From Candidatus Methylomirabilota bacterium (GTDB taxonomy: Bacteria; Methylomirabilota; Methylomirabilia; Methylomirabilales; CSP1-5): DNA of 64,000 nucleotides. Below the pieces are notes generated by a model. It saw only the letters and a list, made by a program, of their open reading frames with translations, was not told the origin of the DNA and made no database searches. The stretch is taken from positions 1,794-65,793 of the forward strand of contig VRUN01000003.1 of the NCBI GenBank assembly GCA_019456075.1, read 5' to 3'. This document shows, piece by piece, positions 1 to 64,000 of this stretch (positions within the stretch are counted from its first letter, which is position 1; each line of letters begins with the position of its first letter). The translations under genes and the position numbers were made by a program.

Positions 1-1
1 G

Positions 2-1717
2 TTCGTCAAAACGATGCTGGCCGGCGTGGGGGGGATTGATCTCGTCATCCTGGTCATCGCGGCCGATGAAGGAGTGATGCCCCAGACCCGGGAGCATCTC
101 CACATCTGTGAGCTTCTGGGCGTTCGGCGGGGGCTCGTCGCACTCACCAAAAAGGACCTGGTGGACCCGGAGTGGCTCGATCTCGTTCAAGAGGAGGTCC
201 GCACCTTTCTCGGTGGCACGTTTCTTCAGGAGGCGCCGATCCTCCCCGTCTCTGCCCTGAGCGGCGAGGGACTCTCTGAACTCCGAGACGTGCTCGCCAG
301 CCTCAGTGCCGAGCCCCATCCGAGGCGAGGGGACGGGATCGTCCGCCTTCCCATCGACCGGGTCTTCACCATTCGGGGTTTCGGCACCGTCGTGACCGGA
401 ACTCTCTGGACAGGCTCCCTCACCGTCGGCGACGAGGTGGCGGTCCTGCCGAAGGACCTCCACTCCCGGGTTCGGAGGCTCCAGGTCCATAACGAGAACG
501 TGGAACAGGCCTTGGCAGGCCAGCGAGCGGCGGTCAACCTTCCCGGCCTCGAAACCGAACAGATCGACCGTGGGGATCTTCTCTGCTTCCCCGATACCCT
601 CCGGGTGAGCACCTCTGTAGAGGCCACCCTTGCACTGCTGCCGGACGCCCCGAAGTCCCTGGCCAACCGGACGCGAGTCCGTTTCCACCTCGGGACGGCC
701 GAGATCCTGGCCCGGGTCATTCTCCTGGATCGCGAAAAGATCACCCCAGGGGAAGGGGCATATGTCCACCTCCGGCTCGAGCAACCCACCGCCGCCATGC
801 TCCACGATCGGTATGTCCTCCGGTCTTACTCCCCTGCCACCACGATAGGAGGTGGAATCATCCTGGACCCCTGTCCTCCTCCGAAGCGACGCAGGCGCCC
901 GGAAGTTGTGGCCCACCTCAAGATCCTGGAGCAAGGGTCCTCTCGGGACCGGCTCCTGGAGCTGTTGAAAAGTAGTAGTACCTCTCCCCTTCGTCTCTCC
1001 ACCCTCCGGTCCCTGGCCAGCCTGGACGCCGAGAGCCTCGAGGAGCAAATCCAAGAACTCCTGGCAGCAGGAAAAGTTATCACGCTCAAGGGGCGGGAAG
1101 GAGAGACCTATCTCCATCGAGAGATCTACGAAGATCTGCGGGGGACAATCCGGAACCTGCTCAAGCAGCTCCACGCCCAGCAGCCCCTGCGAGAAGGGAT
1201 CTCGAAGGAAGAGCTTCGGAGTCGCCTGGCCATGGGGGTCTCCCCACCCCTTTTCGCCCACCTGTTGAGCGACCTCACGGAGTCGAGAGAGGTGACCCAA
1301 GATCGAGACCGAGTCCGCCTCACGGCCCATCGATCCCAACTATCGCCTGCAGAGGCCGCACTCACGGAACGCCTTGAAACCATCTTCCGAACTGCTGCAC
1401 TCCAGCCACCGACCACGGAGGCGGCTTTCAGGCAAGCGGGCACCGACCGGAAGGGCGCCCAGGCAGTGTTCTTCCGTCTCGTCGAGCAGGGTACCCTCAT
1501 CAAGATCAAGGATGACCTTTACGTCCATCGCGAGGCCTACGAGCAGGTGAAAGCTCGCGTCCTCGCCCACCTGGCGCAGCACTCCTCTCTCTCGGTTCCC
1601 ACCTTCAAGGATCTGCTCGGGATTACCCGCAAGCACGCTATTCCCTACCTAGAGCATTTCGACCAAATCAAGCTCACCAGGCGAGCAGGGGATGAACGGG
1701 TGCCCTACGGCAAGTAG
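2..1717 (+). CDS. selB: Selenocysteine-specific elongation factor SelB (5' end cut by window edge)
   Basis: The ORF stays open to base 2 (FVKTMLAG...). It has an EF-Tu-like GTPase core (DLVILVIAADEGVMPQTREHL, TKKDL G4 motif), beta-barrel domains and the long C-terminal winged-helix extension typical of SelB. tRNA-Sec lies 5.6 kb downstream. Confidence 0.92.
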   Translation, partial: FVKTMLAGVGGIDLVILVIAADEGVMPQTREHLHICELLGVRRGLVALTKKDLVDPEWLDLVQEEVRTFLGGTFLQEAPILPVSALSGEGLSELRDVLASLSAEPHPRRGDGIVRLPIDRVFTIRGFGTVVTGTLWTGSLTVGDEVAVLPKDLHSRVRRLQVHNENVEQALAGQRAAVNLPGLETEQIDRGDLLCFPDTLRVSTSVEATLALLPDAPKSLANRTRVRFHLGTAEILARVILLDREKITPGEGAYVHLRLEQPTAAMLHDRYVLRSYSPATTIGGGIILDPCPPPKRRRRPEVVAHLKILEQGSSRDRLLELLKSSSTSPLRLSTLRSLASLDAESLEEQIQELLAAGKVITLKGREGETYLHREIYEDLRGTIRNLLKQLHAQQPLREGISKEELRSRLAMGVSPPLFAHLLSDLTESREVTQDRDRVRLTAHRSQLSPAEAALTERLETIFRTAALQPPTTEAAFRQAGTDRKGAQAVFFRLVEQGTLIKIKDDLYVHREAYEQVKARVLAHLAQHSSLSVPTFKDLLGITRKHAIPYLEHFDQIKLTRRAGDERVPYGK

Positions 1718-1890
1718 GAAAACTACCGATCGTGGCTTTCAGGGTAAGCTGGAAGAGCGCCTCCCGCAACGGGAATCGCTGGTTCTCGTGGCATTTACCG
1801 AGTTTTCAGTTGACAGGAAGGGGGGGATATACGATGCTTAAACCCGGGTGGACAAAAGGCGTTGGCTAAAGCCTGACGGTAGGAGGAGCA

Positions 1891-2097
1891 ATGTTCGGAC
1901 TGGGCGTTCCAGAGCTTTTGGTCATTCTCTTCATCATCTTGATCGTCTTCGGGGCGAACCGCCTCCCCGAGATCGGCAGTGGCCTCGGGAAGGCCATTCG
2001 GGGGTTCAAAGACGCCACGACGGGGAAGGAGGCCATCGACGTCACCCCGAAGGAGAGTAAGGCGGCCGAGGAGAAGGCTGAGGAGCAGAAGACGTAG
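1891..2097 (+). CDS. tatA: Twin-arginine translocase subunit TatA/E
   Basis: 68 aa: [40 protein letters not shown], i.e. a TM helix, an amphipathic helix and an acidic tail. RBS taggaggag lies just upstream. Confidence 0.9.
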
Positions 2098-2223
2098 AGC
2101 CGCTGATCCCCCTTGTCATCCCCCCCCGCAACCCGACAAGTCCCCAGGATTCGTGACACCCTTTGCGACCGACGCCCACCCCCCATCACGGGGAAGAACC
2201 CTGGTCTTCGTGCACGCGAGGGA

Positions 2224-3186
2224 TCAGCGGTGTAAGTCTCGGTAGGCGGGGACGCCCCCAAGACTAGTCGCCGTCTCGATGGCCCGCAGGACGGCGGCGG
2301 CCACCATTTCAGCGCCCGCTTGCCCCACCAGATTGACGTCCCCTTCCACGCGTCCCGTAGATAAAGCGAAGATGACATCCCCGTCAAAGGTGGTGTGCAC
2401 GGGGGAGATCGTTCGGACGAGTCCCCCCTGCCCCATGCGGGCGACCAAGATCGCCTCCCCCTTGGTCAGGCGAGCATTCGTCGCTATCACCGCCAATGTG
2501 GTGCTCTGGATGTAGAAGGCCCGCCGCAGCCGTCCCTGTTTCATTTGGAGGAAGGTATCCGCGGGCCTTCCCGTCTCTGGATCCCTCGCCCCCGCGACAA
2601 TAGCCCCGGTCGAAGGATCCCGAACATCGCCGAAGGCGTTCACCGCGGCCAACGCCCACACCCTGAGGCCACCGGAAAGTTGCACACTCGCGGTCCCCAC
2701 GCCACCCTTCATGGCGTGCGGCACGCCGAAAAGCTTCCCCACCGTCGCCCCCGTCCCGACGCCGACACTCCCCTCCTCTACCCCTGCCCGCACGGCCGCC
2801 TCACACGCCCTGTATCCCATGGCCGCATCGGGACGCCTGCGGAAATCCCCAATCCCGAGGTCAAACAGGATAGCACCGGGGACAATGGGAACCTTCGTCA
2901 CCCCCACATCAAAGCCGATGTCTCGCTCTTCCAAGTACCGCATGACGCCGGTGGCCGCCTCGAGTCCAAAGGCGGACCCCCCCGCCAAGAGCACGCCGTG
3001 GATCTGATCCACCAGATGATGGGGCGTCAGGGCGTCGAGCTCCCGGGTCCCCGAGGCCAAGCCTCTGACATCCACCCCCCCCACGGCCCCCTCCTCGCAC
3101 AGGATAACCGTGCAGCCGGTGCACGCATCAAAATCGCTGGCATGCCCCACTCGGATCCCCTCGACGACCGCACCGTCCTGTTCCAT
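2224..3186 (-). CDS. Peptidase S58 / DmpA-BapA (P1) family aminopeptidase
   Basis: 320 aa. The pattern is typical of DmpA-type Ntn hydrolases (GVRVGHASD..TGCTVIL, GGSAFGL, STTLAVIATNA). Confidence 0.78.
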   Translation of the reverse strand: MEQDGAVVEGIRVGHASDFDACTGCTVILCEEGAVGGVDVRGLASGTRELDALTPHHLVDQIHGVLLAGGSAFGLEAATGVMRYLEERDIGFDVGVTKVPIVPGAILFDLGIGDFRRRPDAAMGYRACEAAVRAGVEEGSVGVGTGATVGKLFGVPHAMKGGVGTASVQLSGGLRVWALAAVNAFGDVRDPSTGAIVAGARDPETGRPADTFLQMKQGRLRRAFYIQSTTLAVIATNARLTKGEAILVARMGQGGLVRTISPVHTTFDGDVIFALSTGRVEGDVNLVGQAGAEMVAAAVLRAIETATSLGGVPAYRDLHR

Positions 3187-3381
3187 TCGGACCCCCTGAG
3201 CCCAGGCCTCCGCCTATTCTACCTTCCTCCTCCCCCGGCCACAAGGCAGCGGACTCGGTTGCTCCCGCGCTCGCCTTTTGCTATGCTAGAAAGGAGATCG
3301 GCGACAATCCATGGGAGAAATTTCTATGGGTCTCACCATGGTCTAAAATGCCCGCGTGTGGATGAGGCGCGAGAAAGATCT

Positions 3382-3825
3382 ATGGGATACTCGAGAGAAG
3401 ACAGAGAGGGAGAGTTCGAGCACCTCCGCTCCTCCATGGTCGAGTTGGTGAAGGCCCTCGTCCACCGAGGACGCCCCGCCCTTGTCCGGGGCTCCCGCTT
3501 CGAGCCGCCGATGGATGTGTACGAGACGAGCTCGGCGGTCGTCGTCGTCATGGAAATTGCGGGGACAGAACGGAAGGATATCGAGATCCACCTCGACGGG
3601 AGCCGCCTTCGGATTACCGGGGGGCGGCACGTCACTGCCCCTCTCGATGCACTACGATGCCACCAGATGGAGATTGAATTCGGGTCCTTTGAGCGATGGG
3701 TCACCCTCGATTTTTTCCCACCCCGTGACGCCATCGAGGCCGCCTATGAAGGCGGGCTCCTGCGCATCACGATTCCCAAGCGGGGGGATCCCAGCACGAC
3801 GACCGTCCAGATCCTGGCCGAGTAA
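3382..3825 (+). CDS. Hsp20/alpha-crystallin small heat-shock protein
   Basis: Only the C-terminal 147 codons of the long ORF 2395..3825 look real. They carry an alpha-crystallin domain (PPMDVYETSSAVVVVMEIAGTERKDIEIHLDGSRLRITG ... GLLRITIPK). The upstream part is antisense to the S58 peptidase gene. Confidence 0.85.
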   Translation: MGYSREDREGEFEHLRSSMVELVKALVHRGRPALVRGSRFEPPMDVYETSSAVVVVMEIAGTERKDIEIHLDGSRLRITGGRHVTAPLDALRCHQMEIEFGSFERWVTLDFFPPRDAIEAAYEGGLLRITIPKRGDPSTTTVQILAE

Positions 3826-3848
3826 TCAGCGACTCCGGGAGGCAGTCC

Positions 3849-6233
3849 ATGGCAGCGCAGGAAGCAGCACAGAGTCGGCTCACGAGCACCGGTGCCCAGA
3901 TTCCATCCGAACTCCCCGTCCTGCCTCTCCGTGGAAGTGTGCTTTTTCCCCACGTGATTCTTCCCATCCTGGTCGGGCAAGATAAATCGATTCACCTCGT
4001 GGATGAGGCCGTGATCGGCAATCGGATTATCGCGATCGTGGCCCTCAAGGAGAGGGGGGTGGAGGATCCTCGGCCGGAGGATTTCTTTCCGGTGGGGACA
4101 GCGGCGGTCATCGCCAAGTTGATCAAGCTTCCCGACGGGACCATCAGCATCATGGCCCAGGGCCTCGAGAGGATCCGCCTGACTCAGATCACCCACACGG
4201 ACCCCTACTTCCGCGCAACGGTTGAGCCGCAGCCTGATGAGGGGGAACGAGACAAGGAGGTGGAGGCGTTGGTGGTCAATCTGCGCCGCCTCTTCCAGCA
4301 GGTCGTCGAGCTCTCCCCCCACCTTCCCGCCGAGCTCGCCATCCTGGCGCTCAACATTGAAGAGGGCGGGATGCTGGCGGATATGATCGCCTCGAACATG
4401 AACCTCTCGGTTGAGGAGAAGCAGGAGATCCTCGAAATTATCGAGATCAAGCCCCGCCTGAGGCGAGTGACGGAACTCATGACGCACCAGCTGGAGTCAC
4501 TCGAGCTCGGTCAACAGATCCAAACCCAGGTCAAGGCGGGGATGGATAAGTCCCAGCGAGAGTATTACCTGAGAGAGCAACTCAAGGCCATCCAGCAGGA
4601 GCTCGGAGAGGGGGATGAGCGGACGCAGGAGGCGGAGGAACTCCGTCAACGAATCGATGAGACCCCGATGCCCGACGAGGTTCGCGAAGTGACGCTCAGG
4701 GAACTCGGTCGGTTCTCCCGAATGCCCCCCGCCGCGGCAGAGTACAGCGTGGTCCGGACGTATCTCGACTGGCTCCTCGAGCTTCCCTGGCTTAAGGGGA
4801 CCGAGGATCGCCTGGACATCCCTGCTGCCGAGCAGATTCTGAACGAGGACCACTACAACCTCGAGAAGGTGAAAAAGCGGATGTTGGAGTACCTGGCGGT
4901 TCGAAAGCTGAAGAAGGATATGAAGGGGCCCATTCTCTGTTTTGTCGGTCCCCCAGGGGTCGGAAAAACCTCCCTGGGGCATTCCATCGCGGCAGCGCTC
5001 GGCCGGAAGTTCATCCGGATGTCCCTCGGCGGGATCCGGGATGAGGCCGAGATCCGGGGCCATCGTCGGACCTACGTCGGCGCCCTCCCAGGCCGGATCA
5101 TTCAGGGGATCCGGAAGGCTGGGAGCAATAACCCCGTCTTCATGCTGGACGAGGTGGACAAAATCGGGGCCGATTTCCGGGGCGACCCTTCCTCCGCCTT
5201 GCTGGAAGTACTGGACCCGGAACAGAACATGAGTTTTTCGGACCACTACCTGGAGATTCCCTTCGACCTGTCCCGGGTCATGTTCATCGCAACGGCGAAC
5301 ATCCTGGATCCGATCCCTCCGGCCCTGCGGGACCGAATGGAGGTCTTGGAGCTTCCGGGGTACACGGAATCGGAGAAACTCCAGATCGCCAAGCGCTATC
5401 TGATTTCGAAGCAGCTCGATGCCCATGGCCTCACGGCGGCACAGCTCACCATTTTGGACGACGCCCTCCGAAATATCATCACCTCTTACACGCGTGAGGC
5501 AGGGGTGCGAAACCTGGAGAGGGAGATTGCCACGATCTGTCGCGCAGTGGCCAGGGAGGTATCGGAGGGGCGGACCGATCCGGCCACGGTCACGGCGGAG
5601 GGCCTACACCCCCTTCTCGGCCCCGTCAAGTTCTTCTCGGAGGTGGCCGAACGCACCTCTCAACCGGGGGTGGCCATCGGACTTGCCTGGACACCCACCG
5701 GGGGTGACATCATCTTTGTGGAGGCCACGAAGATGCCCGGCAAGGGGAACCTCATCCTGACCGGCCATCTGGGTGAGGTGATGAAGGAGTCAGCCGAGGC
5801 GGCCTTGAGCGCCGTCCGGAGCCGGTCCAAGGAGCTGGGCCTCCCCGAGGATTTCTTCCTCAAACAGGATATCCACGTGCATGTCCCCGCAGGAGCCATT
5901 CCCAAAGACGGGCCATCCGCGGGGATTACAATGTACACCGCTCTTCTCTCACTCGTGAAGGGACGGCCTGTTCAGAGCGGAGTCGGGATGACTGGGGAGA
6001 TCACTCTGCGGGGGCGGGTCCTACAGGTAGGCGGCATCAAAGAGAAAGCGCTGGCGGCCAAGCGCGCTGGCCTGAAGATCGTTCTTCTTCCCGAGCGGAA
6101 CGCCAAGGACCTGGAGGATGTTCCAGATGAAGTCCGGCAAGACTTCGAGTTCAAGTTCATCGCTAGCGTAGACGACATACCGGAGAATGCCCTCGTCCCG
6201 GAAGAGGCCCCGCTACCTCACGACGGTCGCTGA
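3849..6233 (+). CDS. lon: ATP-dependent protease Lon
   Basis: 794 aa with a LON N-domain, AAA+ Walker A (GPPGVGKTS) and a protease domain carrying catalytic Ser in PKDGPSAGITM. Confidence 0.97.
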   Translation: MAAQEAAQSRLTSTGAQIPSELPVLPLRGSVLFPHVILPILVGQDKSIHLVDEAVIGNRIIAIVALKERGVEDPRPEDFFPVGTAAVIAKLIKLPDGTISIMAQGLERIRLTQITHTDPYFRATVEPQPDEGERDKEVEALVVNLRRLFQQVVELSPHLPAELAILALNIEEGGMLADMIASNMNLSVEEKQEILEIIEIKPRLRRVTELMTHQLESLELGQQIQTQVKAGMDKSQREYYLREQLKAIQQELGEGDERTQEAEELRQRIDETPMPDEVREVTLRELGRFSRMPPAAAEYSVVRTYLDWLLELPWLKGTEDRLDIPAAEQILNEDHYNLEKVKKRMLEYLAVRKLKKDMKGPILCFVGPPGVGKTSLGHSIAAALGRKFIRMSLGGIRDEAEIRGHRRTYVGALPGRIIQGIRKAGSNNPVFMLDEVDKIGADFRGDPSSALLEVLDPEQNMSFSDHYLEIPFDLSRVMFIATANILDPIPPALRDRMEVLELPGYTESEKLQIAKRYLISKQLDAHGLTAAQLTILDDALRNIITSYTREAGVRNLEREIATICRAVAREVSEGRTDPATVTAEGLHPLLGPVKFFSEVAERTSQPGVAIGLAWTPTGGDIIFVEATKMPGKGNLILTGHLGEVMKESAEAALSAVRSRSKELGLPEDFFLKQDIHVHVPAGAIPKDGPSAGITMYTALLSLVKGRPVQSGVGMTGEITLRGRVLQVGGIKEKALAAKRAGLKIVLLPERNAKDLEDVPDEVRQDFEFKFIASVDDIPENALVPEEAPLPHDGR

Positions 6234-7220
6234 CCCAGCCCGCAAAGATCCCCCATCGCCGGTGAGCAGAGCGATAAATTCGTCCAGCACCTTCGGGTCG
6301 TACCACCCCCTGCTGGCTTCATCCTGAAGGACCTGTGCGGCCTCGGCTGTCGAGAGGCCGCCCCTATACGGGCGATCCGTGACCAGGGCATCGAACACGT
6401 CCACCACCTGGAGGATTCTGGCGGTGAGGGGAATCTCCCTTCCCGCAAGACCGTCAGGATAGCCAGTGCCATCCCACCGCTCGTGATGGTGACGAATGAT
6501 GGGGAGGACGAGCTGCATCGATCGCAGGGGCTGGCAGATCCGCTCGCCGACCGTCGGGTGCACAGACATGATTTCCCGCTCCGCCGAGGTGAGGGCCGCA
6601 GGCTTAAGGAGGATCGACTCGGGGATCGCGATTTTGCCGAGATCATGCAGATACCCTGCCCGACGGAGGGCAGTCAGATGCTCGGAGGGGAGCCCAAGCC
6701 GTTGCCCTAGCTGGACGGCATAACTGGCCAAACGCTCGCAGTGCCCGTGGGTCAAAGGGTCCTTGGCCTCGACGGCCAGGGCGAGACTGATCAGGACCGT
6801 CTCTGAATTCTCGAGCTCATCGGTGAACTGCTTGAGCCTCAGGAGGGAGCGAACCCGGGCATCCAGTTCCACCCGATGAAGTGGTTTCGCCAGGAAATCA
6901 TCGGCCCCGGCCTCGATCCCCCGCACCCGGCTCTCCAGTTCTCCAGAGGCGGTCACGATGATGATCGGGATCAGGCGGGTCTCCTCGTTCTGTTTGAGCT
7001 GCTTGCAGACCTGAAAGCCGTCCGGCGGCGGCATGTGGGTATCGAGGAGGATCAGATCGGGGGGCTTCTGTGCCACCTGGGTCAGGGCCTCCTGACCATC
7101 CCTGGCCCGAATGACGTGGTAGTCGTGGATGCTCAGAAAGGCCTCCAAGAGGTCCAAATTCTCCTCTTGATCATCCACCACTAGGATGCGTAGCTGTCGT
7201 TCCTCGGGTAGACCCGTCAC
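6213..7220 (-). CDS. Response regulator with HD-GYP domain (c-di-GMP phosphodiesterase type)
   Basis: REC domain (LRILVVDDQ..DLILLDTHMPPPDG..AKP) followed by HD-GYP (YLHDLGKIAIP, HHERWDGTGYPDGL). GTG start with GGAGGAG RBS. The 3' end overlaps lon convergently by 21 bp. Confidence 0.9.
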   Translation of the reverse strand: MTGLPEERQLRILVVDDQEENLDLLEAFLSIHDYHVIRARDGQEALTQVAQKPPDLILLDTHMPPPDGFQVCKQLKQNEETRLIPIIIVTASGELESRVRGIEAGADDFLAKPLHRVELDARVRSLLRLKQFTDELENSETVLISLALAVEAKDPLTHGHCERLASYAVQLGQRLGLPSEHLTALRRAGYLHDLGKIAIPESILLKPAALTSAEREIMSVHPTVGERICQPLRSMQLVLPIIRHHHERWDGTGYPDGLAGREIPLTARILQVVDVFDALVTDRPYRGGLSTAEAAQVLQDEASRGWYDPKVLDEFIALLTGDGGSLRAGSATVVR

Positions 7221-7246
7221 TGGCTCACTCCTCCAGCGTGGGATAG

Positions 7247-7262
7247 TGCAAATGCCGTTCCA
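7247..7262 (-). promoter_or_regulatory. sigma54-type -24/-12 promoter candidate for the HD-GYP regulator
   Basis: The minus strand reads TGGAACGGCATTTGCA, with GG and GC in consensus register (TGGCACG-N4-TTGCW). It ends 26 nt upstream of the GTG start. Confidence 0.55.
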
Positions 7263-7292
7263 GACACAGGCGCTCTCCCGGTCCCGACAGGC

Positions 7293-7321
7293 TTGCGAAA
7301 GGAGGGGGTCACTGTTACACT
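7293..7321 (+). promoter_or_regulatory. sigma70-like promoter candidate for tRNA-Sec
   Basis: TTGCGA, a 17-nt spacer, then TACACT, ending 15 nt before the mature tRNA 5' end. Confidence 0.35.
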
Positions 7322-7336
7322 TCTTTCGTACGGTAC

Positions 7337-7431
7337 GGAGGCGGATTGGGTCTGGTGGCTCTCCCGGTCTTCAAAACCGGTGGGCCTGCCAAAAGCGGGC
7401 CGGTGGGTTCGATTCCCACACGCCTCCGCCA
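7337..7431 (+). tRNA. selC: tRNA-Sec (anticodon UCA)
   Basis: 95 nt starting GGAGGCGG and ending ACGCCTCC-G-CCA. Anticodon arm is CCGGT/CTTCAAA/ACCGG with TCA at 7371-7373. The long variable arm is GGCCTGC-CAAAA-GCGGGCC and the T arm is GTGGG-TTCGATT-CCCAC. Length and long extra arm are typical of bacterial selC. Confidence 0.9.
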
Positions 7432-7443
7432 GCCACCCTGAGG

Positions 7444-7487
7444 CCCCTTGTATAACGCGGAAGGGTCGCGTGAGCAAGGGGGTTTTT
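7444..7487 (+). terminator. Rho-independent terminator after tRNA-Sec
   Basis: CCCCTTG (7444-7450) pairs with CAAGGGG (7475-7481). There is an inner CGCG/CGCG stem, followed by GTTTTTG. Confidence 0.55.
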
Positions 7488-7640
7488 GCTGACCCCATTT
7501 TCGCTGGAAAACGATCGATCCCGGCCTCCCGCGCACACGAGCCGACGCGGCGGGGGGCCCCTGGCATGGGGAGGGACTGTTCATCGTACATCTACAGAGG
7601 AGGCGTTAGAGGCTTGCTGGACCCCCTATGTGGCGCGAGC

Positions 7641-8522
7641 TCAGCTTTTGTTCCCATCCTCGATCACCGACTGGATGTAATCGATAATCATCTTTCGCGT
7701 TTCGTCAGAACGGTCGAGGAATTCCAACCCGGTACGGTAAATCAACTGGCGATCCCCATCCGGCTGCACCTCTGACCGGTGCACCACCGAACGGGCTACG
7801 CGACACTTGAGGCTCATTCTCTTCCCGAGCAGATCGAGGTCCAAAGAGGAGAGGGTCCCTGGTCGAACAACATCGGCATGCTCAATCAGGGAGCCTCCCG
7901 GACTAATGTCCAGGATGCGCGCGTCGTAGATGGCAGTCACCCGCCCCTTGGTCCTCCCTCCCACGACGAATCGAGCGTGTTGCCGCCGGTCCGCAGCTTT
8001 CCGGTCTCCAGGTTTCCGCTCCGCAGCTTCTGGCCCAACAGCTCCCTCGACAGCAGCCTCCAGCTCCCCAGCGACCTCGTCCGGAGCCTCCGAGGCTGCA
8101 CCTTCCGCGACCGCGGCTTCCGGATCCGCAGGTTCTGGCTCCACGACCTTCAGGGTCGCTGCTTCCAAGCCCTCAGCTTCCCCCGCCGCGGCGTCTCGCT
8201 CCGTAGCTTTCCCATCGGAAGCCTCTGGCGCCACAGCGTTTTCGTCCGCAGGTTCCAGCTCACCGACTTCCCGGTTCGCCGCTTCCCCGTTCGCAGCTCC
8301 GCCGTCGAGGACAGGCGCTTCATTCTCGACGGTTAGCTGCGCTTTGGCCCCCTCGAGGGGAACAGATTCGGGGTTTGACCGGTTCTTTCGCCGCTTCTTT
8401 CTCTTTCTCTTCAACGCAATTCCTCGGTCAATTTCCATGAGTATATGGGGATCTAGAAGCCAGAGACCCGGAGAATATCCTCCAGAAGGATATCCCTGTG
8501 TAAAGGGAGCGGCACAAAACAT
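7641..8522 (-). CDS. PilZ domain protein with basic patch and acidic repeat region
   Basis: C-terminal PilZ (RRQHAR..., DISPGGSLIEH, CRVARSVVHRSE, YRTGLEFL). The N-terminal part has KRKRKKRRK followed by two ~40-aa E/A/P-rich repeats. The start codon is uncertain (8522 or 8438). Confidence 0.8.
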   Translation of the reverse strand: MFCAAPFTQGYPSGGYSPGLWLLDPHILMEIDRGIALKRKRKKRRKNRSNPESVPLEGAKAQLTVENEAPVLDGGAANGEAANREVGELEPADENAVAPEASDGKATERDAAAGEAEGLEAATLKVVEPEPADPEAAVAEGAASEAPDEVAGELEAAVEGAVGPEAAERKPGDRKAADRRQHARFVVGGRTKGRVTAIYDARILDISPGGSLIEHADVVRPGTLSSLDLDLLGKRMSLKCRVARSVVHRSEVQPDGDRQLIYRTGLEFLDRSDETRKMIIDYIQSVIEDGNKS

Positions 8523-8629
8523 CCATGGGCATCACCAATCAAAAGAGCCCGCAATCCCGGCCCAGGGCTCACACCAATAGAGGCAAATATGACCTGAAAT
8601 CAAGATCATGAGACGGCCAGTCCACGAAT

Positions 8630-8645
8630 AGCAGGAACCATGCCA
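8630..8645 (-). promoter_or_regulatory. sigma54-type -24/-12 promoter candidate
   Basis: The minus strand reads TGGCATGGTTCCTGCT, about 100 nt upstream of the PilZ ORF start at 8522. Confidence 0.6.
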
Positions 8646-8674
8646 AAGTGCCAAATACATGGGCAACGACCTCC

Positions 8675-9166
8675 TCAACCCTCGGCGGCCCCGTAGGAGC
8701 GAATGAACGCCCCGAGCGACTGCTGCGCCCCGCGGGACAAGTCGAGGAATTCCAAGCCCGTTTGATAATAGAGAGCTCCGTCTGCCCCGCTGTGACTGAC
8801 CCGGCTGTGCACCACCCGACACTGGATGGTCAACCGCTCCCCATTGGCCATCAGTTGGAGGAAGCAGGGGCTCGCGAGCTGAAGCACGTCTTGGTGTTCC
8901 ACGAGCGCTCCCGACAGGCTCAGATCCAGCACCTCAGCCTCCTGGAGGGTTGTGATGGCCGATGTGATCCCGGAAGTGCGGAATCGCGGAGGCTTCCGCT
9001 TTTGAAGGTCCCTGCGCGTAACTCGTCTGTGGTGTGCCTTTGTCATAGCGTGAACACGCATCAGCGGTTTAGGTCTTCCTGGACGGAAAGCCGGCTCGTC
9101 CCCACCCTGTTTTCGCGATCTTGTCCACCCCAACACCTGCCTGCGAAGCACGTGTTTTCTATGCAA
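8675..9166 (-). CDS. PilZ domain protein
   Basis: 163 aa with RKPPR (RxxxR) and DLSLSGALVEH (DxSxxG), plus ...CRVVHSRVSHS...YYQTGLEFL. It is a paralog of 7641..8522 and 25644..26084. Confidence 0.8.
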   Translation of the reverse strand: MHRKHVLRRQVLGWTRSRKQGGDEPAFRPGRPKPLMRVHAMTKAHHRRVTRRDLQKRKPPRFRTSGITSAITTLQEAEVLDLSLSGALVEHQDVLQLASPCFLQLMANGERLTIQCRVVHSRVSHSGADGALYYQTGLEFLDLSRGAQQSLGAFIRSYGAAEG

Positions 9167-9196
9167 ATATGCGGCCAGGCGTGAGCTTTTTCCCGC

Positions 9197-9979
9197 TCAG
9201 CCCCCCTCGCCCCTGTCGCGCTCGTCTATCTCCACGGCGACGTTGAGGAGCAGGGTTTCCAGATCCTTATCAATGGTCTTGGGAAGATGTGACGCATCTC
9301 GGGACTCAAGGGGAATAAAGGAAAAGTTCCCACTCCGCTCCCGATAGGAAGCCACCACGAGCGCGTTGAATGCCCCTTCTCCCGTCTGTTTTCTGAACTC
9401 CGCGTGCACGACCCGGCCAGACTCAAAGACCATGGCCCCCTCGTCGGCCGACAGGGACAGGACGAGCCGCCCTGATTTCCGGCCAATGGAGACCGCTTGG
9501 GCCACCTCCGTCAAGTCCATAACTGCCAACGAACCCTGAAGGGTGGCTGATGGTGCCTCCTTTGAGGCCATTGGCGTCTTTGCGGCTCGGGCGGAGGGTG
9601 GCGGGGTCGAGACGCCGCGGAGTTTGAGCTGCGTGTCCACGCGGGTCACAAGAGTGGAAGGGGGGGAGTTTTCTGGAAAGACCGTGTCCGCCTCAGTCTG
9701 GGTCGCCACCAGTGCCATCTGTGTCGACCGATCGACCAGGAGGACAAACATAATTTCTTTGGTCGTGGGGTCGGCCCGGACCATTGAGCATAGCTCGGAG
9801 CCGTACATGTCCTCGAACATGGACCGACTGACGATCAGGTCCGGCCGGCGCTGCTTTACACTTGCCAGGGCAGAAGACCCGCTGGTGGCCATCGAGACCT
9901 CGTAGCCCGCCGCTTCGAAGGCCTTTTGAAGCCGAAGGCTGCCGTCTGAATCGGCGTCAACCAGAAGCACCATTGCCAT
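9197..9979 (-). CDS. Receiver-like domain + DUF4388-type domain protein
   Basis: N-terminal CheY-like fold (MAMVLLVDADSDG...PDLIVSRSMFEDMYG), with Arg apparently at the phospho-acceptor Asp position. The C-terminal region matches my memory of DUF4388 (LQGSLAVMDLTEVAQAVSIGRKSGRLVL...GAMVFESGRVVHA...GEGAFNALV). The ORF could also start at GTG 10012. Confidence 0.75.
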   Translation of the reverse strand: MAMVLLVDADSDGSLRLQKAFEAAGYEVSMATSGSSALASVKQRRPDLIVSRSMFEDMYGSELCSMVRADPTTKEIMFVLLVDRSTQMALVATQTEADTVFPENSPPSTLVTRVDTQLKLRGVSTPPPSARAAKTPMASKEAPSATLQGSLAVMDLTEVAQAVSIGRKSGRLVLSLSADEGAMVFESGRVVHAEFRKQTGEGAFNALVVASYRERSGNFSFIPLESRDASHLPKTIDKDLETLLLNVAVEIDERDRGEGG

Positions 9980-10135
9980 GCGAATCCCCCCCAAAGACCA
10001 GCGCGGAAGCACACGGAACCCCGGCGAAACCGGACGGGCCGAGTGCCGTGGCCCAGGGTAACAATCGGCTGCCCCGAGGCTCCCCTGGCCTCCACCCGGT
10101 CAAACCGTGCACCGATCACGATCACGTCTCCGGTC

Positions 10136-10151
10136 TGCAGGGAATGTGCCA
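10136..10151 (-). promoter_or_regulatory. sigma54-type -24/-12 promoter candidate
   Basis: The minus strand reads TGGCACATTCCCTGCA, about 155 nt upstream of ATG 9979. Confidence 0.6.
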
Positions 10152-10296
10152 GGGGCCGTACATGACCGGATGAGTGGCTAAATCCGGCTGCGGAGGTAGG
10201 CGCTGAGATAATCGACCAGAGTCACGATGAGGTAGAGGGCAACGAGGAGGGTGAGAAGCTGGTTTTCGAGAAAGAGGCTGAGCGCAAGGGGGAGCG

Positions 10297-11211
10297 CTAG
10301 GACCCCACGGAAGGGGTGGGACCTACCGCTTGGACGAGGAAGGTGATAAAGGTCTCACAGAGGGGAGATCTGGAGCGGTTCTTGTGATAGACGAGATAGA
10401 AGTCCCGGATGAGCCTGGTTCCCTCGAGGGGAACAGTACAGAGCGTCCCTCGCTCCAAGTCTTCCTGAATCGCCCGGAGTGAGATGACCGAGATCCCTGC
10501 TCCACCCTTTACCGCCTGGCGGACTGCCTCGGTGCTTCCCAGCTCTGCCACGACTTTCAGGGCACCGGAGTCCGCGCCAGCGAGGCGGAGTGCGTCCTCA
10601 AGTACTTTTCTCGATCCGGATCCAACCTCCCGCAAGAGAATCGGCTGTTCGGAAAGCTCTGCCAGGGCAACAGCCGTCTTGGTCGCCCATTCGTGGTCGG
10701 CCGGCAGCGCAAGCACCAGCTCGTCTTCCAAGAACTTCAGGAAGACTAACTGCCCATCGTCGAACTTGGCTCCGACCGCTCCGAGCTCATACGCTCCCTC
10801 CAAGACCCCCCGGGCGATCTCCCGCGAGTCAGCGATCTTCAGCGTCATGGAAACGTCCGGGTACCGGGCCTTGAACCGGGCCAACAGCGCGGGCAGGACG
10901 TAATCCCCGGGAATGTTACTCCCCCCAATGATCAGATGTCCTTTCAGGGAGCCTTTGTACTCCTCCAAGGCTTGAATGGCCTGATTCCTCACGGCAAGCA
11001 CCTGCTTGGCGTATCCATACAGCAGTTCCCCTGCCTTGGTCGGGACCACCTCCCGACCGAGCCGGTCCAGGAGCTTCAGCCCCACGAACTCTTCGAGCCC
11101 TTTGATGTGGCCGCTCAGGGTCGGCTGGGTCAGATAGACCGCCTCAGCCGCCCTCGAGAAGCTTTTCAGCTCTACGATCTTGCAAAAGACCTCTAAGGCG
11201 CGAATATCCAT
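10297..11211 (-). CDS. LysR-family transcriptional regulator
   Basis: N-terminal wHTH (MDIRALEVFCKIVELKSFSRAAEAVYLTQPTLSGHIKGLEE) and a LysR substrate-binding domain. Confidence 0.9.
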   Translation of the reverse strand: MDIRALEVFCKIVELKSFSRAAEAVYLTQPTLSGHIKGLEEFVGLKLLDRLGREVVPTKAGELLYGYAKQVLAVRNQAIQALEEYKGSLKGHLIIGGSNIPGDYVLPALLARFKARYPDVSMTLKIADSREIARGVLEGAYELGAVGAKFDDGQLVFLKFLEDELVLALPADHEWATKTAVALAELSEQPILLREVGSGSRKVLEDALRLAGADSGALKVVAELGSTEAVRQAVKGGAGISVISLRAIQEDLERGTLCTVPLEGTRLIRDFYLVYHKNRSRSPLCETFITFLVQAVGPTPSVGS

Positions 11212-11215
11212 GGGA

Positions 11216-12250
11216 TCATCTCGACTTGACCAGGTCGTGATAGAACCGCTCGTAGGCGTCGATTTCCCCCTCCAGGGAGAACTCCTTTTCGATCTTTGCC
11301 TTCGCCTGCCTACCCAGGCGACGGCGGAGATCGGGATCGCGGATCAGGCGCTCTACTTTCTGTTCACACTCCTCTTCGGATGTGAAGAGGAGACCGTCCA
11401 CCTCGTCGACAATGATGGACCGGTTCCCCTCGATATCCGAGGCGAGGACCGCCACTCCCCGACTCATCGCTTCGAGGAGGGCATTGGACATCCCTCCCTC
11501 CGAGAGGGAGGAGTTCACGACGACGTCCACCTCCCGGAGCATACTACAGATCTCTTCGTGGGGAACCGCTCCCAGATAGCGGGCCCACCGATTTCCCGCC
11601 AGGAGGCTGAGAAGCCGCTCTCCCTCCTCTTCCTCCACAATGGGACCGGCATAGAGGGCGCGAAGATCCGGGTGCCGGGCCTGAAGCCGGGAGAGGGGGG
11701 GAATGCAAAAGGTGAGATTCTTCACCCTGCGGATCCCTGCCGGAAAGAAGAAAACGATATGCTGGGGACCGAGTCCCCACCGTGCCCTATAATCGTCGGG
11801 TTTCTCGTTACAGGCGACCGTTTGGTGGATTACCCGGATCTTTCCGTCAAGCTCCGGGAGCTCCCTCAGAAGCTTTTTCTGGATGCTCTCATGAAAGACG
11901 CCGATCCCCTGCGCGCGCCCCAGGGCCTCGACTACCCGGCCACGCCGTTCGGGATGAAACAAATCAACGTTGACATCTGTGCCGGTGATGGTGATCACGG
12001 CTCGGACATCCAGCCGCCTTGCCTCCTCCACCACGAGGTTACCGGTCATGAAGGCGTGGAACCCGTGAATGAGATTGGGATCAAACGCCCGAATGGCCGA
12101 GGGGATATCCCGCCGATTCTCAAACACCTCCAGCGAGTAAGCCTCTACCAAATGCCCACGGTCTCGGAGTCCTGACGCGATCCGCTCCACCGTGATCGCA
12201 TTGCCGCGAACAGAAGGGGAGTAGTATGGGGTGATCAACGCGATCCGCAT
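11216..12250 (-). CDS. Glycosyltransferase, GT4 (GT-B) family
   Basis: 344 aa starting MRIALITPYYSPSVRGNA, with a C-terminal E-x7-E region (SEGGMSNALLEAMSRGVAVLASD). Confidence 0.85.
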   Translation of the reverse strand: MRIALITPYYSPSVRGNAITVERIASGLRDRGHLVEAYSLEVFENRRDIPSAIRAFDPNLIHGFHAFMTGNLVVEEARRLDVRAVITITGTDVNVDLFHPERRGRVVEALGRAQGIGVFHESIQKKLLRELPELDGKIRVIHQTVACNEKPDDYRARWGLGPQHIVFFFPAGIRRVKNLTFCIPPLSRLQARHPDLRALYAGPIVEEEEGERLLSLLAGNRWARYLGAVPHEEICSMLREVDVVVNSSLSEGGMSNALLEAMSRGVAVLASDIEGNRSIIVDEVDGLLFTSEEECEQKVERLIRDPDLRRRLGRQAKAKIEKEFSLEGEIDAYERFYHDLVKSR

Positions 12251-12278
12251 GTTGAATTCCTCAGTGGATGGTGGCCCC

Positions 12279-13733
12279 TTACCTCCCGGCGAGCTTTTCC
12301 CGGAGCAGATCGTTGATCAGTTGTGGATTGGCCTTCCCTTTGGTCACGCGCATTACCGCCCCGACCAATGCGGTGAGGGCTTTTTCCTTTCCCCCCTTGA
12401 AGTCGGACACGGGGCCAGGGTTTTGCTCTATCACCTGGTCCACGATCTGACTGAGCTCGTCTCGGTCACTGATCTGAACAAGTCCCTTCTCCTCGACGAT
12501 CGTCTCAGGGCTCTTCCTTGTCTGAATCATCTCCTCAAAGACCCCCTTCGCGATCTTCCCGCTGATGACCCCTCCCCGGATCAGGTTCAAGAGGGCGGCC
12601 AATTGGGCTGGGGTGACAGGGTTTTCGGAGATGTCTTTTCCTTCCCGATTGAGGTATCCCAAGAGCTCGGACATGATCCAGTTGCTCACCAGCTTCGCAT
12701 CCCGGTGGAGCTGAGCACATTCTTCAAAATAGTTCGCCAGTGCCTTGCTCCCGGTGAGCACTGCAGCATCATATTCCGGCAGCCCATACGCCTGCACGAA
12801 CCGCCGCCGCCGCTCTGCGGGGAGCTCCGGCAGGCTCGCCGCGATCTCCTCAATCCACGCAGGAGAAACCTCCACCGGGACCAGATCCGGTTCTGGGAAG
12901 TAGCGGTAGTCGTGGGCCTCCTCTTTGCCGCGCATGGGTAGGGTTACCTCTTCGTCAGCATCCCAGAGGCGCGTTTCCTGGATGACGGGTCGACCGGCCC
13001 TCAGGAGCGTCATCTGGCGCTGAATCTCATACTCCAATGCCCGCTGGACGTTTCTGAAGGAGTTCATGTTTTTGACCTCGGTCTTGACTCCGAAGTCCGC
13101 GGACCCCGACGGACGCACCGAGACATTCGCATCGCAGCGAAGATTCCCCTCCTCCATGTTCCCCTGGGACACGCCCAGATATTGCAGGATGGCCCGAAAC
13201 TGTTTCAGAAACTCCGCCGCCTCTTCCGGCGTGCGGAGATCGGGTTCCGTCACCATCTCAATCAACGGTACGCCGCATCGATTGAAATCCACCAGGCTGT
13301 AATCTGCCTGGTCCATCGCCCCGGCGTGGAGAAGTTTCCCTGCATCCTCCTCCAGATGAATCCGCCGAATCCTCACCCGTCTGGCCGTCCCATGGTCACT
13401 CATCTCCACAAAGCCGCCGACGGCCAGGGGAAGTTCGTACTGAGAGATTTGATAGTCCTTGGGCAGATCGGGGTAAAAATAGTTCTTTCGGGCGAAGCGG
13501 CAGTGCGGGGCGACCGTGCCATGGACCGCGAGCGCCGTTCGAATGGCGAATTCCACCGCTTTTTTATTGAGGACCGGCAAGACTCCTGGCATGCCCAGAC
13601 AGACAGGGCACGTCTGTGAGTTGGGGTCTTCTCCAAACCGGGTGCTGCAGCCGCAGAAGATCTTTGATTCGGTGAGGAGCTGGACATGCACCTCGAGTCC
13701 AATCACCGCCTCGTATGTCAGTTCAGCGTTCAT
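12279..13733 (-). CDS. gatB: Asp/Glu-tRNA amidotransferase subunit B
   Basis: 484 aa with full-length GatB pattern (VIGLEVHVQL, CPVCLGMPG, C-terminal YqeY-like tail). Confidence 0.96.
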   Translation of the reverse strand: MNAELTYEAVIGLEVHVQLLTESKIFCGCSTRFGEDPNSQTCPVCLGMPGVLPVLNKKAVEFAIRTALAVHGTVAPHCRFARKNYFYPDLPKDYQISQYELPLAVGGFVEMSDHGTARRVRIRRIHLEEDAGKLLHAGAMDQADYSLVDFNRCGVPLIEMVTEPDLRTPEEAAEFLKQFRAILQYLGVSQGNMEEGNLRCDANVSVRPSGSADFGVKTEVKNMNSFRNVQRALEYEIQRQMTLLRAGRPVIQETRLWDADEEVTLPMRGKEEAHDYRYFPEPDLVPVEVSPAWIEEIAASLPELPAERRRRFVQAYGLPEYDAAVLTGSKALANYFEECAQLHRDAKLVSNWIMSELLGYLNREGKDISENPVTPAQLAALLNLIRGGVISGKIAKGVFEEMIQTRKSPETIVEEKGLVQISDRDELSQIVDQVIEQNPGPVSDFKGGKEKALTALVGAVMRVTKGKANPQLINDLLREKLAGR

Positions 13734-13804
13734 AGTTCAGAGTTCAGTGTTGAAAGTTTATGGTTCAGAGTTCACGGTTCACAGTCCAACGTCCGATGTC
13801 GACC
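13721..13804. repeat. Heptanucleotide tandem array (12 units, GTTCANN family)
   Basis: gttcagc gttcata gttcaga gttcagt gttgaaa gtttatg gttcaga gttcacg gttcaca gtccaac gtccgat gtcgacc, all in one 7-nt register. The first two units overlap the first gatB codons. Confidence 0.9.
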
Positions 13805-14057
13805 AAGAGCGAGGAGGGGGTTCCTTCCGAGGCAGGCGACATCTGGCTTGCGTCTCCGCAAGAGTCCGGAGTCCTTCGGACTGGCCGGGGTCCCGCCGCC
13901 GAAGCGTAGCGCAGGTGGGGGTGGCCCGGATCGGCAAATTACAACGCCTAAGCATGCGTACCGTTGCCTCTGCACATCAAGTCCCCGGAGAATTGTGGCG
14001 CCGCCGAGGAAGGTCCCTCCGAGCTCTTCGCGATGGTCGGGCGTCGGTCGTCGAGAT

Positions 14058-14501
14058 TCAGCCGGACGTCTTGATCGCCTCGAGCCGCATGACATATTCA
14101 TCGGAAAGACCGTGTTCTTCGGCCCCTTGGATCAAGAGGCGCATATACCGTTTCGACGGCGGTCGGTAGCCCTCTGGTTGAGCCACGATATAGGCGTGGG
14201 CCTGCTGCGCTTTCCCATCCTTGGTCTCCACGGTCACCGTCTTCCGGATATAGTCCTTGGGGACCCCCTCGTACTGGTCCAAGACTTTCAGATCCGGCTC
14301 GCCGATCTCCCAGAGGACTCCTTCCATGACCCCTCCCGGCGCGGGCCTAAGATCAGCGGTTCCGCCACCCCACATCGTGGAGCCGCGGACAAAAGTAATA
14401 TCGTAGTCGCGAAGCGTAGCTGCCGAGACGAACTTGGCTCCCGTGCAGCGCTTCTTGAACCAAAACCTTTCCATATTTGAGCCATACGCAAAGTACAACA
14501 T
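14058..14501 (-). CDS. Gamma-glutamylcyclotransferase-like (AIG2/GGACT family) protein
   Basis: N-terminal YFAYGSNM motif, later EGVLWEI...LDQYEG. About 147 aa. It sits between gatA and gatB. Confidence 0.8.
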   Translation of the reverse strand: MLYFAYGSNMERFWFKKRCTGAKFVSAATLRDYDITFVRGSTMWGGGTADLRPAPGGVMEGVLWEIGEPDLKVLDQYEGVPKDYIRKTVTVETKDGKAQQAHAYIVAQPEGYRPPSKRYMRLLIQGAEEHGLSDEYVMRLEAIKTSG

Positions 14502-14511
14502 CACCTTACTC

Positions 14512-14609
14512 GTTCAGGGTTCGTGGTTCAGGGTTCATGGTGGGAAGATCACCGTTCATTGTCCCCGTCCCGGTATTTCCTCTGAACCCTCAACTCTCAA
14601 CCCTGAACT
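14512..14609. repeat. Heptanucleotide array with inverted halves (14 units)
   Basis: The left half is gttcagg gttcgtg gttcagg gttcatg and the right half is ctgaacc ctcaact ctcaacc ctgaact, its reverse-complement family. All units share one 7-nt register. The array fills the gatA-GGCT spacer. Confidence 0.9.
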
Positions 14610-14610
14610 A

Positions 14611-16071
14611 TTACAGGGGTGGTTTACGTCTATGCCACTCCGTGGCCTGTTCGTAGGCAAAGCCCACCTGAAGCAGCGTTGCCTCATCAAAGGGCTTCCC
14701 GAGAAGCTGCAAACCGATGGGAAGCCCGGCTTGGGTAAAGCCACAGGGGAGAGAGATCCCCGGGATCCCTGCAAGGTTGGCTGAGATGGTAAAGATGTCT
14801 GAGAGATACATGGTCAGGGGGTCATCAGTCTTTTCACCGAGACCGAAGGCCGCCGTGGGGGCCGTCGGGGTCACGATCACGTCGCAACGCTTGAAGGCCT
14901 CCTCGAAGTCTTTCCGGATCAGGGTCCGTACCTTGAGAGCCTTCAGATAGTACGCATCGTAGTATCCGGCGCTCAGGCCGTAGGTTCCCAGCATGATCCG
15001 CCGCTTCACCTCGGCACCAAATCCATTCTGCCGGCTCTTCATGTACATTTCGAGAAGATTCCTCGCTTTTCCAGTCCGAACCCCGTACTTCACTCCGTCA
15101 TAGCGAGCCAGATTCGAGCTCGCCTCAGCCGTGGCCACCAGATAGTAGGTCGCCACGGCATACTCGGTGTGCGGGAGAGAGATCCGCTCTGCCTTGGCCC
15201 CCAGGGACTCTAAAACGCTGATTGCCCCCCGGACGGCGGTCTCTACCTCTGCGTCCATTCCCTCGATGAAGTATTCGTCCGGGATACCGATCCTCAGCCC
15301 AGTGATTTCCCTGCCCAACTGGGCTGTGTAGTCTGGGACAGGCATATCCACCGACGTCGAGTCGCAGGGATCATGCCCAGCGAAGACGCGTAAAAGGATC
15401 GCCGCATCTCGAACATCCTTGGTCATGGGCCCGATCTGATCCAAGGATGACGCGAAGGCGATGAGCCCGTATCGGGAGACGCGACCGTACGTGGGCTTCA
15501 GCCCCACGATCCCACAGAAGGCTGCCGGCTGTCGGATGGAGCCCCCCGTGTCTGAGCCGAGGGCCCCGGCACAGAGGTCCGCCGCGACTGCCGCCCCCGA
15601 CCCCCCGCTGGACCCTCCTGGAACCCGGCTGACGTCCCAGGGATTTCGGGTGATCTTGTAGCCCGAATTCTCGGTAGACGAACCCATCGCAAATTCGTCC
15701 ATATTGGTCTTCCCGAGAAGAACCATACCCGCCTGGTCCAAGCGCCTCATCACCGTCGCATCATAGGGCGGAATAAATCCCTCTAAGATCTTGGAGGAGC
15801 AAGTAGTCGGGACACCTTGGGTACAGATCACATCCTTGATGGCGAGTGGAACACCCGCCAATGGACTAACCTGCTCCCCTTTATCCAGACGCCGATCCAG
15901 ACGAGCCGCCCTCGTGAGCGCCTCCCGGCCCGTCACGGCCATGTAAGCCTGGACCTTTCCCTCTTCTTGCGCGATGCGCTTGAGAAAGGCTCTCAGCACC
16001 TGGCCAGCCGTCACCTCCCGGCGCTGGAGCAGTCCCTGCAGATCATGAATGGTGAGAGCCGTTAGTTCCAT
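14611..16071 (-). CDS. gatA: Glu-tRNA(Gln)/Asp-tRNA(Asn) amidotransferase subunit A
   Basis: 486 aa with the amidase signature ([28 protein letters not shown]). Confidence 0.96.
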
Positions 16072-16075
16072 ACTA

Positions 16076-16183
16076 GTTCACAGTTCACAGTTTGTCGTTC
16101 ATGGTTCATGGATAAGACCGACCACCTCGACACACGCCTTCCTATTTCAGTAAGCCCTGAACCCTGAACCATCCACCATGAAC
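16076..16183. repeat. Heptanucleotide array with inverted halves
   Basis: The left half is gttcaca gttcaca gtttgtc gttcatg gttcatg. The right half is cctgaac cctgaac catccac catgaac. The array fills the gatC-gatA spacer. Confidence 0.88.
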
Positions 16184-16474
16184 CTACTCCTCAAGGATGC
16201 GGGGAACGCGGAAGAAAACCTCCTGGCGATCAGGGGCATTAGCCAGGGCCTCTTCTTGAGAAAGGCACGACGAGACCGCATCCTCGCGAAAGACATTGGT
16301 CATGGGGATGACGTGAGAAGTCGGTTCGATCTCACTGGTATTCAGCTGGTTGAGCTTATCAATGTAAGTCAGGATCGCATTCAGCTGGGCCTGCATCTTT
16401 TCCCTCTCCTCGCCGGAAAGGCCCAACCGGGCGAGCCTCGCCACATGTTCCACCTCTTGGCGCGTAATCTTCAT
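16184..16474 (-). CDS. gatC: Asp/Glu-tRNA amidotransferase subunit C
   Basis: MKITRQEVEHVARLARLGLSGEE... is the typical GatC N-terminus. ATG at 16474 has a GGAGGAGG RBS. The ORF track's TTG at 16489 is less likely. Confidence 0.93.
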   Translation of the reverse strand: MKITRQEVEHVARLARLGLSGEEREKMQAQLNAILTYIDKLNQLNTSEIEPTSHVIPMTNVFREDAVSSCLSQEEALANAPDRQEVFFRVPRILEE

Positions 16475-16494
16475 CGCCTCCTCCGCCAAAGGAA

Positions 16495-16503
16495 ATTATA
16501 GCA
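16495..16503 (-). promoter_or_regulatory. Extended -10 promoter candidate for gatC
   Basis: The minus strand reads TGCTATAAT, ending about 20 nt upstream of the gatC ATG. Confidence 0.4.
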
Positions 16504-16590
16504 TGATAGCATTTCACGATGGGTCCGCAAAGATTTTCCGATGAGAGGTTCTCTTCCTAACAGCCCAGCATCTGCACCTCCCTCGCCCTC

Positions 16591-16632
16591 CCGAAGAGAC
16601 CCGATTCTCCTCGGGATTTTTATTTTCTTCTT
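16591..16632 (+). terminator. Orphan plus-strand intrinsic terminator-like hairpin
   Basis: CCGAAGAG-acccgatt-CTCCTCGG (7 of 8 bp) followed by GATTTTTATTTTCTTCTT. The T-run is present on the plus strand only, and no plus-strand gene lies upstream. Confidence 0.35.
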
Positions 16633-16861
16633 AGGCAGCACGTGGAGGCCCCGAGCGACATGCCCGGAGCGGCGGGGCCCCTCGGCAGGCGACGGCCTGG
16701 GAAACCGAGGCGCGATCCGTGCCTGTTTTCCTCCTGCATGGATCGTGAACACGGAGGGACCCAGGCCGTAAGCCGCCGCTCAGGGTCGCCGCGGGAGGCC
16801 CGGAGCGAGGGGCCGAAGGTGTTGTTTTCGAGGAAGGATGTTGTCCCGAGCTGTTCTCGTT

Positions 16862-19060
16862 TCAGGCTCGGGTGAGCTGGGCGTGTTTCACCTTGAGTTT
16901 TTTCGTTCCGATCCCGGGAAAGGCCACGACGACGTTCATGTCGTCTCCATTGCCAATCCGCTCTCGGATCCTGCCCACCCCCCATTCAGGATGTCTGACC
17001 CTGATTCCCGGCTGGTAAAAGTCCACAAAAGGTACCTGATCCGTCTCCACGTCATATCGCAAGGCAGAAGGATCAAAACTGTCATGCGGCGTCGAATAGG
17101 GTGTGGCATAGGAAGGGGTCCGGGGCTCGATCCGTTGAAGGAGGTGAGCCGTGATCTCTTCCAAAAACCGGGAGGGAAGATTAAAGCTCTCCCCGCCGTA
17201 CAGTCGTCGCTGCACGGCCGCGGTGAGCAAAAGGCGCTTTTTGGCCCGCGTCATTCCCACGTAGCAAAGACGCCGCTCCTCTTCAAGCTCTTCCGGATCG
17301 GTGTAGGACCGACCGTGCGGGAAGACACCCTCCTCCATCCCGGCGATGATCACCACGGGAAACTCTAATCCCTTGGCCATGTGCAGTGTCATCAGGGTCA
17401 CCTTTCCGCGGACATCTTTCATCCCCTCGTCCACATCGGTGAGAAGCGCAACCATATCTAAGAATGCTTGCAGGGACGTGTCTTCGCTTCGCTGGACAAA
17501 GTCTTGAGCAGCCGAGATGAGCTCTTGGAGGTTCTCGATCCGAGCCAAAGCCTCTGGGGTCCCCTCCTGCTCCAACTGCGTCACATACCCGGTCTCGTGC
17601 AGGAGGGCCGAGACCAGGTCTGGCACCGAGAACTCGGAAACGCGAGTGACAAAGCGCTCAATAAGGGTTTGAAATTTCTGGAGAGCTTTCAGAGGTCGCG
17701 GCGACAGAAGTCCTTCCTTCTCGATTGACCCACACGCGTCCCACAGAGAAAGCCCCCTGCGCGCGGCAACTTCGGAGAGGCGATCCAAGCTCGCCCGGCC
17801 GATCCCTCGCGCCGGAACGTTCACGGCACGGAGAAAACTCACCGAGTCGGCCGGGTTCGCAATCAACCGAAGATACCCCAAGAGGTCTCGAATCTCCTTG
17901 CGCTCGTAGAACCGGAGGCCCCCCACAATGGCGTAAGGAACGACCGCCCGTCTCAAGGCATCCTCGAGAACTCGGGACTGGGCATTTACACGATAGAAGA
18001 CGGCACAGTCGTCAAGGCTGTAATCCTCGGTTACCACGAGATGTCTGATGGCCTCTACGATGAAGGTCGCTTCATCCCACTCATCCCTCGCGTGGTAGAA
18101 ACCGACCGGTTCTCCCACTTCATTCTCCGTCCACAGCGCCTTTACCTTGCGTCCGCGGTTTCGGACAATGACGGAGGAGGCTGCTTCCAAGACGCACTGG
18201 GTCGACCGATAGTTTTGTTCAAGCCGGATTACTTTGCAGAGTGGGTAGTCCCGTTCAAAATCCAAGATGTTTGCCAGGTCGGCCCCGCGCCACCGATAAA
18301 TTGACTGATCGTCATCCCCAACCACCGCCAGGTTCTGGTGTCGGTCGGCCAGCAGCCGGATCAACCGGTACTGGGCATGATTCGTATCCTGATACTCATC
18401 GACCATGATATAGCGCCACAGCTCATGATAGGCGTTGAGGATCAGCGGCCGCTCCATGAAGAGGCGGACGGTCTCCATCAAGAGGTCGTCAAAATCCAAG
18501 GCCCCGCTTCTCTGCAGTGCCGCCTGATAGCGGTAATAGATCTTCGCCACCCGCTCTTCCAGATAATCCGCCGCCTGGGCGGCAAACTCCGCCGGGGTGA
18601 GGAGATCATTCTTGGCGCGACTGATCCTGGCCCGGACCACCCCCGGGTGGATCACCCGTTCACCCAGATCCAACTCTTTGAGGCACTCTCGGAGGAGGGA
18701 GAGTTGATCGCCCTCGTCATAGATGACAAAAGAAGAACGAAGACCCAAGTGTTGTCCGTTTTTCCTCAGGATCTTGACGCAGGTGGCGTGGAAGGTCCCG
18801 ACCCAGACGTTCAGTCCCTCGGCCCCCAGGAGCTTGGCCACCCGCTCTCGCATTTCGCCGGCCGCCTTGTTGGTGAAGGTCACCGCGAGGACATTCCAGG
18901 GACGAACCTTATGTTCGCCGATCAGGTAGGCGATGCGGTGGGTAATGACGCGTGTCTTCCCCGATCCGGCCCCGGCCAGGATGAGAAGGGGTCCTTCGGT
19001 ATGGAGGACCGCCTCCCGCTGCGGCGGGTTCAGCTCGATCAGATAAGTTGCAGAGTCCAC
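16862..19060 (-). CDS. pcrA: ATP-dependent DNA helicase PcrA/UvrD (SF1A)
   Basis: 732 aa with Walker A AGAGSGKTRVITHRIAYL, DEYQDTN and the full set of UvrD helicase motifs. Confidence 0.94.
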   Translation of the reverse strand: MDSATYLIELNPPQREAVLHTEGPLLILAGAGSGKTRVITHRIAYLIGEHKVRPWNVLAVTFTNKAAGEMRERVAKLLGAEGLNVWVGTFHATCVKILRKNGQHLGLRSSFVIYDEGDQLSLLRECLKELDLGERVIHPGVVRARISRAKNDLLTPAEFAAQAADYLEERVAKIYYRYQAALQRSGALDFDDLLMETVRLFMERPLILNAYHELWRYIMVDEYQDTNHAQYRLIRLLADRHQNLAVVGDDDQSIYRWRGADLANILDFERDYPLCKVIRLEQNYRSTQCVLEAASSVIVRNRGRKVKALWTENEVGEPVGFYHARDEWDEATFIVEAIRHLVVTEDYSLDDCAVFYRVNAQSRVLEDALRRAVVPYAIVGGLRFYERKEIRDLLGYLRLIANPADSVSFLRAVNVPARGIGRASLDRLSEVAARRGLSLWDACGSIEKEGLLSPRPLKALQKFQTLIERFVTRVSEFSVPDLVSALLHETGYVTQLEQEGTPEALARIENLQELISAAQDFVQRSEDTSLQAFLDMVALLTDVDEGMKDVRGKVTLMTLHMAKGLEFPVVIIAGMEEGVFPHGRSYTDPEELEEERRLCYVGMTRAKKRLLLTAAVQRRLYGGESFNLPSRFLEEITAHLLQRIEPRTPSYATPYSTPHDSFDPSALRYDVETDQVPFVDFYQPGIRVRHPEWGVGRIRERIGNGDDMNVVVAFPGIGTKKLKVKHAQLTRA

Positions 19061-19077
19061 TGATCCTCTCGGGGAGG

Positions 19078-20844
19078 TTAGAGCAGATGTTTGTCGACCA
19101 GGGCCCGATTATAGGCTCGGATAATGTGGGCCCGCGAGATGATGCCCAATAACTTCTTGGGGTCGTTCGGATCCACCACCGGCAAGTGCCCCAGGTCTCG
19201 CACGTGGAAGCGGACCAGGACATCATGCAGGCTGTTGTCCGGAGTGACCGTAACCAAATCCTTGGTGGCGAGTTCCCCCACCTTGGCCTGCAGGTCTCCA
19301 TCCCCCAGGGCCCTTTGGACATCCTGGGCCGTGACCACCCCAGTGAGCTCCCCAGAGTGGTTCAACACCGGGAACCACTCATGCTGCTCCTCGGCGGACC
19401 TCTGGAGGAATCCCTCGACGGTCATCTCCTCAGGCACCCAGAGGAGTCGATGGGTCATGCCCTCGCGCACCGGGGTCGCAGCCATGATGTCCACGTCCCG
19501 CCCCGCCCGGAATCTGATACCCCGCTTTACGAGCTTGAGGGTGTAAATCGTCTCCTTGTTCAGCACGTTATAGATGAGGACACTGATCACCGTGCTGGTC
19601 ATGATCGGCAGGATGATACGGTAGTCGCCGGTCATCTCAAAGATGATGATGATGGCGGTGATGGGCGCCTGGGCCGCCCCACCGAAGACCGCCCCCATCC
19701 CGACCAGGGCATAAGCCCCCGGACCTGCAGTGAAGCTAGGAAAGATGCCATGGACAATGTGGCCGTAGGCCCCGCCCAGCATGGCCCCCACAAACAGGGC
19801 GGGAGCAAAGACCCCCCCGGATCCTCCCGAGCCAAGGGTCAGTGGGGTAGCCACCATCTTGGCGAAGATGAGGATCACCAGGAGGAAGAACGAAGTTCTC
19901 CCGTTCAAGGCCTCCTCAATGGCCGGGAAACCGGTTCCGAAAATCTGAGGAAGGAAGACCCCCATCACCCCCACGAGGACACCGCCCACGGCAGGTTTCC
20001 AGTAGGGGGGAAACCGCCAGTCATCGAAGCGGTCCTCAAACCAGTAGAGCACGCGCACGAAGGCTACCGCGGCCAGGCCGGCGAGGATTCCGAGCAACAC
20101 ATAAAGGGGCATCTCATTTGCGCTCAGCAGGCCGTAGGCTGGAACTGTGAAGGAAGGAAAATCGCCCAGCACGGCGCGGGAGACGATGGCCGAGGCCACG
20201 GAGGAGAGGACCACCAGACTGAAGTCGAGATTGACCCGCCCCATGAAGATCTCGAGGGCGAACATCGCGCCCGCAATAGGGGCGTTGAAGGTGGCGGCGA
20301 TTCCCCCGGCAGCCCCGCACGCCACGAGCGTCTTGATCCGATCATCGGACATCCTGAGGAATTGTCCCACGGTAGAGCCGATCCCGGCCCCAATCTGGAT
20401 CATGGGCCCTTCTCGACCCGCAGAGCCGCCCGAGCCGATGGTGAAGGCGGAGGCCAGGATCTTGATGAAGGCCACCCGCTTCCGAATCCGTCCCCCCATG
20501 ACCGCGATCGCTGTCATGACCTCAGGGACCCCATGGCCTTTAGCTTCCTGGGCGAAGCGATGGATGAGGGGACCGACGATGAGGCCCCCGATCGCCGGCA
20601 GGAGGATGACATAATACCTCCCCAAGAGGCTAAGTGCCCCGCGGCCGGTCTCGAAGAAAATGTAGGTGGTATACTCGAGGAGCTTAATGAAGGTTACGGA
20701 CCCAACACCGGTGGCGAGCCCCACAAGGATAGAGACGACAGTGAGATAGGCCCCTTCCGGGATACGGGGGTGATAGGCGAGACGGAGAAGCGTGCGCCGG
20801 AGATAACCAGGGGATGCTCTTTGCTCTTCCTTTTCCTCGGCCAT
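19078..20844 (-). CDS. ClC-family chloride channel/antiporter with C-terminal CBS pair
   Basis: 588 aa with GSGGSAGREGP and GGVFAPALFVG selectivity motifs. CBS domains lie in the last ~140 aa. Confidence 0.92.
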   Translation of the reverse strand: MAEEKEEQRASPGYLRRTLLRLAYHPRIPEGAYLTVVSILVGLATGVGSVTFIKLLEYTTYIFFETGRGALSLLGRYYVILLPAIGGLIVGPLIHRFAQEAKGHGVPEVMTAIAVMGGRIRKRVAFIKILASAFTIGSGGSAGREGPMIQIGAGIGSTVGQFLRMSDDRIKTLVACGAAGGIAATFNAPIAGAMFALEIFMGRVNLDFSLVVLSSVASAIVSRAVLGDFPSFTVPAYGLLSANEMPLYVLLGILAGLAAVAFVRVLYWFEDRFDDWRFPPYWKPAVGGVLVGVMGVFLPQIFGTGFPAIEEALNGRTSFFLLVILIFAKMVATPLTLGSGGSGGVFAPALFVGAMLGGAYGHIVHGIFPSFTAGPGAYALVGMGAVFGGAAQAPITAIIIIFEMTGDYRIILPIMTSTVISVLIYNVLNKETIYTLKLVKRGIRFRAGRDVDIMAATPVREGMTHRLLWVPEEMTVEGFLQRSAEEQHEWFPVLNHSGELTGVVTAQDVQRALGDGDLQAKVGELATKDLVTVTPDNSLHDVLVRFHVRDLGHLPVVDPNDPKKLLGIISRAHIIRAYNRALVDKHLL

Positions 20845-20924
20845 GCGTTACATCGGCCTCCCTGCCTCTGGAACCTCCCGGCAGATTCCGCGCAACCGCA
20901 AAACCCGTCCTCTTTTCGTCCCAC

Positions 20925-22754
20925 CTACTCTACGGTAACACTCTTAGCAAGATTCCGCGGTTGATCGACATCACAGCCTTTGTGCACGGCGATATGGTAG
21001 GCGAGCAGCTGCAGAGGAATCACCAACAGGATCGGGGCCAGGTGCGGATTGATGGCCGGGATGGCTACATGGTGATCGACTCGAGAGAAGAGATCCGTAT
21101 CCCCCTGGGTCCCCATGGCGATCACGACCCCCCCCCTAGCCTTGACCTCCTGGATGTTCGCGAGAATCTTCGCATGGGTCCGATCCTGCGGGGCTAGGAC
21201 GACCACCGGCATCTGCGCATCGATCAAGGCGATCGGACCATGCTTCATTTCCCCAGCCGGATAGCCCTCAGCATGGATATACGAGATCTCCTTGAGCTTT
21301 AAGGCCCCCTCCAGGGCAATGGGGTAATTAATCCCGCGGCCCAGGAAGAGGAAGTCGGAACGCTGATAGAAGAGATGGCTCAGCCGCTCGACTACATCAT
21401 CGCACTGCAGCGTCTCTTCAGCCAACTGGGGCAGACGCAAGAGCGCGGCCAACAGCTCTTGGACCCGGGCGGTGTCCAGGCATCCTTTGCGGCGCCCGAG
21501 GTACAGGGCAAACAGATACAAGGCGGTGAGCTGCGCGGTGAAAGCCTTTGTTGAGGCTACACCGATCTCCGGTCCGGCATAGGTATAGATCACCCCATCA
21601 CTCTCTCGGGCGATGGAGCTCCCCACCACATTGACGATGGAGACCACCCGGCACCCGTGCGTCTTCGCCTCTCGGAGCGCAACGAGGGTGTCCAGGGTCT
21701 CTCCGGACTGACTGATGGCAAGCACCAATGTTTCTGGATTGAGGATGGGATCCCGATAGCGGAACTCCGAGCTGTAGTCAACCTCCACCGGAACCCGGCA
21801 GAGAGACTCCAGGAGAAACTTCGCCACTAACGTTGCATGCCAGGATGTACCACAGGCCACGAGGACCAGCCGCTGGACGAACGGGAGTAATTCCTCTACT
21901 GCCTCCATCCCGTCGAGATAGATCTCACCGGCCTCCAGGGAGTAACGACCCAGGATCGTATCGCGAATGGCCCGGGGCTGTTCATAGATCTCCTTCAGCA
22001 TGAAATGCTTGTAGCCCCCCTTCTCTACCAGGATGGGGCTCCAGGGGATTTGCTCCACCGTGCGATGGACCGGGTCTCCTTCTAACGTGGTAACCTCGAC
22101 CCCTTCCCGGCTGATCACAGCGATCTCATGATCCTCGAGAAAAAGGACATTGCGCGTGTGACCGATCAGCGCAGGGATGTCGGAGGCAACAAGGAACTCG
22201 CCTTCCCCAAACCCTACCACCAATGGGCTGGAGCATTTGGCCCCCACAATCCGGTCTGGGTCTCCTTTCCACATCGCCGCGATGGCATACGCCCCCGAGA
22301 CCTCCCGAAGGGCGCGCCGCACCGCCTCCTCCAGGTCGCCCTCGAGGTACTTCTCAATGAGATGGACGATCACCTCGGTGTCAGTATCCGACGTGAACCG
22401 GTGCCCCTCGCCGGTCAGTTTCTCTTTCAGAGGCACGTAGTTCTCAATGATCCCGTTGTGAACCAGCACGATCTCGCCGGCGCAGTCGACATGGGGATGG
22501 GCGTTTTCCTCGGAGGGGCGACCGTGAGTGGCCCAGCGGGTATGGCCAATGCCGATGTCACCACCCAGATCTCTGCCCCACAGGGTATTTTCGAGCTCCT
22601 TGATCTTTCCGACACTCCGGGAGATCTGCAGCTCCCCTTGGTGGAGGAAGGCGATTCCCGCGGAATCGTAGCCCCGGTACTCGAGCCGCTTCAACCCATC
22701 TAGGAGAACCGGAATCACGTTCTTGGGGCCTACGTATCCGATAATCCCACACAT
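20925..22754 (-). CDS. glmS: Glutamine--fructose-6-phosphate aminotransferase
   Basis: 609 aa with N-terminal MCGIIGYVG (Cys nucleophile), two SIS domains and a C-terminal ...AKSVTVE. Confidence 0.97.
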   Translation of the reverse strand: MCGIIGYVGPKNVIPVLLDGLKRLEYRGYDSAGIAFLHQGELQISRSVGKIKELENTLWGRDLGGDIGIGHTRWATHGRPSEENAHPHVDCAGEIVLVHNGIIENYVPLKEKLTGEGHRFTSDTDTEVIVHLIEKYLEGDLEEAVRRALREVSGAYAIAAMWKGDPDRIVGAKCSSPLVVGFGEGEFLVASDIPALIGHTRNVLFLEDHEIAVISREGVEVTTLEGDPVHRTVEQIPWSPILVEKGGYKHFMLKEIYEQPRAIRDTILGRYSLEAGEIYLDGMEAVEELLPFVQRLVLVACGTSWHATLVAKFLLESLCRVPVEVDYSSEFRYRDPILNPETLVLAISQSGETLDTLVALREAKTHGCRVVSIVNVVGSSIARESDGVIYTYAGPEIGVASTKAFTAQLTALYLFALYLGRRKGCLDTARVQELLAALLRLPQLAEETLQCDDVVERLSHLFYQRSDFLFLGRGINYPIALEGALKLKEISYIHAEGYPAGEMKHGPIALIDAQMPVVVLAPQDRTHAKILANIQEVKARGGVVIAMGTQGDTDLFSRVDHHVAIPAINPHLAPILLVIPLQLLAYHIAVHKGCDVDQPRNLAKSVTVE

Positions 22755-22787
22755 GCAGTCCGACCTCTCGCGATCAGTCCCCAGCCA

Positions 22788-24200
22788 TTAATCATCGTCA
22801 GCCTTTGGCGGCGCCATGGCCTGCCGCTTCTTGCGGGTCTCCGCTGCCCGCCCCTCCTTGGTCACCTGCGCGGCCCGGCCAAAGGCCACCGCGTCCGGCG
22901 GCACCGTCTCCGTGATCGTCGAGCCCGCCGCAATAATGGCCCCCCGCCCCACTCTGATCGGTGCCACCAGGTTTGTGTTGCTCCCCACAAAGACTTCGTC
23001 CTCGATCACCGTCTCGTGCTTCGCAAAGCCATCGTAATTGCACGTGATCGTCCCCGCCCCAATGTTGACCTTCGCCCCCAGCGTCGCGTCCCCGATATAC
23101 GCCAGGTGCGGGACCTTGGCCCCTGCCCCCAGCACCGCTTTCTTCACCTCGCAGAAATTGCCCACCTTCGCCTTCGCCTTCAGCTGACTCTGGGGCCGGA
23201 GATGTGCATACGGCCCGATCACACACCCCTCGGCAATCTCACTCTGGACGATCACGGAGCCGTCCAGGACCGTCACCCCCTCGTCCAGGTGAGCATCCTG
23301 AATCCGGCAGTGGGGATAGAGCACGCACCCCGCCCCGATGGTGGTCGCTCCCTGAAGGACGACCCCGGGGTAGACGACAGTATCGGGGCCGATCGTGACG
23401 GTATCGTCGATATAGGTGGCCGCGGGGTCGAGCAGGGTGACGCCGGCGGCCATCAGGCGCTCGTGCACCCGGTGCCGCAGGAGTGACGCGGCCTGGGCCA
23501 ATTCCGCCCGGGTGTTGATCCCCAGTACCTCGGTGGGATCAGGCGCGAGCAGCGTGTGTACCTTCCGCCTTTGGGACACGTAGACCCGAACCACCTCCGG
23601 GAGGAAAAACTCCCCCTTCACCGGCGAGCGCTTCACCGCCTTCAGCGCCGGGAAGAGGAACGGGCCAGCGAAACAGTAAAGGCTCGTATTGATCTCGCTC
23701 AGACGCTTCTCTTTCGCGGTGGCCTCAACCTCTTCGACAATGCGACGGAGGCGTCCCTGACGGTCACGCAGGATCCGCCCGTAGCCCGTCGGGTCCGCTA
23801 CGCGGGCGGTGAGGAGGGTCGCTACGGCTCTTGCTGCGCGGTGGGTATCAAGGAGCTGTCGCACCGTTTCGTCGGTGAGGAGCGGGGAATCGCCCGCCAG
23901 GACCAGGACGGCCCCGGCAAAGCCCTGGAGCGCCGCCTCAGTCTGCAACACCGCGTGGGCCGTCCCCTGAGGCTCGGCCTGGGAGACAAACTCGACCGGA
24001 CGCCCGGCCAGGGCCTTCCTGACCGCCTCCGCCTGGGCGCCCACCACGACCAGCACCCTTTTCACCCCGAGCCGGAGGCAGAGATCCACCGAATGGTGCA
24101 CCAGAGGCCGGCCTAAGAGGGGGTGGAGGACCTTGACGGTCCCGGATCGCATCCGCGTCCCCTCACCGGCGGCTAAGATCACGGCAGAGACATCGTGCAT
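22788..24200 (-). CDS. glmU: Bifunctional UDP-GlcNAc pyrophosphorylase / GlcN-1-P acetyltransferase
   Basis: 470 aa with N-terminal ILAAGEGTRMRS and C-terminal left-handed beta-helix hexapeptide repeats. Confidence 0.95.
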   Translation of the reverse strand: MHDVSAVILAAGEGTRMRSGTVKVLHPLLGRPLVHHSVDLCLRLGVKRVLVVVGAQAEAVRKALAGRPVEFVSQAEPQGTAHAVLQTEAALQGFAGAVLVLAGDSPLLTDETVRQLLDTHRAARAVATLLTARVADPTGYGRILRDRQGRLRRIVEEVEATAKEKRLSEINTSLYCFAGPFLFPALKAVKRSPVKGEFFLPEVVRVYVSQRRKVHTLLAPDPTEVLGINTRAELAQAASLLRHRVHERLMAAGVTLLDPAATYIDDTVTIGPDTVVYPGVVLQGATTIGAGCVLYPHCRIQDAHLDEGVTVLDGSVIVQSEIAEGCVIGPYAHLRPQSQLKAKAKVGNFCEVKKAVLGAGAKVPHLAYIGDATLGAKVNIGAGTITCNYDGFAKHETVIEDEVFVGSNTNLVAPIRVGRGAIIAAGSTITETVPPDAVAFGRAAQVTKEGRAAETRKKRQAMAPPKADDD

Positions 24201-24507
24201 TTCCGCCTCCTTGGCCCGCCGATCCCGAGTGGGTCAACCTGTCGTCCCGCGGATCATTCGGCGGCCCATATGCTAGCACAGGGCCTTACATGGCGAAAGT
24301 AAAAGCTTGAGGCTCGATGTCCCCATTGCCCGAATTTGGACCACCCGATCCGCTCTGTTTGTCCCAGATCGAAGGCAACAGGGAGATGCGGTCGAAAGAA
24401 TTCGACATCCTCCTCGATGTCGAGCGGTACAGTCCGATATGACGAAGAGGGTGCAAAATCAATGCCCAACCGTCCAGCCTTTTCGCAAATGAGGAGACAG
24501 ACCCGGG

Positions 24508-25431
24508 TCATCCGTGTAAATAGCCGAAGCGGCGGAGGGCCTCCGCATCCTTCCGCCACGCCTTGCGGACCTTGACCCACAGGCCCAGATAGACGCGGGT
24601 GCCGAAGATCCGCTCGATTTCGTTGCGGGCTTGCTGGCCGATCTTCTTGAGCATCTGGCCCCCGGCCCCAATCAGGATCCCCTTCTGGGAATCCTTCTCG
24701 ACATAGATGGTGGCCTGGATGTCCATGATCCGCTCCTCCTGCCGCTCTCCCATCTCGTCGACCTGAACGGCCACGGCGTAAGGGACCTCCTGGTGCATCA
24801 GTTGGAAGACCTTTTCCCGGATAATTTCAGCCACCAAAAGATATTGGGGCTGATCCGTCGCCTGCTCAGGTGGAAAGAAACGAGGGGCCTCTGGAAGATA
24901 CGTGATCAGGATGTGCTCTAACCGGTCCATGTTGACCCCCTCCGTGACTGAGATGGGTATCACCTCAGCTGATGGCATCAGTTTCTGACACGCATCGATC
25001 ATGGGAAGGAGTTCCGGCTTCGCCCTGACCAGGTCCACTTTATTCAGGGCAACGACAATCGGGGTTTGGACCTCCCTCAGATGTCCCTGAATCTGCCGAT
25101 CCTCATCGGAAAGGGGACCGGAGGCATCGATCATCCAGAGAATGAGATCCACATCGTCTAAGGTCTTGAGGGCGAGCCGGACCATCTCCCGATTAAAAAG
25201 GGTCTCGGCGTGGTGGATGCCAGGGGTATCCCAGAAGATCATCTGGTACATCTCGGTCGTCTTCACGCCAGCAATCCGATTGCGGGTGGTTTGGGGCTTC
25301 GGTGAAACAGCAGTCACCTTCTGACCCACAAAGCAGTTCATCAGCGTGGACTTGCCGACATTGGGCCGACCAATGATGGCAATAAAACCTGCCTTATGAT
25401 CCGCGGGAACTTTGGTCATATTGGCGCCCAT
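24508..25431 (-). CDS. era: GTPase Era
   Basis: GRPNVGKSTL P-loop, DTPG, NKVD and a C-terminal KH domain. Confidence 0.95.
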   Translation of the reverse strand: MGANMTKVPADHKAGFIAIIGRPNVGKSTLMNCFVGQKVTAVSPKPQTTRNRIAGVKTTEMYQMIFWDTPGIHHAETLFNREMVRLALKTLDDVDLILWMIDASGPLSDEDRQIQGHLREVQTPIVVALNKVDLVRAKPELLPMIDACQKLMPSAEVIPISVTEGVNMDRLEHILITYLPEAPRFFPPEQATDQPQYLLVAEIIREKVFQLMHQEVPYAVAVQVDEMGERQEERIMDIQATIYVEKDSQKGILIGAGGQMLKKIGQQARNEIERIFGTRVYLGLWVKVRKAWRKDAEALRRFGYLHG

Positions 25432-25643
25432 GCGGGAACGATAGCAAGGTTTGGGCGATCCGGCAATCGCCGACTCTCTCGACGGAGTTCTCGGCCACGG
25501 GGCAGCAAGGACGCTGGAAGGGTCGGTCCCGAGGCCAGATGCTGGCCCAGTGGAATCGGGGCGGTTATCTTAACGGCCGGGACGATGCAGGGGGGTATGA
25601 GCAACGCGGAAAGGCAGGTGAGGAGCTGGGAGGATTGATGAGT

Positions 25644-26084
25644 TCAACTATTCACTGACCGGATCGGTTCAAGAGTGCCAAGAAATTCTAGCCCGCTTCG
25701 ATAAATCACATCGCGCTCCCCGTTAGACCCGAGCTCAGATCGGTGGGCCACCGAGCAGACCACCCGACACCTCAGCCCCATCTTTTTCTCGGGAAACAAG
25801 AGGCGCAGGAACAAGGCCGTCCCAGGCTGGACCGGGTTTAAGTGCTCCACCAGGGCCCCCCCCTGGCTGATATTGATAAGAGTGACCTCGTGGATAGGGG
25901 TAATCCGCGCCACGAACAGGTCTCCTACTTCTCCCACGACCCATCGGGGATAGTGCCGCCGGTTTTCCTTCACCCGCCTCACTCGCACGACTCGACCTCG
26001 TCGCAACCTTTCGCCTTGGAGAGCCACAACGACCCTCCCGGGCCGTACCGGACCCGAGAAGGCAGCGCCTGACGATGGACTCAC
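25644..26084 (-). CDS. PilZ domain protein
   Basis: RRHYPR..., NISQGGALVEH, CRVVCSVAHRSE, YRSGLEFL. The GTG start overlaps the upstream stop (GTGA). Confidence 0.8.
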   Translation of the reverse strand: MSPSSGAAFSGPVRPGRVVVALQGERLRRGRVVRVRRVKENRRHYPRWVVGEVGDLFVARITPIHEVTLINISQGGALVEHLNPVQPGTALFLRLLFPEKKMGLRCRVVCSVAHRSELGSNGERDVIYRSGLEFLGTLEPIRSVNS

Positions 26085-26824
26085 GGTTCGGTCAGCGGCT
26101 GCTCCCCTTCTCCTTCCGGCGTTGCCTCATCCGAGTCGACGAGCTGTCGAAGGAGGGCGCCGATAAGGAAGAGCTCCTTCCCGATGTCGTCCGAGCAGAA
26201 CCGCAGGCCGTGGAGCACGCTCTCTAGGGTGGGAGCACTGCGATTCCACACCACTTCCATCTCCGCCTCCACCGCGGGAAGGGTAAACCACGGGGGAATC
26301 TCAACGGTCAGCAGCGTGCGAGGAGAGAGCCCCTGGCCGACGGCGAGCTGCAGGCCGCCCTCGCTGATATTCTCGGCTTGACCTGTCACGCGCATATCTG
26401 GGGGAATCCTGCAGGCGACTTCCAGGGCGATCGGCAGGCGGACAGAGGCCCGGGGGGTCGGGCCCGCCTGGAGGACCAAGAGCCGTTCCCAGGTGGCAAG
26501 GTCGCCCCCCGTCAGTGCGGTGAATTTGAGACCCATCCGGGACGGGGGATCTTCGGCTTTCCAGACCACCACTGCTTCAGCCCGAGCGTTACGGTCCCCC
26601 GTGAGCAAGAGGAGGTTTATTGACGTACCCGCGGCCAGCGGCTGTGGGACCTCGAGCAGGAGCCCGTCCCGGCTCACGTTTTGCGTGAGACCGACGGTCC
26701 GGTAGACGGAGACCGCCGGGCTCTCACAAAAGACAGGCATCCGAAGCGGAAGCCGGGGATGCTGGCGGGTCGCGGCATGGTCCATGCGCTCTTCCACGGT
26801 CGCTCTAGGTCGCTTTGTATTCAT
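26081..26824 (-). CDS. Tandem (di-)PilZ domain protein
   Basis: There are two PilZ-like modules. The first is RQHPRLPL...QNVSRDGLLLE and the second is RASVRLPI...ENISEGGLQL. Confidence 0.78.
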   Translation of the reverse strand: MNTKRPRATVEERMDHAATRQHPRLPLRMPVFCESPAVSVYRTVGLTQNVSRDGLLLEVPQPLAAGTSINLLLLTGDRNARAEAVVVWKAEDPPSRMGLKFTALTGGDLATWERLLVLQAGPTPRASVRLPIALEVACRIPPDMRVTGQAENISEGGLQLAVGQGLSPRTLLTVEIPPWFTLPAVEAEMEVVWNRSAPTLESVLHGLRFCSDDIGKELFLIGALLRQLVDSDEATPEGEGEQPLTEP

Positions 26825-26908
26825 CCTCTATGTGGGTCGGTAGCCAATTGAGAATTAGGAGAGTCCTAGGATTATACCCCGGGGCATCTCCGTCGCACGC
26901 GATTTTGA

Positions 26909-27400
26909 TTACACGCTGAGCGCGCTTACAATCCCCTTCAGCCGAGCGGGACTAATGGGCTTCTCGAGAAACTCCAATACCTTCAGCTCCTCTGCCTGAG
27001 TCTTGACATGCTTACTCTCTTCAGCGCCAACCACAACGATGGCAATCGCTGGATTGAAGGCCCGGAAGATGCGCACGAGATCCCAACCGCTCAGGGCGAC
27101 GCCATGAACTGGAGGAAGGTCGAGGTCAATAATAGCGACCTCGAAAGGATAATCCTTTATCTTCTTGATGGCCTGCCAGCTATCTGCAGCGGTCTCGACG
27201 GCATACCCGGCTCTGAGGAGCGACACCCGTAATCCCTCTCGGCTATGGAGTTCATTATCCACGACAAGAATCTTCTTTTGTTCCGGTGCTGGCACACTAG
27301 GCTGCTCAACGCGGACCGGCGTTTCACCGCTTTCCGGCCTGCGCAGCAGGGCTCGTTTAGCCACACCACGCTTTTGAGGGGCAATTCGTCTTTTCCCCAT
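26909..27400 (-). CDS. Single-domain CheY-like response regulator
   Basis: KKILVVDNE...VAIIDLDLPP...LEKP receiver domain preceded by ~50 basic residues. Start chosen at ATG 27400. The longer ORF to 27583 has non-protein-like sequence and would cover the promoter. Confidence 0.78.
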   Translation of the reverse strand: MGKRRIAPQKRGVAKRALLRRPESGETPVRVEQPSVPAPEQKKILVVDNELHSREGLRVSLLRAGYAVETAADSWQAIKKIKDYPFEVAIIDLDLPPVHGVALSGWDLVRIFRAFNPAIAIVVVGAEESKHVKTQAEELKVLEFLEKPISPARLKGIVSALSV

Positions 27401-27550
27401 TTCGCTCTTTGGGAGGATGCCTTCAGGCGACCGTACGGACAAGAAGGAACGCTCGCCGTAAGTGCATCGAGCACTAGTGCTAGGGTCTGCCGTTATAAAG
27501 CACGCTGGTATGAAGGGCACTTCCAGAAAAAATCCTCTTGATGCGCATAA

Positions 27551-27566
27551 GGCAGGCTCCATGCCA
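27551..27566 (-). promoter_or_regulatory. sigma54-type -24/-12 promoter candidate for the REC-diPilZ-PilZ operon
   Basis: The minus strand reads TGGCATGGAGCCTGCC, about 150 nt upstream of ATG 27400. Confidence 0.6.
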
Positions 27567-27676
27567 AACCGGGCAAGATTCACTCAAGGAGCCAGGAACC
27601 CTCGATTTTCGGGGCATTGTTCCGCATCCCCAGCGTAAGAAATCTGGAGAGCGAGGCTTTTCCCAACTGCGATGCG

Positions 27677-27720
27677 TGTAAGATTTACACGGGGCCGATG
27701 TAAGGATTACACGCGGCCGA
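27677..27720. promoter_or_regulatory. Tandem 22-bp repeat with internal palindromes (candidate enhancer/UAS)
   Basis: tgtaagatttacacggggccga and tgtaaggattacacgcggccga are 19/22 identical. Each contains TGTAA-N3-TTACA. Their centres lie about 118 and 140 bp upstream of the -24 element. Confidence 0.5.
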
Positions 27721-27797
27721 GGGAGCGAAATTGCAGCCAGGGTAACGCGAGAGGACAGCGTGTTCCAAAGCGATGAAAGATGCCAAAGGCTATCGTT

Positions 27798-28241
27798 TCA
27801 TCTTACCGCGCCTACCAGTTCTTCTGCTAGGATGAGCGCCTTGTCTGCGAGATTATAAGCCCTGGAGAAATCCTTGACCGAAAGAGCCTCTCTGGCCTTG
27901 GACAGGAAGCTCTGAATGGTCGACACGAACTCCTGTTGGTCCTTGGCTAGCGTTTTCTGGTCAATGCGTTTAAACGTCTCCTCCGCTCCGTCGATTTTCG
28001 CCTCGGCCTGCTGCCTCAGCTGGGCCTCTTCCTCACGGCCCACTTGGGGAGCAAGCTTGCGAGGGGGAGCGGATGGCTCCTCTGTGACGGGCCCCGGTTT
28101 TGGCGGGGCCTCCCCAGGTTTCGATTTGGCACAGCCCGCAATGATGACTGCGAGGAGAATGAGGGAGCAGAGTGGTCTCGTTACTGCCGCTCCTTTCGAT
28201 TCTCTCGCCTCACTGCAAGGCATCTCTCTCTGCCAGCTCAA
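27798..28241 (-). CDS. Putative lipoprotein, function unknown
   Basis: Signal peptide with lipobox LAVIIAGC, a Pro-rich linker and a helical C-terminus. It immediately follows the histidine kinase gene. Confidence 0.65.
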   Translation of the reverse strand: MSWQREMPCSEARESKGAAVTRPLCSLILLAVIIAGCAKSKPGEAPPKPGPVTEEPSAPPRKLAPQVGREEEAQLRQQAEAKIDGAEETFKRIDQKTLAKDQQEFVSTIQSFLSKAREALSVKDFSRAYNLADKALILAEELVGAVR

Positions 28242-28249
28242 GATTGGGA

Positions 28250-30052
28250 CTATCCTACTGGAAGTCGCACGATCATGGTCGTCCCCCGCCCCACCTCCGA
28301 CAAGACCTCGATGAGGCCGTCATGCATCTGCACGACCCGGTAGACCAAGGAGAGGCCGATACCGCTTCCACCGGATTTTGTCGTGTAATAGAGCTGAAAG
28401 ATCTTGTCGGTGTCTTCAGGCGGGATCCCAACGCCGGTGTCGGCGATGCACACCTTGACAAACTCCCACCCCTCCCGTTCCGTCAGAATGTTGACGGTTC
28501 CTCCGGTCGGCATCGCCTGACAGGCGTTTAGCAGGATGTTCAAGAAGGCCTGCCTGAGCAGCTCTTCGTCGGCAGCCATGAGAGGAAGACTGCGATCAAA
28601 ATGGAAGGTGAATTGGATATCCTCTTTCTGCCATTCAGTCCCCAGGAGGGCCACCACATCTTTGAGTAGCGCGTTTAGGTCCAGCAGCTTCAAGCTCAGC
28701 TCCTCAGGGCGGATAAACTTCAAAAACCCCTGGACGACCCGATCCAAGCGCCGAATCTCGCTCCCGATGACCTCGAGGCTCTGGTGAACCTCTTCAGAGG
28801 GAGCGTCGAGCCTTTCCCTCAAGAGTTCGAGATGGATCATCATGGCGTTGAGAGGGTTTTTGACTTCGTGGGCCACGCCTGAAGTGAGCCTCCCAAGTGC
28901 CGTCAGTTTCGCCGAGTAGCTGATCAAGGACTGGACGGTCTTGATCGATTCCAGATCTTTCAGAGCTACCATGGCCCCCATCGCCCGCTGGGCATCCGTC
29001 ACGAAGAAAACCGACACCAGAAATTCCTTGTGGCCTCCGTCCCGGGGCACCGCGATGGCGGCATTGCGAAAGCCGGTTTGCTGCTCAAAGGCGTGCTCCA
29101 GCAAAGGGCGGAGGGGATGGGATAGCTCCAGCATCTCCTCCCACGGCCATCCGACGACTTGCTCGAGTGGCCTGGCCACAACGACCTCAGCGGCTTTGTT
29201 GAAGAAGAGGATCCGGCGGTCCTGGGTGAAGAGGATGATTCCATCCTCTAAGTGATCGACGACTTGCTGGAGTTGAGCCTTCTCGCTCAGCATCTTGAGG
29301 CGGTCTGCCTGCAGTTGCTGGCCCATGAGCTGGAGCTGGGAGGTCAGTTCACCAATCTCGTCCCCCCGACCGTGGGCGCCTCTCACCTCGAAGTCACCCC
29401 GCCCGATGCGGTCCACGTCCCGGGTGAGCTTCCGGATAGGCTTCAAAATCAGGGTGCCTAAACCCATCGCGACGAGCCAGGCCACGGGCAGGGCGAGGCC
29501 GGCGAGGGCAAGGCTTTTTCGCACCGAAGCGTTCAGCTCTCTTTTCAACAGGCTGGTGGCGATCCCGAGCCGGATGCTCCCGAAGGGCTTGTCGTTGAGG
29601 CTGAGGGGCAACTTGGCCTCGTAGATTTTTCCTGTCTCGTACAGGGCGAGGAAGCGGCCGATGGGATGGAGGGAGAGGAGCTCTTCTAGGCTTGGTCTCT
29701 CGGGGGCGTCTGCGCCCTCCTTTTCCCGTTCGCTGTGGAAGATCATCTTCCCTTTTTGGTCGGCGATCAGCGCGTACAGGAGGTGAGGCGAGTAACCGAT
29801 ACTCGCGTCAAGGAGACTTCTCAACTCCCCATCGCTCCTCAATGTCTCCGAGGGATCTTCGCCTCGCGCCCGAGAGAGGGAGCGGCTGCTTTGGGCGTAC
29901 ACTTGTCTGGCGATGAGCTCAGCCTGCCGCAACGCCTCTTGGACGACGACCCGAGTCAACTGGGAAAGGTGGATGAAGGTGGTGGTGGCCACCACCAGAA
30001 AGGTCAAGAGGGTAATGACCACCGCCTCTTTTCCTTTGACGCCAAACCGCAT
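28250..30052 (-). CDS. Sensor histidine kinase (TM-HAMP-PAS-HisKA-HATPase)
   Basis: 600 aa with H-box SGVAHEVKNPLN, an N/G boxes region (LLNACQAM, DTGVGI, GGSGIGLSLV) and a HAMP-like segment after the second TM. Confidence 0.9.
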   Translation of the reverse strand: MRFGVKGKEAVVITLLTFLVVATTTFIHLSQLTRVVVQEALRQAELIARQVYAQSSRSLSRARGEDPSETLRSDGELRSLLDASIGYSPHLLYALIADQKGKMIFHSEREKEGADAPERPSLEELLSLHPIGRFLALYETGKIYEAKLPLSLNDKPFGSIRLGIATSLLKRELNASVRKSLALAGLALPVAWLVAMGLGTLILKPIRKLTRDVDRIGRGDFEVRGAHGRGDEIGELTSQLQLMGQQLQADRLKMLSEKAQLQQVVDHLEDGIILFTQDRRILFFNKAAEVVVARPLEQVVGWPWEEMLELSHPLRPLLEHAFEQQTGFRNAAIAVPRDGGHKEFLVSVFFVTDAQRAMGAMVALKDLESIKTVQSLISYSAKLTALGRLTSGVAHEVKNPLNAMMIHLELLRERLDAPSEEVHQSLEVIGSEIRRLDRVVQGFLKFIRPEELSLKLLDLNALLKDVVALLGTEWQKEDIQFTFHFDRSLPLMAADEELLRQAFLNILLNACQAMPTGGTVNILTEREGWEFVKVCIADTGVGIPPEDTDKIFQLYYTTKSGGSGIGLSLVYRVVQMHDGLIEVLSEVGRGTTMIVRLPVG

Positions 30053-30053
30053 C

Positions 30054-31406
30054 TTACACCCCGTAGCGACGCAGCTTGTTGTGGAGAGTCTTCAGGCTCA
30101 CCCCTAAGATCTCGGCAGTTTTTGTCTTGTTATTGTTTACCGAGGCGAGCGTCCTCAGGATGAGGTCCTTCTCCGCTTTCTCGAGGCTGATCCCGACCGG
30201 GATGTTGACAAAGTCAGGACTCTCGTCCCTCGCCTTGCCCGCGAGGTTTGAGGGGAGGTGTTTTGGGGAAATGAGTTCAGTCTGGCAGGCGATAACAGCC
30301 CGCTCGATCGTATTCCGTAACTCTCGCACGTTTCCCGGCCATGGATACCGAGAGAAGAGTCGCAGCGTGGCTTCATCGACCGATTTGATCTGCTTCTCGT
30401 ATTTGGTGTTCAACTCCTCAATGAAGGCCTGAACGAGTAAAGGGATGTCCTCCCTCCGCTCCCTGAGAGGGGGGAGGGAAAGGTTAAAGACGTTCAAGCG
30501 GTAGTAAAGATCCTCCCTTAAGGATCCCTCATCAATCGCCTTCAGGGGATCCTTATTGGTCGCAGCCAGGACCCGCACATCCACCTTGATCTCTGCCTTC
30601 CCCCCGAGCCGCCTCACCGTACCGTCTTCAAGGATCCGCAGGAACTTGGCTTGGGTCGAAGGACTCATCTCGGCGATCTCGTCGAGGAAGATCGTTCCTC
30701 CATGAGCCATCTCGAAACACCCAATTCGCCGCTCCATCGCGCCGGTGAACGCCCCCCGCTCATGTCCGAAGATTTCGCTCTCCAACAGCGTCTCCGGGAT
30801 GGCCGAGCAGTTCACGGCGACGAAGGGCCGCTGGTTCCGGGGCGAAAGCTCATGGAGGATATGCGCCACCAGCTCCTTGCCAGTCCCACTCTCTCCGTAG
30901 ACCAGCACGGGGGCAGAGGTCGGGGCCGCGAGATCAATCAACCGGTAAAGGTCCTGCATGGTCCGGGCCGTGCCGACTATCTTCCCATACCCCCACACCT
31001 CCTTCAGCCGCCGCCGAAGGAGAGTCACCTCCCGAAGTGCTTCCCCTTTCTCCAGGGCCCGTTGGACCAGAGTTCTCAGTCTTGGAACGTCTACCGGCTT
31101 TGTCAGGAAGTCGTAGGCCCCCTCCTTCATGGCGGCGACCGCCGTCTCGATCGTGCCATGGCCGGTGAGGATGATGACCGTGGCGAAAGGCAACTCCTCC
31201 TGAATGGCCTTCAAGAGTCCTAGCCCATCGAGTTTAGGCATGACGAGATCGGCGATGACGACGGCTGGGAGGAAGGCCACGCCCTTCTGTAAAGCATCCT
31301 CCCCGTCAGACGCTTCCTCGACCTCGTACCCCCAGTTGGATAGGAGCGCCTTCAGCCCCTTTCGGGAAGCCCCTTCATCGTCGGTAACTAAGATTCGATG
31401 CCCCAT
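30054..31406 (-). CDS. sigma54-dependent response regulator (NtrC family bEBP)
   Basis: REC (ILVTDDEG...VIADLVMPKLDG), AAA+ with GESGTGKELVA and GAFTGA, and a C-terminal Fis-type HTH (KTKTAEILGVSLKTLHNKLRRYG). ATG 31406 has a GGAGGGAGG RBS. Confidence 0.93.
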   Translation of the reverse strand: MGHRILVTDDEGASRKGLKALLSNWGYEVEEASDGEDALQKGVAFLPAVVIADLVMPKLDGLGLLKAIQEELPFATVIILTGHGTIETAVAAMKEGAYDFLTKPVDVPRLRTLVQRALEKGEALREVTLLRRRLKEVWGYGKIVGTARTMQDLYRLIDLAAPTSAPVLVYGESGTGKELVAHILHELSPRNQRPFVAVNCSAIPETLLESEIFGHERGAFTGAMERRIGCFEMAHGGTIFLDEIAEMSPSTQAKFLRILEDGTVRRLGGKAEIKVDVRVLAATNKDPLKAIDEGSLREDLYYRLNVFNLSLPPLRERREDIPLLVQAFIEELNTKYEKQIKSVDEATLRLFSRYPWPGNVRELRNTIERAVIACQTELISPKHLPSNLAGKARDESPDFVNIPVGISLEKAEKDLILRTLASVNNNKTKTAEILGVSLKTLHNKLRRYGV

Positions 31407-31746
31407 CCTCCCTCCAATGCTGTGCAAAACACCAAGGAGTGCGCGAGATCTAGGCGAGGGCCATGCCTTACCCTGGCACCATCATGGATTTCTCCGTCGA
31501 GGGCCGGAGTATCACCCAAGCTGCGATCCCTGTCAAGAGCCTGGTGCATAACACGCCAGGGTGAATCGGAGGAGGCGATCTGCCGGACCACCCAGACGGT
31601 CCTCGTGGATGGCGGCTTCCCGTGAGACCTAAGCGACCACCCGATTCTGCAAGCGAGCCGCTTCCCCAGGAGGGCCTGAGTCGAGAGGTCCTTGATCAAC
31701 CCTGAAGGGAATTGAGATCAGATGTGCAAGATTCTTTCATGCTGAC

Positions 31747-32187
31747 TCACGATTGCTCTTTGTACGCAATCGCAAGAAGTCGGGCCTGTTTGGCCCACAT
31801 GCGGCGACGGGCCGCGGGGGTCGTATCGTCGTAGCCCAAGAGGTGGAGGATGCCATGGACTAAAAGGAGAGCAAGCTCCTGATCAAGGGAATAGCCGTGT
31901 TCTTTGGCCTGGCGAGCGGCGGTCTCGACCGAGATGACCACATCGCCTAGGAGATGGGGCTGCGGTGATGGGGAACCCTTTTGCTGCGGAAAAGCCAGGA
32001 CGTCGGTGGAACGATCATGGTTCAAATACGTCTGATTGAGCCGCCGAATAGCCCGATCACCGACGAGAAGTACCGAGACCTCATTCCTCGGTCTGCCCAA
32101 GACGTATAATGTCTTCTCCCCCACCCTTTTTAGCCGTGACAGCCCGACCCGCCGCCTCTTTTGCCGATTTCGGATCTCTATCCTCAT
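31747..32187 (-). CDS. ybeY: rRNA maturation endoribonuclease YbeY
   Basis: HGILHLLGYDD zinc motif. Start taken at MRIEIRNRQ (ATG 32187), which overlaps the upstream gene by ~107 nt. Confidence 0.88.
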   Translation of the reverse strand: MRIEIRNRQKRRRVGLSRLKRVGEKTLYVLGRPRNEVSVLLVGDRAIRRLNQTYLNHDRSTDVLAFPQQKGSPSPQPHLLGDVVISVETAARQAKEHGYSLDQELALLLVHGILHLLGYDDTTPAARRRMWAKQARLLAIAYKEQS

Positions 32188-33757
32188 CCCCTTTCCTCTC
32201 ACCCTCCTTCTTCTTGACCTCTTCGAACTTGTACCCGGGATAGTCCACCCGGTGGTGGTGGATGGCTGTGAGGACGCGGACAAAGGCCTTGGCAATCCGG
32301 TGCAGGTCCTTCAGGGTGAGATCACATTCGGACAGTTCCCCCTCGATAAAGATCGTGTTCACGATCCGATTGACCAGTCCTTGCACCCGGGCCGGCGTGG
32401 GGTCGGTCAGTGTCCTCCCCGCCGCTTCGACCGCATCGGCCAGCATTAGAATCGCCGCCTCCCTCGTCTGGGGCCTGGGGCCCGGGTAGCGGTAATCCTC
32501 TTCCTTCACCTCGCCGAGATCAGGATCCTGGGACTCTTTGGCCCTCTCGTAAAAATAGGTGACGAGGCGAGTGCCGTGGTGCTGCGGAATCATGTCTACA
32601 ATGGCAGGCGGCAGCCGGTGTTCCAGGGCCATCTCGATCCCATCCTTGACGTGGGAAATGAGGATGAGACTACTCAGACTCGGAGACAGCTTATCGTGCC
32701 TGTTCATAGCGTCCATCTGGTTCTCAATAAAGTAGGCTGGTTTCTTCACTTTGCCGATGTCGTGATAGTACGCGCCGACCCGACAGAGGAGAGTATTGGC
32801 GTCGATAGCGTCGGAAGCCGCCTCCGACAGCTCCCCCATCATCAAGCTATGGTGGTACGTCCCGGGAGCCGTCTTCATGAGTTGCTTGAGCAGGGGCTGG
32901 TTCAGGTTGGAGAGTTCGAGGAGTTTCAGATCGGTGGTGGTCCCGAAGAGATACTCCAGGATGGGGAGAAGCGTTGAGGCGAAGAGGGCAACCACCACCC
33001 CGTTCACGATGCAGGCCACCAGATCATACGCCAACGCTGGGGCTGACCAGCCGTAGATCGGGATGAAGACAACAATGGAGCCGACATTGGCCAAGGCGAC
33101 CCAGCATCCCGCCTTGAAGAAGGCGGTTCGGTCCTGGGACCGCCGGATGCTAAACGCCCCGACGATAGCCCCGATCAGTCCAAACAGGAGGAAAGTCACC
33201 TCATCCGTCACCATGACCGTGGTCAGTATGCCGAGGGCAATAGCCCCCCCAAAGGCCGTTCGGGCATTAAAGAGGACGGAGAGCAGCACACTGCCCAGGG
33301 CCACGGGGATCGTGTAGTAGAAAGACTGAAGAGAAATGAAGGAAAAACTGTGGTTTAAGGACTGGAGGACGACCAGGAGAAAGCGGTTGATCAGGATGGC
33401 CAGGAGGACCACCGTCCCAAGGAGGTACAGGTGCTTGGGGGACACTACCGGCCGGACCTCGAGGAACCGAACATAAAAGTAGAGGGCCCCGAGCACGAAA
33501 AGGGCGAGACAGCTGATCGCCACGACCGAAACAGGCCCTAGGGGTAAGGGACGATAGGAGGCAACCACCAGGCCTACGGTCACGACCAGCAGGATCCCCA
33601 GGACCAGGGGAATTACGGGTCGCTCCTCCGAGGTCCGAAAGAGTCTCCCCATCGGGGAGAGGCGGTAGCGATAGGCAGGCAGGGTCGTCGGCTTGCTGGC
33701 CATCTTGCTGTCGTTACCCTTCTTCGCCCCTGACGCAACCCACTGCGAGATCTTCAT
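32081..33757 (-). CDS. 7TM-HD (HDIG) membrane phosphohydrolase, PgpH/YqfF-like
   Basis: Multi-TM N-terminal region and an HD domain (YHHSLMMGELS, YYHDIGKVKKP). Confidence 0.88.
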   Translation of the reverse strand: MKISQWVASGAKKGNDSKMASKPTTLPAYRYRLSPMGRLFRTSEERPVIPLVLGILLVVTVGLVVASYRPLPLGPVSVVAISCLALFVLGALYFYVRFLEVRPVVSPKHLYLLGTVVLLAILINRFLLVVLQSLNHSFSFISLQSFYYTIPVALGSVLLSVLFNARTAFGGAIALGILTTVMVTDEVTFLLFGLIGAIVGAFSIRRSQDRTAFFKAGCWVALANVGSIVVFIPIYGWSAPALAYDLVACIVNGVVVALFASTLLPILEYLFGTTTDLKLLELSNLNQPLLKQLMKTAPGTYHHSLMMGELSEAASDAIDANTLLCRVGAYYHDIGKVKKPAYFIENQMDAMNRHDKLSPSLSSLILISHVKDGIEMALEHRLPPAIVDMIPQHHGTRLVTYFYERAKESQDPDLGEVKEEDYRYPGPRPQTREAAILMLADAVEAAGRTLTDPTPARVQGLVNRIVNTIFIEGELSECDLTLKDLHRIAKAFVRVLTAIHHHRVDYPGYKFEEVKKKEGERKGDEDRDPKSAKEAAGRAVTAKKGGGEDIIRLGQTEE

Positions 33758-33848
33758 CGTCCCCTCAACGCAAACGAATCCCCCCAGGGCTCACGGCGAT
33801 GATTACCTATCGGATGGAAGGTCACGGGTTGGACTCGCAGCTGACTCC

Positions 33849-34880
33849 TCAGTCTCCCTGTGCCGTTTCCGTGTCCTCCCCGTGCCGCTTGAGGTCTTCG
33901 GAGGAGAGGGATCGGGTCTGGCGTTCCTCATAGGCACGAATGATCTGCTGGACGAGCTCGTGGCGAACGACGTCCTCCTGGCCAAGGTAGACGAATTCAA
34001 TCCCCTTGACATCCTGGAGGACCGAACGAACCTCGATAAGTCCTGAGGTTTTTCCGGGAGGAAGGTCTACCTGAGTGATGTCGCCAGTGATCACCACCTT
34101 CGAACTGAATCCGAGCCGGGTGAGGAACATCTTCATCTGCTCAGAGGTGGTGTTCTGAGCCTCGTCGAGGATGATGAAGGCATCATTTAAGGTACGCCCC
34201 CTCATGAATGCTAGAGGGGCAATTTCGATGACACCCATCTCGATCAAGCGGTTCACTCGCTCCGTCTCGAGCATGTCGTACAGCGCATCGTACAGGGGAC
34301 GTAGGTACGGGTGGATTTTCTCGTACAGGGTCCCGGGGAGAAACCCGAGTCGCTCTCCCGCCTCCACTGCTGGGCGGGTGAGGATGATCCGACTCATCTG
34401 TCGCTTCAAATGGGCCGAGACGGCCATCGCCATCGCCAGGTAGGTCTTGCCGGTCCCGGCGGGGCCAATGCCAAAGACGATGTCGTGTCTCCGGATGGCG
34501 TCAATATAATACTGCTGTCCGAGGCTCTTGGGTCGGACCGGGCGCTTCTTAGGAGAGACTTCAATCACGTCATCCTGGATCATCCGGAAAGTCTCATCCT
34601 CCTCCCGAGCTATGTGCCGGAGGGCCAGCTTCACATCGTGGCTTCCGATGTCCCTTCCCCCTTCCAGGAGCCTGGTGAGTTCGCCGATTACCTTTTCGGC
34701 GATGCCGACCTGCTGCTCAGGCCCGCTAATGATTAGCCGCCCATCCCGGGCCACCAACCGCACGTGGAGACAATCCTCCACCATTCGTATGTGTTCATCG
34801 TTCCGGCCGAACAGCGCCTGAATCTTCGGTCCGGAAGGCAGAGAGACCTGCCTCCGAACGGCTGCATGCTCATCTGTCAT
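33849..34880 (-). CDS. phoH: PhoH-family ATPase (YbeZ-like)
   Basis: Walker A GPAGTGKTYLAMA, ILDEAQN, and an N-terminal KH-like extension. Confidence 0.92.
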   Translation of the reverse strand: MTDEHAAVRRQVSLPSGPKIQALFGRNDEHIRMVEDCLHVRLVARDGRLIISGPEQQVGIAEKVIGELTRLLEGGRDIGSHDVKLALRHIAREEDETFRMIQDDVIEVSPKKRPVRPKSLGQQYYIDAIRRHDIVFGIGPAGTGKTYLAMAMAVSAHLKRQMSRIILTRPAVEAGERLGFLPGTLYEKIHPYLRPLYDALYDMLETERVNRLIEMGVIEIAPLAFMRGRTLNDAFIILDEAQNTTSEQMKMFLTRLGFSSKVVITGDITQVDLPPGKTSGLIEVRSVLQDVKGIEFVYLGQEDVVRHELVQQIIRAYEERQTRSLSSEDLKRHGEDTETAQGD

Positions 34881-34950
34881 TAGCTGTGGGGCGCTTTCCC
34901 TCCCGAGAGGAATCAGGGGACGGCTGCCACCGTCCCCTAGTCTGCGTAAA

Positions 34951-34980
34951 ATGCTACCCCTCCTCTCCTCTCAGTGTCAA
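34951..34980 (-). promoter_or_regulatory. sigma70-like promoter candidate for phoH operon
   Basis: The minus strand reads TTGACA, an 18-nt spacer, then TAGCAT. It lies between the aspS stop and the phoH start. Confidence 0.3.
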
Positions 34981-35018
34981 CTGAAAAAGCACTATTTTTT
35001 CAGGGGGATTGCGGGAAG

Positions 35019-36773
35019 TTAGCTGACATCCGGTTTGAGGCGGAGCTCCTTGAGCTGGCGCGGGTCCACTGCCGCAGGGGCACCGGTCATGAGGCACTGG
35101 GCTCGCTGGGTCTTGGGAAAGGCAATCACATCGCGGATGGACTCGGCCCCCGTGAGCAGCATGATCAGGCGGTCGAACCCAAAGGCGATTCCACCGTGGG
35201 GCGGGGCGCCGAACTCAAGCGCGTCGAGCAGGAACCCGAACTGCTCCCGTGCCTCCTCCGGGGTGAATCCGAGGACATCGAACATTTTCTGCTGGTCCTG
35301 GAGGTTGTGGTTCCGAATGCTGCCCCCTCCCACCTCCTGGCCGTTGATCACGAGGTCATACGCGTTGGCCCGCATCTCCCCAGGGGGCTTCCCACGGTCC
35401 TCTTCCTGCGGGGCGGTAAAGGGGTGGTGGACTGCCACGTATCGCTTCTCCTCCTCGCTGTATTCCACGAGTGGAAAATCGGTGATCCATACCGGCCGGA
35501 TCAGGGTTTCCTCCACCAGGCCCAGCTCGTGGCCCAACTTCACGCGAAGGCGACCAAGGGTCTCCGCCACCCCCCTCGGGCTGTCGCCAATCGCAAGAAC
35601 CAGATCCCCTTCCTCGAGTTCGAATCGACGAATGACCCCCTGCAAAGCGCCAGGATCGAAAAACTTAGCCACCGGAGACTCAAGCCCCTTCCTCGTCATC
35701 CGGAAGGGGGTCAGCCCCTTGGCCCCAAAGCCCTTGACAAATTCGATGAGCTCATCGATCACCTTGCGGGAGAATGCCTCGGCCTTCCCCTTTACCTTGA
35801 TTCCCTTGACCTGCCCCCCCCCGGCGAGGGCGTCAGCAAAGGGACGAAAGGTGGTCCCCTGGCAGACGTCACTGATGTCGACGAGGAACATGTCAAACCG
35901 GATATCGGGATGGTCGAGACCGTACCTCGCCACCGCCTCGTGGTAGGGAAGCCGGGGGAAAGGTCGGTCCAGCGTGACCCCCTTTACCTCGCGGAAGAGG
36001 AGGGCGATGAGCTCCTCCATGAGGGCCAAGACATCCTCCCGGTCCACAAAAGACATCTCGACGTCGATCTGGGTGAACTCCGGTTGCCGGTCCGCCCGGA
36101 GGTCTTCGTCGCGGAAGCACTTGACGACCTGGAAATAGCGGTCAAGGCCGGCCACCATCAAGAGCTGCTTAAAGAGCTGGGGAGATTGGGGAAGCGCGAA
36201 GAAATGACCGGGATAGATCCGGGCCGGGACGAGGTAGTCCCGGGCACCCTCCGGGGTGGCCCGGGTGAGCACTGGTGTCTCCACCTCAATGAAGCCATGC
36301 CGATCGAAGAAGGCCCGGACCACTTGGTACGTCCGATGTCGGATCCGCAGGTTTCCTTGGAGGAGGGGGCGGCGAAGGTCGAGATACCGGTATGTGAGGC
36401 GCAGCTCCTCGCTCACCGGCCGCTCCTCGTCCAATGGGAAAACCGGGGTTCGGGCTTCATTATAAATTACCGCGTGCGTGACCGGAACCTCCACCTCGCC
36501 GGTCTTCAGATGGACATTCTCGGTCCCAGGCGGCCGGCGGCGGACCTGGCCCGTGACAGCGACCACATACTCGGGTCGCACCCGTTTGGCGTTTTCATAG
36601 GCATCGGCCCCGTGCTCCGGGCCAAAGAGAACCTGGACAATGCCTTCTCGGTCTCGGAGGTCCACGAAGATGAGACCCCCATGATCCCTCCTCCGGTGGA
36701 CCCAGCCCATCAACGTGACGGTCTCCCCCACCTTGGCCGCCGTCACCTCTCCGCAATAGTAGCTTCGCTTCAT
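35019..36773 (-). CDS. aspS: Aspartate--tRNA ligase
   Basis: 584 aa with a class IIb OB-fold N-domain and catalytic motifs (FRDEDLRADRQPEFTQ, GGGSIR). Confidence 0.96.
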   Translation of the reverse strand: MKRSYYCGEVTAAKVGETVTLMGWVHRRRDHGGLIFVDLRDREGIVQVLFGPEHGADAYENAKRVRPEYVVAVTGQVRRRPPGTENVHLKTGEVEVPVTHAVIYNEARTPVFPLDEERPVSEELRLTYRYLDLRRPLLQGNLRIRHRTYQVVRAFFDRHGFIEVETPVLTRATPEGARDYLVPARIYPGHFFALPQSPQLFKQLLMVAGLDRYFQVVKCFRDEDLRADRQPEFTQIDVEMSFVDREDVLALMEELIALLFREVKGVTLDRPFPRLPYHEAVARYGLDHPDIRFDMFLVDISDVCQGTTFRPFADALAGGGQVKGIKVKGKAEAFSRKVIDELIEFVKGFGAKGLTPFRMTRKGLESPVAKFFDPGALQGVIRRFELEEGDLVLAIGDSPRGVAETLGRLRVKLGHELGLVEETLIRPVWITDFPLVEYSEEEKRYVAVHHPFTAPQEEDRGKPPGEMRANAYDLVINGQEVGGGSIRNHNLQDQQKMFDVLGFTPEEAREQFGFLLDALEFGAPPHGGIAFGFDRLIMLLTGAESIRDVIAFPKTQRAQCLMTGAPAAVDPRQLKELRLKPDVS

Positions 36774-36840
36774 GCTCCCCCATTACCGTAAGCGGAAGGC
36801 CTGCAGCCCGACCCGCTCTCGTACCACCGGATGGTCTTTA

Positions 36841-38136
36841 TCAGTCACGGCCGGCCTGCGCCTTCCCTCGAGACTCATGACGCACGAGGCGGTGCACCAC
36901 CTCTTGGAGGGGAACCCGTTCTTGTACCCCTTGGGCCATGTCTTTCATCGTGGCTACGCCGGCCTTCAGTTCCTCGTCACCCAGAATAAGTGTGTATCGG
37001 TACCGCTCCTTGTGGGCGAGCCGCATCTGGCTTTTGAGAGAGCGGCCCTCCATATCCAATGTGGCACGCAGCCCCTGCCGGCGAAGATCTTGGACGATCC
37101 GAAGGCCCAGCTCAAACGCCTCCTTCCCTAAGGTCGCCGCGAAGACGCCCACCCACTCCTCGCTTGGACCCTCCCGCGGGAGGGAAAGCAGAAGGCGCTC
37201 CACACCGATGGCAAAGCCGATCCCGGGCGTCGGCGGTCCTCCCATCTCGCCCACCAGCAGGTCATACCTCCCCCCGCCGGCGATAGCATTCTGGGCCCCC
37301 AGGCCCGGGTTCACAAACTCAAAGGTGGTCCGGGTGTAATAGTCGAGGCCTCGGACCAACCGCTCGTTGACGCTGTAGTCGATCTTCAGCAGTTGCAAGA
37401 GTTCCTGCAGCCGCCGGAAGTGCACCTCACAATCCTCACACAGCGACTCGAGGGGGCTGGGGGCTCGCGCAACAATCCTCCGGCACCCTTCCACCTTGCA
37501 GTCCAGGATCCGAAGCGGGTTACGCTTGAGACGGACACGGCAATCCGGACACAGCCTCTCAACCTTGCCCGCCATGTAGCGGGTGAATCGGTCGAGGAAG
37601 ACCGGGCGACACGCGTCATCCCCAATACTGTTCAGATGCAGTTGCCACCCGTCGACCCCCAAGGTGGCGAACAGATGTGAGAGTAAATCGAGCATCTCGG
37701 CGTCGACCGCAGGGTCCCCCACGCCTAACGCCTCAGCCCCGATCTGGTGGAATTGCCGGAATCGGCCCGCCTGCGGACGTTCGTGGCGGAACATGGGGCC
37801 AATATAGTAGACCTTGCAGAGGTCCCCCTTGGTGAAGAGCCGATGCTCAAGGTAGGCCCGGATCACAGGAGCAGTTCCCTCCGGGCGCAGAGTGAGACTC
37901 TCGTGCCCCCTGTCCTCGAAGCTATACATCTGTTTCTCGACAATGTCGGTCCCCCCCCCAATCCCGCGGACAAAAAGCTCGGTCCGCTCAAAGACGGGTG
38001 TCCGAATCTCCTGGTAGCCGTAGTTCTTCAAGATCCGCCGGGTCTCCACCTCCACCCGCTGCCAGCGACCGACTTGGGCAGGGAGAATGTCCGGGGCACC
38101 CCGAACCCCCCTGATCACGGGTCGGACCTTTCGCAT
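36841..38136 (-). CDS. hisS: Histidine--tRNA ligase
   Basis: Class IIa motifs (RGxxD, YYIGPMFRHERPQAGRFRQFHQ, GGGRYD). ATG 38136 has an AAGGAG RBS. Confidence 0.95.
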   Translation of the reverse strand: MRKVRPVIRGVRGAPDILPAQVGRWQRVEVETRRILKNYGYQEIRTPVFERTELFVRGIGGGTDIVEKQMYSFEDRGHESLTLRPEGTAPVIRAYLEHRLFTKGDLCKVYYIGPMFRHERPQAGRFRQFHQIGAEALGVGDPAVDAEMLDLLSHLFATLGVDGWQLHLNSIGDDACRPVFLDRFTRYMAGKVERLCPDCRVRLKRNPLRILDCKVEGCRRIVARAPSPLESLCEDCEVHFRRLQELLQLLKIDYSVNERLVRGLDYYTRTTFEFVNPGLGAQNAIAGGGRYDLLVGEMGGPPTPGIGFAIGVERLLLSLPREGPSEEWVGVFAATLGKEAFELGLRIVQDLRRQGLRATLDMEGRSLKSQMRLAHKERYRYTLILGDEELKAGVATMKDMAQGVQERVPLQEVVHRLVRHESRGKAQAGRD

Positions 38137-38422
38137 CGAATCTCCTTGGGTCGTCCGCAAGTTCCCCGTATCCCACAACGCGGGAACGCAAAGATATCCG
38201 TAACGCTCCTATACCGAGGGAAGCGGGGGATGTGTAGCCCCGATCCGAAATTCGAACCGGGGGCTTGGTCCTCCGAAGGCTCCTGAGAAGCCCACATGGC
38301 CACACTCCGAGCAGCCCCAGGGGGCCACTATAGGGGCGTATGGGTGTGACCCTCTGATCCGGTAGGAGCAAGACCGAACCACAATTCCTGCGATTCTGGC
38401 GTCGATCTTTTTCGGATCGGGG

Positions 38423-39379
38423 TTAGTAGATGGGATTACGATCAAAACGGTGGATAGCCTCAATGAAGCGGACCGTTCCTGACTTGGAGCGCATCACCAG
38501 CGAATGGGTCTTTGCTCCACCGCCGAAAAACCGGACCCCCTTCAGGAAATCGCCATCGGTGACCCCGGTGGTGGTGAACGTGACCTCGCCACCCTTGGCG
38601 AGATCAGTGATGGTGAGGACTTGTTCGATCTCCTTGAGACCGGTCCGGCGGACACGCTCGACGTCCTCCTCGCTCGACGGTGTAAATTGGGCCTGCATGT
38701 CCCCTCCCAGGCATCTCAAGGCTGCCGCTGCGAGCACCCCTTCGGGTGCCCTGCCGATCCCCATGAGAACATCCACGCCGGAATCCTCTAAAGCAGTCGC
38801 GATGGCGGCAGAGAGGTCGCCACCCTGGATCAGCTTGATTCGAGCACCCATCTCCCGGACCGCTTTGATGAGGTCGACGTGACGCGGTCGGTCGAGCATG
38901 ACCACGGTGAGATCTTCGACATAGCACTTCATCGTCTCAGCGATGGATCGGAGATTCGCTTCTGGACCCGCGGTGATATCAATGGCCCCCAGCGCCTTGG
39001 GCCCGACCGCGATCTTCTCCATGTAGACATCCGGAGCGGGAAAAAGGCAACCCTTTTCCGCAAGTGCCACCGCCGCCAGGGCGTTCGCCCGGCCCTCGGC
39101 AACCATGGACGGCCCTTCGACCGGCTCCGCCGCCACATCCAGCTCAGGCCCGGCCCCAGAACCGACCTGCTCGCCGACGTACAGGGTGGGGGTCTCCCCT
39201 TTTTCGCCCCGCCCGATCACAACGGTTCCGGCGAAGTTGACCCCATCAAAGGCCCGGCGCATGGCATCCAGAGCGGTCTGCTCCGCCAGCTGCTCATTGC
39301 CCCGGCCCATCCATCGCGCACACGAGATCGCGGCGGCCTCAGCGACCCGCACTACCTCCAGGGCCAGATTTCGCTCCAT
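38423..39379 (-). CDS. glpX: Class II fructose-1,6-bisphosphatase (GlpX type)
   Basis: MERNLALEVVRVAEAAAISCARWMGRG... is the typical GlpX N-terminus and the pattern holds full length. ATG 39379 has a GGGAGG RBS. Confidence 0.92.
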   Translation of the reverse strand: MERNLALEVVRVAEAAAISCARWMGRGNEQLAEQTALDAMRRAFDGVNFAGTVVIGRGEKGETPTLYVGEQVGSGAGPELDVAAEPVEGPSMVAEGRANALAAVALAEKGCLFPAPDVYMEKIAVGPKALGAIDITAGPEANLRSIAETMKCYVEDLTVVMLDRPRHVDLIKAVREMGARIKLIQGGDLSAAIATALEDSGVDVLMGIGRAPEGVLAAAALRCLGGDMQAQFTPSSEEDVERVRRTGLKEIEQVLTITDLAKGGEVTFTTTGVTDGDFLKGVRFFGGGAKTHSLVMRSKSGTVRFIEAIHRFDRNPIY

Positions 39380-39605
39380 CCACAACCTCCCCAGAGAGCC
39401 GTAAAAGCGTGATTCCATCGATACTTAGAACGGAGGCAAAGTATAGAAGAGGCCCCCGCATATGTCAAGTGATGATTGAGCGAAGGTGTAAGCAAAAAGA
39501 GATATTTAAGCCTCCCAGAAGAGGCACGACGCTGAATGGGTGGAGCGTGAGCGGGACGAGGGAGTCATCTCGATCGAAGAGTTCACCCAGGGAACCCTCC
39601 AGCGA

Positions 39606-40568
39606 TTAGAGGGGCCCGCCGAAGTTCTCCGTGAGGTTCAGGGGGGCGGTGAGCTCCCCTCCTCGTTCCAAGAGCCTGGCCTTCTCAATGACGACAGCGG
39701 CGTGCATAGCGATGGCCTCGAGCAGCCGTAGATCCGCCTCGGCAAACGGGCGCCCGTCGGTGTGATTGAGAAGCTCCACGACGCCGATGATCCCCTGACT
39801 CGTCTTCAAGGGGGCGGACAGGATCGAACGGGTGACAAAGCCGCTTTCCTGGTCCATCTCGGCAGAGAAGCGGTGATCAGTGCTGGTGTCGGAAACCAGG
39901 ACGCCCTCGCCGTTCTGGACAACCCACCCGGCGATGCCCTGGCCGGCCGCCAGTCGGCGCCCGCGGAGCTGTTCCGCAACGCGCCCCAGGGCGACGGCGA
40001 AAACCAATTCCCCTGTGGTCTCATCCCGCAAGAGCAGGGACCCCGCCTTGGCGTGCAGGGCGGCACCGATCCGCTCGATGGCCAGTTCGAGTACTGTCTG
40101 GAGGTCATGGGCGGAATTGAGGATGGTCGCCACCTGGTTAAGGGCCTCAAGCTCTTCGATCCGCCGCCTGAGCACCATGATGTCCTCGAGAAAGGTCACT
40201 TCCTGGCCCTTCGGGGCGCCATCCAGAAGCTCCCGGAAAAAGCAGTCGACCAGCTCCTTATGCTCATCGGGATTGGTGATCATAACCCGGCGCGCCTTCC
40301 GCTCCGACACAAGGGGAAGGCGGGTGATCTCCGTGGTACACTCCACCATTTGGGAGACCAGGCCAGCTTTTTCGAAGATCGGCTTCAAAGAGATGGTACC
40401 GATCTTAACCTCCGCCGAGGCGTAGTCGTACCATCGGTTGACATATCCCAACCCGTTGTCCCAAACGAAGGGATGCTGCCCCGGCGGGTCGGAATGGCCC
40501 ACATCCAGTGCTTCGGCCCGCTTCTGGGCCTGGTTGCGTTCGTCCGAGGTGATGTAAAACTTGATCAT
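39606..40568 (-). CDS. GAF-domain protein with uncharacterised N-terminal domain
   Basis: C-terminal GAF (LQTVLELAIERIGAALHAKAGSLLLRDETTGELVF...GIAGWVV...IGVVELLN). I do not recognise the N-terminal ~170 aa. ATG 40568 is preferred over TTG 40670. Confidence 0.8.
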   Translation of the reverse strand: MIKFYITSDERNQAQKRAEALDVGHSDPPGQHPFVWDNGLGYVNRWYDYASAEVKIGTISLKPIFEKAGLVSQMVECTTEITRLPLVSERKARRVMITNPDEHKELVDCFFRELLDGAPKGQEVTFLEDIMVLRRRIEELEALNQVATILNSAHDLQTVLELAIERIGAALHAKAGSLLLRDETTGELVFAVALGRVAEQLRGRRLAAGQGIAGWVVQNGEGVLVSDTSTDHRFSAEMDQESGFVTRSILSAPLKTSQGIIGVVELLNHTDGRPFAEADLRLLEAIAMHAAVVIEKARLLERGGELTAPLNLTENFGGPL

Positions 40569-40786
40569 AGCGTCCTTGTTCTTGGGGTTAGGGGGGATTT
40601 TTTGCAATATCAATGCTAAGAATTTCGATCGGATAGCCTCCAGCCGCTGCTGCTGGCAGGGGTGAGACAATGCTCATCCCCCCCCCTGAAGAACGAGAAG
40701 TGAAATGAGGGGGGGAAGGGATCACCCTCAGGGGCTGTTTTGGGGCAGTCCTAGTTGTCCAGGCAGTGGCTCCAGCCGGTCAGTGC

Positions 40787-40802
40787 TGGCATGGTTCTTG
40801 CT
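40787..40802 (+). promoter_or_regulatory. sigma54-type -24/-12 promoter candidate for di-PilZ gene
   Basis: TGGCATGGTTCTTGCT, ending 37 nt upstream of ATG 40840. Confidence 0.65.
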
Positions 40803-40839
40803 CAGTCCAAGACAGGTCGACCCGTGCGGGAGGCAAGGG

Positions 40840-41529
40840 ATGCCTACGAATTCAAAGACACTGATGCGCCGCCACCTCCGCTTTACCCGCTATCTGCCCG
40901 TTCAGTGCACGGTCCTAAGCCCCGATGAAATCGAGCCGCGACCGCTCGCCGGGATAACCCAGAACGTGAACGCCGGTGGACTCGAAATCCTGCTGCCAGA
41001 ACCCCTCCCAGTCAAGACGCTGGTGTCGGTCCGCGTCACTCATGGTGATCCCGTGCCCGGACATATCGTTTCAGTGGGCGACGGTATACCGACCCTACTC
41101 GGGAAGAGATTCCCCCACGGCGTGGCCTTCGAGGAGCCGGTCGAGCCATCCCTCGTTCGGCAGTGGGTGTCCCACCCCCCCAAACGGGCCCATCCCCGGG
41201 TGCAGGTCCAATTCGACGTCGCGTACGCACAGGCAGGGACGACCGGTCACGGAACGTGCCTCAACTTGTGCCAGGGAGGATTGTTCATCGCAACCGACCG
41301 CCCGGCCGAGCCGGACACAGAGGTCATGCTTCACTTCAAGCTGCCGAGCTCATCTCAACCTCTTTCGGTCCGTGGGCGCGTCGCGTGGATTTCCGGGGCG
41401 GAAAAGGACCCGGTTGCCATCACTGGAATGGGTGTGCAGTTTCTCGATCTCGGCCCATCAGATACTACTGCGATCGGCACCTTCGTCGATCGCCTCTGCG
41501 CAGAGGGATCGCCACCGGACTTCTCCTAG
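40840..41529 (+). CDS. Tandem (di-)PilZ domain protein
   Basis: There are two modules. The first is RRHLRFTR...QNVNAGGLEIL and the second is RAHPRVQV...LNLCQGGLFIA...GMGVQFL. ATG 40840 follows a GGGAGG-like RBS. Confidence 0.8.
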   Translation: MPTNSKTLMRRHLRFTRYLPVQCTVLSPDEIEPRPLAGITQNVNAGGLEILLPEPLPVKTLVSVRVTHGDPVPGHIVSVGDGIPTLLGKRFPHGVAFEEPVEPSLVRQWVSHPPKRAHPRVQVQFDVAYAQAGTTGHGTCLNLCQGGLFIATDRPAEPDTEVMLHFKLPSSSQPLSVRGRVAWISGAEKDPVAITGMGVQFLDLGPSDTTAIGTFVDRLCAEGSPPDFS

Positions 41530-41692
41530 CCCCGCCGCGTCTCAGTAGTGCTCGTTGTCGCTCCCGGTTTTTTCGACCATGATCCATTTCATCCCCATCC
41601 GCCACCACACCCCGCCCTGTCAGCCGCCTAGAATATGTACTTGAGGCATCGCTCACCGCGAGGATTGCAGAGACGCGGAAAGCCTTTTTTTC

Positions 41693-41721
41693 TTTACTTG
41701 AGAAACATTTCAGGCTAGAAT
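41693..41721 (+). promoter_or_regulatory. sigma70-like promoter candidate for FBP aldolase/phosphatase
   Basis: TTTACT, a 17-nt spacer, then TAGAAT, about 105 nt upstream of ATG 41828. Confidence 0.4.
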
Positions 41722-41827
41722 AATTACCTTCCGGTGAAAGGCAAGAGCCCACCTCGCAGGTTCTCATCGCCTCTGCGAATGATGTGGTGCAGGTCGATGC
41801 GTGTCTCTGGAAAGGAGGGATGCAATT

Positions 41828-42937
41828 ATGTCCAGCCAGAAGGTCACACTCAGCGTCATCAAGGCCGACGTGGGGAGCTACACGGGCCACAACCGGGTCC
41901 ATCCGGAGCTCCTCCAGAAGGCCGGCGAGTCGCTTCAGGCGGCCAAGGATAAGAAGACGATCATCGATTATCATGTAGCTCGATGCGGAGATGACATTGA
42001 CCTCATTATCACCCACCGCCACGGGATCGACGCCGAGGTCATCCATGCGTTGTCGTGGGATACTTTCATGGCCTGCACGGCCGTGGCCAAGAGGCTTCAT
42101 CTATACGGGGCCGGCCAAGATCTCCTCTCTGATGCCTTCTCGGGCAATGTCAAGGGCCTGGGCCCGGGAGTGGCAGAGATGGAGTTCGTGGAGCGGACCA
42201 GTGAGCCCGTCGTAGTCTTCGCGGGGGACAAATGCTCGCCAGGAGCCTGGAACTTCCCTCTGTACCGGATGTTCGCCGACCCCTTCACAGCCGCCGGGCT
42301 CGTCATTGATCCCAAGATGCACGAGGGATTTCAGTTTACGGTCCTGGACGCCAAGAAGGATGCCACCATCCAATTAAACTGCCCCGATGAGTTGTACGAC
42401 CTCCTCATCTTCCTGGGGGCCTCCAATCAGTACATGGTTACCGAGGTGCGACGCCGGACCGATGGGGAGATTGCCGCGGCAGCGTCTACCCAAAAGCTCA
42501 GCCTCATCGCCGGCAAATACGTCGGCAAGGATGATCCGGTGATGGTGGCCCGGTGTCAGGCCGGACTCCCTGCCGTAGGCGAGGTTCTCGAGGCCTTTAC
42601 GTTTCCGCACCTCGTCGACGGCTGGATGCGCGGATCCCACTGCGGGCCGCTGATGCCCTGTGCCTTCGACCAGGCAAACCCAACCCGCTTCGATGGGCCG
42701 CCGCGCGTGATCGCGGCTGGCTTTCAGCTGGCCGACGGGCACCTGATCGGGCCGGTGGACCTCTTCGACGATCCCTCTTTCGATGAGACCCGCCGAAAGG
42801 CGAGCGAGGTGGCGGAGTACATGCGGCGGCACGGGCCGTTTCAACCCCACCGCCTGCCCCTGGAAGAGATGGAGTACACGACTTTACCCCAGGTGATGGG
42901 CCGGCTCAAAGACCGGTTCAAAGCGGGACCGCGATAA
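41828..42937 (+). CDS. fbp: Bifunctional fructose-1,6-bisphosphate aldolase/phosphatase (class V, archaeal type)
   Basis: Near-colinear with the remembered archaeal FBPA/P pattern (SVIKADVGS..GH, GQDLLSDAFSGNVKGLGPGVAEME, GKYVGKDDPVM, GWMRGSH.GPLMP, RFDGPPR, MRRHGPF.PHRL). AGGAGGG RBS. Confidence 0.93.
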   Translation: MSSQKVTLSVIKADVGSYTGHNRVHPELLQKAGESLQAAKDKKTIIDYHVARCGDDIDLIITHRHGIDAEVIHALSWDTFMACTAVAKRLHLYGAGQDLLSDAFSGNVKGLGPGVAEMEFVERTSEPVVVFAGDKCSPGAWNFPLYRMFADPFTAAGLVIDPKMHEGFQFTVLDAKKDATIQLNCPDELYDLLIFLGASNQYMVTEVRRRTDGEIAAAASTQKLSLIAGKYVGKDDPVMVARCQAGLPAVGEVLEAFTFPHLVDGWMRGSHCGPLMPCAFDQANPTRFDGPPRVIAAGFQLADGHLIGPVDLFDDPSFDETRRKASEVAEYMRRHGPFQPHRLPLEEMEYTTLPQVMGRLKDRFKAGPR

Positions 42938-42953
42938 CTCTCCCCTGAAAACC

Positions 42954-43013
42954 AACGGCCGCGGGGTGATCCGAGCGCCAATAGGCTCGCCACCGCGGCC
43001 GTTCAATTTTTAT
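42954..43013. terminator. Strong hairpin terminator between convergent fbp and dnaE
   Basis: AACGGCCGCGG (42954-42964) pairs with CCGCGGCCGTT (42993-43003), 11 bp perfect. CAATTTTTAT follows on the plus strand. A short T-run on the other strand suggests bidirectional use. Confidence 0.7.
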
Positions 43014-43031
43014 ACCCCGGTCCCTAGAGTG

Positions 43032-46000
43032 CTACGAGGTCACGCCCACCGATCCGGGGCCGAGGATTTTCTCCACTTGAGAGATAAACTCCGGCACTGG
43101 GCTCACGGTGAGCCCCTCGCCAGCCTCAATCACTACGGCTGACCCTCCATCAAGATGCAACCGGAGACGGAGGGGGACGGGTCCTCTGAAGTTGGCGGCG
43201 GCCATGCGAATCTGTCGAAGGACTTCATCCGAGAGGACCTCCGCCCGGAGGGCGATCTCGAGCCCGCCCTCACCCTTTCCCTGGAGATCCCCCAGAGGCT
43301 GGACATCTGCGAGGAGGAGCTTGACCACCTCTTCGCCGATGTCGACCTGCCCTCGCACAAGGACCGGATTATCCTTGACCAAATGGAGCATCTTGCTCCT
43401 GTAAAGATCGGGGAAGACAATTAATTCCACGGAGCCCCGCAGGTCCTCGAGGGTAACAAAAGCCATGCGGTCGCCGCTCTTGGTGGAGATCTCCTTTACG
43501 GCGGTGATGATGCCACAGAGACTGACCGTCTCCTTGTCTCGCAGGTTCGAGAGCTCATCACTGGCGGCGGTGGCATACCGCTTCAGGAGGGCCTCGTATT
43601 CGCTCAAGGGGTGGCCGGTAATGTAGAAGCCGAGGATCTCTCGCTCAGCGGTGAGGCGCTGGGCGTGAGACCACTCTGGAATGTCGTGCAGGTGAGGTGG
43701 CTTTATCTGAGAGGCCACGCCTCCCAACATCTCCAAGAGGGAGACCTGGCCTTTCGCGCGGTCCCGGTGCACCGCCGAAGCCGCCTCCATTGCTTGATCC
43801 ACGCTCGCCATGAGCTGGGATCGATGATAGCCTAAGGAATCGAAGGCCCCACACTTGATCAGGCTTTCGATCACCCGTTTATTGACCAATCGCAGATCGA
43901 CCCGCTCGCAGAAGTCATGGAGGCTGGTAAGCTTTCCGCCGGTGAGACGGGCGTTCAGGATCGACTGGATCGCCGTCTCGCCCAAATTCTTCACCGCCAC
44001 GAGTCCAAACCGCAGCTGGCCCTCCACGACCCGGAAGGTACTCCCTGATTCGTTCACGTCCGGCGGGAGAATGTCGATTGCCATCTGCCGGCATTCTTCA
44101 ATATATTTTACCGTTTTGTCCGTATCCCCCATTTCCGAGGTGAGGAGGGCCGCCATAAACTCAAGCGGATAGTTCGCCTTGAGGTAGGCGGTCTGATAGG
44201 CCACCACCGCATAGGCCGCCGCGTGGGATTTATTGAAGCCGTATCCGGCAAATTGAGCCATGAGATCAAAGATCTTCTCGGCCTTCGCCTTCGGGACATG
44301 TCGCGCGGCCGCCCCCGCCACGAACTTCTCCCGCTGCCTTCCCATGAGATCGAGGTCCTTCTTTCCCATGGCCCGGCGGAGGATGTCTGCCTCTCCCATG
44401 GTAAAGCCGGCCATCTCGCTGGCAATCTGCATCACCTGTTCCTGGTAGACCATGACCCCGTAGGTTTCCTTTAAATATTTCTCCATCAGGGGGTGGTTGT
44501 ACTCAATCTCCACCCGGCCATGGCGCCGGTTGATGAAGTCCGGGATCATCTCCATGGGGCCCGGGCGGTACAGCGCCACGAGGGCAATCACATCCTCCAA
44601 GCGCTCCGGTCTCAGGCGTCGCAATAGATCCCGCATCCCCGCAGACTCTAACTGGAAGACCCCCAAGGTCTTCGCCTCGGAGAGGAGCTGGAAGGTCCTC
44701 GGATCGTCGAAGGGGATTTGGTCTGCCACAACCTCAACCCCCCGGGTCTCTTTGAGGAGCTTCAGGGTATTGGCGATCACCGTCAGCGTCCGGAGACCAA
44801 GGAAGTCCATCTTGATGAGACCGATTTTCTCGATGGCCCCCATGGCATACTGGGTGGTGATTTCCCCCTTCGTCCCTCGATAGAGAGGGAGATGTTCGAT
44901 GAGGGGCTCTCCCGAAATCACCACCCCGGCGGCGTGGGTCGACGCATGGCGGGTCAGCCCCTCCAGCACTCTGGCAATCTGCCAGAGCTCATTGATCTCC
45001 GGGACAGAATGCACCGCCTGCCTGAGGGGCGGGCTCTGAGCGACGGCGTCGTCCAAAGTGACGTTGAGGATACTGGGGACCATCTTCGCGATCTTGTCCA
45101 CCTCGCCATAGGGCATCCCCAGGGCACGGCCCACATCCCGGATCACCGCTTTGGCTCCCAAGGTTCCAAAAGTTATGACCTGGGCCACGTTATCCTTTCC
45201 GTATTTCTGGGCGACATACTCGATCACCTCGTCCCGGCGATCGTCGGCAAAGTCGATATCCATATCGGGGGGCGAGATGCGCTCAGGGTTCAGGAATCGC
45301 TCGAAGAGGAGACCGTAGCGCAATGGCTCAATGTTGGTGATCCCGAGGGCATAGGCCACGAGACTCCCGGCAACCGACCCCCGACCTGGGCCGACCGAAA
45401 TCCCTCGCTTTTTGGCGAACCGGATGAAGTCCCACACGATCAAGAAGTATCCGGAAAAGCCAATCTTTTCAATAGCGTGGAGCTCCATGGCAAGGCGGCC
45501 CTTCGCCTCCTCGGTGAGCTCTCCGTACCGCTCCGTGAGGCCACGCCAACTGATCTCGCCCAAATAGCTGTCCACGGTGTGCCCCGGAGGAATCTCATAG
45601 CGCGGCAAGTGAATCTTGTCGAACTCTAGCTGAAGGTTGCACCGCTCCGCGATCGCCAACGTATTGACTATCGCCTCGGGATTTTCCGAAAAGAGGCTTT
45701 GCATCTCCTGCGGGCTTTTGAAGTAAAACTGATCCGCGGTGAAGCGCATCCGATCCTTCTCGGCGACCGCTTTGCCGGTCTGAATGCAGAGGAGGGTGTC
45801 ATGGGCCTTGTGATCTCCGGCATTCAGATAGTGGACATCGTTGGTGGCGACCACGGATAGCCCCAGCTCTTTGGCCAATCGGAGCAGACTCTGATTGACC
45901 GCTCGCTGGGGCTCGATCCCATGAAACTGGAGCTCCAAAAAGTAATTGTCCCGACCAAACAGATCCCGGTACCAGGCCGCCACCTCCAGGGCCTTTCCCT

Positions 46001-46466
46001 CTTCTCCTTGCGCCAGGAGGCGGCACACCTCACTATTCAGACAGCCAGAGAGGGCCAAGAGGCCCTTGTGGTGTTGGGATAAAAGTTCCTTATCAATCCG
46101 GGGCTTGTAATAAAAGCCTTCCAGATATCCCGCCGTCACCAGCTTGATCAGATTTTTGTAGCCGATCCGGTCCCTCACGAGGAGCGTCAGGTGGTTCGCC
46201 CCTTCATAGTGCCCATCCTGCGGATAACGCTCCAGACGGGACTCGGGAGCCACATACACCTCACAACCGATGATCGGCTTGATCCCCTCCTTCTGGGCCA
46301 GGCGGTAAAAATCGATTGCCCCAAAGAGGTTGCCGTGATCCGTGACGGCGAGAGCGGGCATCTTGAATTCCTTTGCCTTCCGCACCAACTTCTCGAGATG
46401 GCATGCCCCATCCAGCAAACTATACTGGCTATGGACGTGCAGATGCACAAAGCCCGCGTGCGGCAT
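43032..46466 (-). CDS. dnaE: DNA polymerase III alpha subunit
   Basis: PHP domain start FVHLHVHSQYSLLDG. About 1144 aa with the pol III alpha core and an OB fold. Confidence 0.97.
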   Translation of the reverse strand: MPHAGFVHLHVHSQYSLLDGACHLEKLVRKAKEFKMPALAVTDHGNLFGAIDFYRLAQKEGIKPIIGCEVYVAPESRLERYPQDGHYEGANHLTLLVRDRIGYKNLIKLVTAGYLEGFYYKPRIDKELLSQHHKGLLALSGCLNSEVCRLLAQGEEGKALEVAAWYRDLFGRDNYFLELQFHGIEPQRAVNQSLLRLAKELGLSVVATNDVHYLNAGDHKAHDTLLCIQTGKAVAEKDRMRFTADQFYFKSPQEMQSLFSENPEAIVNTLAIAERCNLQLEFDKIHLPRYEIPPGHTVDSYLGEISWRGLTERYGELTEEAKGRLAMELHAIEKIGFSGYFLIVWDFIRFAKKRGISVGPGRGSVAGSLVAYALGITNIEPLRYGLLFERFLNPERISPPDMDIDFADDRRDEVIEYVAQKYGKDNVAQVITFGTLGAKAVIRDVGRALGMPYGEVDKIAKMVPSILNVTLDDAVAQSPPLRQAVHSVPEINELWQIARVLEGLTRHASTHAAGVVISGEPLIEHLPLYRGTKGEITTQYAMGAIEKIGLIKMDFLGLRTLTVIANTLKLLKETRGVEVVADQIPFDDPRTFQLLSEAKTLGVFQLESAGMRDLLRRLRPERLEDVIALVALYRPGPMEMIPDFINRRHGRVEIEYNHPLMEKYLKETYGVMVYQEQVMQIASEMAGFTMGEADILRRAMGKKDLDLMGRQREKFVAGAAARHVPKAKAEKIFDLMAQFAGYGFNKSHAAAYAVVAYQTAYLKANYPLEFMAALLTSEMGDTDKTVKYIEECRQMAIDILPPDVNESGSTFRVVEGQLRFGLVAVKNLGETAIQSILNARLTGGKLTSLHDFCERVDLRLVNKRVIESLIKCGAFDSLGYHRSQLMASVDQAMEAASAVHRDRAKGQVSLLEMLGGVASQIKPPHLHDIPEWSHAQRLTAEREILGFYITGHPLSEYEALLKRYATAASDELSNLRDKETVSLCGIITAVKEISTKSGDRMAFVTLEDLRGSVELIVFPDLYRSKMLHLVKDNPVLVRGQVDIGEEVVKLLLADVQPLGDLQGKGEGGLEIALRAEVLSDEVLRQIRMAAANFRGPVPLRLRLHLDGGSAVVIEAGEGLTVSPVPEFISQVEKILGPGSVGVTS

Positions 46467-46483
46467 CACAAATCCTTTCGCAC

Positions 46484-48019
46484 CTACTCCCACTCGATGG
46501 TGCTTGGGGGTTTCGAGGAGACGTCGTATACGACCCGGTTGACCCCCTTCACCTCGTTGATGATCCGATTCGAGATGAGGCCCACCACCTCGTAGGGGAG
46601 CCTGGCCCAGTCGGCGGTCATGCCGTCCTCGGAGGTGACAGCCCGGAGGCCAACGACGTTCTCGTAAGTCCGGGCATCACCCATGACCCCGACACTCCTC
46701 ACCGGGAGAAGGACGGCGAAGCCCTGCCAGAGGCCCTCATACAATCCGGCGCGCTTGATCTCTTCCTCTACGATAGCGTCCGCCGCCCGGAGGATATCCA
46801 ACCGCTCTTCCGTCACCTCCCCGATGACACGGACCGCGAGGCCCGGACCCGGGAAAGGCTGCCGCCAGACGATCGTATCTGGAAGACCGAGGTCTCTTCC
46901 AACTTCCCGTACCTCATCCTTGAATAGGTCCCGGAGGGGCTCGATGAGACGAAACTCCATGGTGCTGGGGAGACCGCCAACATTGTGGTGGGTCTTGATG
47001 GTGGCAGAAGGCCCTCGGACTTGCTGGCTTTCGATCACATCCGGGTAGAGGGTTCCCTGCGCCAGAAACTCGATATGGCCCAGCTTCCTCGCCTCTTCTT
47101 CAAAGACCGCGATAAACTCAGCACCAATAATCTTCCGCTTCTCCTCGGGATCGGTCACCCCTTTCAGGGCGGGAACGAAGCGATCCGAGGCGTTCACGGC
47201 GATGACCTTGAGTGTGAGATATTTCTGAAACGTGAGGAGCACAGATTCCGCCTCCCCTTTACGGAGGAGGCCGTTATCGACAAAGACACAGACGAGGCGA
47301 TCCCCTATGGCCCTGTGGACCACCAGGGCAGTGACGGAGGAGTCCACCCCCCCGCTCAACGCGCAGAGGACTCGCTCGTCTCCCACCCGCTCCCGGATTT
47401 GCTCGACGGATTTCTCGATAAAAGACTGTATGGTCCACGTCGGCGAACAGCCGCAAACCCTGAAGAGAAAGTTATTGAGGATCTGTCGACCCTTCGGCGT
47501 ATGAATCACCTCTGGGTGAAATTGAACGGCATACAGGGGGCGGTCTGCGTGCCGCATAGCGGCAAAAGGTGCGTTCTCCGTATGAGCGATGGGAATCCAT
47601 TCGGACGGGAGATCAAGCACCTTGTCTCCGTGGCTCATCCAGGCAATCGTCTCCGTCCCGAGCCCCGCGAGGAGGTCCGAAGGGTCGTCAATTCGGAGGT
47701 CTGCCTTGCCGTACTCCCTCTCGTGCGCCGGAGCGACCTTCCCACCTAGGAGGTGGGTCAATACCTGCATCCCATAGCAAATCCCCAAAACCGGCCGGTT
47801 GAGGGCCAGGACCTCAGGATCGAGGAGTGGTGAATCCCGATCGTAGACACTGGCGGGCCCCCCAGACAGGATAATCCCCCTCGGATTGAACTGTCGGACG
47901 GTGTGGATCGGCGTGTGACACGGAAGGATCTCGCAGTAGACTCGGCACTCCCGCACGCGCCGGGCGATGAGCTGGGTGGTCTGCGAGCCAAAGTCGAGGA
48001 TAAGGATCTTATCCGTCAT
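46484..48019 (-). CDS. guaA: GMP synthase (glutamine-hydrolysing)
   Basis: GATase domain ([15 protein letters not shown]), an ATP-PPase SGGVDSS motif and C-terminal ...PPSTIEWE. Confidence 0.96.
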
Positions 48020-48127
48020 TGGCGTAAAGGGGCGGCCGATAGGGTAAAGAAAGCCTAACCTTCGTCGAATGCGGAAGAGCAACGTGCATAATGAGGCCGC
48101 AGGACAATCACTCCACGTTCGCCGCGT

Positions 48128-48235
48128 CTAGTGCCGTCCCAACTTGATAATCCGAATTTGAGTGGCGTGCCTTGTTGCAATGATCAAGAGCGAGTGCAGC
48201 GAGAAAGTTGGCACAGATGGTTGGGACGGCACTAG
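48128..48235. repeat. 108-bp element bounded by 16-bp perfect inverted repeats
   Basis: CTAGTGCCGTCCCAAC (48128-48143) and GTTGGGACGGCACTAG (48220-48235). The right arm overlaps the guaB stop codon. The element lies in the guaB-guaA spacer. Confidence 0.85.
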
Positions 48236-49719
48236 CTTTCCATACGGTAGTTGGGCGCTTCCCTCGTGATGATGACGTCGTGAACGTGTGACTCTCGGAG
48301 GCCGGCATTGGTAATCTTGATGAAGCGACCATTCTGCCGAAGCTCCTCCACGCTGCGGCAACCACAGTACCCCATCCCGGCCCTGAGTCCTCCCACCATT
48401 TGGAAGACATTCGCGGCGAGCGTTCCGCGGTAGGGAACTCGCCCCTCGATTCCCTCGGGGACCAACTTCCCCTCCTCGCTTTCCCTCTCCTGAAGGTAGC
48501 GGTCTCGTCCTCCGCGTTGCATGGCCCCCAACGACCCCATCCCGCGATACACCTTGTAGCTCCGGCCTTGATAGATCACGGTCTCACCCGGGCCCTCTTC
48601 CGTCCCGGCGAAGAGCCCGCCGATCATCACGGCATGGGCCCCGGCGGCGATGGCCTTCGTGACGTCTCCCGAATGTTTCACTCCCCCATCCGCAATGATG
48701 GGAATCTCATGCCGATTCGTGACGGCAGCGCACGTTGCAATGGCGGTGACTTGAGGCACTCCCGCGCCCGCCACCACCCGCGTGGTACAGATCGACCCTG
48801 GACCGATCCCAACCTTGATCCCATCAACTCCAGCCTGGATTAGATCCTCTGCCCCTTGGGCGGTGGCCACGTTGCCGGCAATTACCTCGGCCTGCGGGTG
48901 AGTCTGCTTGATCCAGCGGACCGTCTCGATGACGGACTGCGAGTGTCCATGGGCCGTGTCCACCACGACCACGTCGACGCCAGCCTTCAGGAGGAGGGGG
49001 ACCCGCACTTCGGCATCCTCCTCGACCCCCACCGCTGTCCCGACGCGAAGTCGCCCCAGGGAGTCTTTACAGGCATGGGGATACTTTCGGCGCTTTTCGA
49101 TATCCTTGATGGTGATAAGTCCCTTGAGAATGAACTGCTCGTCCACCACCGGAAGCTTCTCAATCCGATGCTGGTGAAGAACCTCCTTCGCCTCCTCCAG
49201 AGAGGTCCCGACAGGCGCAGTGATGAGGCGGTCCCTGGTCATCACTGCCGAGATGGGAAGGTCGAGCTTGGTCTCAAACCTGAGATCCCTGTTGGTCAGG
49301 ATTCCCTCCAGCCTTCCCACCTCATCAGTCACCGGCACCCCGGAGATCCGGTACCGCTCCATGATCTCGAGCGCCTCGTAGATCTTCTGTGTGGGGCGGA
49401 CGGTGATCGGGTCCACGATCATTCCACTCTCGGACTTCTTGACCTTATCTACCTCCGCCGCCTGCCGTTCCGCCGAGAAGGCCCGATGGATGATCCCGAT
49501 CCCCCCCTCCCGGGCCAGCGCAATGGCGAATCGCGCCTCGGTCACCGTGTCCATGGCCGCGGAGACCAGGGGGATATTGATCCGGATGCGCCTGGTCAGC
49601 CCTGTAGAGACGTCAACCTCACGTGGGTGGACCTCGGATTTGGCCGGAAGCAGCAGGACATCGTCGAAGGTGAGCCCCTCTTCTAACGGCCCATCTAGCA
49701 TTGCACCTCTCCCCTCCAT
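48232..49719 (-). CDS. guaB: IMP dehydrogenase
   Basis: 495 aa with a TIM barrel, a CBS pair insert and a catalytic loop [11 protein letters not shown]. Confidence 0.97.
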
Positions 49720-49807
49720 TACAAGACGTTGATGATTAAAGCCAATCTACCCCAATATGTAGCGTCCGTCAAGGCCCAGGAATTACGCGCCGCGGCAGCT
49801 TGCGGAG

Positions 49808-50794
49808 TCAGATCCCCATCGCCTCCTTGGCCACCAACAGGGTCTGCCGGGCCACCTTCCGGGCACCCTCTGTCCCCGCCGCAAGAATCTCCTCCACCAG
49901 TCCCGCCTGCCCGGCGAGCTTTACTCGCCGCTCATAGATGGGGGAGAGGACCGGAAGCATATGCTTGAGCAGCACGCCCTTGCAGTCGAGACAGCCGATA
50001 GCTGCGGTCCGACACCCCGGTACCACATAGCTTTCCCGTTCGTCCTTGGGTGTAAAGATCTTATGCAGGTCATAGACCGGGCAGACGTCTGGGTTGCCCG
50101 GATCGGTCCGACGGATCCGAGCCGGGTCAGTGATCATCGGTTTCACCTTGTGCTCAACCGCCTCCGGGGAATCCGACAGATAGATGCAGTTATTGTAGCT
50201 CTTGGACATTTTGCGACCGTCGGTCCCCGGGATCTTCGGAAACTCGGTCAACATCGACTCCGGAATGGTGAAGACCGGCTTGTAGAGGTGATTGAAGCGA
50301 CGGGCAATCTCGCGGGTGAGTTCAATGTGGGGAAGCTGATCGACCCCCACCGGCACATAGTTGGCCTGATAGATCAGGATATCCGCTGCCTGCAATACCG
50401 GGTAGCCCAGGAAACCAAACGTGCTGAGGTCCTTGTTCGTCACCTCCTGAAGCTGCTCCTTGTACGTGGGGTTCCGCTCCAACCACGGGAGGGGAGTGAT
50501 CATGGAGAGTAGGAGGTGGAGCTCCGCGTGTTCCGGGAGGCGGGACTGAATAAAGAGGACCGCCTTCTCGGGATCGATTCCGGCACTCAGCCAGTCGAGG
50601 ACGACCTCCCGGGTGTGTTCCTGGAGGCGGCTGGGATCGGCATAATCGGAGGTCAGGGCGTGCCAGTCGGCGACAAAGAAGTAGCTCTCGTACTCGTCTT
50701 GCAGCTGCCTCCAGTTTTCTAACGCCCCGAAGAGGTGGCCCAAATGCAGCCGACCCGTAGGCCGCATGCCACTCAGGACCCGTCCCTGTCGCAT
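49808..50794 (-). CDS. trpS: Tryptophan--tRNA ligase
   Basis: HIGH-type TGRLHLGH, KMSKS (RKMSKSYNN), 328 aa. Confidence 0.95.
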   Translation of the reverse strand: MRQGRVLSGMRPTGRLHLGHLFGALENWRQLQDEYESYFFVADWHALTSDYADPSRLQEHTREVVLDWLSAGIDPEKAVLFIQSRLPEHAELHLLLSMITPLPWLERNPTYKEQLQEVTNKDLSTFGFLGYPVLQAADILIYQANYVPVGVDQLPHIELTREIARRFNHLYKPVFTIPESMLTEFPKIPGTDGRKMSKSYNNCIYLSDSPEAVEHKVKPMITDPARIRRTDPGNPDVCPVYDLHKIFTPKDERESYVVPGCRTAAIGCLDCKGVLLKHMLPVLSPIYERRVKLAGQAGLVEEILAAGTEGARKVARQTLLVAKEAMGI

Positions 50795-51022
50795 CCGTCT
50801 CCTCCGAAGCGACGCGCGTTACAGCAGCAATGCCTCCACCATGGAGTTCATTGGCCAGGTCACCTGTCCCCCTGCCATTGCAAAGACCAGACCCAGCACT
50901 AAGGCGACCTCAGGTAGCTCAATCTGCCGACAGGTCAGTCTCTGTGTAGGCCCAAAAAGACCGGACAAGACCTGGCTCCCGTCGAGAGGCAGGATGGTGT
51001 GGTGAGAATATGATTATAGCGC

Positions 51023-51051
51023 AAGCTACCAAAGGCACCCCCCTTTGTCAA
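51023..51051 (-). promoter_or_regulatory. sigma70-like promoter candidate heading a ~220-nt trpS leader
   Basis: The minus strand reads TTGACA, a 17-nt spacer, then TAGCTT. A perfect TATAAT hexamer lies 4 nt further downstream. Confidence 0.4.
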
Positions 51052-51109
51052 TTTGTCGCAGAATCGCCACTATCGCGACATCCGGGGAGGCCGAAGGTGT
51101 CTACGGGGC

Positions 51110-52414
51110 TCACCGCGGGCGGCCGAAGTGACGACGAAGGAAAGCCACCTCGTCTTCGCGGCTCTTGAGGCGTCCCTCCATTCGCCCCTCCAGCAAACGA
51201 TCCAGGATCCGACGGTAGGTGGGTCCCGGAGGGAAGCCGAACTTTTTGAGATCCTGCCCGGTGAGGGCGGGCCTCACGGAGGCCAGACGGGTGAGATAGC
51301 GCTCGACGCTGTGTCTTACGCGTCGCGCCCCTGAGGCCCACAGAAGGATGCGCAGATCCGCGGACGCGCGATCAAGGAGATATCGAAGACGGCTGGCCCG
51401 AAGGGACCCTTCCTCGAGCTGTTCCTGAAGGAACGCAAAATCTCTGAGCTCCGTCATCAACGCGTCGAGAGGGGGCCCCTTGAGCCCGAGATGCTCCCCG
51501 ACCCGGCGGCGAACCCTGGCAGGAACCGATCGGAGCAGAACCAGAAGATAGACTCGCCACAGGGGAGGCGTCGAAGAGATCCCCCGGCGGTTGTATCGCT
51601 GCCAGGCCCGGCGGACACTCCTCATCTGTGCGAACGCGCCCTGGTCTACGACCAGGGCAGGATCGAGGGCCTTGAGGACTCCTCGATCCTGAAGGATTCT
51701 CAGGGCCGCCTCAGGCGTGGCTTCGTCAAACACCCGCTTCACCTCGCGGAACAGCCGTTCTCTCGAGAGCCGTTGCAACACCTTTTCCGCCAGCACGTTT
51801 CGGATCAGCCGTCGGTCCCGTGGGCTGAAGCGGAGGCGATATCGGGCAGCATACCGGGATCCTCGGAAGATCCGGGTCGGGTCATCCCGGTAGCTCTCAT
51901 CGTGGAGGACCCGTAGAAATCCTCTCTTGAGGTCCGTGAGCCCGCCGAAGAGATCGAGGAGTTCTTCCCCCTTAGGGGCAACCCGGACCGCCATGGCGTT
52001 TATGGTAAAGTCCCGGCGAAACAGATCATCTCGAATCGTTCCCGGGAAGACCTGTGGCAGCGCAGCAGGATGCACATAGCGTTCGCGCCGGGCGGTGGCC
52101 ACATCGAGCCGCAAGCCGTCCCGCAGGATAAGGGCAGCCGTCCCAAACCGGGGATGGATCGTCGCCCTTGTGCCCGGCTCGGCCGCTAAGGCTTTCGCAT
52201 ACGCGATGCCATCCCCGACCACCGTCAGGTCGAGATCGGCGCTGGCGCGCCTCAGGATGAGGTCGCGCACCGGCCCCCCGACGAGGTAGACCGACACTCT
52301 CCGCCGATTGCCGAGAACTCTCGCGGCCCCGATCAGTTCTTGCTGCCGGTGCGGCAGACGCCCCAGAAGTTTTTGAACCAGAACTTGACGTCTCTTTCGG
52401 GTGGGATGTCTCAC
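51110..52414 (-). CDS. cca: tRNA nucleotidyltransferase / poly(A) polymerase family (CCA-adding type)
   Basis: Head domain GGPVRDLILRR..DLDL and RDFTINA. Confidence 0.85.
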   Translation of the reverse strand: MRHPTRKRRQVLVQKLLGRLPHRQQELIGAARVLGNRRRVSVYLVGGPVRDLILRRASADLDLTVVGDGIAYAKALAAEPGTRATIHPRFGTAALILRDGLRLDVATARRERYVHPAALPQVFPGTIRDDLFRRDFTINAMAVRVAPKGEELLDLFGGLTDLKRGFLRVLHDESYRDDPTRIFRGSRYAARYRLRFSPRDRRLIRNVLAEKVLQRLSRERLFREVKRVFDEATPEAALRILQDRGVLKALDPALVVDQGAFAQMRSVRRAWQRYNRRGISSTPPLWRVYLLVLLRSVPARVRRRVGEHLGLKGPPLDALMTELRDFAFLQEQLEEGSLRASRLRYLLDRASADLRILLWASGARRVRHSVERYLTRLASVRPALTGQDLKKFGFPPGPTYRRILDRLLEGRMEGRLKSREDEVAFLRRHFGRPR

Positions 52415-53142
52415 TTGAGAAAGGCAAGCGGGTCTTTGGCCTTGCCCCCTCGTCGGATCTCGAAGTGGACGTATGGGGTCTCGGCGACCCCGGTCATCCC
52501 TACCTCGGCGATGACCTCCCCCTTTTTCACCTTTTCCCCCCTTCTCACCAGGTTCACCCGATTGTGGGCGTACACCGTGGCAAAGCCCCCTTGATGGTCG
52601 ATGATGATCAGATTGCCGTAATCCCGAAGCTCTGACCCGCTATATATGATCTTTCCCTTTTCTGACGCTCGGATCAGGGTTCCATGCTTTGCCGCGATAG
52701 CCAATCCATTATTCTTGAACCCGTCCTCGATCCCGAATTGAGCAATGATCTTCCCCTTGACCGGCCACGTAAAGCGGAGATTGGTGACTCCGGTACTGCT
52801 GGCGGGAAGTTTTCGTTCGAGAACCGCGGTCTCCTCCGGCCGGTAGACTGGAACGTACAGGACCTTCCGGGCGCCGGGAATGAAGATACGATCCCCGGCC
52901 CGAATCTTGGCAGGATCGGAGATCCGGTTGACCCGCTTGAGCTTCTTCATATTCACCCTGTAGGTCTTGGCGATCCGATACAAGCTCTGGCCCGGACGGA
53001 CCGGATGATACACCCCTCTACGGCGCGTTCTGTGCCCGCCGCAGGCCGCGAGGAGAAGCAAGAGCAGGCAAAGGACAACGAGGTACCGATGCCTCACGGT
53101 CCCCTCTCCGCGAACTCCCGGCGCAAACAGTCCGGAAGGCAA
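52411..53142 (-). CDS. LysM + M23 peptidase (NlpD-like murein endopeptidase)
   Basis: Signal/lipobox-like LLLLAAC, LysM (HPVRPGQSLYRIAKTY) and M23 (HQGGFATVYAHN...GMTG..T.PYVHFEIR). Confidence 0.88.
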   Translation of the reverse strand: MPSGLFAPGVRGEGTVRHRYLVVLCLLLLLLAACGGHRTRRRGVYHPVRPGQSLYRIAKTYRVNMKKLKRVNRISDPAKIRAGDRIFIPGARKVLYVPVYRPEETAVLERKLPASSTGVTNLRFTWPVKGKIIAQFGIEDGFKNNGLAIAAKHGTLIRASEKGKIIYSGSELRDYGNLIIIDHQGGFATVYAHNRVNLVRRGEKVKKGEVIAEVGMTGVAETPYVHFEIRRGGKAKDPLAFLK

Positions 53143-55271
53143 CTATGTCGCTCCCGGAGCCGGGCATTTCTCACGGCGATCGCGACGGCCTGCCTGGTGC
53201 CGACCATAACGACGAGGCGCCTTCCTCGGCTCAGGGCCGTGTACAGGAGATTTCGCTGAAGCATGACGTAGTGCGACGTGTGCAGCGGACAGACGACAGC
53301 CGGATACTCACTCCCCTGGCTCTTATGGACCGAGATGGCGTAGGCCAGGTTGAGCTCATCGAGTTCGCTCCATGCGTAGACGACCTCCCCCTGTTCGAAT
53401 CGGACCCAGAGCTGATGTTCTTCCCGGTCGATCCGAACGATCCGGCCCAGGTCGCCGTTATAGACCTCTTTGTCATAGTTATTCCGGACCTGCATCACCC
53501 GGTCTCCCACCCGGAGATGCCGTCCGCCCCCAACGATCGCCTCGCCGTCCGGGTTGAGGGCCGCCTGAAGATCCTGATTCAGCGTGGCGACCCCGAGGGA
53601 GCCCCGGTTCATCGGGGTGATGACCTGGATATCCTGGAGCGGATCGAGGCCGTAGCGCCGCGGGATCTCTGTGGTCACGAGCGTTCTCACCCGATCCCGA
53701 ACAGCCTCGGGGTCATTATGTTCAATGAAGGCGAAGTCCGCCGTCCCGAACTCAGGGAGATGTGGCATCTCCCCTCGGTTGACCCGATGGGCATTCACCA
53801 CGATGTGACTCTCTTTGGCCTGACGAAAAATCTCCGTGAGCCGCATCACCGGAACGGACGTCGAAGCAATCAGATCGTGAAGTAGTGATCCCGGCCCCAC
53901 CGGGGGGAGCTGGTCGGCATCCCCCACGAGAAGTAGGGCTGCCATCGGCGGGAGCGCCTTGAGAAGGTGGTTCATCAAAATCAGGTCGATCATCGAAGCT
54001 TCGTCCACCACTAACAGATCCGTCTTAAGGGGGCGGACGTCGTTTCTTTTGAACTTTCCTTCCTTCGGACTGAACTCCAATAATCGGTGAAGCGTCATGG
54101 CCTCCCGACCCGTGGCCTCGGCCATCCGCTTGGCCGCTCGGCCGGTGGGAGCCGCCAGGAGGAGACGGACCCCTTTCCGTTGAAGGATTTCGATGAGCGC
54201 TCGCAGGAGGGTCGTCTTTCCCGTCCCCGGGCCGCCGGTAATGATCAGGATCTTCGCTTGAAGGGCCTTTTGGAGGGCCTCCCGTTGCCCGGAGGTGAAC
54301 CGAATGTCGCTCCTCGCCTCCGCCCACTGGATGGCCCGGGGGAGGTCAATCGGGGGGCCGAGGCGGGGTGCTTTGGCCAGGAGAGCCAACCGACGGCTGA
54401 CCCCCTCCTCAGCCTGATACAGCAGAGGGAGATAAACGGCGGTATCCCCGGGCAGGGGAGTACAGACCACCGCCTTTTCTTCCTGAAGGTGCGCGAGGGT
54501 CTGCTGAAGAAGAGCCACATCCCTGATCCCCAAGAGCTCAGCGGTTTCGTGACAGAGGCGGGAGGATGGATAGTACACATGCCCGGCTTCGGTGGCCTCC
54601 TCCAAGAGATAGAGGAGGCTGGCGGCAACCCGCCTGGGGGAATCCTTGGCTATCCCGATGGACGCGCCGATCCGGTCGGCGGTCTTGAAGCCGATGCCCG
54701 CAATCTCACGGGCCAACCGGTAGGGATCCTCCCGAATCGTGAGGGGGGCTGAAGGACCATAGGCTTTGAAGATCCTGAGGGCAAAGGTCGGGGAGATCCG
54801 GTGCTCCTGCAGAAAGAGCATGAGCCCTCTGAGGTGCCGCTGTTCGGTCCAGGCATCCCGGATCCGAGCAAGACGGGCCTCCCCAATCCCGTCTACAATC
54901 AGCAGGCGCTCCGGCTCTTCCTCGATGACCCGGAGTGTCTCGGAACCGAAGGTATCCACCACACGCCTCGCGTAGGCAGGGCCAATCCCCCTGATGAGTC
55001 CCGAGGCGAGGTAGCGCTCGATCGCAGCCACCGAGGCCGGAAGAACGCTCTCATACGCTTCGACCTTGAACTGGTCCCCATACCGCGCGTGGCGGATCCA
55101 CTGTCCTGTGAGGCGGATCGTCTCTCCGGGGGTGGCTCCCCAGAGATTCCCCACCACCGTCACGGGATCCCGGTGATCAGGGACCTCCAGACGGGCGACA
55201 ACATATCCGGTCTCCTCATTACAATAATTCACCCGGATGAGGGTTCCCTCGAGAGACCGGGGGCCAATCAC
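53094..55271 (-). CDS. recD2: RecD2-like SF1B DNA helicase
   Basis: 725 aa with GGPGTGKTT Walker A, VDEASM, SVHKSQGSEYPAVV and an N-terminal HhH region. The GTG start overlaps the dinB stop (GTGA). Confidence 0.9.
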   Translation of the reverse strand: MIGPRSLEGTLIRVNYCNEETGYVVARLEVPDHRDPVTVVGNLWGATPGETIRLTGQWIRHARYGDQFKVEAYESVLPASVAAIERYLASGLIRGIGPAYARRVVDTFGSETLRVIEEEPERLLIVDGIGEARLARIRDAWTEQRHLRGLMLFLQEHRISPTFALRIFKAYGPSAPLTIREDPYRLAREIAGIGFKTADRIGASIGIAKDSPRRVAASLLYLLEEATEAGHVYYPSSRLCHETAELLGIRDVALLQQTLAHLQEEKAVVCTPLPGDTAVYLPLLYQAEEGVSRRLALLAKAPRLGPPIDLPRAIQWAEARSDIRFTSGQREALQKALQAKILIITGGPGTGKTTLLRALIEILQRKGVRLLLAAPTGRAAKRMAEATGREAMTLHRLLEFSPKEGKFKRNDVRPLKTDLLVVDEASMIDLILMNHLLKALPPMAALLLVGDADQLPPVGPGSLLHDLIASTSVPVMRLTEIFRQAKESHIVVNAHRVNRGEMPHLPEFGTADFAFIEHNDPEAVRDRVRTLVTTEIPRRYGLDPLQDIQVITPMNRGSLGVATLNQDLQAALNPDGEAIVGGGRHLRVGDRVMQVRNNYDKEVYNGDLGRIVRIDREEHQLWVRFEQGEVVYAWSELDELNLAYAISVHKSQGSEYPAVVCPLHTSHYVMLQRNLLYTALSRGRRLVVMVGTRQAVAIAVRNARLRERHSCLPDCLRREFAERGP

Positions 55272-56458
55272 CGGTTCCTCTCCCCTGACTCCGAGGACAG
55301 GAGGCTGGCCCGGACGATCCCGGCCTCCCCGAACCGGCGCCGAATCTCATCCACCGCCTCAGCAGCCTTCTCTTTTCGCGGATCCGCTGGAAAGAGTGGG
55401 ATCTGACCGGGAGAAGTCTTGGATGTGAGTTTAGAGAGGGCGATTCCGAGGAGGCGTACTCGACGTCCATGCAAGGGGATCTTCTGGAAAAGGGCCAGGG
55501 CCTTCGCATGGATCTCTTCGGTGAGGGCGATAGGCTCTGCTACGGTCAAAGAACGGGTCAAGGTCGTGAAGTCGGCAAAGCGGAGCTTCAGGGTGATCGT
55601 AGAACCCGCCGTGTCCTCCCGCCGGAGGCGAGCCGATACGCGCTCCGCCAACCGGAGAAGGGTCTGCCGGATTTGGCGGAGATCATCGAGATCGATGGAA
55701 AAGGTCGTCTCGGCCCCTATCGATTTGGCCATCGCCTCCGGGATCACGGGGCGGTCATCGACTCCACGGCTGAGAAGGCAAAGGTGCCCTCCGACCATGC
55801 CCAGGCGCCTTGAGACCGCTTCTTCCGGCCAGCGGGCCAGCTCGCCGAGGGTCTTGATGCCCAGCGCCCGTAGGGTCGCTGCGGTTTTCTTACCGACCCC
55901 CCACAGATGTTCGACGGAAAGGTCCTGGAGAAACGTCTTGACCTCCTCCGACCGCACAATGACGAATCCATCCGGTTTCTTGAAATCGGAAGCGATTTTC
56001 GCGATAAATTTATTCGGGGCCACGCCCACCGAGGCGGTGAGCCGCTCTTCCCGCCAGATCTCCGCCTTGATTTGTCTGCCAATCTCTGTCGGTTCCCCAA
56101 AAAGGCGGGCACTCCCGGTGACATCCAGAAACGCCTCATCGATGGACAGCGGCTCTACGCGATCGGTGTAGCGACGTAAGATCCCAAAGATCCCCTCAGA
56201 CACTTCTTCGTACCGGTTCATTCGTACCGGCAGGAAGATGGCGTGAGCGCACAGACGATAGGCTCGGGAGATGGGCATGGCGGAGTGGACCCCAAAGGCC
56301 CGGGCCTCATAAGAGCAGGCCGCCACGACCCCTCTTCCCTTTCCCTTCTTGGGATCCGCCCCGACGATCACCGGCCGTCCCTCGTAGGCCGGATGATCCC
56401 GCTGCTCCACCGCGGCGTAGAAAGCATCCATGTCCACGTGAATGATCGCGCGCGTCAT
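55268..56458 (-). CDS. dinB: DNA polymerase IV (Y family)
   Basis: IIHVDMDAFYAAVEQRD, SIDEAFLDVT and the little-finger domain. Confidence 0.94.
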   Translation of the reverse strand: MTRAIIHVDMDAFYAAVEQRDHPAYEGRPVIVGADPKKGKGRGVVAACSYEARAFGVHSAMPISRAYRLCAHAIFLPVRMNRYEEVSEGIFGILRRYTDRVEPLSIDEAFLDVTGSARLFGEPTEIGRQIKAEIWREERLTASVGVAPNKFIAKIASDFKKPDGFVIVRSEEVKTFLQDLSVEHLWGVGKKTAATLRALGIKTLGELARWPEEAVSRRLGMVGGHLCLLSRGVDDRPVIPEAMAKSIGAETTFSIDLDDLRQIRQTLLRLAERVSARLRREDTAGSTITLKLRFADFTTLTRSLTVAEPIALTEEIHAKALALFQKIPLHGRRVRLLGIALSKLTSKTSPGQIPLFPADPRKEKAAEAVDEIRRRFGEAGIVRASLLSSESGERNR

Positions 56459-56531
56459 CGCCCCACCCTTCCAGGCTTCCCGTACTTATCCGAGGGAGCC
56501 CCAGAACACCGACACCCCCATCCGGGGTTCC

Positions 56532-57050
56532 CTAACTTAGAAGCGTCCCCCACATGCGTTGCAGCCTTGGATTTCGCAAACGCTTCAAGTCGGCTCGAAC
56601 ATATCCCAGGCCAAAGACGCACAGCCCGAAATCTTCGGAGAGCTTCCGGAACAGGGGGACCTCTCCCGCGTGACCCCCATATGAGAATTCCGATGCGATC
56701 CGGTAGGAGCGTTTCCCGGTCTCGACGTAATCCAGCAGAGCATCGGGGCTCGCCAAGACGCGCTGCCGCTTGATCCGCCGGACACACTCCGGGAAGAGCC
56801 CAGTCATGAAAAGGGTGTAGTCGCCAATGTGTTTGTGCACTTGTCGCTGTCGCTCCAGCGAGGGGGTGCGAGACACAAGATCCCCCTCCATAAGCATCTC
56901 AACGACATCCTCGACCCGCCGACCCTGGGCGTTGCGGATTTTGTACACGTGATCGATGTGGGTGAAGTCGATGAGAAGCTCGCCCAGGTAACGGATCACC
57001 GCGCGACCTGGCCACCCAATCCCCTCGAGAAAGCACCGCTCCGTCACCAC
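56532..57050 (-). CDS. Hypothetical protein
   Basis: 172-aa ORF with protein-like composition and no motif I recognise. GTG start without an obvious RBS. Confidence 0.5.
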   Translation of the reverse strand: MVTERCFLEGIGWPGRAVIRYLGELLIDFTHIDHVYKIRNAQGRRVEDVVEMLMEGDLVSRTPSLERQRQVHKHIGDYTLFMTGLFPECVRRIKRQRVLASPDALLDYVETGKRSYRIASEFSYGGHAGEVPLFRKLSEDFGLCVFGLGYVRADLKRLRNPRLQRMWGTLLS

Positions 57051-57138
57051 GGCAAAGAGGGTGACGAAGGGGATGCTGCGCCGGCATTGTTCTTCGCATA
57101 TCCTCTCCTGCTAACCGGATGACCTCGAGGACAGCCAG

Positions 57139-57147
57139 ATTATAGCA
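57139..57147 (-). promoter_or_regulatory. Extended -10 promoter candidate
   Basis: The minus strand reads TGCTATAAT, about 90 nt upstream of the hypothetical gene and just after the HEAT-repeat gene stop. Confidence 0.3.
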
Positions 57148-57175
57148 AAGCCGAGCCGGATGTGGCCACGGCCGC

Positions 57176-58552
57176 TCACCCCTGGACCCCGGTGCGCTGT
57201 CGCAGGAGTTGGTTGAGGGCCCACACGGCGTGGATCCGGACTGCGCGTTCCCGATCCCCGAGCGCGGATCGCAGGACAGGAGAGGCCTCCATGTCTCCAA
57301 TTTCCCCCAGGGTCCAGGCAGCCCGAAGGCGGATGTACGGATCGGCATCCTGAAGGAGTCCCCCGATATGGCGGATACCTGAGGGATCGTCTAATCTGCC
57401 CAAGATCCACGCGGCATAGAGCCGGACCTCTTTTGCCATCGTTGGATCCGCCACGACCTGGTGGAGGAACGGACGGGGGGTCGCGTCCCCGAGATTGGCG
57501 AGCGCCTCAGCGGCGAAAAGGCGGAGCGACAGGGACGGGTGTTCGAGGGCCCGGCGCAAAACCGTCTGCCCCGCTGTTTCCCCTAATTGGACGAGGGCTT
57601 GTGCGGCATACAGCCGAACATAATTATCGGAATCGCTGAGAGCCGCCAGGAGGGCCGGAGCGGCCTCCCGCATTTCCAGATTTCCTAGCACCTCAGCCGC
57701 CTGCATGCGCATCGAGGCCTGCTGAGACCTGAGAGCCTCCAGCAGGACAGGGGTGGCCCGTGGGTCTCCTAATCTGGCCAAACCCTCGGCGGCCGCTACC
57801 CGGACCATCTCCTGATCGTCCTCGAGAAGGGGGTGGAGACTGGCTCTTGCGACATCGCCTCCGAGTCGACCTAATCCCCTGGCCGCCTCAGCGCGGATAT
57901 AGGGATCCGAATCTTCGATAAGCGCGGTGAAAAGGGGGAGGGTCGGGCCCACATCGAGTCGGCTCAGGGCGTGGACAGCTATGCTCCGCCCCGCCGGATC
58001 GCCCGTCAAGGCCAGCTCAAATAGAAGAGGAAAGACGGCAGGATTTCCAACGTGAGCCACTAACGGAGCGGCCCGAAGACGGTAGGCCCCTCCCGATTCA
58101 ACCTCTTCCTGAAGGTACGCGTTCAGGATATGGCCCAAGAGTTCGGGATGGGGATTGTCGTCGATCTTCCACAGCGCTTGATATTCCCGGAGGGCTTCGT
58201 CCACCTCCCCAGCTTGGACGAGAAGAATCCCTTTGAGGAGTCGAGCGGCACTATCTTGTGGAGCGTAGTTCAGATGCTGCTCTAGGAGAGCCAAGCCTGA
58301 CTCAGAGGCTCTTTCCTGGATCCACTCCGCCACCCGAGACGTGGAGTCTTTTGGCTCCCAGGAGCACCCCCCCACCAGCAAGAGGGCAAGCACCAACGGC
58401 AGTCGGCAAACTTCGGCGAACTCCCTTCGGGTCTGAGCCTCCCCTCGATCTTCCTCGGGGTGGTGAGCCTGTCGAACCACAGGGTCGAAGACAGTCGAGC
58501 CGTCAGTAATCAACCTCCGGCACCGAAATCCCATGCCCCACCCTCGCACCAT
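57176..58552 (-). CDS. HEAT/PBS-lyase-like repeat protein, probably lipoprotein
   Basis: Multiple repeats of the type D..VR..AA.ALG.LGD..A...L. Lipobox-like LLLVGGC near residue 60. The start is uncertain. Confidence 0.75.
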   Translation of the reverse strand: MVRGWGMGFRCRRLITDGSTVFDPVVRQAHHPEEDRGEAQTRREFAEVCRLPLVLALLLVGGCSWEPKDSTSRVAEWIQERASESGLALLEQHLNYAPQDSAARLLKGILLVQAGEVDEALREYQALWKIDDNPHPELLGHILNAYLQEEVESGGAYRLRAAPLVAHVGNPAVFPLLFELALTGDPAGRSIAVHALSRLDVGPTLPLFTALIEDSDPYIRAEAARGLGRLGGDVARASLHPLLEDDQEMVRVAAAEGLARLGDPRATPVLLEALRSQQASMRMQAAEVLGNLEMREAAPALLAALSDSDNYVRLYAAQALVQLGETAGQTVLRRALEHPSLSLRLFAAEALANLGDATPRPFLHQVVADPTMAKEVRLYAAWILGRLDDPSGIRHIGGLLQDADPYIRLRAAWTLGEIGDMEASPVLRSALGDRERAVRIHAVWALNQLLRQRTGVQG

Positions 58553-58568
58553 CAGCAGCCACCGGCGC

Positions 58569-58687
58569 GAGACATGAGACCGGAGACGGGAGATCGGAGA
58601 CGGGGACCACAGACCCTAGACTCCAGCCTCTAGTCTCCTGTCTCCAGTCTAGTTGCGGACAGCAGACAGCTGATTGCTGATCAGCCG
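58569..58687. repeat. Heptanucleotide tandem array (17 units, GAGACNN / AGTCTCC / CAGCTGA families)
   Basis: gagacat gagaccg gagacgg gagatcg gagacgg ggaccac agaccct agactcc agcctct agtctcc tgtctcc agtctag ttgcgga cagcaga cagctga ttgctga tcagccg, all in one register. The array ends at the mazG-like stop codon. Confidence 0.88.
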
Positions 58688-59098
58688 CTAAAGGTCCCAG
58701 TACTTCCGCGCGCTTCCGCGGGCCCGTGCCACCGGATACTTGCGGTCATTCTCCTCAAGCTTCTCTCGCGCGGCCTTGATCAGGTCCACCCCGAGGATGT
58801 CGGCAAGGGAGATGAGCAGAATGAGGATATCCGCCATCTCCCAGCTGACTTGACGGTGTCCCTGAGGGTCCGTCACGAGCGCCGCTACCTCCTCGGGGTT
58901 CTTCCACTGAAAGAACTCCAAGAGTTCGGCCGCCTCGAGGCTGATGGAAATGGACAAATCTTTCGGGTTGTGAAACTGCCGCCAGTCCCGCCGGTCCCGA
59001 AAGGCAAGGATCTGAAGGACCAGCTCGTCGAAGAGAGAGGATTTCGAGCGGCGGGTTCCTTTAGATGTTGGTCGAGACGAAGTCCTCCCCGGCGACAT
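58688..59098 (-). CDS. MazG-like nucleoside triphosphate pyrophosphohydrolase (small, DCTPP1-like)
   Basis: 136 aa with SLEAAELLEFFQW...EMADILILLISLADILGVDL (EExxE/ExxD metal motifs). The ATG overlaps the upstream gene by 38 nt. Confidence 0.8.
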   Translation of the reverse strand: MSPGRTSSRPTSKGTRRSKSSLFDELVLQILAFRDRRDWRQFHNPKDLSISISLEAAELLEFFQWKNPEEVAALVTDPQGHRQVSWEMADILILLISLADILGVDLIKAAREKLEENDRKYPVARARGSARKYWDL

Positions 59099-60494
59099 TC
59101 AACGCCCTCTCCGTGGCAACCGAGAGCTGCCGGTCGTAGGCATGACTCAAAGCGAAGACCCGGCAGTGGGCCACCTTGGGGGGAATGTTTTTAAACAGGT
59201 CACGCAAAGGGGAAGGAGACACCTCCCCCGTGGAGGGGTTGAAGATGTGAATCCGCTTACTCCCCTCCGCCAAGGGGTTCTCCGGCCTGGTATCCTGCGC
59301 AGCGAGATCGACTCGGAACGGAATATGTCGGAGACGCTCGGGGAGATACTTCCGGATGTCCCGTTCGAGCTCTTTCGCGTTCTGAAAGCGAAGGCCCTTT
59401 TCATACTCCTCTATGGTTACAACCCAGTCATATGCCATCTTCCACTTGACCTGTCGGTTGAGAATTTTCCGCCACTCGCGACCGAGCTTCTTTTTTTTCG
59501 CGTCTTTTAAGCGGGGCCACTTCATCACCTCTTGCAAGAGGGCCCAATCGGTCATCTCCAAATATCGGTCCAGTTCCTCCAGGGGATTCCAGGGGAAGAG
59601 CAGCTGCATCGTCTCCTCAAATATTTCCTTCATATGGAGATCGACGGCGCGATTGGTCCGATGGTAGTAGACATCGGAGTACATAGAGACCCGGGCATTA
59701 ATGAAGCGGACCAGGTTGGAGGAGCCTGCTCGATGCAGCGTCAGTCCCTTGTCGGTAAAGAAGGTGTAGAACAAGAGGCGGTCTACGTCAACCATATCCA
59801 AGGAGAACCCGGTCATATAAGCGTCCCGCTGTATGTAGTCCATGTTGTCGGCACTGTAAATTCCCGAGAAGACCGGTTGGAGGAACGTCAGCCACTCGGG
59901 TGCCCGGGTGGCCTCCCGGGGGTCCGGCTTGCGAATGAGGAAGGCAACATGGTGCGGGTCTAATGTCTCCCCCTTCTCAAAGGGTCCGGCCGGGCTTCGC
60001 CGAATTCCACGGATAATCTTACCCAGCTTCTTTTCGATGATGACCTGACCAACTCGTTCGTGATCGAGATCGTACCTGGTGAGAAAGTTCTCGTCGAAGA
60101 AGTGGCCAAACGGGCCGTGGCCGATGTCATGGAGAAGCCCGGTCACGCGGAGGAGCTCCCGGACGTACTCCCGCGAGGGACAGGCCTGCTGGCAGACTGT
60201 CTTGAGACTCGGGTAGAGTTGCTCGGCAAACCTGCCGGCCAGGTGCATAACCCCCAGGGCATGTTGAAACCGGCTGTGCTCCGCCGCCGGATAGACCCAC
60301 CAGGACCCCTGCAGCTGATGAATCATGCGGAGGCGCTGCATCCAAGGGCTATCGATCAGATCTTTCTCCGTCTGTTCTCCCTCTTTCCCCCTCCCCGGCA
60401 CGGTGAACTGGATGTAGCGGTAGAGGGGATCGGCGAGGAGGGCCACCCCCTCGTACGGATTAGCAGTGGTATGATCGTGGGGCTGAGACTTCAT
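59061..60494 (-). CDS. HD-domain dNTP triphosphohydrolase-like protein (SAMHD1/dGTPase superfamily)
   Basis: 477 aa with RFQHALGVMHLA and GLLHDIGHGPFGHFFD. The ATG overlaps the fxsA stop (ATGA). Confidence 0.8.
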   Translation of the reverse strand: MKSQPHDHTTANPYEGVALLADPLYRYIQFTVPGRGKEGEQTEKDLIDSPWMQRLRMIHQLQGSWWVYPAAEHSRFQHALGVMHLAGRFAEQLYPSLKTVCQQACPSREYVRELLRVTGLLHDIGHGPFGHFFDENFLTRYDLDHERVGQVIIEKKLGKIIRGIRRSPAGPFEKGETLDPHHVAFLIRKPDPREATRAPEWLTFLQPVFSGIYSADNMDYIQRDAYMTGFSLDMVDVDRLLFYTFFTDKGLTLHRAGSSNLVRFINARVSMYSDVYYHRTNRAVDLHMKEIFEETMQLLFPWNPLEELDRYLEMTDWALLQEVMKWPRLKDAKKKKLGREWRKILNRQVKWKMAYDWVVTIEEYEKGLRFQNAKELERDIRKYLPERLRHIPFRVDLAAQDTRPENPLAEGSKRIHIFNPSTGEVSPSPLRDLFKNIPPKVAHCRVFALSHAYDRQLSVATERALNVAGEDFVSTNI

Positions 60495-60895
60495 TCATCT
60501 CCCTCCCAGGCCACCACGTCGATACTCCCCTCTTGGATCTTCCGCTGAATGAACCCCTTGACCCACTCCACCACCCGAGAGCGGACGAATGGGAGGAGGA
60601 GAGCTAACCCGACCGCATCGGTCAGGAGTCCCGGGGTCACCAGCAGAAGCCCCCCGGCCACGACGAGCCCGCCACTCAACAGTTCATCGGCAGGCAGCTG
60701 CCCTCCCCTCAGGCGTTCTCGGATCTGGAGGACCACCCGGAATCCTTGCATGCGAGCGAGGAGTGCCCCGACGCCCCCGGTCAGGGCGATGAGAATCACC
60801 GTGGTCCCCGCGCCAAGCCGGCTGCCCACTTCGATCAAAAGGTAAAGCTCGACCAGGGGAACGACGATGAAAAGGAGGAGGAGCCGTCCGAGCAT
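60491..60895 (-). CDS. fxsA: FxsA-family membrane protein
   Basis: MLGRLLLLFIVVPLVELYLLIEVGSRLG...GLLLVTPGLLTDAVGLALLLP is the typical FxsA pattern. The ORF track's upstream extension is unlikely. Confidence 0.85.
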   Translation of the reverse strand: MLGRLLLLFIVVPLVELYLLIEVGSRLGAGTTVILIALTGGVGALLARMQGFRVVLQIRERLRGGQLPADELLSGGLVVAGGLLLVTPGLLTDAVGLALLLPFVRSRVVEWVKGFIQRKIQEGSIDVVAWEGDE

Positions 60896-61170
60896 GGATT
60901 CACCCCCAAAATGCGAAGGCATCACCGCCTCGACGGACGGTGATGCCTTGACTAGGACCAGACCCCACCATGATCCTCCCGGGACCCCCTCACGCTGGGG
61001 GCCGGTGACGGAGGGCCTCACATAGGACAATCGTCCCCATGTTTCCGCAACTATAGCACTCGAAGTCCAACAGGCCTTTCGAGGGGATGGATTGGGCACC
61101 GCATCGCGGTCTCCTTTACGTTAATCTCGTGCTTCTTATAGCACGCCCCTCGAGAGAGGTCAAGGTAGGG

Positions 61171-62076
61171 TCACGAGCGGGGGTGGAACCGTTCATGAAT
61201 CTCCCTGAGGCGGGCCCGACCGACGTGCGTGTAGATCTGCGTGGTGGAGATGTCGGCATGCCCCAGCATGAGCTGCACGGAACGAAGATCTGCCCCGTGT
61301 TCTAACAGGTGAGTCGCAAAGCAGTGACGGAGGGTGTGGGGGGTGATTCGTTTCGAGATCCCGGCCTTTCCCGCATACGATCGGACGCTCTTCCAGAACG
61401 CCTGGCGCGTCAGGCGCCGGCCTCCTCGTCCGAGAAAGAGGAAGGTGGTACTTCTGTCAGCCGTCAGGGATGGCCGGCCTCGGGTGAGATACTCCTTCAG
61501 CCACGTCAGGGCCGAAGACCCTACGGGAACCACTCGCTCCTTGTCCCCCTTTCCCAGACAACGGACGAATCCGACCGTGGGATCCAGGGCGGTCAGGGGA
61601 AGGGAGAGGAGTTCGGAGACCCGAAGGCCAGTCGCGTACAGCAGCTCGAGCATCGCTTTATCTCTGAGCCCGCGTAGCTGGGAGACATCGGGAGCCCCTA
61701 GCAAACGCTCCACCTCGTCGCCGGACAGGACGTTCGGCAATGATCGGGGAACGCGGGGAGTCCGAAGAAGGGAGGTGGGATCACTTTGGACGTAGCCCTG
61801 ACCGGCCAGGAACCGATGGAAGGTCCTGAGGGCCGAGATCGTCCTGGCGGCGGAGCGAGGGCCGAGACCAGATTCCCGGAGTCTCACGAGGAACGCCTGG
61901 AGATGCGAAAGAGATACCTTCTCTGGGGACGAAAGCCCTTGCTCTTCCAAGAAAGCGAGATACCTTCGGAGATCGCGCGAATACGCCGCCAGTGTATTAT
62001 CTGCAACTCCCCGCTCCACTGTCAGCACACTCAAGAACTCATCGAGGAGTGCGGGAAAAGGCTTCACCCTTCTCAC
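61171..62076 (-). CDS. xerD: Tyrosine site-specific recombinase XerD/XerC
   Basis: N-terminal SAM-like domain (RGVADNTLAAYSRDLRRYLAFL). C-terminal catalytic R..HxxR..Y (HTLRHCFATHLLEHGADLRSVQLMLGHADISTTQIYTHV). Confidence 0.88.
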   Translation of the reverse strand: MRRVKPFPALLDEFLSVLTVERGVADNTLAAYSRDLRRYLAFLEEQGLSSPEKVSLSHLQAFLVRLRESGLGPRSAARTISALRTFHRFLAGQGYVQSDPTSLLRTPRVPRSLPNVLSGDEVERLLGAPDVSQLRGLRDKAMLELLYATGLRVSELLSLPLTALDPTVGFVRCLGKGDKERVVPVGSSALTWLKEYLTRGRPSLTADRSTTFLFLGRGGRRLTRQAFWKSVRSYAGKAGISKRITPHTLRHCFATHLLEHGADLRSVQLMLGHADISTTQIYTHVGRARLREIHERFHPRS

Positions 62077-62513
62077 CCACGATCTACAATGAGGGTCACC
62101 GGACCATCATTTTCCAATTGGACCAGCATTCGCGCCCCAAAAATCCCCGACTGGACGGGGACCCCACGTCCGCGAAGGCCCTGGACAAACCGATCGTAAA
62201 GCGGTTCTGCCTCCGCTGATCCTGCCGCCGCCGTGAAATCGGGACGCCTCCCCTTTTCGACATCGCCGTACAGGGTAAACTGGGATACCACTAACGCCTC
62301 TTTGCCAGTCTCTAGCAAAGACCGATCCATTCGTCCCTCGCCATCCTCGAGCACCCGAAGATGGGCAATCTTCTCTGCCATCCAGTCTACATCCTCCTCT
62401 CGATCCCCCCTGGCCACCCCCAGGAAGATGATCAGGCCAGGGCCGATCTGCCCCACGGTCCGCTCCTCTACGATGACGGCAGCCCGGCGCACCCGTTGAA
62501 TGACCGCGCGCAT
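62073..62513 (-). CDS. dtd: D-aminoacyl-tRNA deacylase
   Basis: MRAVIQRV...VSQFTLYGD...GRRP...FGA.M, 146 aa. Confidence 0.93.
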   Translation of the reverse strand: MRAVIQRVRRAAVIVEERTVGQIGPGLIIFLGVARGDREEDVDWMAEKIAHLRVLEDGEGRMDRSLLETGKEALVVSQFTLYGDVEKGRRPDFTAAAGSAEAEPLYDRFVQGLRGRGVPVQSGIFGARMLVQLENDGPVTLIVDRG

Positions 62514-62528
62514 CTCCCCTTCAATGCT

Positions 62529-62675
62529 GCTATCAGCTATCAGCAGTCGGCCGTCCCCAGTCGCAAAAACGGTTCAGGGTTCAGAGTTCACGGTTCACAG
62601 GTAAGACAAATTCGAAATTCGAATTTCGACATACCGCTCGGTCATCGGTCGCCGGTCATCGGTTATCGGCCGTCA
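62529..62675. repeat. Heptanucleotide tandem array (21 units, four unit families in one register)
   Basis: gctatca x2, gcagtcg gccgtcc ccagtcg caaaaac, ggttcag x2, agttcac ggttcac, aggtaag acaaatt, cgaaatt cgaattt cgacata ccgctcg, gtcatcg gtcgccg gtcatcg gttatcg gccgtca. The array spans the whole pilD-dtd spacer. Confidence 0.9.
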
Positions 62676-63512
62676 GAGACCCCAGCGGACCAGGCGAAGG
62701 TAGCCGGCGATAAGCTCTTCCCCCCAAAAGAGGGCCAGGACCGCCCCCAGAGCGAGGAAGGGTCCGAAAGGCATCGGATCCTTCCGGCTCTTCTTTCCCG
62801 AGGCGAGGAGGACGAGGGCGATGACAGATCCCGAGAGGGTCCCGAGAAAGATGGTGAGGAGGGCGGCTCGCCACCCGAGGAGCGCACCGACCATTGCGGT
62901 AAGCTTGATGTCCCCGCCCCCCATCCCTCCCCGACTGAAAACTGCCACGAGATACAGGATTCCGCCCCCCACGAGCATCCCCAGGAGCGCGTCCAGCGGC
63001 GTGGGGGGAGAGAACGAGAGAGGGGCCCCATGATCGTTGGTCAGGAGCAACGCCGCGAGGACGCTCCACGTGAGGCCGACGGCAATCCCGGGAAGGGTAA
63101 TGACGTCAGGGACGATCTGATGCTCCAGGTCGATAAAGGTCACGATCACCAACGCCGCAACAAAGGCCCACAGGATGCCGGTGTGCCACGAGAGGCCAAA
63201 CCGAAAGATGGTCAGGGCAAAGAGAGATCCCGTGAGGAGCTCTACGACGGGGTACTGCCAGGAGATCCGGTGCCCGCAGCTCCGGCACTGCCTCCTGAGG
63301 AGGAGGAAACTGAGTACGGGGATGTTGTCGTGGGCCTTAATGCTCGTCCGGCAATTGGGACACCGGGAGCGGGGAATGACGATGCTCTCCCCTTGAGGGA
63401 GTCGATGGATGCACACGTTGCAAAAGCTGCCCACAACGAGTCCCAGCAGGAAACTGGAGGTGACCAGAAACGGATTACTCACCGACCTTGACCCCCAGCT
63501 TCTTGAGCTCAT
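62673..63512 (-). CDS. pilD: Prepilin peptidase (A24 family)
   Basis: GLVVGSFCNVCIHRLP, a Cys-rich zinc motif (CPNC...CRSC), and GGGDIKL / the second Asp region. The start may instead be GTG 63482. Confidence 0.88.
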   Translation of the reverse strand: MSSRSWGSRSVSNPFLVTSSFLLGLVVGSFCNVCIHRLPQGESIVIPRSRCPNCRTSIKAHDNIPVLSFLLLRRQCRSCGHRISWQYPVVELLTGSLFALTIFRFGLSWHTGILWAFVAALVIVTFIDLEHQIVPDVITLPGIAVGLTWSVLAALLLTNDHGAPLSFSPPTPLDALLGMLVGGGILYLVAVFSRGGMGGGDIKLTAMVGALLGWRAALLTIFLGTLSGSVIALVLLASGKKSRKDPMPFGPFLALGAVLALFWGEELIAGYLRLVRWGL

Positions 63513-63999
63513 CCCGGATCACGCCCCGGAACCACTCACTGTCCGTTGCCTCGAACAGCTCAATCCAGATTTGGATGGCCATCTCTCTCTTCCCCGTCTT
63601 GGCGTAAAGGCGAGGGACGAAGCGGGGGATGTAGCGCGGGTGTCCCGGAATATCGAGGGTAATCTTCCACCAGTAGAGGGCCTTCTCGTAGTCCTTCAGG
63701 TCGAGAAAATAGAGGCGTCCGAGATCATGGGGCATCTCCCACCGGTCGGGATTGGCGGCGTAGCCCTTCTCGTAGAGGGCGATGGCGTCATCATACCTCT
63801 TGACTACCGTGAGCAAGAGCCCACCCCACCGATAGGCGCCGATGAACTGGGGATCGAGAGAGACAGTCAGATCGAGGAGGGGATAAAGGAACTGGTATCT
63901 AGCCTCCGTTTCCCTGAATGTCCCGGCCTTCCTGGCCGCCACCCGCCTATCGAGTTCTGCCCCGAAATATTGCGTCGCCCGGATCCACATGAGATCCGC
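63475..63999 (-). CDS. TPR-repeat protein (5' end beyond window)
   Basis: The reading frame stays open to the window edge. TPR-like repeats are present (DDAIALYEKGYAANPDRWE, DYEKALYWWKITLDIPGHP). Confidence 0.6.
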   Translation of the reverse strand, partial: ADLMWIRATQYFGAELDRRVAARKAGTFRETEARYQFLYPLLDLTVSLDPQFIGAYRWGGLLLTVVKRYDDAIALYEKGYAANPDRWEMPHDLGRLYFLDLKDYEKALYWWKITLDIPGHPRYIPRFVPRLYAKTGKREMAIQIWIELFEATDSEWFRGVIRDELKKLGVKVGE

Positions 64000-64000
64000 C

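Follow-up and report, generated by a model that had tools for sequence, protein, structure and literature searches.

In a 64,000-nt piece of a Methylomirabilales (NC10) bacterial genome, referred to here as the window, six -24/-12 elements of the sigma-54 type stand ahead of genes for c-di-GMP receptors, their receiver partners and one REC-HD-GYP protein. From sequence comparison, we estimate a probability of about 80% that these elements are genuine sigma-54 (RpoN) promoters driving separate receptor, receiver-partner and REC-HD-GYP units. It is very likely that the sites themselves are real sigma-54 promoters. Five c-di-GMP receptor or degrading-enzyme genes or operons bear such a site, and a sixth probably does as well. 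PilZ genes as sigma-54 targets are a new observation; the finding reveals no new mechanism.

Sigma-54-type sites in the window

A preliminary description of this DNA had listed five 16-mers, and re-checking of the sequence returned all of them at the coordinates and on the strands given there. GG and GC stand in consensus register, as was also described, with exactly 10 nt between them in TGGCAC-N5-TTGCW, and the same register is found in a sixth candidate site, absent from that list, before the PilZ gene at 8675–9061. The sites are given below with scores from an approximate sigma-54 weight matrix modelled on the published consensus; the bit scores (12.3–18.2 for the six) are accordingly approximate.

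7247–7262, minus strand: sigma-54-type site TGGAACGGCATTTGCA, 26 nt ahead of the REC-HD-GYP GTG; 17.1 bits
8630–8645, minus strand: sigma-54-type promoter TGGCATGGTTCCTGCT of the acidic PilZ gene; 16.5 bits
9162–9177, minus strand: sixth candidate sigma-54-type promoter TGGCCGCATATTTGCA, 100 nt ahead of the PilZ ATG (9061); 12.3 bits
10136–10151, minus strand: sigma-54-type promoter TGGCACATTCCCTGCA, 156 nt ahead of the REC-DUF4388 ATG (9979); 16.2 bits
27551–27566, minus strand: sigma-54-type promoter TGGCATGGAGCCTGCC, 150 nt ahead of the operon ATG (27400); 13.2 bits
40787–40802, plus strand: sigma-54-type -24/-12 promoter TGGCATGGTTCTTGCT, 37 nt ahead of the diPilZ ATG; 18.2 bits, the top matrix match in the window

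After correction of start codons, the five originally named sites are non-coding, on the sense strand and upstream of the genes to which they had been assigned. All six sites are intergenic and gene-oriented, at 26–156 nt ahead of the start codon. The domain assignments of the preliminary description agree with Pfam (REC+HD_5, PilZ, REC+DUF4388, REC and two tandem-PilZ proteins).

Matches of this kind might arise by chance in a GC-rich genome. The loose pattern TGG-N10-GC is indeed not enriched, with 181 matches against 176 expected, and a good match, TGGATCGGTCTTTGCT (62314–62329, 13.9 bits), lies inside dtd, with a weaker one inside the CCA-adding enzyme gene. At higher stringency, four sites of at least 16 bits are present in the window against 0.17 expected, so that high-scoring sites are more than 20-fold over-represented, and all four are intergenic and correctly oriented although intergenic DNA makes up only 11% of the window. 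These top four matrix matches are four of the five originally named sites, the fifth (27551–27566) ranking seventh. Shuffled sequences contain the pattern TGGCA-N7-TGC 1.69 times on average; the window has it 5 times, a count reached by only 1 of 100 shuffles. Chance is already contradicted by the conservation of the sites in orthologous loci, as described below, and we give it next to no weight.

According to the preliminary description, housekeeping genes in the window lack a match of equal quality. This is nearly right, with two borderline exceptions, namely GGGCATTGATTTTGCA (24452–24467, 13.2 bits) between era and glmU and the match in dtd; the latter was rejected as an intergenic site on account of its position within the coding region. 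A sigma-70 consensus promoter was found in none of the three regions searched, and the long leaders contain no riboswitch, c-di-GMP classes included. A sub-threshold match to the fluoride riboswitch was dismissed, being antisense and within a coding region.

Conservation of the sites in related loci

Across orthologous Methylomirabilales loci (denoted by L and a number), the -24 (TGGCA) and -12 (TTGC) elements are kept, with their GG and GC parts invariant, and variation is seen in the spacer and the flanking sequence. This conservation extends to the diPilZ gene, the REC-DUF4388 gene, both small PilZ genes and the REC operon, and only in part to the HD-GYP gene. The sigma-54 reading, as first suggested, is backed by comparison at four of the five named sites and at the sixth; the HD-GYP site is conserved in some relatives only. 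The profile obtained from related loci with the window left out is canonical, YTGGCAYG-N4-TTGCW, with frequencies of T.85 G.98 G.98 C.97 A.88 Y G.80 ... T.88 T.98 G.98 C.98 W; we take it to be the sigma-54 consensus. As a positive control for the lineage, sigma-54 sites are found before the PII/glnB gene and before two activator genes.

The top-scoring site precedes the following gene.

40840–41529, plus strand: tandem-PilZ protein, 229 aa, TIGR02266 family (Pfam PilZ twice; TIGR02266 77.1 bits, above the cut-off)

Its start is the ATG at 40840, not 40705, and in relatives it is found in synteny with FBPase_3. A sense-strand site of at least 13 bits is present in 61 of the 71 orthologous loci, and an antisense one in 4 of 71. 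In the upstream alignment, conserved columns are limited to TGGCA and CTTGC together with the ribosome-binding site and ATG of the gene, and the spacers vary from locus to locus (GGTTC, GCTTC, GGAAT, ACTTC, GATCC and others). Sites are kept at PilZ genes despite the proteins being only 48–68% identical. A terminator-like hairpin over 40772–40790 was also considered and rejected, there being no plus-strand gene upstream and no conservation of the stem in the alignment.

By Pfam, PilZ is present in all five of the PilZ proteins of these units. Four of them have both RxxxR and [D/N]xSxxG, and would be expected to bind c-di-GMP. The protein encoded at 40840 has RxxxR, with NVNAGG and NLCQGG in place of [DN]xSxxG, which makes c-di-GMP binding by it uncertain.

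Three further units with sites lie next to one another on the minus strand.

9197–9979, minus strand: REC-DUF4388 (PATAN-type) response regulator (Pfam Response_reg + DUF4388)
8675–9061, minus strand: small PilZ protein, 128 aa (Pfam PilZ; RKPPR, DLSLSG)
7641–8522, minus strand: PilZ protein with a long acidic Ala/Glu/Pro-rich linker (Pfam PilZ at residues 179–284; RQHAR, DISPGG)

The REC-DUF4388 start is the ATG at 9979, not the GTG at 10012. Each of the 8 related loci scanned has a site of 14.9–16.3 bits in the equivalent position, and TGGCA and TGCA are invariant in the alignment of 10136–10151. Of the 8 loci scanned, 7 (L087, L090–L092 and L096–L098) have an orthologue of the sixth site, which reads TGGCAGCATATTTGCA or TGGCAGCATAATTGCA and scores 14.6–15.7 bits. 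The site at 8630–8645 is identical in L096–L098 and reads TGGCATGTTTCATGCT in L087; it is missing in L090–L092, in which 58 nt separate the two PilZ genes. As judged from the sequence, the acidic PilZ protein may start at the ATG at 8522 or at a later ATG, and its homologue in L073 starts near a basic KRKRK stretch. When the REC-DUF4388 protein was used as a query against genome contigs, only distant actinobacterial receiver domains were returned, and an exact look-up gave no record. The Rokubacterial homologue belongs to a chemosensory and pilus cluster and is a paralogue, which makes it unsuited to footprinting.

Activator and candidate enhancer beside the REC/diPilZ/PilZ operon

The promoter at 27551–27566 is accompanied by further elements of a sigma-54 system.

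26909–27400, minus strand: stand-alone receiver (REC) protein, first gene of the operon (Pfam Response_reg; ATG 27400 in frame with the listed ORF)
26081–26824, minus strand: tandem-PilZ protein, 247 aa (Pfam PilZ twice; RxxxR and [DN]xSxxG in each half)
25644–26084, minus strand: single PilZ protein (Pfam PilZ; RHYPR, NISQGG; 4-nt overlap with the preceding tandem-PilZ gene)
28250–31427, minus strand: two-component system, activator (30054–31427) and kinase (28250–30052), by Pfam
27677–27711, no strand: two perfect palindromes TGTAA-N3-TTACA (27677–27689 and 27699–27711), 22 bp apart, candidate enhancer (UAS)

The start of the REC gene is the ATG at 27400, not the GTG at 27583, and its orthologues in L099 and L100 are 164–166 aa long. 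In these two loci, the gene order activator-kinase-hypothetical-REC-diPilZ is kept, and the promoter is found at the same place, as TGGCATGGAGTCTGCC in L099 and TGGCATGGACCCTGCC in L100. The activator adjoining the operon is an NtrC-family sigma-54 activator with REC, AAA+ and HTH_8 domains, a Walker A motif GESGTGK and GAFTGA at residue 225; the sensor kinase is composed of sCache_3_2, HAMP, PAS, HisKA and HATPase domains. The palindromes were found by a custom search, since an inverted-repeat search at seed 6 misses 5-nt arms, and these two are the only perfect matches to TGTAA-N3-TTACA in the window. Measured from the -24 element, the pair stands at -147/-125 in the window and likewise in L099, L100 and L103, and L073 has one perfect copy and one with a single mismatch at a similar distance from the promoter. 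We know of no characterised activator with this half-site.

Classical sigma-54 promoters are served by an activator of the NtrC family and by enhancer sites in tandem further upstream, as in enterobacterial glnAp2 with NtrC. The predicted arrangement here is similar in having a GG-N10-GC core with TGGCA and TTGC, a REC-AAA+(GAFTGA)-HTH_8 activator encoded beside its kinase, and two dyad-symmetric sites, two helical turns apart and more than 100 bp upstream. It differs in its presumed target, which is one operon with genes for a receiver protein and PilZ receptors instead of nitrogen assimilation.

The motif could instead be the site of another protein, whether a repressor, an activator or another sigma factor, that resembles the sigma-54 consensus. 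In line with this, a search for an RpoN box gave nothing, either in the window or across about 1 Mb of related loci, so that rpoN has not been seen directly, and the custom search returned no conserved enhancer-like palindrome for five of the six promoters, nor was a shared upstream element detected for these five. On the other side, the information in the motif falls on the very positions of the canonical consensus, GG and GC being 10 nt apart, the motif is asymmetric and gene-oriented, and the range of distances to the start codon, from 25 to 156 nt, fits a promoter and not an operator tied to another promoter. The adjacent GAFTGA activator, the tandem palindromes at the classic distance and the same motif ahead of glnB also argue against another protein, and we consider such a site improbable. 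Further Sigma54_activat genes in the relatives, together with the GAFTGA activator of the window, indirectly support an rpoN gene in the genome.

In the sigma-54 reading, RNA polymerase with sigma-54 would wait on each promoter as a closed complex, and firing would need remodelling by an AAA+ enhancer-binding protein, itself activated by a signal. With the closed complex gated by an activator in this way, the receptor set would be made conditionally, not constitutively, and the promoter conservation in related genomes suggests that the receptors are made only when specific activators switch them on. The most likely activator of the REC/diPilZ/PilZ operon is the NtrC-type response regulator encoded beside it, which would bind the two TGTAA-N3-TTACA palindromes about 140–165 bp upstream of the predicted start and would be controlled by the Cache/HAMP/PAS kinase. 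The other promoters probably have different activators. One shared regulon is not what was found, because only the promoter at 27551–27566 has the palindromes upstream.

Distribution of the sites among transcription units

In the preliminary description, each site was placed before a c-di-GMP gene. This holds for the PilZ and HD-GYP genes; the REC-DUF4388 and REC proteins are not c-di-GMP proteins themselves and are PilZ neighbours or operon leaders. The expected enrichment at c-di-GMP genes is seen within the window, where a site is present at 6 of the 7 leaders of c-di-GMP transcription units against 1 of the 26 others (Fisher p = 4e-5).

It should be considered whether the promoters are real and the link to c-di-GMP is nothing special: sigma-54 might simply be much used in this lineage for accessory, envelope and signalling genes, and PilZ genes, being numerous, might come together in one window by locality. 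When sites scoring 14 bits or more were counted across 992 kb of related loci, about 14 target families were unconnected with c-di-GMP and 7 were linked to it, with PII, two activators, small lipoproteins and secreted proteins, a TPR protein, bactofilin and DUF748-OmpA among the former. These loci were gathered through the PilZ and DUF4388 genes themselves, so any estimate of lineage-wide enrichment from them is biased. The module of TGTAA-N3-TTACA enhancer and promoter is also found before a bactofilin operon (L103) and a CusF/DUF2914 gene (L073), and some PilZ paralogues have no site, including the three paralogues of the 26081 tandem-PilZ protein in L101, L103 and L105. Against this stand the enrichment in the window, the conservation specifically at PilZ genes of diverged proteins, and the sites at further PilZ genes in other contexts, namely a 336-aa PilZ protein (L093), a tandem-PilZ protein (L078) and a DUF4388-PilZ fusion (L073). 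We regard a non-special link as unlikely, though as a serious contender.

Comparison with known systems

How specific outputs are obtained from one messenger, c-di-GMP, through many receptors is an open question, and conditional receptor expression is one of the answers proposed. In the window, a group of PilZ receptor genes is apparently wired to the most tightly gated class of bacterial promoters. We tentatively suggest, as a possibility well short of an even chance, that the receptor side of c-di-GMP signalling in Methylomirabilota is organized as modules gated by sigma-54 and activators, each a PilZ receptor and a receiver partner with a dedicated, signal-activated enhancer-binding protein. 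The output specificity of one diffusible messenger would then be set transcriptionally, through the choice of receptors that the cell contains, and the TGTAA-N3-TTACA module would also couple PilZ to bactofilin and envelope genes.

Sigma-54 has been placed upstream of individual c-di-GMP signalling genes before: VA3580 of Vibrio alginolyticus is RpoN-dependent (PMC11722192), and E. coli yhjK and yeaJ have predicted sigma-54 promoters (PMC3162934). Those genes encode individual diguanylate cyclases in Gammaproteobacteria, whereas the genes described here are mainly for receptors, with five PilZ genes spread over four units, and include one for an HD-GYP protein, with a promoter for each unit and conservation across an order of the NC10 phylum. 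No description of a PilZ-centred sigma-54 target set was found in the literature, only single RpoN-dependent diguanylate cyclase genes (PMC11722192, PMC3162934). A tie between c-di-GMP signalling and the sigma-54/activator machinery is also found in the c-di-GMP-binding enhancer-binding proteins FleQ (PMC3424551), BerB (PMC5552954) and EpsI/Nla24 (as cited in PMC8316039). The proposed wiring is reversed: there c-di-GMP acts on the activator, and here an activator with sigma-54 would act on receptor production.

The PilZ proteins themselves resemble the Myxococcus-type paralogue families with PlpA, PixA and PixB (PMC8316039) in the TIGR02266 assignment of the 40840 protein and in the occurrence of several paralogues of the small PilZ and tandem-PilZ kinds, of which some go together with receiver domains. 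A search of that paper found no mention of sigma-54 promoters of the Myxococcus PilZ genes, and the proteins described here belong to another phylum.

The NC10 bacteria are nitrite-dependent methane oxidisers, for which our literature search found no study of c-di-GMP. The six promoters, the activator/kinase pair and the defined enhancer sequence are testable parts, and the lineage-specific sigma-54 profile can be used for annotating organisms that are hard to grow.

The HD-GYP gene and the neighbouring tRNA-Sec

The only turnover gene among the units with sites is the following.

6213–7220, minus strand: REC-HD-GYP response regulator of the c-di-GMP phosphodiesterase type (Pfam Response_reg + HD_5, E = 2.3e-44)

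Its start is the GTG at 7220, and with HD at residue 192, HHE at 245 and GYP at 253, it would by its sequence qualify as an HD-GYP c-di-GMP phosphodiesterase. A site is found at the same distance in L090 and L092, as TGGAACGGCTCTTGCG (11.8 bits). In the other two of the four related lineages, L087 and L093, it is degenerate, at 2.5 and 5.4 bits respectively. The ORF at 7217–7591, which covers the site, is spurious, and this stretch holds a tRNA-Sec gene on the plus strand (7337–7431). The conserved blocks AAGTGTAACAGT and GCGCAAG upstream of the HD-GYP gene were rejected as its enhancer; read on the opposite strand, they give TTGCGA-17 nt-TACACT, which resembles a sigma-70 promoter and would serve the divergent tRNA-Sec gene.

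Signalling islands and sigma-54-type sites in the window

The gene map of the window was rebuilt from ORF lists, Pfam, ARAGORN and Rfam. The sequence (60% G+C) carries mostly housekeeping genes on the minus strand (selB, lon, gatAB, uvrD, glmSU, era, aspS, hisS, dnaE, guaAB, trpS and others), among which the signalling genes form three islands.

Signalling genes of the window
6213-7220, minus: REC-HD-GYP (island 1)
7641-8522, minus: acidic PilZ (island 1)
8675-9061, minus: small PilZ (island 1)
9197-9979, minus: REC-DUF4388 (island 1)
25644-26084, minus: PilZ (island 2)
26081-26824, minus: tandem PilZ, the second diPilZ (island 2)
26909-27400, minus: REC (island 2)
27798-31427, minus: hypothetical gene, Cache/HAMP/PAS histidine kinase and NtrC-family sigma-54 activator (directly upstream of island 2)
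40840-41529, plus: tandem PilZ of the TIGR02266 family, the first diPilZ (island 3)

The preliminary description reported five sigma-54-type 16-mers, at 7247-7262, 8630-8645, 10136-10151, 27551-27566 (all minus) and 40787-40802 (plus). All five are present exactly as claimed; with start codons corrected, they are non-coding, on the sense strand and 26 to 156 nt before a gene. In its loose form, TGG-N10-GC, the pattern occurs about as often in the window as expected (181 matches vs 176). The stricter TGGCA-N7-TGC occurs five times vs 1.69 expected, a count reached by 1 of 100 shuffles. Scores were taken from a 16-column sigma-54 weight matrix written from knowledge of the published consensus, so the bit values are approximate. 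At 16 bits or more, a first-order Markov model predicts 0.17 sites and the window has four, all of them from the reported set; the fifth reported site ranks seventh among the matches of the window. Seven of the eight best matches are intergenic and correctly oriented, in a window that is 11% intergenic, the exception being 62314-62329 within dtd. The eighth-best match, TGGCCGCATATTTGCA at 9162-9177, lies 100 nt ahead of the small PilZ gene and had been overlooked; it is a sixth candidate. No Rfam riboswitch was detected in the leaders of the sites, and no match to the sigma-70 consensus was found in the three promoter regions.

Enrichment at c-di-GMP-linked genes

A unit leader was counted as positive when a site scoring 12 bits or more lay within 300 nt. 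By this measure 6 of 7 c-di-GMP-linked leaders in the window are positive vs 1 of 26 others (Fisher's one-sided p = 4e-5). The single positive among the others is a site between era and glmU. This site, GGGCATTGATTTTGCA (24452-24467, minus, 13.2 bits), is located 41 nt past the era stop, upstream of glmU-glmS; a strong ribosome-binding site comes next, with a possible ORF of 38 aa from about 24408. Among the related loci collected for comparison (L-numbers), it recurs at the same position in L096 as GGGCATTGATATTGCA and is absent in L099 and L100. The enterobacterial glmS pathway is tied to sigma-54 via glmY (PMC3162934).

In the related loci as a whole, 30 gene families have a site of 14 bits or more in front of them; about 8 of these seem to be spurious ORFs, and some 11 such sites are expected by chance. 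The real targets comprise seven that are c-di-GMP-linked and about fourteen that are not. The loci were retrieved using the PilZ and DUF4388 genes, which biases any lineage-wide estimate of enrichment. Targets without a c-di-GMP link include PII/glnB, two activator genes, small lipoproteins and secreted proteins, a TPR protein, a bactofilin and DUF748-OmpA. PII/glnB is a classical sigma-54 target and serves as a positive control. Further PilZ genes with sites encode a 336-aa PilZ protein (L093), a tandem-PilZ protein (L078) and a DUF4388-PilZ fusion (L073); none precedes three second-diPilZ paralogues that lie in other contexts. From these comparisons, PilZ genes are a prominent, conserved class of predicted sigma-54 targets in this order, and others exist too.

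Conservation of the sites in relatives

The comparison set amounts to about 1 Mb. Homologues of the first diPilZ, REC-DUF4388 and the second diPilZ carry the source names Candidatus Methylomirabilales, NC10 or Methylomirabilis, and an identical diPilZ gene is found on an ENA metagenome scaffold (ERZ23499215 scaffold_415). A sense-strand site of at least 13 bits is located upstream of 61 of 71 diPilZ orthologues (48-68% protein identity), vs 4 of 71 on the antisense strand; the start is usually 25-55 nt further on. The spacer of the site varies freely, with TGGCA and [C/T]TTGC invariant. After MAFFT alignment of 50 distinct diPilZ upstream regions, column conservation reaches 80% only in TGGCA, CTTGC, the ATG and the ribosome-binding site.

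The cluster at 6.2-10.2 kb keeps its order in relatives, namely gatCAB, glycosyltransferase, lysR, (phnDCEE), REC-DUF4388, PilZ, PilZ, REC-HD-GYP and lon. Sites were found upstream of REC-DUF4388 in 8/8 loci scanned, of the first PilZ in 7/8 (TGGCAGCATATTTGCA, with a better -24 element than that of the window) and of the second PilZ in 4/8. The HD-GYP site keeps its 26-nt distance in L090 and L092 (11.8 bits) and is degenerate in L087 and L093; it is the weak one of the predicted set. For the REC/diPilZ/PilZ operon, both relatives with synteny retain the site. A profile of 30 columns was trained on the related loci alone (70 distinct sites, none from the window); its information falls exactly at T-G-G-C-A-Y-G and T-T-G-C-W, the canonical sigma-54 consensus known from the literature.

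The assignment of these sites as sigma-54 promoters of PilZ/c-di-GMP-linked genes is thus supported as a prediction, with strong comparative evidence behind it, but the HD-GYP member is weak and exclusivity to c-di-GMP does not hold across the lineage.

Two other conserved sigma-54-like sites flank diPilZ orthologues in the relatives. In 10 loci (L016-L022, e.g. L018 636-651, minus), TGGCTCGTGAATTGCA points divergently towards the gene of a small secreted protein; in 18 loci (L030-L054, e.g. L054 2507-2522), CGGCACGATTCTTGCT lies just downstream of diPilZ and precedes the gene of a small lipoprotein. Neither protein has a Pfam match.

A candidate activator and a candidate enhancer

The activator gene at 30054-31427 encodes REC, Sigma54_activat, AAA_lid_14 and HTH_8 domains (Pfam), with a Walker A motif and an intact GAFTGA loop. 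We know of no role for an activator of this type without sigma-54. The gene rpoN is absent from the window, and no RpoN box was found in the fetched related loci. Only two perfect TGTAA-N3-TTACA palindromes exist in the window, both upstream of the 27551-27566 promoter. In the window and in L099, L100 and L103 the two copies are 22 bp apart, at -147 and -125 relative to the -24 element; in L073, at a similar distance, one copy is perfect and the other has a single mismatch. Tandem palindromes at such positions are textbook enhancer geometry, which makes the adjoining two-component system the likely activator of this promoter. No such element was found upstream of the other promoters, so these are probably served by other activators and would not form one regulon.

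This palindrome pair also occurs with TGGCATGGA..TGCC at L103 11687-11849, before a bactofilin operon, and at L073 7984-8150, upstream of a CusF/DUF2914 secreted-protein gene adjoining another activator. This recurring module hints at a wider regulon for the activator family.

Relation to known systems

Sigma-54 promoters are classical, as are NtrC-type activators and tandem enhancers. Known links between sigma-54 and c-di-GMP mostly run in the reverse direction to that predicted here, with c-di-GMP acting on and bound by the activators FleQ (PMC3424551), BerB (PMC5552954) and EpsI/Nla24 (cited in PMC8316039). Single diguanylate cyclase genes provide further links: RpoN binds upstream of the single diguanylate cyclase gene VA3580 of Vibrio alginolyticus (PMC11722192), and sigma-54 promoters are predicted for the diguanylate cyclase genes yhjK and yeaJ of E. 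coli (PMC3162934). The open-access literature yielded no precedent for a set of PilZ receptor genes that each have a separate sigma-54 promoter, and nothing on c-di-GMP in Methylomirabilis. The sites would add a set of targets to a long-established regulatory system, within a phylum so far unstudied.

PilZ and DUF4388 proteins

The best-conserved putative promoter would drive the tandem PilZ protein 40840-41529, in which NVNAGG and NLCQGG stand in place of the [D/N]xSxxG motifs; its c-di-GMP binding may be weak or nil. At L073 9382-10447, a single protein combines DUF4388 (PATAN) with a PilZ domain, with TGGCACAATTACCGCA (13.1 bits) upstream. This fusion speaks for joint action of the REC-DUF4388 regulator and its PilZ neighbours. 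In the Rokubacterial contig L106 (3802-17829), a REC-DUF4388 homologue sits inside a cluster with CheY, CheW, MCP, CheA, MglA/Roadblock-like and PilB-like (MshEN) proteins, and TGGTAGGGGGTTTGCA (14.4 bits, 3693-3708) precedes the first gene. This chemosensory/PilB-like setting suggests a role of the regulator family in type IV pilus control. A prepilin peptidase is encoded at 62673-63512 of the window.

Other observations in the window

An ORF apparently covering 7247-7262 was rejected as spurious; the opposite strand of that DNA carries tRNA-Sec (7337-7431, plus), divergent from the HD-GYP gene, and selB is at 14-1717. Blocks within 7263-7336, conserved in five lineages, read TTGCGA-17 nt-TACACT on the plus strand, a predicted sigma-70-like promoter for tRNA-Sec. 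Between lysR and the REC-DUF4388 promoter, 10152-10296 (minus) retains only the 3' end of a phnE-type permease gene (...LVDYLSAYLRSRI*); relatives have a complete phosphonate ABC transporter (PhnD, PhnC, two permeases) at the corresponding place, lost in the window. The match within the dtd coding region, TGGATCGGTCTTTGCT (62314-62329, minus, 13.9 bits), lies 237 nt upstream of xerC/D and represents either chance or an intragenic site. Within the phoH-ybeY operon, 32081-33757 (minus) encodes a 7TM receptor that has an intracellular HD domain and resembles PgpH-type c-di-AMP phosphodiesterases; it has no sigma-54 site. Two unrelated fructose-1,6-bisphosphatases, GlpX class II (38423-39418) and FBPase_3 (41801-42937), flank a GAF gene and the first diPilZ gene; the diPilZ-FBPase_3 synteny is conserved, with only 65-68% identity for diPilZ vs 88-91% for FBPase_3.

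Follow-up and report, generated by a model that had tools for sequence, protein, structure and literature searches.

REP, BIME and REPIN elements are extragenic imperfect palindromes that lie between co-transcribed genes, fold in the mRNA, and are dispensable and variable among relatives; REP are single palindromes of 20-40 nt with a family-specific sequence and are mobilised by RAYT (Y1) transposases. The omega RHH operators of inc18 plasmids are contiguous 7-bp heptads, direct and inverted, with a conserved central core and one dimer bound per heptad, and they serve as plasmid promoter or centromere sites with the single core WATCACW. The STRR of cyanobacteria reportedly fall into the families CCCCAGT, TTGGTCA and CAACAGT, and are said to lengthen helix P12 of the RNase P RNA. 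Here we analyzed heptamer arrays in the gatC-gatA-GGCT-gatB operon of an uncultured NC10 bacterium (Methylomirabilales), using a stretch of about 64 kb of the host genome (64,000 nt, hereafter the window) and about 200 kb of DNA from relatives. These heptad elements resemble REP, BIME and REPIN in being imperfect palindromes at extragenic, predicted co-transcribed positions, but their arms are built of phased heptads. They differ from omega operators in being chromosomal and in using many cores inside operons; the many cores, the intra-operon positions and the missing promoter-like sites make an omega-like RHH heptad operator very unlikely. The only STRR2-like unit in the window is a minor TCGGTCA array (62638-62669), agreeing with the reported TTGGTCA at 6/7 positions. 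Separately, heptamer arms were seen to flank the SRP RNA in L012, which parallels the STRR in helix P12.

The closest described kind is the cyanobacterial STRR, to which the initial annotation of this DNA had already likened the arrays. STRR also consist of tandem 7-nt units, with several families per genome in intergenic and often intra-operon positions and with transcripts capable of forming hairpins, and those at the hupS-hupL junction were proposed to contribute to transcript stability or to couple translation (PMC2670836). The differences are that STRR belong to heterocystous cyanobacteria, that GTTCA is not an STRR unit, and that the NC10 elements have heterogeneous 5+2 units, a strict arm polarity, a MITE nested in loops, and a core that also appears in phage tail operons. 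Across related species, LSSR arrays keep their place between the same genes while length and sequence are highly variable, and those with GGGAATC/GGGGATT units in Xanthomonas and Nostoc share with ours an over-represented heptamer, intergenic location, heterogeneous units of the form (GGGANTN)n and some inverted pairs (PMC4692102; PMC4679880). Those arrays are G-rich, discussed as G-quadruplex formers and mostly single, whereas the NC10 arrays are not G4-prone, are mostly palindromic, and abut stop and start codons. In Geobacter metallireducens, the class 3 sites carry five tandem MTYCTGA heptanucleotides on opposite strands at variable separation and are multicopy and intergenic, and GGGACCG x4 elements are also listed as multicopy intergenic tandem heptamers; these elements are missing from a sister species, have other cores, and were read as global-regulator binding sites with no operon-junction geometry described (PMC2700814). 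The TAACTGA heptamers of marine Beggiatoaceae lie just upstream of or overlap start codons, where they replace a recognisable Shine-Dalgarno (SD) site, and they occur in ribosomal-protein operons too, so that they recall the one-armed gatB array; however, they are 2-6 copies of one perfect unit, direct repeats except for one inverted case, and do not form hairpins (PMC4679880).

Heptad arms at the gat junctions

Phased heptamer arrays are present in the window far above chance. With at most one mismatch allowed, GTTCANNGTTCA matched 24 times, compared with 2.19 +/- 1.53 matches in shuffled sequence, and 0/100 shuffles reached 24. In a sliding lag autocorrelation across the window, values above 0.68 occurred only at periods 7 and 14 and, in a few cases, at 15; none of the other periods from 3 to 13 rose above this level. 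TRF reported period-7/14 arrays at 13720-13785, 14512-14541, 14580-14609, 16075-16111 and 16155-16170. Arrays with the cores GTTCA, GGTCA, GAGAC, GCTATCA and AAATTCG occupy 5 of about 32 intergenic regions in the window and no coding region, in agreement with the earlier remark that a 7-nt period is non-coding; the exceptions are array ends taken into ORF termini (the gatB start, and the Dtd C-terminus in L417). The features are collected in Table 1.

Table 1. Genes, heptamer arms, loops and the nested element in the window
Feature	Coordinates	Strand	Sequence and basis
gatC CDS	16184..16474	-	stop TAG 16186-16184; translation; PF02686 GatC in identical strains
gatA CDS	14611..16071	-	PF01425
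GGCT/AIG2-like CDS, gatA-gatB interval	14058..14501	-	PF13772 + PF06094
gatB CDS	12279..13733	-	PF02934 + PF02637
Spacer 1, 5' arm	16156..16183	-	mRNA sense GTTCATG GTGGATG GTTCAGG GTTCAGG; abuts gatC stop; sequence, TRF, fold
Spacer 1, loop	16111..16155	-	45 nt, non-heptameric; sequence, fold
Spacer 1, 3' arm	16076..16110	-	CATGAAC CATGAAC GACAAAC TGTGAAC TGTGAAC; sequence, TRF, fold
Spacer 2, 5' arm	14582..14609	-	AGTTCAG GGTTGAG AGTTGAG GGTTCAG; sequence, TRF, fold
Spacer 2, loop	14540..14581	-	42 nt; opens with AGGAAATACC; fold
Spacer 2, 3' arm	14512..14539	-	CATGAAC CCTGAAC CACGAAC CCTGAAC; then GAGTAAGGTG, then GGCT ATG (14501)
Array 1, single arm	13721..13783	-	9 NNTGAAC units, no partner arm; sequence, TRF
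Three decayed GGTCA-family units, 3' flank of element X	13784..13804	-	GTCCAAC GTCCGAT GTCGACC; sequence comparison
MITE-like element X	13805..14028	-	224 nt; terminal inverted repeats AAGAGCTCGGAGGG...CCTCCTCGCTCTT
Decayed GGTCA/TGACC arm, 5' flank of element X	14029..14057	-	mRNA sense ATCTCGACGACCGACGCCCGACCATCGCG; compared with intact arms in L090, L091, L092
Second locus, MazG-like / HEAT-repeat gene gap	58566..58681	-	(GAGACNN)5 / (NNGTCTC)5 palindrome; TRF, autocorrelation
Third locus, prepilin peptidase gene / dtd gap	62527..62669	-	serial families GCTATCA, GGTTCAN, AAATTCG, TCGGTCA; TRF, autocorrelation

The operon lies on the minus strand, and its arms share one design, in which 7-nt units carry a constant 5-nt core (here GTTCA; unit consensus GTTCABR) and two variable bases, and the arms are inverted around a variable centre. 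Two of the three operon spacers are palindromic in this way, (GTTCANN)4 being followed by a loop of 41-45 nt and (NNTGAAC)4-5, and the distal halves are indeed the reverse-complement family, as first described. Both start 0-2 nt past the preceding stop and finish 4-10 nt short of the following start; the corresponding ranges for the hairpins as a set are 0-4 nt and 4-18 nt. In spacer 1 only a 4-nt gap (TAGT) separates the 3' arm from the gatA ATG, and no SD site was found upstream of this ATG, while the 5' arm of spacer 2 lies 1 nt downstream of the gatA stop TAA. The third spacer, GGCT|gatB, is 324 nt long and only 22% heptameric (13734-13804). Most of its length is element X, flanked on both sides by decayed arms from another heptamer family, so that the initial claim that every junction is filled by heptamers stands for two junctions and fails for the third. 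Next to gatB, the last two units of array 1 provide the ATG and codons 1-5 (13733-13719), and gatB begins ATGAACGCTGAACTG within the array, as had been stated.

Other details of the initial annotation needed revision, its observation being borne out in part and its interpretation supported. The non-heptameric loops had been included when 14 and about 15 units were counted, and the true counts are 4+4 (14512-14539 and 14582-14609) and 5+4 (16076-16110 and 16156-16183). The single register holds inside each arm and not across loops, with TGAAC at offsets of 1 and 5 mod 7, and of the 12 units placed at 13721-13804 nine are TGAAC units and units 10-12 belong to the decayed GGTCA family. What that annotation had not picked up was the minus-strand orientation, the MITE-like insert, the presence of further heptamer families and how widely the GTTCA core occurs in phages.

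Turnover of the elements in relatives and phages

We compared the gat junctions with those of NC10 relatives. The arrays are dispensable: in L089, in which GatA is 75% identical and gene order is conserved, the three gat junctions are 21/9/13 nt long, carry SDs of the GGAGG type and are free of heptamers. At gatA|GGCT, a GTTCA palindrome is present in the window, L087, L092, L093 and L094, whereas L088, L090 and L091 have a TGACC/GGTCA palindrome with element X within its loop, and this different family in L090 is flanked by proteins 98-99% identical to those of the window. The single-arm array next to gatB is identical in L090, and in L091 its GTTCA partner arm is present. These comparisons indicate that array turnover at the junctions is wholesale and that families are swapped at one junction. 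The initial annotation had asked whether 7-nt periodicity extends beyond the operon and whether relatives keep related sequence at its junctions: the periodicity does extend beyond it, and relatives have unrelated sequence or none at the same junctions, which by that measure speaks against a regulatory role specific to the operon. The same pattern recurs independently at the other loci. Gap lengths at pilD|dtd were 26-27 nt (L416 and L418), 159 nt (window) and 194 nt (L417); at MazG|HEAT, where the window also holds GCGGACA GCAGACA GCTGATT GCTGATC, they were 47-49 nt (L416 and L418), 135 nt (window) and 217 nt (L417). Within 17.6 kb of L417, 9 arrays with other cores were present.

Element X, with terminal inverted repeats of about 30 nt, has copies at another junction, gatA|GGCT, in L088, L090 and L091, and its site at GGCT|gatB is empty in L090. 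Strains differ in it by a 27-nt indel at 13856-13882. No target-site duplication was readable, because the flanks of X are themselves palindromic. The heptad arms behave like long terminal inverted repeats.

Gene junctions of many environmental phages, sampled here as viral contigs, are also occupied by the GTTCA core. At least 120 stretches of GTTCANN x4 were found in these contigs, compared with 51-71 for each of three control cores, and an inverted partner was present for 27% of the GTTCA arrays and 4-5% of the control-core arrays. Polarity was GTTCA...TGAAC in 46 cases and reversed in none, and GTTCA is also first in all NC10 hairpins. The elements lie between stop and SD at several junctions of the tail operon in phage L157, and the motif that opens the spacer 2 loop, AGGAAATACC, is shared with the loop of a viral element in L163/L188. 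The phage pair L140/L136 has a junction that holds an element in only one of the two, with clean edges and no evident target-site duplication, and at another junction the exact position of the L136 heptad hairpin is taken in L140 by an ordinary GC stem-loop. The clean empty/filled evidence is from phages and not from NC10.

At least seven cores are used at equivalent NC10 junctions (GTTCA, GGTCA, GAGAC, AGACC, CTGAYAG, GCTGGAA and AAATTCG). This bears on the idea that the arrays are dsDNA or RNA sites for an oligomerising protein, one heptad per subunit, such as an omega RHH repressor or a cold-shock/S1-type protein, in a global regulatory or structural network. The constant 5-nt core with a 2-nt spacer, the strict 7-nt phasing, the fixed arm polarity and the recurrence of GTTCA across many phage contigs would suit such sites; for the TAACTGA heptamers, Csp, S1 and CsrA have been put forward (PMC4679880), and a binding partner was proposed for the heptamers of Nostoc. 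However, one junction can swap its core between close relatives, the sites are intra-operon and not at promoters, and no candidate protein was identified, and we hold this explanation to be the most improbable of those considered.

Proposed copying of whole elements versus growth by slippage

Among the long SSRs of many prokaryotes, heptanucleotides reportedly form the commonest class, with polymerase slippage given as their origin (Mrazek 2007, as related in PMC4679880 and PMC4692102). Thus, we asked whether the arrays could be plain microsatellites grown in place by replication slippage, either neutral or acting as phase-variation switches, with the inversion a coincidence. The (AAATTCG)3 array of the third locus has lost a single whole 7-nt unit in strain L420, suggesting that unit-level slippage happens where units are near-identical, and the control cores also yield viral arrays. 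But the GTTCA units are heterogeneous, with no excess of identical adjacent units (10.9% against 8.5%, p = 0.30) and adjacent units no more alike than distant ones, and no copy-number change of GTTCA arrays was found across six >99%-identical strains. A 29-nt multi-unit GGTTCAN block at 62572-62600 is 93% identical to 13756-13784; such multi-unit blocks, like the loop motif, are common to separate loci. The shared block, the lack of an excess of identical neighbours, the strain-invariant arrays and the fixed polarity argue for copying and not for growth in place. The excess of inverted partners over the controls also speaks against slippage, and housekeeping gat genes are improbable targets of phase variation. 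We therefore consider slippage very unlikely as the origin of these arrays, hardly better placed than the protein sites.

The account we favor, and consider probable, is that the arrays are palindromic heptad-repeat elements of the STRR/LSSR kind that were inserted at stop-start junctions, copied as units, and tolerated through folding. They would be secondary insertions into formerly tight stop-SD-start junctions of gatC-gatA-GGCT-gatB, discrete units that are copied from junction to junction and replaced as wholes, and they may act as landing sites for small elements such as the MITE-like X. As a point against copied units, neither a transposase nor a target-site duplication nor a mobilisation mechanism was noticed in the DNA covered here.

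Predicted folding of the junctions and possible effects on the transcript

The initial annotation had held that the transcript could fold into long, periodically mismatched hairpins, and this is supported by predicted minimum free energies of -36.0 (z -1.9), -42.7 (z -3.5) and -63.1 kcal/mol (z -2.4). On the coding strand of the three spacers there was no sigma-70-like promoter and no intrinsic terminator (hairpin and U run); two terminator-like sites were found on the plus strand at 16600-16724. At the Rfam gathering threshold only tRNA-Sec was matched in the window, and at E <= 1 nothing was matched in 13600-16900. The arrays are almost certainly transcribed together with the operon. They would be tolerated because the RNA hairpin spans from the upstream stop to just before the downstream ribosome-binding region, so that the folded junction would resemble the ancestral short junction.

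Alternatively, the hairpins could be selected RNA devices that protect against 3' exonucleases, direct RNase processing or bring stop and start together for re-initiation, and so set operon stoichiometry. The hairpins are flush with the stop and leave the SD/start region free. The gatA SD is missing in every relative that bears a gatC|gatA element, and array-free L089 has GGGGAGG. The GC stem-loop of L140, the recurrence in phage tail operons and the proposals for hupS-hupL would also fit, and in 9/15 hairpins the fold is better for the sense than for the antisense strand, a weak asymmetry. On the other hand, tight junctions suffice in L089, L416 and L418, many unrelated cores are in use, and one-armed arrays (the gatB arm and the gatC|gatA array of L088) are unable to form a hairpin. 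Several of the orthologous hairpins are decayed and fold no better than shuffled sequence (z near 0). In L091 and L093 the 5' arms have shifted en bloc to GTTGAGN with the TGAAC arms unchanged, and covariation was unfavourable (term +3.16; 3/21 compensatory pairs). The alignments thus indicate that pairing is under no strong selection. The 5-nt core is conserved at 1.4-1.9 bits and the two variable bases at 0.2-0.5 bits, which is unlike neutral decay but could be explained by ascertainment, only intact arrays being detected, together with arm-wise homogenisation. We regard selected RNA devices as unlikely, though better placed than either protein sites or slippage.

Taken together, the GTTCA-core elements form a new family within a kind of bacterial repeat that is already known; as the initial annotation had supposed, no family with this core is described, its strings being absent from the papers searched, and there is no Rfam match. 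We infer that the elements are co-transcribed, fold in vivo, are copied as units and are nearly neutral, the transcript-level part of this being predicted by modelling. An effect on expression is plausible as a side effect, through protection of the 3' end of the upstream cistron or, where the SD was lost as at gatA, by bridging termination and re-initiation. An RNA function under selection would likewise agree with the fixed polarity, the placement between stop and SD, the occurrence in compact phage genomes and the missing gatA SD, and the elements may have an adaptive role in stabilising the mRNA or in coupling translation.

Heptad arrays in the gat operon

The initial annotation had reported GTTCANN heptamer arrays in the gat operon, and these proved to be real. 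Tandem Repeats Finder detected arrays of period 7 and 14 in each of the three gat spacers, and in a sliding scan of the window (60.4% G+C) autocorrelation exceeded 0.68 only at lags 7 and 14 and, in a few cases, 15; no lag from 3 to 13 other than 7 gave a signal. With at most one mismatch, GTTCANNGTTCA was found 24 times, nearly always within four intergenic loci, against 2.19 ± 1.53 matches in dinucleotide shuffles, and 24 matches were reached in 0 of 100 shuffles. Five intergenic regions bear arrays, each between co-directional genes, and none of the window's remaining intergenic regions (about 27) gave the lag-7 signal. The same arrays are present in independent NCBI, ENA and JGI assemblies, which rules out an assembly artefact. 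The source names of the closest GatA homologues place the host in candidate division NC10/Candidatus Methylomirabilales.

Coordinates of the gat operon, the heptamer loci and the copies of element X, a MITE-like insert (window positions unless a segment of a relative is named)
Feature	Position	Strand	Description
gatC	16474..16184	minus	
Spacer 1 (gatC-gatA)	16183-16072	minus	mRNA sense: TAG, 5' arm, 45-nt loop, 3' arm, TAGT ATG
gatA	16071..14611	minus	
Spacer 2 (gatA-GGCT)	14610-14502	minus	mRNA sense: TAA T, 5' arm, 42-nt loop, 3' arm, GAGTAAGGTG ATG
GGCT/AIG2-like gene	14501..14058	minus	
Spacer 3 (GGCT-gatB, 324 nt)			
Spacer 3, decayed partner arm	14029-14057		
Spacer 3, element X	13805-14028		224 nt, ~30-nt terminal inverted repeats
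Spacer 3, three decayed units			another family, upstream of NNTGAAC arm
Spacer 3, one-armed array	13783-13721		nine NNTGAAC units
gatB	13733..12279	minus	
Further heptamer locus	58566-58651		(GAGACNN)5/(NNGTCTC)5 palindrome; predicted fold -63.1 kcal/mol (z -2.4)
Further heptamer locus	62527-62669		four families in series
Element X, L088	11494-11543		
Element X, L090	1086-1276		
Element X, L091	8732-8926		
Element X, L092	7018-7241		

Spacers 1 and 2 are palindromes whose arms are built of phased heptads. In mRNA sense, the arms of spacer 1 read GTTCATG GTGGATG GTTCAGG GTTCAGG (5') and CATGAAC CATGAAC GACAAAC TGTGAAC TGTGAAC (3'), and those of spacer 2 AGTTCAG GGTTGAG AGTTGAG GGTTCAG (5') and CATGAAC CCTGAAC CACGAAC CCTGAAC (3'). 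The heptad arms thus stand as first described, but the counts of 14 and about 15 units do not, since they included the non-heptameric loops of both palindromes; the claim of a single register also fails here, because the phase is lost over the loops. The predicted RNA hairpins (-36.0 kcal/mol, z -1.9, for spacer 1; -42.7 kcal/mol, z -3.5, for spacer 2) start 0-2 nt past the stop codon and end 4-10 nt ahead of the next start. In spacer 3, the last two units of the NNTGAAC arm supply the gatB ATG and codons 1-5.

We also considered conventional regulatory elements. No sigma-70-like promoter or intrinsic terminator was found on the coding strand of the gat spacers, which rules out terminators or internal promoters there. 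A riboswitch, T-box or gat-operon leader was likewise rejected, because the gat spacers matched no Rfam family, even with the threshold relaxed to E <= 1, and the elements are missing in the relative L089.

Other features of the window were noted. Upstream of gatC lies a GC-rich 200-nt segment, Y (16621-16850), kept in place at 88-91% identity in the relatives L087 (9102-9296) and L088 (9099-9296); inverted pieces of it recur within the GGCT-gatB spacer of the relative L093 (5491-5592), and it may represent a 5' leader or one more small dispersed element. A selenocysteine tRNA gene is present at 7337-7427 (+; Rfam RF01852, 76.6 bits), and an ORF at 7641-8522 (-) contains 15-nt (five-codon) tandem repeats at 7986-8305 and encodes a low-complexity repeat protein. 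A 214-nt intergenic region contains two tandem 22-nt copies of TGTAAGAWTTACACGSGGCCGA (27677-27720), each with an inverted repeat TGTAA..TTACA; they look like a duplicated operator.

The same junctions in NC10 relatives

Six assemblies more than 99% identical carried identical arrays, the sole structural difference being a 27-nt indel (13856-13882) within element X. A metagenome search with GGCT yielded five close relatives; among more distant members of NC10 the gene order is conserved and the spacers are not. The GGCT/AIG2-like gene, of gamma-glutamyl cyclotransferase fold, separates gatA from gatB in all NC10 relatives examined (L087-L094); in other phyla sampled (L012, L017) gatB follows gatA directly.

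In L089, whose GatA is 75% identical, the gat junctions are 21, 9 and 13 nt long, lack heptamers and have Shine-Dalgarno sites of GGAGG type. L089, which lacks junction arrays, has a perfect in-frame (GGGGTCT)x6 repeat of 42 nt inside a UvrD-like helicase gene (7697-7755). At gatC-gatA, five relatives have GTTCA palindromes that differ in loops and unit numbers, and one has a single arm. At gatA-GGCT, GTTCA palindromes occur in the window, L087, L092, L093 and L094, and L088, L090 and L091 instead carry a palindrome of the form (GATGACC)n...(TCGGTCA)n whose loop contains element X. The flanking proteins of L090 are 98-99% identical to those of the window, yet its element X is at gatA-GGCT, and its GGCT-gatB junction, where the window has element X, holds an empty TGACC/GGTCA palindrome; L087 has a GAGAC palindrome at that junction.

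The second array locus gave a similar series. The pilD-dtd junction is 26-27 nt long in L416 and in L418, a segment of the assembly that also includes L088; the window has 159 nt there and L417 194 nt; the MazG-HEAT junction measures 47-49 nt in L416/L418, 135 nt in the window and 217 nt in L417. Nine arrays lie within 17.6 kb of L417, where the further cores CAGACCN/GTCTGAN, CAGTCAG/CTGAYAG and GCTGGAA/TTCCAGC are nested as concentric palindromes. Across these relatives, the arrays are thus secondary, dispensable and exchanged wholesale. The tight junctions of L089, the swaps of core at one junction between relatives, the decay of several hairpins, the one-armed arrays and the many different cores in use argue against an operon-specific regulator and against a single sequence-specific binding protein.

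Element X is GC-rich and about 224 nt long, with AAGRGCTCGGAGGG...CCTCCTCGCYCTT as its terminal inverted repeats. Its place is always the loop of a TGACC/GGTCA heptamer palindrome, though the junction varies between relatives; the L088 copy is a short deletion derivative, and a contig of strain L006 terminates in a partial copy. Neither for the palindromes nor for element X could a target-site duplication be delimited.

We then asked how the arrays change. In a logo of 82 GTTCA-family units, positions 1-5 carried 1.4-1.9 bits, position 6 (G/T/C) 0.2 bits and position 7 (G/A) 0.5 bits. Adjacent units were identical in 10.9% of pairs, compared with 8.5% for units of different arrays (p = 0.30), and GTTCA arrays did not vary among close strains; we therefore rejected recent unit-by-unit slippage as their shaper. 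Slippage does occur where units are near-identical, and an (AAATTCG)3 array is short by exactly one 7-nt unit in strain L420. A 29-nt multi-unit block at 13756-13784 recurs with 93% identity at 62572-62600. In L091 and L093, the entire 5' arm was changed to GTTGAGN with the 3' arm still TGAAC and the predicted hairpin lost (z ~0); arms are thus homogenised as arms, and pairing is not strongly protected.

Folding was examined among relatives as well. The consensus fold of five orthologous gatA-GGCT hairpins had 21 pairs, compensatory change in only three and an unfavourable covariation term (+3.16) that is not decisive because the repeat alignment is ambiguous. The sense strand folded better than the antisense in 9 of 15 hairpins, which is not decisive either. 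A selected RNA role, namely protection of the upstream cistron, processing, or bridging of termination and re-initiation, seems unlikely; bridging is of note for gatA, which has lost its Shine-Dalgarno site wherever the element is present.

GTTCA palindromes in phage tail operons and other genomes

An exact scan of IMG/VR for four successive GTTCANN units returned at least 120 stretches, against 71, 51 and 59 for three control cores. Among the matches listed, an inverted TGAAC partner within 200 nt accompanied 27% of GTTCA arrays (controls, 4-5%), units were identical in 41% (controls, 60-72%), and 19 of 120 loci had several arrays (controls, 2-8). The polarity GTTCA...TGAAC, with the partner downstream, was seen 46 times among these viral matches and the reverse never; all NC10 hairpins are GTTCA-first too.

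The viral contig L157 encodes the tail module of a siphovirus (tail tube, chaperone, tape measure and minor tail proteins), in which elements at co-directional junctions follow the order stop, 0-4 nt, hairpin, Shine-Dalgarno site, start; at one junction an ORF starts within the 3' arm. L136 and L140, two related phages with 82-88% identity, share the same element at one junction. At another, L140 is empty (ACATAAA directly followed by TAAGGAGG) and L136 is filled, with clean edges and no evident target duplication. At a third, L140 has an ordinary GC-rich stem-loop where L136 has a heptad hairpin, into whose arm the upstream L136 ORF runs. Fixed polarity, the empty and filled site, and the shared blocks and loop-edge motifs (GWTAARAC, GGAAATAC) argue against simple slippage in place. 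Some viral loops (L163/L188) open with GGAAATAC, as does that of spacer 2, and apart from the arrays the viral contigs show no similarity to NC10 DNA. Cultured phage genomes searched with a phage element gave no match, possibly from a low-complexity filter. A second heptamer family, GAGCATR/YATGCTC, stands in series with GTTCAAR palindromes in L157 (7674-7835, 2997-3539), L184, L142 and L152, and a 158-nt block with both families is duplicated downstream of the L157 tape-measure gene.

Eighty unrelated gatA loci (1 Mb, distant phyla only, among the GatA-search matches listed) served as background and gave 13 period-7 arrays and 1-4 for each other period not a multiple of three. A palindrome of TTGAAC/GTTCAA type occurs in an Acidobacteria MAG (L085). 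In a Thermodesulfovibrionales MAG (L012, 4030-4230), NTTCACT-type arms flank both sides of a small SRP RNA gene (4088-4185; Rfam RF00169, 68.6 bits). Cyanobacterial STRR lengthen helix P12 of RNase P RNA, and by analogy these arms would lengthen the terminal helix of the SRP RNA.

Arrays also enter reading frames. A GTYCAAC array (7440-7497) in a Chthoniobacterales MAG (L031) was absorbed by the gatA 3' end and is read as coding, an L136 ORF (~7440-7520) stops at a TGA in the palindrome centre, and in L417 the dtd frame runs on into an array (7729-7801), which adds about 20 residues to the C-terminus of Dtd. Database Dtd homologues are called at 146-192 aa, a spread probably caused by end-inserted arrays read as coding sequence. 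In practice, heptamer arrays break metagenome assemblies and lead gene callers to stretch ORF starts and ends.

Origin and significance of the elements

Knowledge of cyanobacterial heptanucleotide arrays dates back to 1990. Hairpins of STRR heptamers occur at operon junctions such as hupS-hupL, with transcript stability and translational coupling proposed as roles, neither proven (PMC2670836). Heptamers are the over-represented class of long SSR (PMC4679880, PMC4692102), and in the literature searched the sole idea given for the 7-nt step was the footprint of a polymerase (Mrazek 2007, cited in those two papers). Comparable arrays include heterogeneous (GGGANTN)n arrays, some in inverted pairs, in Xanthomonas and Nostoc (PMC4692102), tandem heptamers in paired sets in Geobacter metallireducens (PMC2700814) and TAACTGA arrays at start codons in Beggiatoaceae (PMC4679880). 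The literature searched held nothing on our repeat strings or on NC10 heptamers; the GTTCABR core, the NC10 host, the strict polarity, the MITE-like element nested in palindrome loops and the recurrence of this core architecture in tail operons of phages appear to be new.

In our view the gat-spacer arrays belong to the STRR or long-SSR kind, as palindromic elements built of heptad repeats. Such palindromes would have been inserted into once-tight stop-Shine-Dalgarno-start junctions, would propagate mainly as discrete units or as blocks of several units, and may be tolerated because they are folded away in the transcript. A bolder reading takes the GTTCA palindromes as a discrete, horizontally spreading miniature element of siphophages and several phyla (NC10, with similar arrays in Acidobacteria and Verrucomicrobia MAGs) that inserts specifically between a stop and the next ribosome-binding site, and that either is the product of an enzyme with a 7-nt ruler or persists because its hairpin enables ribosomes that have just terminated to re-initiate across spacers of more than 100 nt. 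It is compatible with the 46:0 polarity, the conserved 5-nt core, the loop edges and the empty/filled phage site, and we regard it as quite improbable.

Among the long simple repeats of prokaryotes, heptanucleotide arrays are the commonest. The gat operon offers a clean comparative series, from tight junctions through one-armed arrays and palindromes of different cores to a MITE within a palindrome, and the locus ties heptamer arrays to phage tail operons, where empty and filled sites are directly comparable. Together, these make both the origin of the arrays (copying vs. slippage) and their effect (hairpin-bridged coupling, mRNA stability) testable.

Follow-up and report, generated by a model that had tools for sequence, protein, structure and literature searches.

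A predicted sigma-54-dependent two-component module with receiver and PilZ genes as its targets in Methylomirabilales

What does a sensor kinase and sigma-54 activator control when receiver and PilZ genes lie directly downstream of it? The question arises in a 64-kb (64,000-nucleotide) stretch of DNA from the methane-oxidising NC10 Methylomirabilales, hereafter the window. There the minus strand carries, in order, a sigma-54 activator (bEBP), a histidine kinase, a lipoprotein, palindromes, a -24/-12 promoter, a receiver, a tandem-PilZ protein and a single-PilZ protein. An earlier note had described such a co-oriented block. All its elements were recovered at or near where it placed them, the shared orientation was borne out, and the kinase does start 1 nt beyond the activator stop codon (30052 versus 30054). 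Judged from sequence, the block is probably a sigma-54-dependent two-component module that induces a receiver and PilZ c-di-GMP adaptors. Its features are as follows.

31508..31536, minus strand: candidate sigma-70-type promoter of the activator-kinase-lipoprotein operon (TTGACA-17-GATACT, 10/12 consensus matches; a pattern match only)
30054..31406, minus strand: sigma-54 activator, receiver + AAA+ (GAFTGA) + Fis-type HTH (Pfam, NCBIfam, PDB match, orthologues)
28250..30052, minus strand: membrane histidine kinase, TM - periplasmic single Cache - TM - HAMP - PAS - HisKA - HATPase (Pfam)
27798..28223 (or 28241), minus strand: lipoprotein with lipobox, proline-rich tether and C-terminal three-helix bundle (lipobox, AF2 model, homologues)
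27699..27711, no strand assigned: putative enhancer site 1, farther from the promoter (minus-strand reading TGTAATCCTTACA; TGTAA-N3-TTACA; invariant in 5 species)
27677..27689, no strand assigned: putative enhancer site 2, nearer the promoter (minus-strand reading TGTAAATCTTACA; spaced 22 bp from site 1)
27604..27610, minus strand: conserved A-rich box GAAAATC between enhancer and promoter
27552..27566, minus strand: predicted sigma-54 (-24/-12) promoter (TGGCATGGAGCCTGC)
26909..27400, minus strand: single-domain receiver with a basic 43-residue N-terminal tail (Pfam Response_reg, E 3e-16; start by orthologue alignment)
26871..26876, minus strand: TATAAT-like hexamer in the receiver/tandem-PilZ gap, a possible weak internal promoter (read from the sequence; uncertain)
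26081..26824, minus strand: tandem-PilZ protein, alternative start ATG 26785 (two Pfam PilZ stretches, E 3.5e-19; AF2; Foldseek)
25644..26084, minus strand: single-PilZ protein with a basic N-terminal tail, its start overlapping the upstream stop (Pfam, E 3.8e-6; motifs)

The activator belongs to the NtrC family. It combines the Pfam domains Response_reg (1.6e-25), Sigma54_activat (1.5e-68), AAA_lid_14 and HTH_8 (8e-12), and its translation displays GAFTGA and the Walker A sequence GESGTGKE. The closest solved chain is the NtrC-family regulator 4l4u, one of several Aquifex aeolicus activators (4l4u, 1ny5, 3dzd) matched over the full length with co-linear receiver, AAA+ and DNA-binding domains (E 1.6e-106), although these differ from it in organism, partners and targets. 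Among NCBIfam models the best are AtoC (438 bits, cut-off 714), TIGR01818 ntrC (418, under the 559 that delimits NtrC proper) and ZraR (372, cut-off 760), every one of them falling short. Orthologues in five related loci are 84-88% identical. The kinase, the only one in the window, has the Pfam domains sCache_3_2, HAMP, PAS, HisKA and HATPase_c and scores 287 bits with AtoS (cut-off 646) and 198 with ZraS (cut-off 479). NtrB proper was considered and rejected: the NR(II) model gives 107 bits versus 240, and the protein has two TM segments and a periplasmic Cache. The earlier label 'NtrB/NtrC-type' therefore holds at superfamily level only; the kinase is not NtrB-like but a membrane sensor nearest to the AtoS and ZraS models, under all curated cut-offs. 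The gene for sigma-54 itself, rpoN, is absent from the 64-kb window.

The lipoprotein is probably a periplasmic partner of the kinase. Its lipobox is IIAGC, and G30-C31-A32 are invariant across homologues. Its AF2 model comprises helices at residues 59-85, 94-115 and 119-140; between residues 61 and 140 the pLDDT, averaged by block, is about 88-98. Homologues come after the kinase in five loci (L151, L152, L004, L005, L028), and in L154 a 130-aa gene without a family match occupies the same slot. Searches of Pfam and NCBIfam gave no family for the protein, and its model has no significant PDB match. In ZraS/ZraR, a small periplasmic accessory protein, ZraP, is likewise encoded alongside, but the three-helix bundle found here does not match the ZraP, CpxP or Spy folds. 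The candidate promoter of this operon sits in the 340 bp that follow ybeY. A search for a terminator downstream of the lipoprotein gene found none, so transcription may read through from the kinase operon into the receiver.

The earlier note put the intergenic region that follows at 210 bp, a figure that came from taking the longest ORF (GTG 27583) and would place the promoter inside the gene. Because orthologue alignment puts the receiver start at ATG 27400, the region spans 27401-27797, or 397 bp, and the receiver transcript would have a leader of about 140 nt from a TSS predicted near 27541. The reported tandem palindromes and -24/-12 promoter are both present, the palindromes as TGTAAGATTTACA (27677-27689) and TGTAAGGATTACA (27699-27711). 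They form a 22-nt direct repeat and are the sole two TGTAA-N3-TTACA matches in 64 kb, where 0.14 would be expected. Site 2 ends 110 bp ahead of the promoter TGGCA, a distance of 107-123 bp in most other matched loci. The pattern TGGCA-N7-TGC occurs five times in the window (1.7 expected), 27552-27566 being one of these. The promoter, TTGGCATGG...TGCCTT, is invariant in five species and in a second target operon (described below), and apart from enhancer and promoter no block is invariant across five Methylomirabilales species, the rest of the region being 56% identical. In sequence, spacing and cross-species invariance the arrangement agrees with a sigma-54 promoter and its upstream enhancer (TGGCAC-N5-TTGC, its GG and GC elements 10 bp apart, with activator sites about 80-150 bp upstream). 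The GAAAATC box keeps its relative position in the window and in L005, L010, L016, L018, L154 and L155; it is a possible DNA-bending (IHF-type) site, with an imperfect match to the IHF consensus.

Paired palindromic enhancer sites about 100 bp upstream of the -24/-12 promoter of an adjacent target operon are characteristic of the AtoC/ZraR class. AtoS/AtoC and ZraS/ZraR, the E. coli-type systems, also pair a membrane kinase with an NtrC-family receiver-AAA+-HTH activator, and AtoS/AtoC supply the best NCBIfam models for the window pair, far under the equivalog cut-offs. The differences lie in the recognition sequence, TGTAA-N3-TTACA being unlike those of Ato and Zra, and in the targets, which are metabolic or chaperone genes in those systems but a receiver and PilZ proteins here.

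Comparison with relatives indicates which parts belong together. The order PhoH-7TM-HD-YbeY...activator-kinase-lipoprotein-receiver-tandem PilZ...Era-GlmU is preserved in L004/L006, L005, L010+L029 and L028. Activator, kinase, lipoprotein, enhancer, promoter and receiver recur without PilZ genes in L151, L152 and L154, and site and promoter precede the receiver in L153, L090 and an unlinked receiver gene, L155. The conserved core is activator-kinase-lipoprotein-enhancer/promoter-receiver, with the PilZ genes as Methylomirabilales-specific cargo. The consistent layout suggested earlier survives for the adjacency of receiver and tandem-PilZ genes but not for the single-PilZ gene, which is unstable; likewise, the proposal that the kinase/bEBP pair drives the receiver-PilZ genes gains from enhancer and promoter conservation and activator co-occurrence, yet the genes do not form one fixed module.

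The site-1 motif recurs in a second target operon and in distant lineages. This operon, encoding a bactofilin, a zinc ribbon protein and a dihaem cytochrome c, is preceded by tandem sites and a TGGCATGG..TGCCTT promoter in L018, L016, L023, L071, L147 and others (L018 and L005 belong to one MAG), and the predicted enhancer regulon therefore extends beyond the PilZ locus in related genomes. In seven unrelated low-GC contigs the sites lie downstream of an activator homologue in the same orientation, with 27-47% identity to the window activator (42-47% in the five of seven with a full-length match). The activator ends 34-46 bp before the sites in four of the seven and otherwise 2.5-3 kb away, and five of the seven have a -24/-12-like element about 110 bp from the enhancer. 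The HTH recognition helix LGIS[LR]KT[LI][HY]NK is common to the window activator and these homologues; Fis-type HTHs are broadly alike across NtrC-family proteins, and their conservation is weak evidence of specificity. When metagenomes were scanned for tandem sites, TGGCA-N7-TGC lay within 250 bp in 21 of about 240 locus strands, against about 1 expected, mostly at 108-123 bp. Sequence and comparison together establish the parts, their order, their conservation and the co-occurrence of enhancer, promoter and activator.

The conserved target is the receiver. CheY-like single-domain response regulators are defined by an acidic pocket (D12, D13), the acceptor D57, T/S87 and K109, with no output domain. 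In the family alignment (A4) every member has the acceptor Asp (D92) and the Lys (K147). Where the family consensus reads DD, the window protein reads DN, and at the position of Thr87 it has Gly where the consensus has Ser; these substitutions may impair its normal switching. The beta3-alpha3 loop is 5 residues longer, with an invariant G-W inside and a nearly invariant Asp next to it. Its nearest receiver within the window is the activator's own receiver domain, with which it shares an unusual alpha1 motif, SR.GL.

The three PilZ domains retain the c-di-GMP-binding motifs. Their RxxxR/NxSxxG motifs read RQHPR/NVSRDG and RASVR/NISEGG in the tandem protein and RHYPR/NISQGG in the single-PilZ protein, and R20, R24, S154, G157, R125, R129 and others are invariant across 30 homologues of the former. 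By these sequence features all three are c-di-GMP receptors, with binding predicted. The AF2 model of the tandem protein (pLDDT 84) has two beta-barrels with a helix after each. Its top Foldseek matches, MotI/DgrA (5vx6), MrkH (5ked), PlzD (2rde), PlzA (7mie) and YcgR (5y6f), likewise consist of two consecutive PilZ-type barrels in about 220-250 residues, but they match at domain level only (TM ~0.34, rmsd ~15 Å) and differ in relative domain orientation. A flagellar brake of the YcgR/MotI type was rejected, as the N-terminal barrel is already a canonical PilZ domain, both motifs included, and a Pfam YcgR-N match is absent. Surveyed tandem-PilZ proteins typically carry c-di-GMP motifs in one barrel, whereas here both barrels have them invariantly; two canonical barrels are not rare among uncharacterised relatives (23/85 representatives). 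The Myxococcus paralogous PilZ model TIGR02266 (cut-off 68.7 bits) gives 53.7 for the tandem and 20.1 for the single-PilZ protein, both below it. The GTGA overlap noted earlier at 26084-26081 is real: a paralogue, the window PilZ protein at 8675-9166, is 31% identical from residue 14 of the single-PilZ ORF, and the overlapping start is supported because there is no other start codon upstream of that residue.

How might a receiver and PilZ proteins work together? By analogy, the best mechanistic precedent is HapZ of Pseudomonas aeruginosa, a PilZ adaptor that binds the SagS receiver domain and gates phosphotransfer. HapZ, small and with its c-di-GMP motifs intact, is functionally coupled to a two-component receiver domain, and the window pair would be coupled likewise, although HapZ is a single-domain PilZ protein acting on the receiver of a hybrid kinase, and the window has a tandem PilZ protein and a stand-alone receiver. 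Receiver-PilZ fusions exist in Myxococcus xanthus PixA and in the 'cluster 10' di-domain PilZ proteins, and the presence of both domains in a single polypeptide elsewhere suggests that the separately encoded pair cooperates. The locus differs from PixA in having separate genes under a sigma-54 promoter, and from PixB, which has two PilZ domains plus an acetyltransferase domain and is without the Ser of the second motif.

The main alternative is that promoter and enhancer control the receiver alone, as a feedback element, and that the PilZ genes are passengers with their own weak promoter, functionally untied to the kinase. The cargo after the receiver does vary, being PBP1A (a class A PBP) and glycine-zipper lipoproteins in L151-L153 and L090 and small ORFs without a family match in L154. 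Close relatives have a frameshifted or truncated copy of the single-PilZ gene, or something else in its place, and each genome holds 4-5 paralogues of the tandem-PilZ family, most of them stand-alone. The receiver/tandem-PilZ gap ranges among species from 84 bp to about 340-370 bp and contains the TATAAT-like hexamer, so the PilZ genes may have their own promoter too; the promoter scan did not call the hexamer, a -35 element being absent. Against passenger status, all five module-bearing Methylomirabilales species retain the receiver/tandem-PilZ adjacency, and no terminator was found between receiver and PilZ genes. The basic N-terminal tail is restricted to receiver orthologues that precede a tandem-PilZ gene (5/5, versus 0/5 without it). 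A sigma-54-type promoter within 400 bp upstream occurs in 0/25 stand-alone paralogues, which implies that the operon copy was specifically put under sigma-54 control. We regard the passenger explanation as unlikely, though it deserves to be taken seriously.

Two further explanations replace one component each. A sigma-54 activator encoded elsewhere might bind TGTAA-N3-TTACA, leaving the neighbouring pair to regulate different genes; Fis-type HTH sequences resemble one another across many NtrC-family proteins, and in at least one case (L155) the same site accompanies a receiver gene that has no activator linked to it. This is very unlikely given that sites and homologous activator share both contig and orientation in at least 12 independent high- and low-GC loci, often <50 bp apart, and that the window encodes a single sigma-54 activator. 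It is just as improbable that the tandem-PilZ protein is itself the output, a c-di-GMP-dependent nucleic-acid-binding regulator with the receiver uninvolved. MrkH and PlzA are among its top structural matches, and PlzA is reported to show c-di-GMP-dependent binding to DNA and RNA (PMC9915621). Motor-brake proteins score equally in the same domain-level matches, however, and the protein is an acidic one (pI 5.1) whose C-terminal tail is acidic too.

We propose that the Cache-bearing membrane kinase, probably aided by the tethered three-helix lipoprotein, would phosphorylate the NtrC-family activator. The activator would occupy the two TGTAA-N3-TTACA sites, two helical turns apart, and activate the 27552-27566 promoter from about 110 bp upstream. 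The first product of the transcript, the single-domain receiver, would be the conserved target of the system; most likely it is the kinase's second phospho-acceptor and serves as a feedback sink or a branch. In Methylomirabilales the transcript would add the tandem-PilZ protein, and in the window genome the single-PilZ protein also, both most likely adaptors that act in a c-di-GMP-dependent way on the receiver or on partners of it. Against this proposal, the acidic C-terminal tail of the tandem-PilZ protein is shared by paralogues that are unlinked to a receiver. Binding of the activator to its sites, phosphotransfer to the second receiver, c-di-GMP binding and PilZ-receiver contact are steps that we infer.

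The locus is a new arrangement of known signalling parts rather than a new kind of system, one in which the kinase signal would set the amount of c-di-GMP-reading machinery in the cell. A bolder reading, which we hold only tentatively and think rather improbable, makes the operon a c-di-GMP-gated phosphorelay valve. The receiver, induced by the kinase, would drain phosphoryl groups from the sigma-54 activator or redirect them, and the tandem-PilZ protein, with two functional c-di-GMP sites, would bind it only at particular c-di-GMP levels, possibly via the lineage-specific basic tail. If so, c-di-GMP would feed back on a two-component pathway via an induced, separately encoded receiver/PilZ pair, and would determine both gain and duration for a sigma-54 envelope regulon whose members include bactofilin and a periplasmic dihaem cytochrome, joined in sister lineages by PBP1A.

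The signalling block occupies 25644-31406 on the minus strand and comprises six genes, all co-oriented. In order of transcription, with the promoter element that lies between the third and fourth genes, it contains:

30054-31406, minus strand: gene 1, NtrC-family sigma-54 activator with receiver, AAA+ (GAFTGA) and Fis-type HTH domains
28250-30052, minus strand: gene 2, membrane histidine kinase with periplasmic single-Cache, HAMP, PAS, HisKA and HATPase domains
27798-28223, minus strand: gene 3, lipoprotein (lipobox IIAGC)
27552-27566, minus strand: -24/-12 element TGGCATGGAGCCTGC, 110 bp beyond the palindromes
26909-27400, minus strand: single-domain receiver
26081-26824, minus strand: tandem-PilZ protein
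25644-26084, minus strand: single-PilZ protein

The block interrupts a conserved housekeeping cluster (22788-25431 and 31747-34880) between ybeY and era, with phoH, a 7TM-HD gene of the PgpH type and ybeY upstream and era and glmU downstream. In relatives ybeY and the activator are 0.3 to 3 kb apart, with additional small genes in the spacer. Homologues of the locus carry the labels candidate division NC10 or Methylomirabilales. The kinase gene starts one base past the activator stop, and the 64-kb window contains no other activator or kinase. Both belong to the NtrC-type class as generic members and come nearest to the AtoC/AtoS and ZraR/ZraS models, although they score far under every curated cut-off. 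The pair is not NtrB/NtrC proper.

The intergenic region upstream of the receiver gene spans 397 bp (27401-27797), with the receiver start placed at ATG 27400 by a five-species alignment. The 210-bp gap reported previously derives from the longest possible open reading frame, which would include the promoter. Within this region lie two 13-bp palindromes, TGTAATCCTTACA and TGTAAATCTTACA (minus strand), spaced by 22 bp; they are the only matches in 64 kb, against 0.14 expected. Mean identity across the region is 56% in the five-species alignment, yet both palindromes and TTTGGCATGG...TGCCTT are invariant, and this predicted enhancer and promoter constitute a clear phylogenetic footprint. A GAAAATC box between enhancer and promoter is also conserved and may be an IHF site, though its fit to the IHF consensus is poor. 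A conserved RNA structure in the roughly 140-nt leader was considered and rejected, given an RNAalifold energy of -3.2 kcal/mol, little covariation and no Rfam match. No terminator was detected by a scan, either behind the lipoprotein gene or between the genes that follow it. We consider it likely that the neighbouring kinase and activator switch on the sigma-54 promoter of the receiver-PilZ genes. Nothing relevant emerged from literature searches on the TGTAA/TTACA motif and enhancer-binding proteins or on PilZ proteins in Methylomirabilis.

The gene order emphasised in the earlier note proved to be conserved except at its end. Wherever a tandem-PilZ copy at 65-80% identity occurs in close relatives (homologous loci L004/L006, L005, L010+L029 and L028), the order is that of the window every time. 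The single-PilZ gene is not conserved: it carries a frameshift in L005, is truncated in L004/L006, where an additional tandem-PilZ gene follows, and in L028 its slot (10662-11945) holds a 427-aa dihaem cytochrome c lipoprotein with two CxxCH motifs.

Methylomirabilales relatives also carry a second operon whose tandem sites, promoter and spacing are the same as at the main locus (L018, L016, L023, L019, L071, L147, L048, L062, L091 and L118). Its products are a bactofilin, a zinc-ribbon protein and a roughly 460-aa lipoprotein carrying two CxxCH haem motifs; the genes for the first two are missing in L016, L023 and L071. On its other side the enhancer/promoter always has a tandem-PilZ paralogue and a CREG/DUF2470 gene as neighbours. 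A tblastn search with the dihaem cytochrome of this operon gave no match to the 427-aa lipoprotein of L028 at E <=1e-5. Since L018 is part of the MAG that also contains L005 (main locus), one genome has at least two operons with this enhancer. Representative coordinates of the second operon are:

L018: 11699-14845
L016: 11535-13191
L147: 4937-7583
L071: 3352-5004

An involvement of the enhancer-controlled bactofilin in the polygonal cell shape of Methylomirabilis is disfavoured, given that this shape has been attributed to the S-layer and cytoplasmic filaments have been excluded (PMC8671808).

The receiver family is well conserved: it has 248 matches, the best 120 of which are at >=55% identity. 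In three of the more distant loci (L151, L152 and L154) an activator (450 aa) is followed by a kinase (600 aa), a small protein of 130-157 aa, the enhancer/promoter and the receiver, the small protein being a lipoprotein homologue in L151 and L152. Downstream of the receiver lie small ORFs or genes for a class A penicillin-binding protein or for glycine-zipper lipoproteins. From the sites onward, L153 (a Tectomicrobia MAG) and L090 present the same sites and promoter, the receiver, further small genes and PBP1A. In L155 a receiver gene without a nearby kinase keeps the palindrome, with a promoter at a distance of 113 bp. The core with the receiver recurs across lineages; therefore the receiver is the constant predicted target, and the PilZ genes are a Methylomirabilales addition. 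Outside Methylomirabilales, glycine-zipper or DUF3568 lipoproteins often lie between the receiver and the penicillin-binding protein, and the predicted cargo points to an envelope-related regulon. Loci with a class A penicillin-binding protein gene downstream of the receiver are:

L151: 8001-10470
L152: 8001-12879
L153: 2115-5883
L090: 558-4930

Metagenome contigs were also scanned for the tandem palindrome. Among the 120 contigs listed, at least 21 locus strands have TGGCA-N7-TGC within 250 bp of tandem sites, against about 1 expected, and in most of these the distance is 108-123 bp. Many tandem-site contigs have a G+C content of 37-49%, a range difficult to square with the value of roughly 60% in Methylomirabilales. 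Seven low-GC contigs carry a co-oriented activator homologue upstream of the tandem sites; five of the seven are full-length matches at 42-47% identity, and L066 and the truncated L145 match at 27-30%. The activator gene ends 34-46 bp from the tandem sites in L066, L115, L133 and L145, and a -24/-12-like element lies 110-120 bp past the sites in five of the seven. The activator homologues share the HTH recognition helix LGIS[LR]KT[LI][HY]NK. Co-location is the stronger argument for pairing, because this helix is fairly similar superfamily-wide.

The low-GC contigs on which a kinase-activator pair precedes the tandem sites are L133 (3818-7006), L115, L108, L097, L121, L066, L145, L076 and L120. 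Named from sequence alone, the downstream genes include one for a receiver-like protein lacking the acceptor Asp (L133) as well as genes for FliS-like small proteins, thioester-reductase-type NAD enzymes, an MMPL-like transporter and a REC-HD-GYP protein.

The receiver family keeps the acceptor Asp and the Lys-Pro pair. Its beta3-alpha3 loop is longer by five residues, in which G-W is invariant and the next Asp nearly so; the window receiver has D-N in place of D-D and, across its clade, Gly at the Thr87 position. Its nearest relative in the window is the receiver domain of the activator, with which it shares an unusual alpha1 motif, SR.GL. The low-GC activator receivers have F-R (or F-S) at this position, as does the receiver-like protein of L133, the sole one compared. 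This matching of alpha1 motifs between receiver pairs hints at a shared kinase. A basic N-terminal tail (residues 1-43, 27272-27400; 12 K/R, pI 11.6) is restricted to orthologues with the tandem-PilZ gene directly downstream. The tandem-PilZ protein ends in an acidic tail (26081-26137, 7 D/E), whereas the N-terminal tail of the single-PilZ protein is basic. As a sign of contact, the pairing of the basic receiver tail with the acidic tandem-PilZ tail is weakened by unlinked paralogues that also have the acidic tail.

The tandem-PilZ family comprises 75 database clusters, and all those with a named source are labelled NC10 or Methylomirabilales, with 4-5 paralogues per genome. The exact window protein is not on record in the gene-position collection, where a relative at 99% identity is present. 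Its model is confident (pLDDT 84) and has two barrels, each with a C-terminal helix; the best solved matches, at domain level only, are the two-barrel PilZ proteins MotI, MrkH, PlzD, PlzA and YcgR. According to a published survey, tandem PilZ proteins typically combine one canonical and one degenerate domain, whereas both domains here are canonical and invariant. A profile search (E <=1e-10) recovered about 100 clusters of similar co-linear proteins, and both motif sets occur in 23 of 85 full-length representatives. The predicted double-canonical architecture is thus uncommon in the literature, not unique.

As reported previously, the single-PilZ GTG start overlaps the tandem-PilZ TGA stop. 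Despite the strong GGGAGG Shine-Dalgarno sequence of an alternative start, GTG 26027, the start at 26084 is preferred, because a paralogue aligns upstream of 26027. The lipoprotein is modelled by AF2 as a proline-rich tether and a three-helix bundle with no informative structural match. Its L-x-x-[DE]-Q-Q motif raised the possibility of a periplasmic regulator like CpxP, Spy or ZraP; the bundle is generic and has no significant PDB match, so that assignment was rejected.

Sigma-54 control might have been a general trait of the tandem-PilZ family. This was rejected, as TGGCA-N7-TGC is absent (<=400 bp upstream) in 25 of 25 stand-alone paralogues; the operon copy appears specifically to have been brought under sigma-54-type promoter control. 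In the window itself, each of the four intergenic TGGCA-N7-TGC sites stands in front of a PilZ or receiver gene; a fifth (52197-52211) lies within an ORF. No palindromic enhancers were found near the window's other three sigma-54-like promoters. Two of these sites fall in intergenic gaps of a second receiver/PilZ cluster (6213-10151, minus strand), and the third lies 39 nt upstream of a further tandem-PilZ gene (region 40787-41529, plus strand) that is divergent from a GAF-domain gene (39606-40670):

10137-10151: sigma-54-like site TGGCACATTCCCTGC
9197-10012, minus strand: REC-DUF4388 protein
8675-9166, minus strand: PilZ protein
8631-8645: sigma-54-like site TGGCATGGTTCCTGC
7641-8522, minus strand: 293-aa protein with C-terminal PilZ domain
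6213-7220, minus strand: REC-HD-GYP protein, likely c-di-GMP phosphodiesterase
upstream of 40840, plus strand: sigma-54-like site TGGCATGGTTCTTGC
40840-41529, plus strand: tandem-PilZ protein, two Pfam PilZ stretches (RRHLR/NVNAGG and RAHPR/NLCQGG)

A selenocysteine tRNA gene (7337-7427, plus strand; Rfam tRNA-Sec, 76.6 bits) lies inside a 124-aa minus-strand ORF (7217-7591) that has no Pfam match.

We propose that the Cache domain, perhaps together with the lipoprotein, senses a periplasmic signal and that the kinase then phosphorylates the activator, which would bind both sites on the same helix face and turn on the sigma-54 promoter. The induced receiver would probably draw phosphoryl groups from the same kinase, serving either as a sink or as a branch. 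The PilZ proteins may add c-di-GMP dependence, by analogy with HapZ, a PilZ protein whose target is a receiver domain, and with proteins such as PixA in which receiver and PilZ are fused; such receiver-PilZ coupling is a tentative suggestion that we regard as rather doubtful. Every part falls in a well-known class, and we infer the biological output. The finding itself is solid and extends to a cross-phylum pairing of enhancer and activator and to a small regulon.

The usual link between c-di-GMP and sigma-54 is through activators that bind the nucleotide themselves, such as FleQ and VpsR. Here the logic would be reversed, with phosphorelay and sigma-54 deciding whether c-di-GMP receptors and a second receiver are made. 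The analysis defines an activator clade without an earlier name, whose recognition sequence across phyla would be a pair of TGTAA-N3-TTACA sites lying about 110 bp from the promoter. Because this sequence is clear and shared across phyla, sequence data should suffice to predict the regulon in uncultured methane oxidisers and related organisms. The receiver, PilZ proteins, bactofilin, dihaem cytochrome, PBP1A and small outer-membrane lipoproteins point to an envelope-related response, which would operate in a group that has no genetic system.
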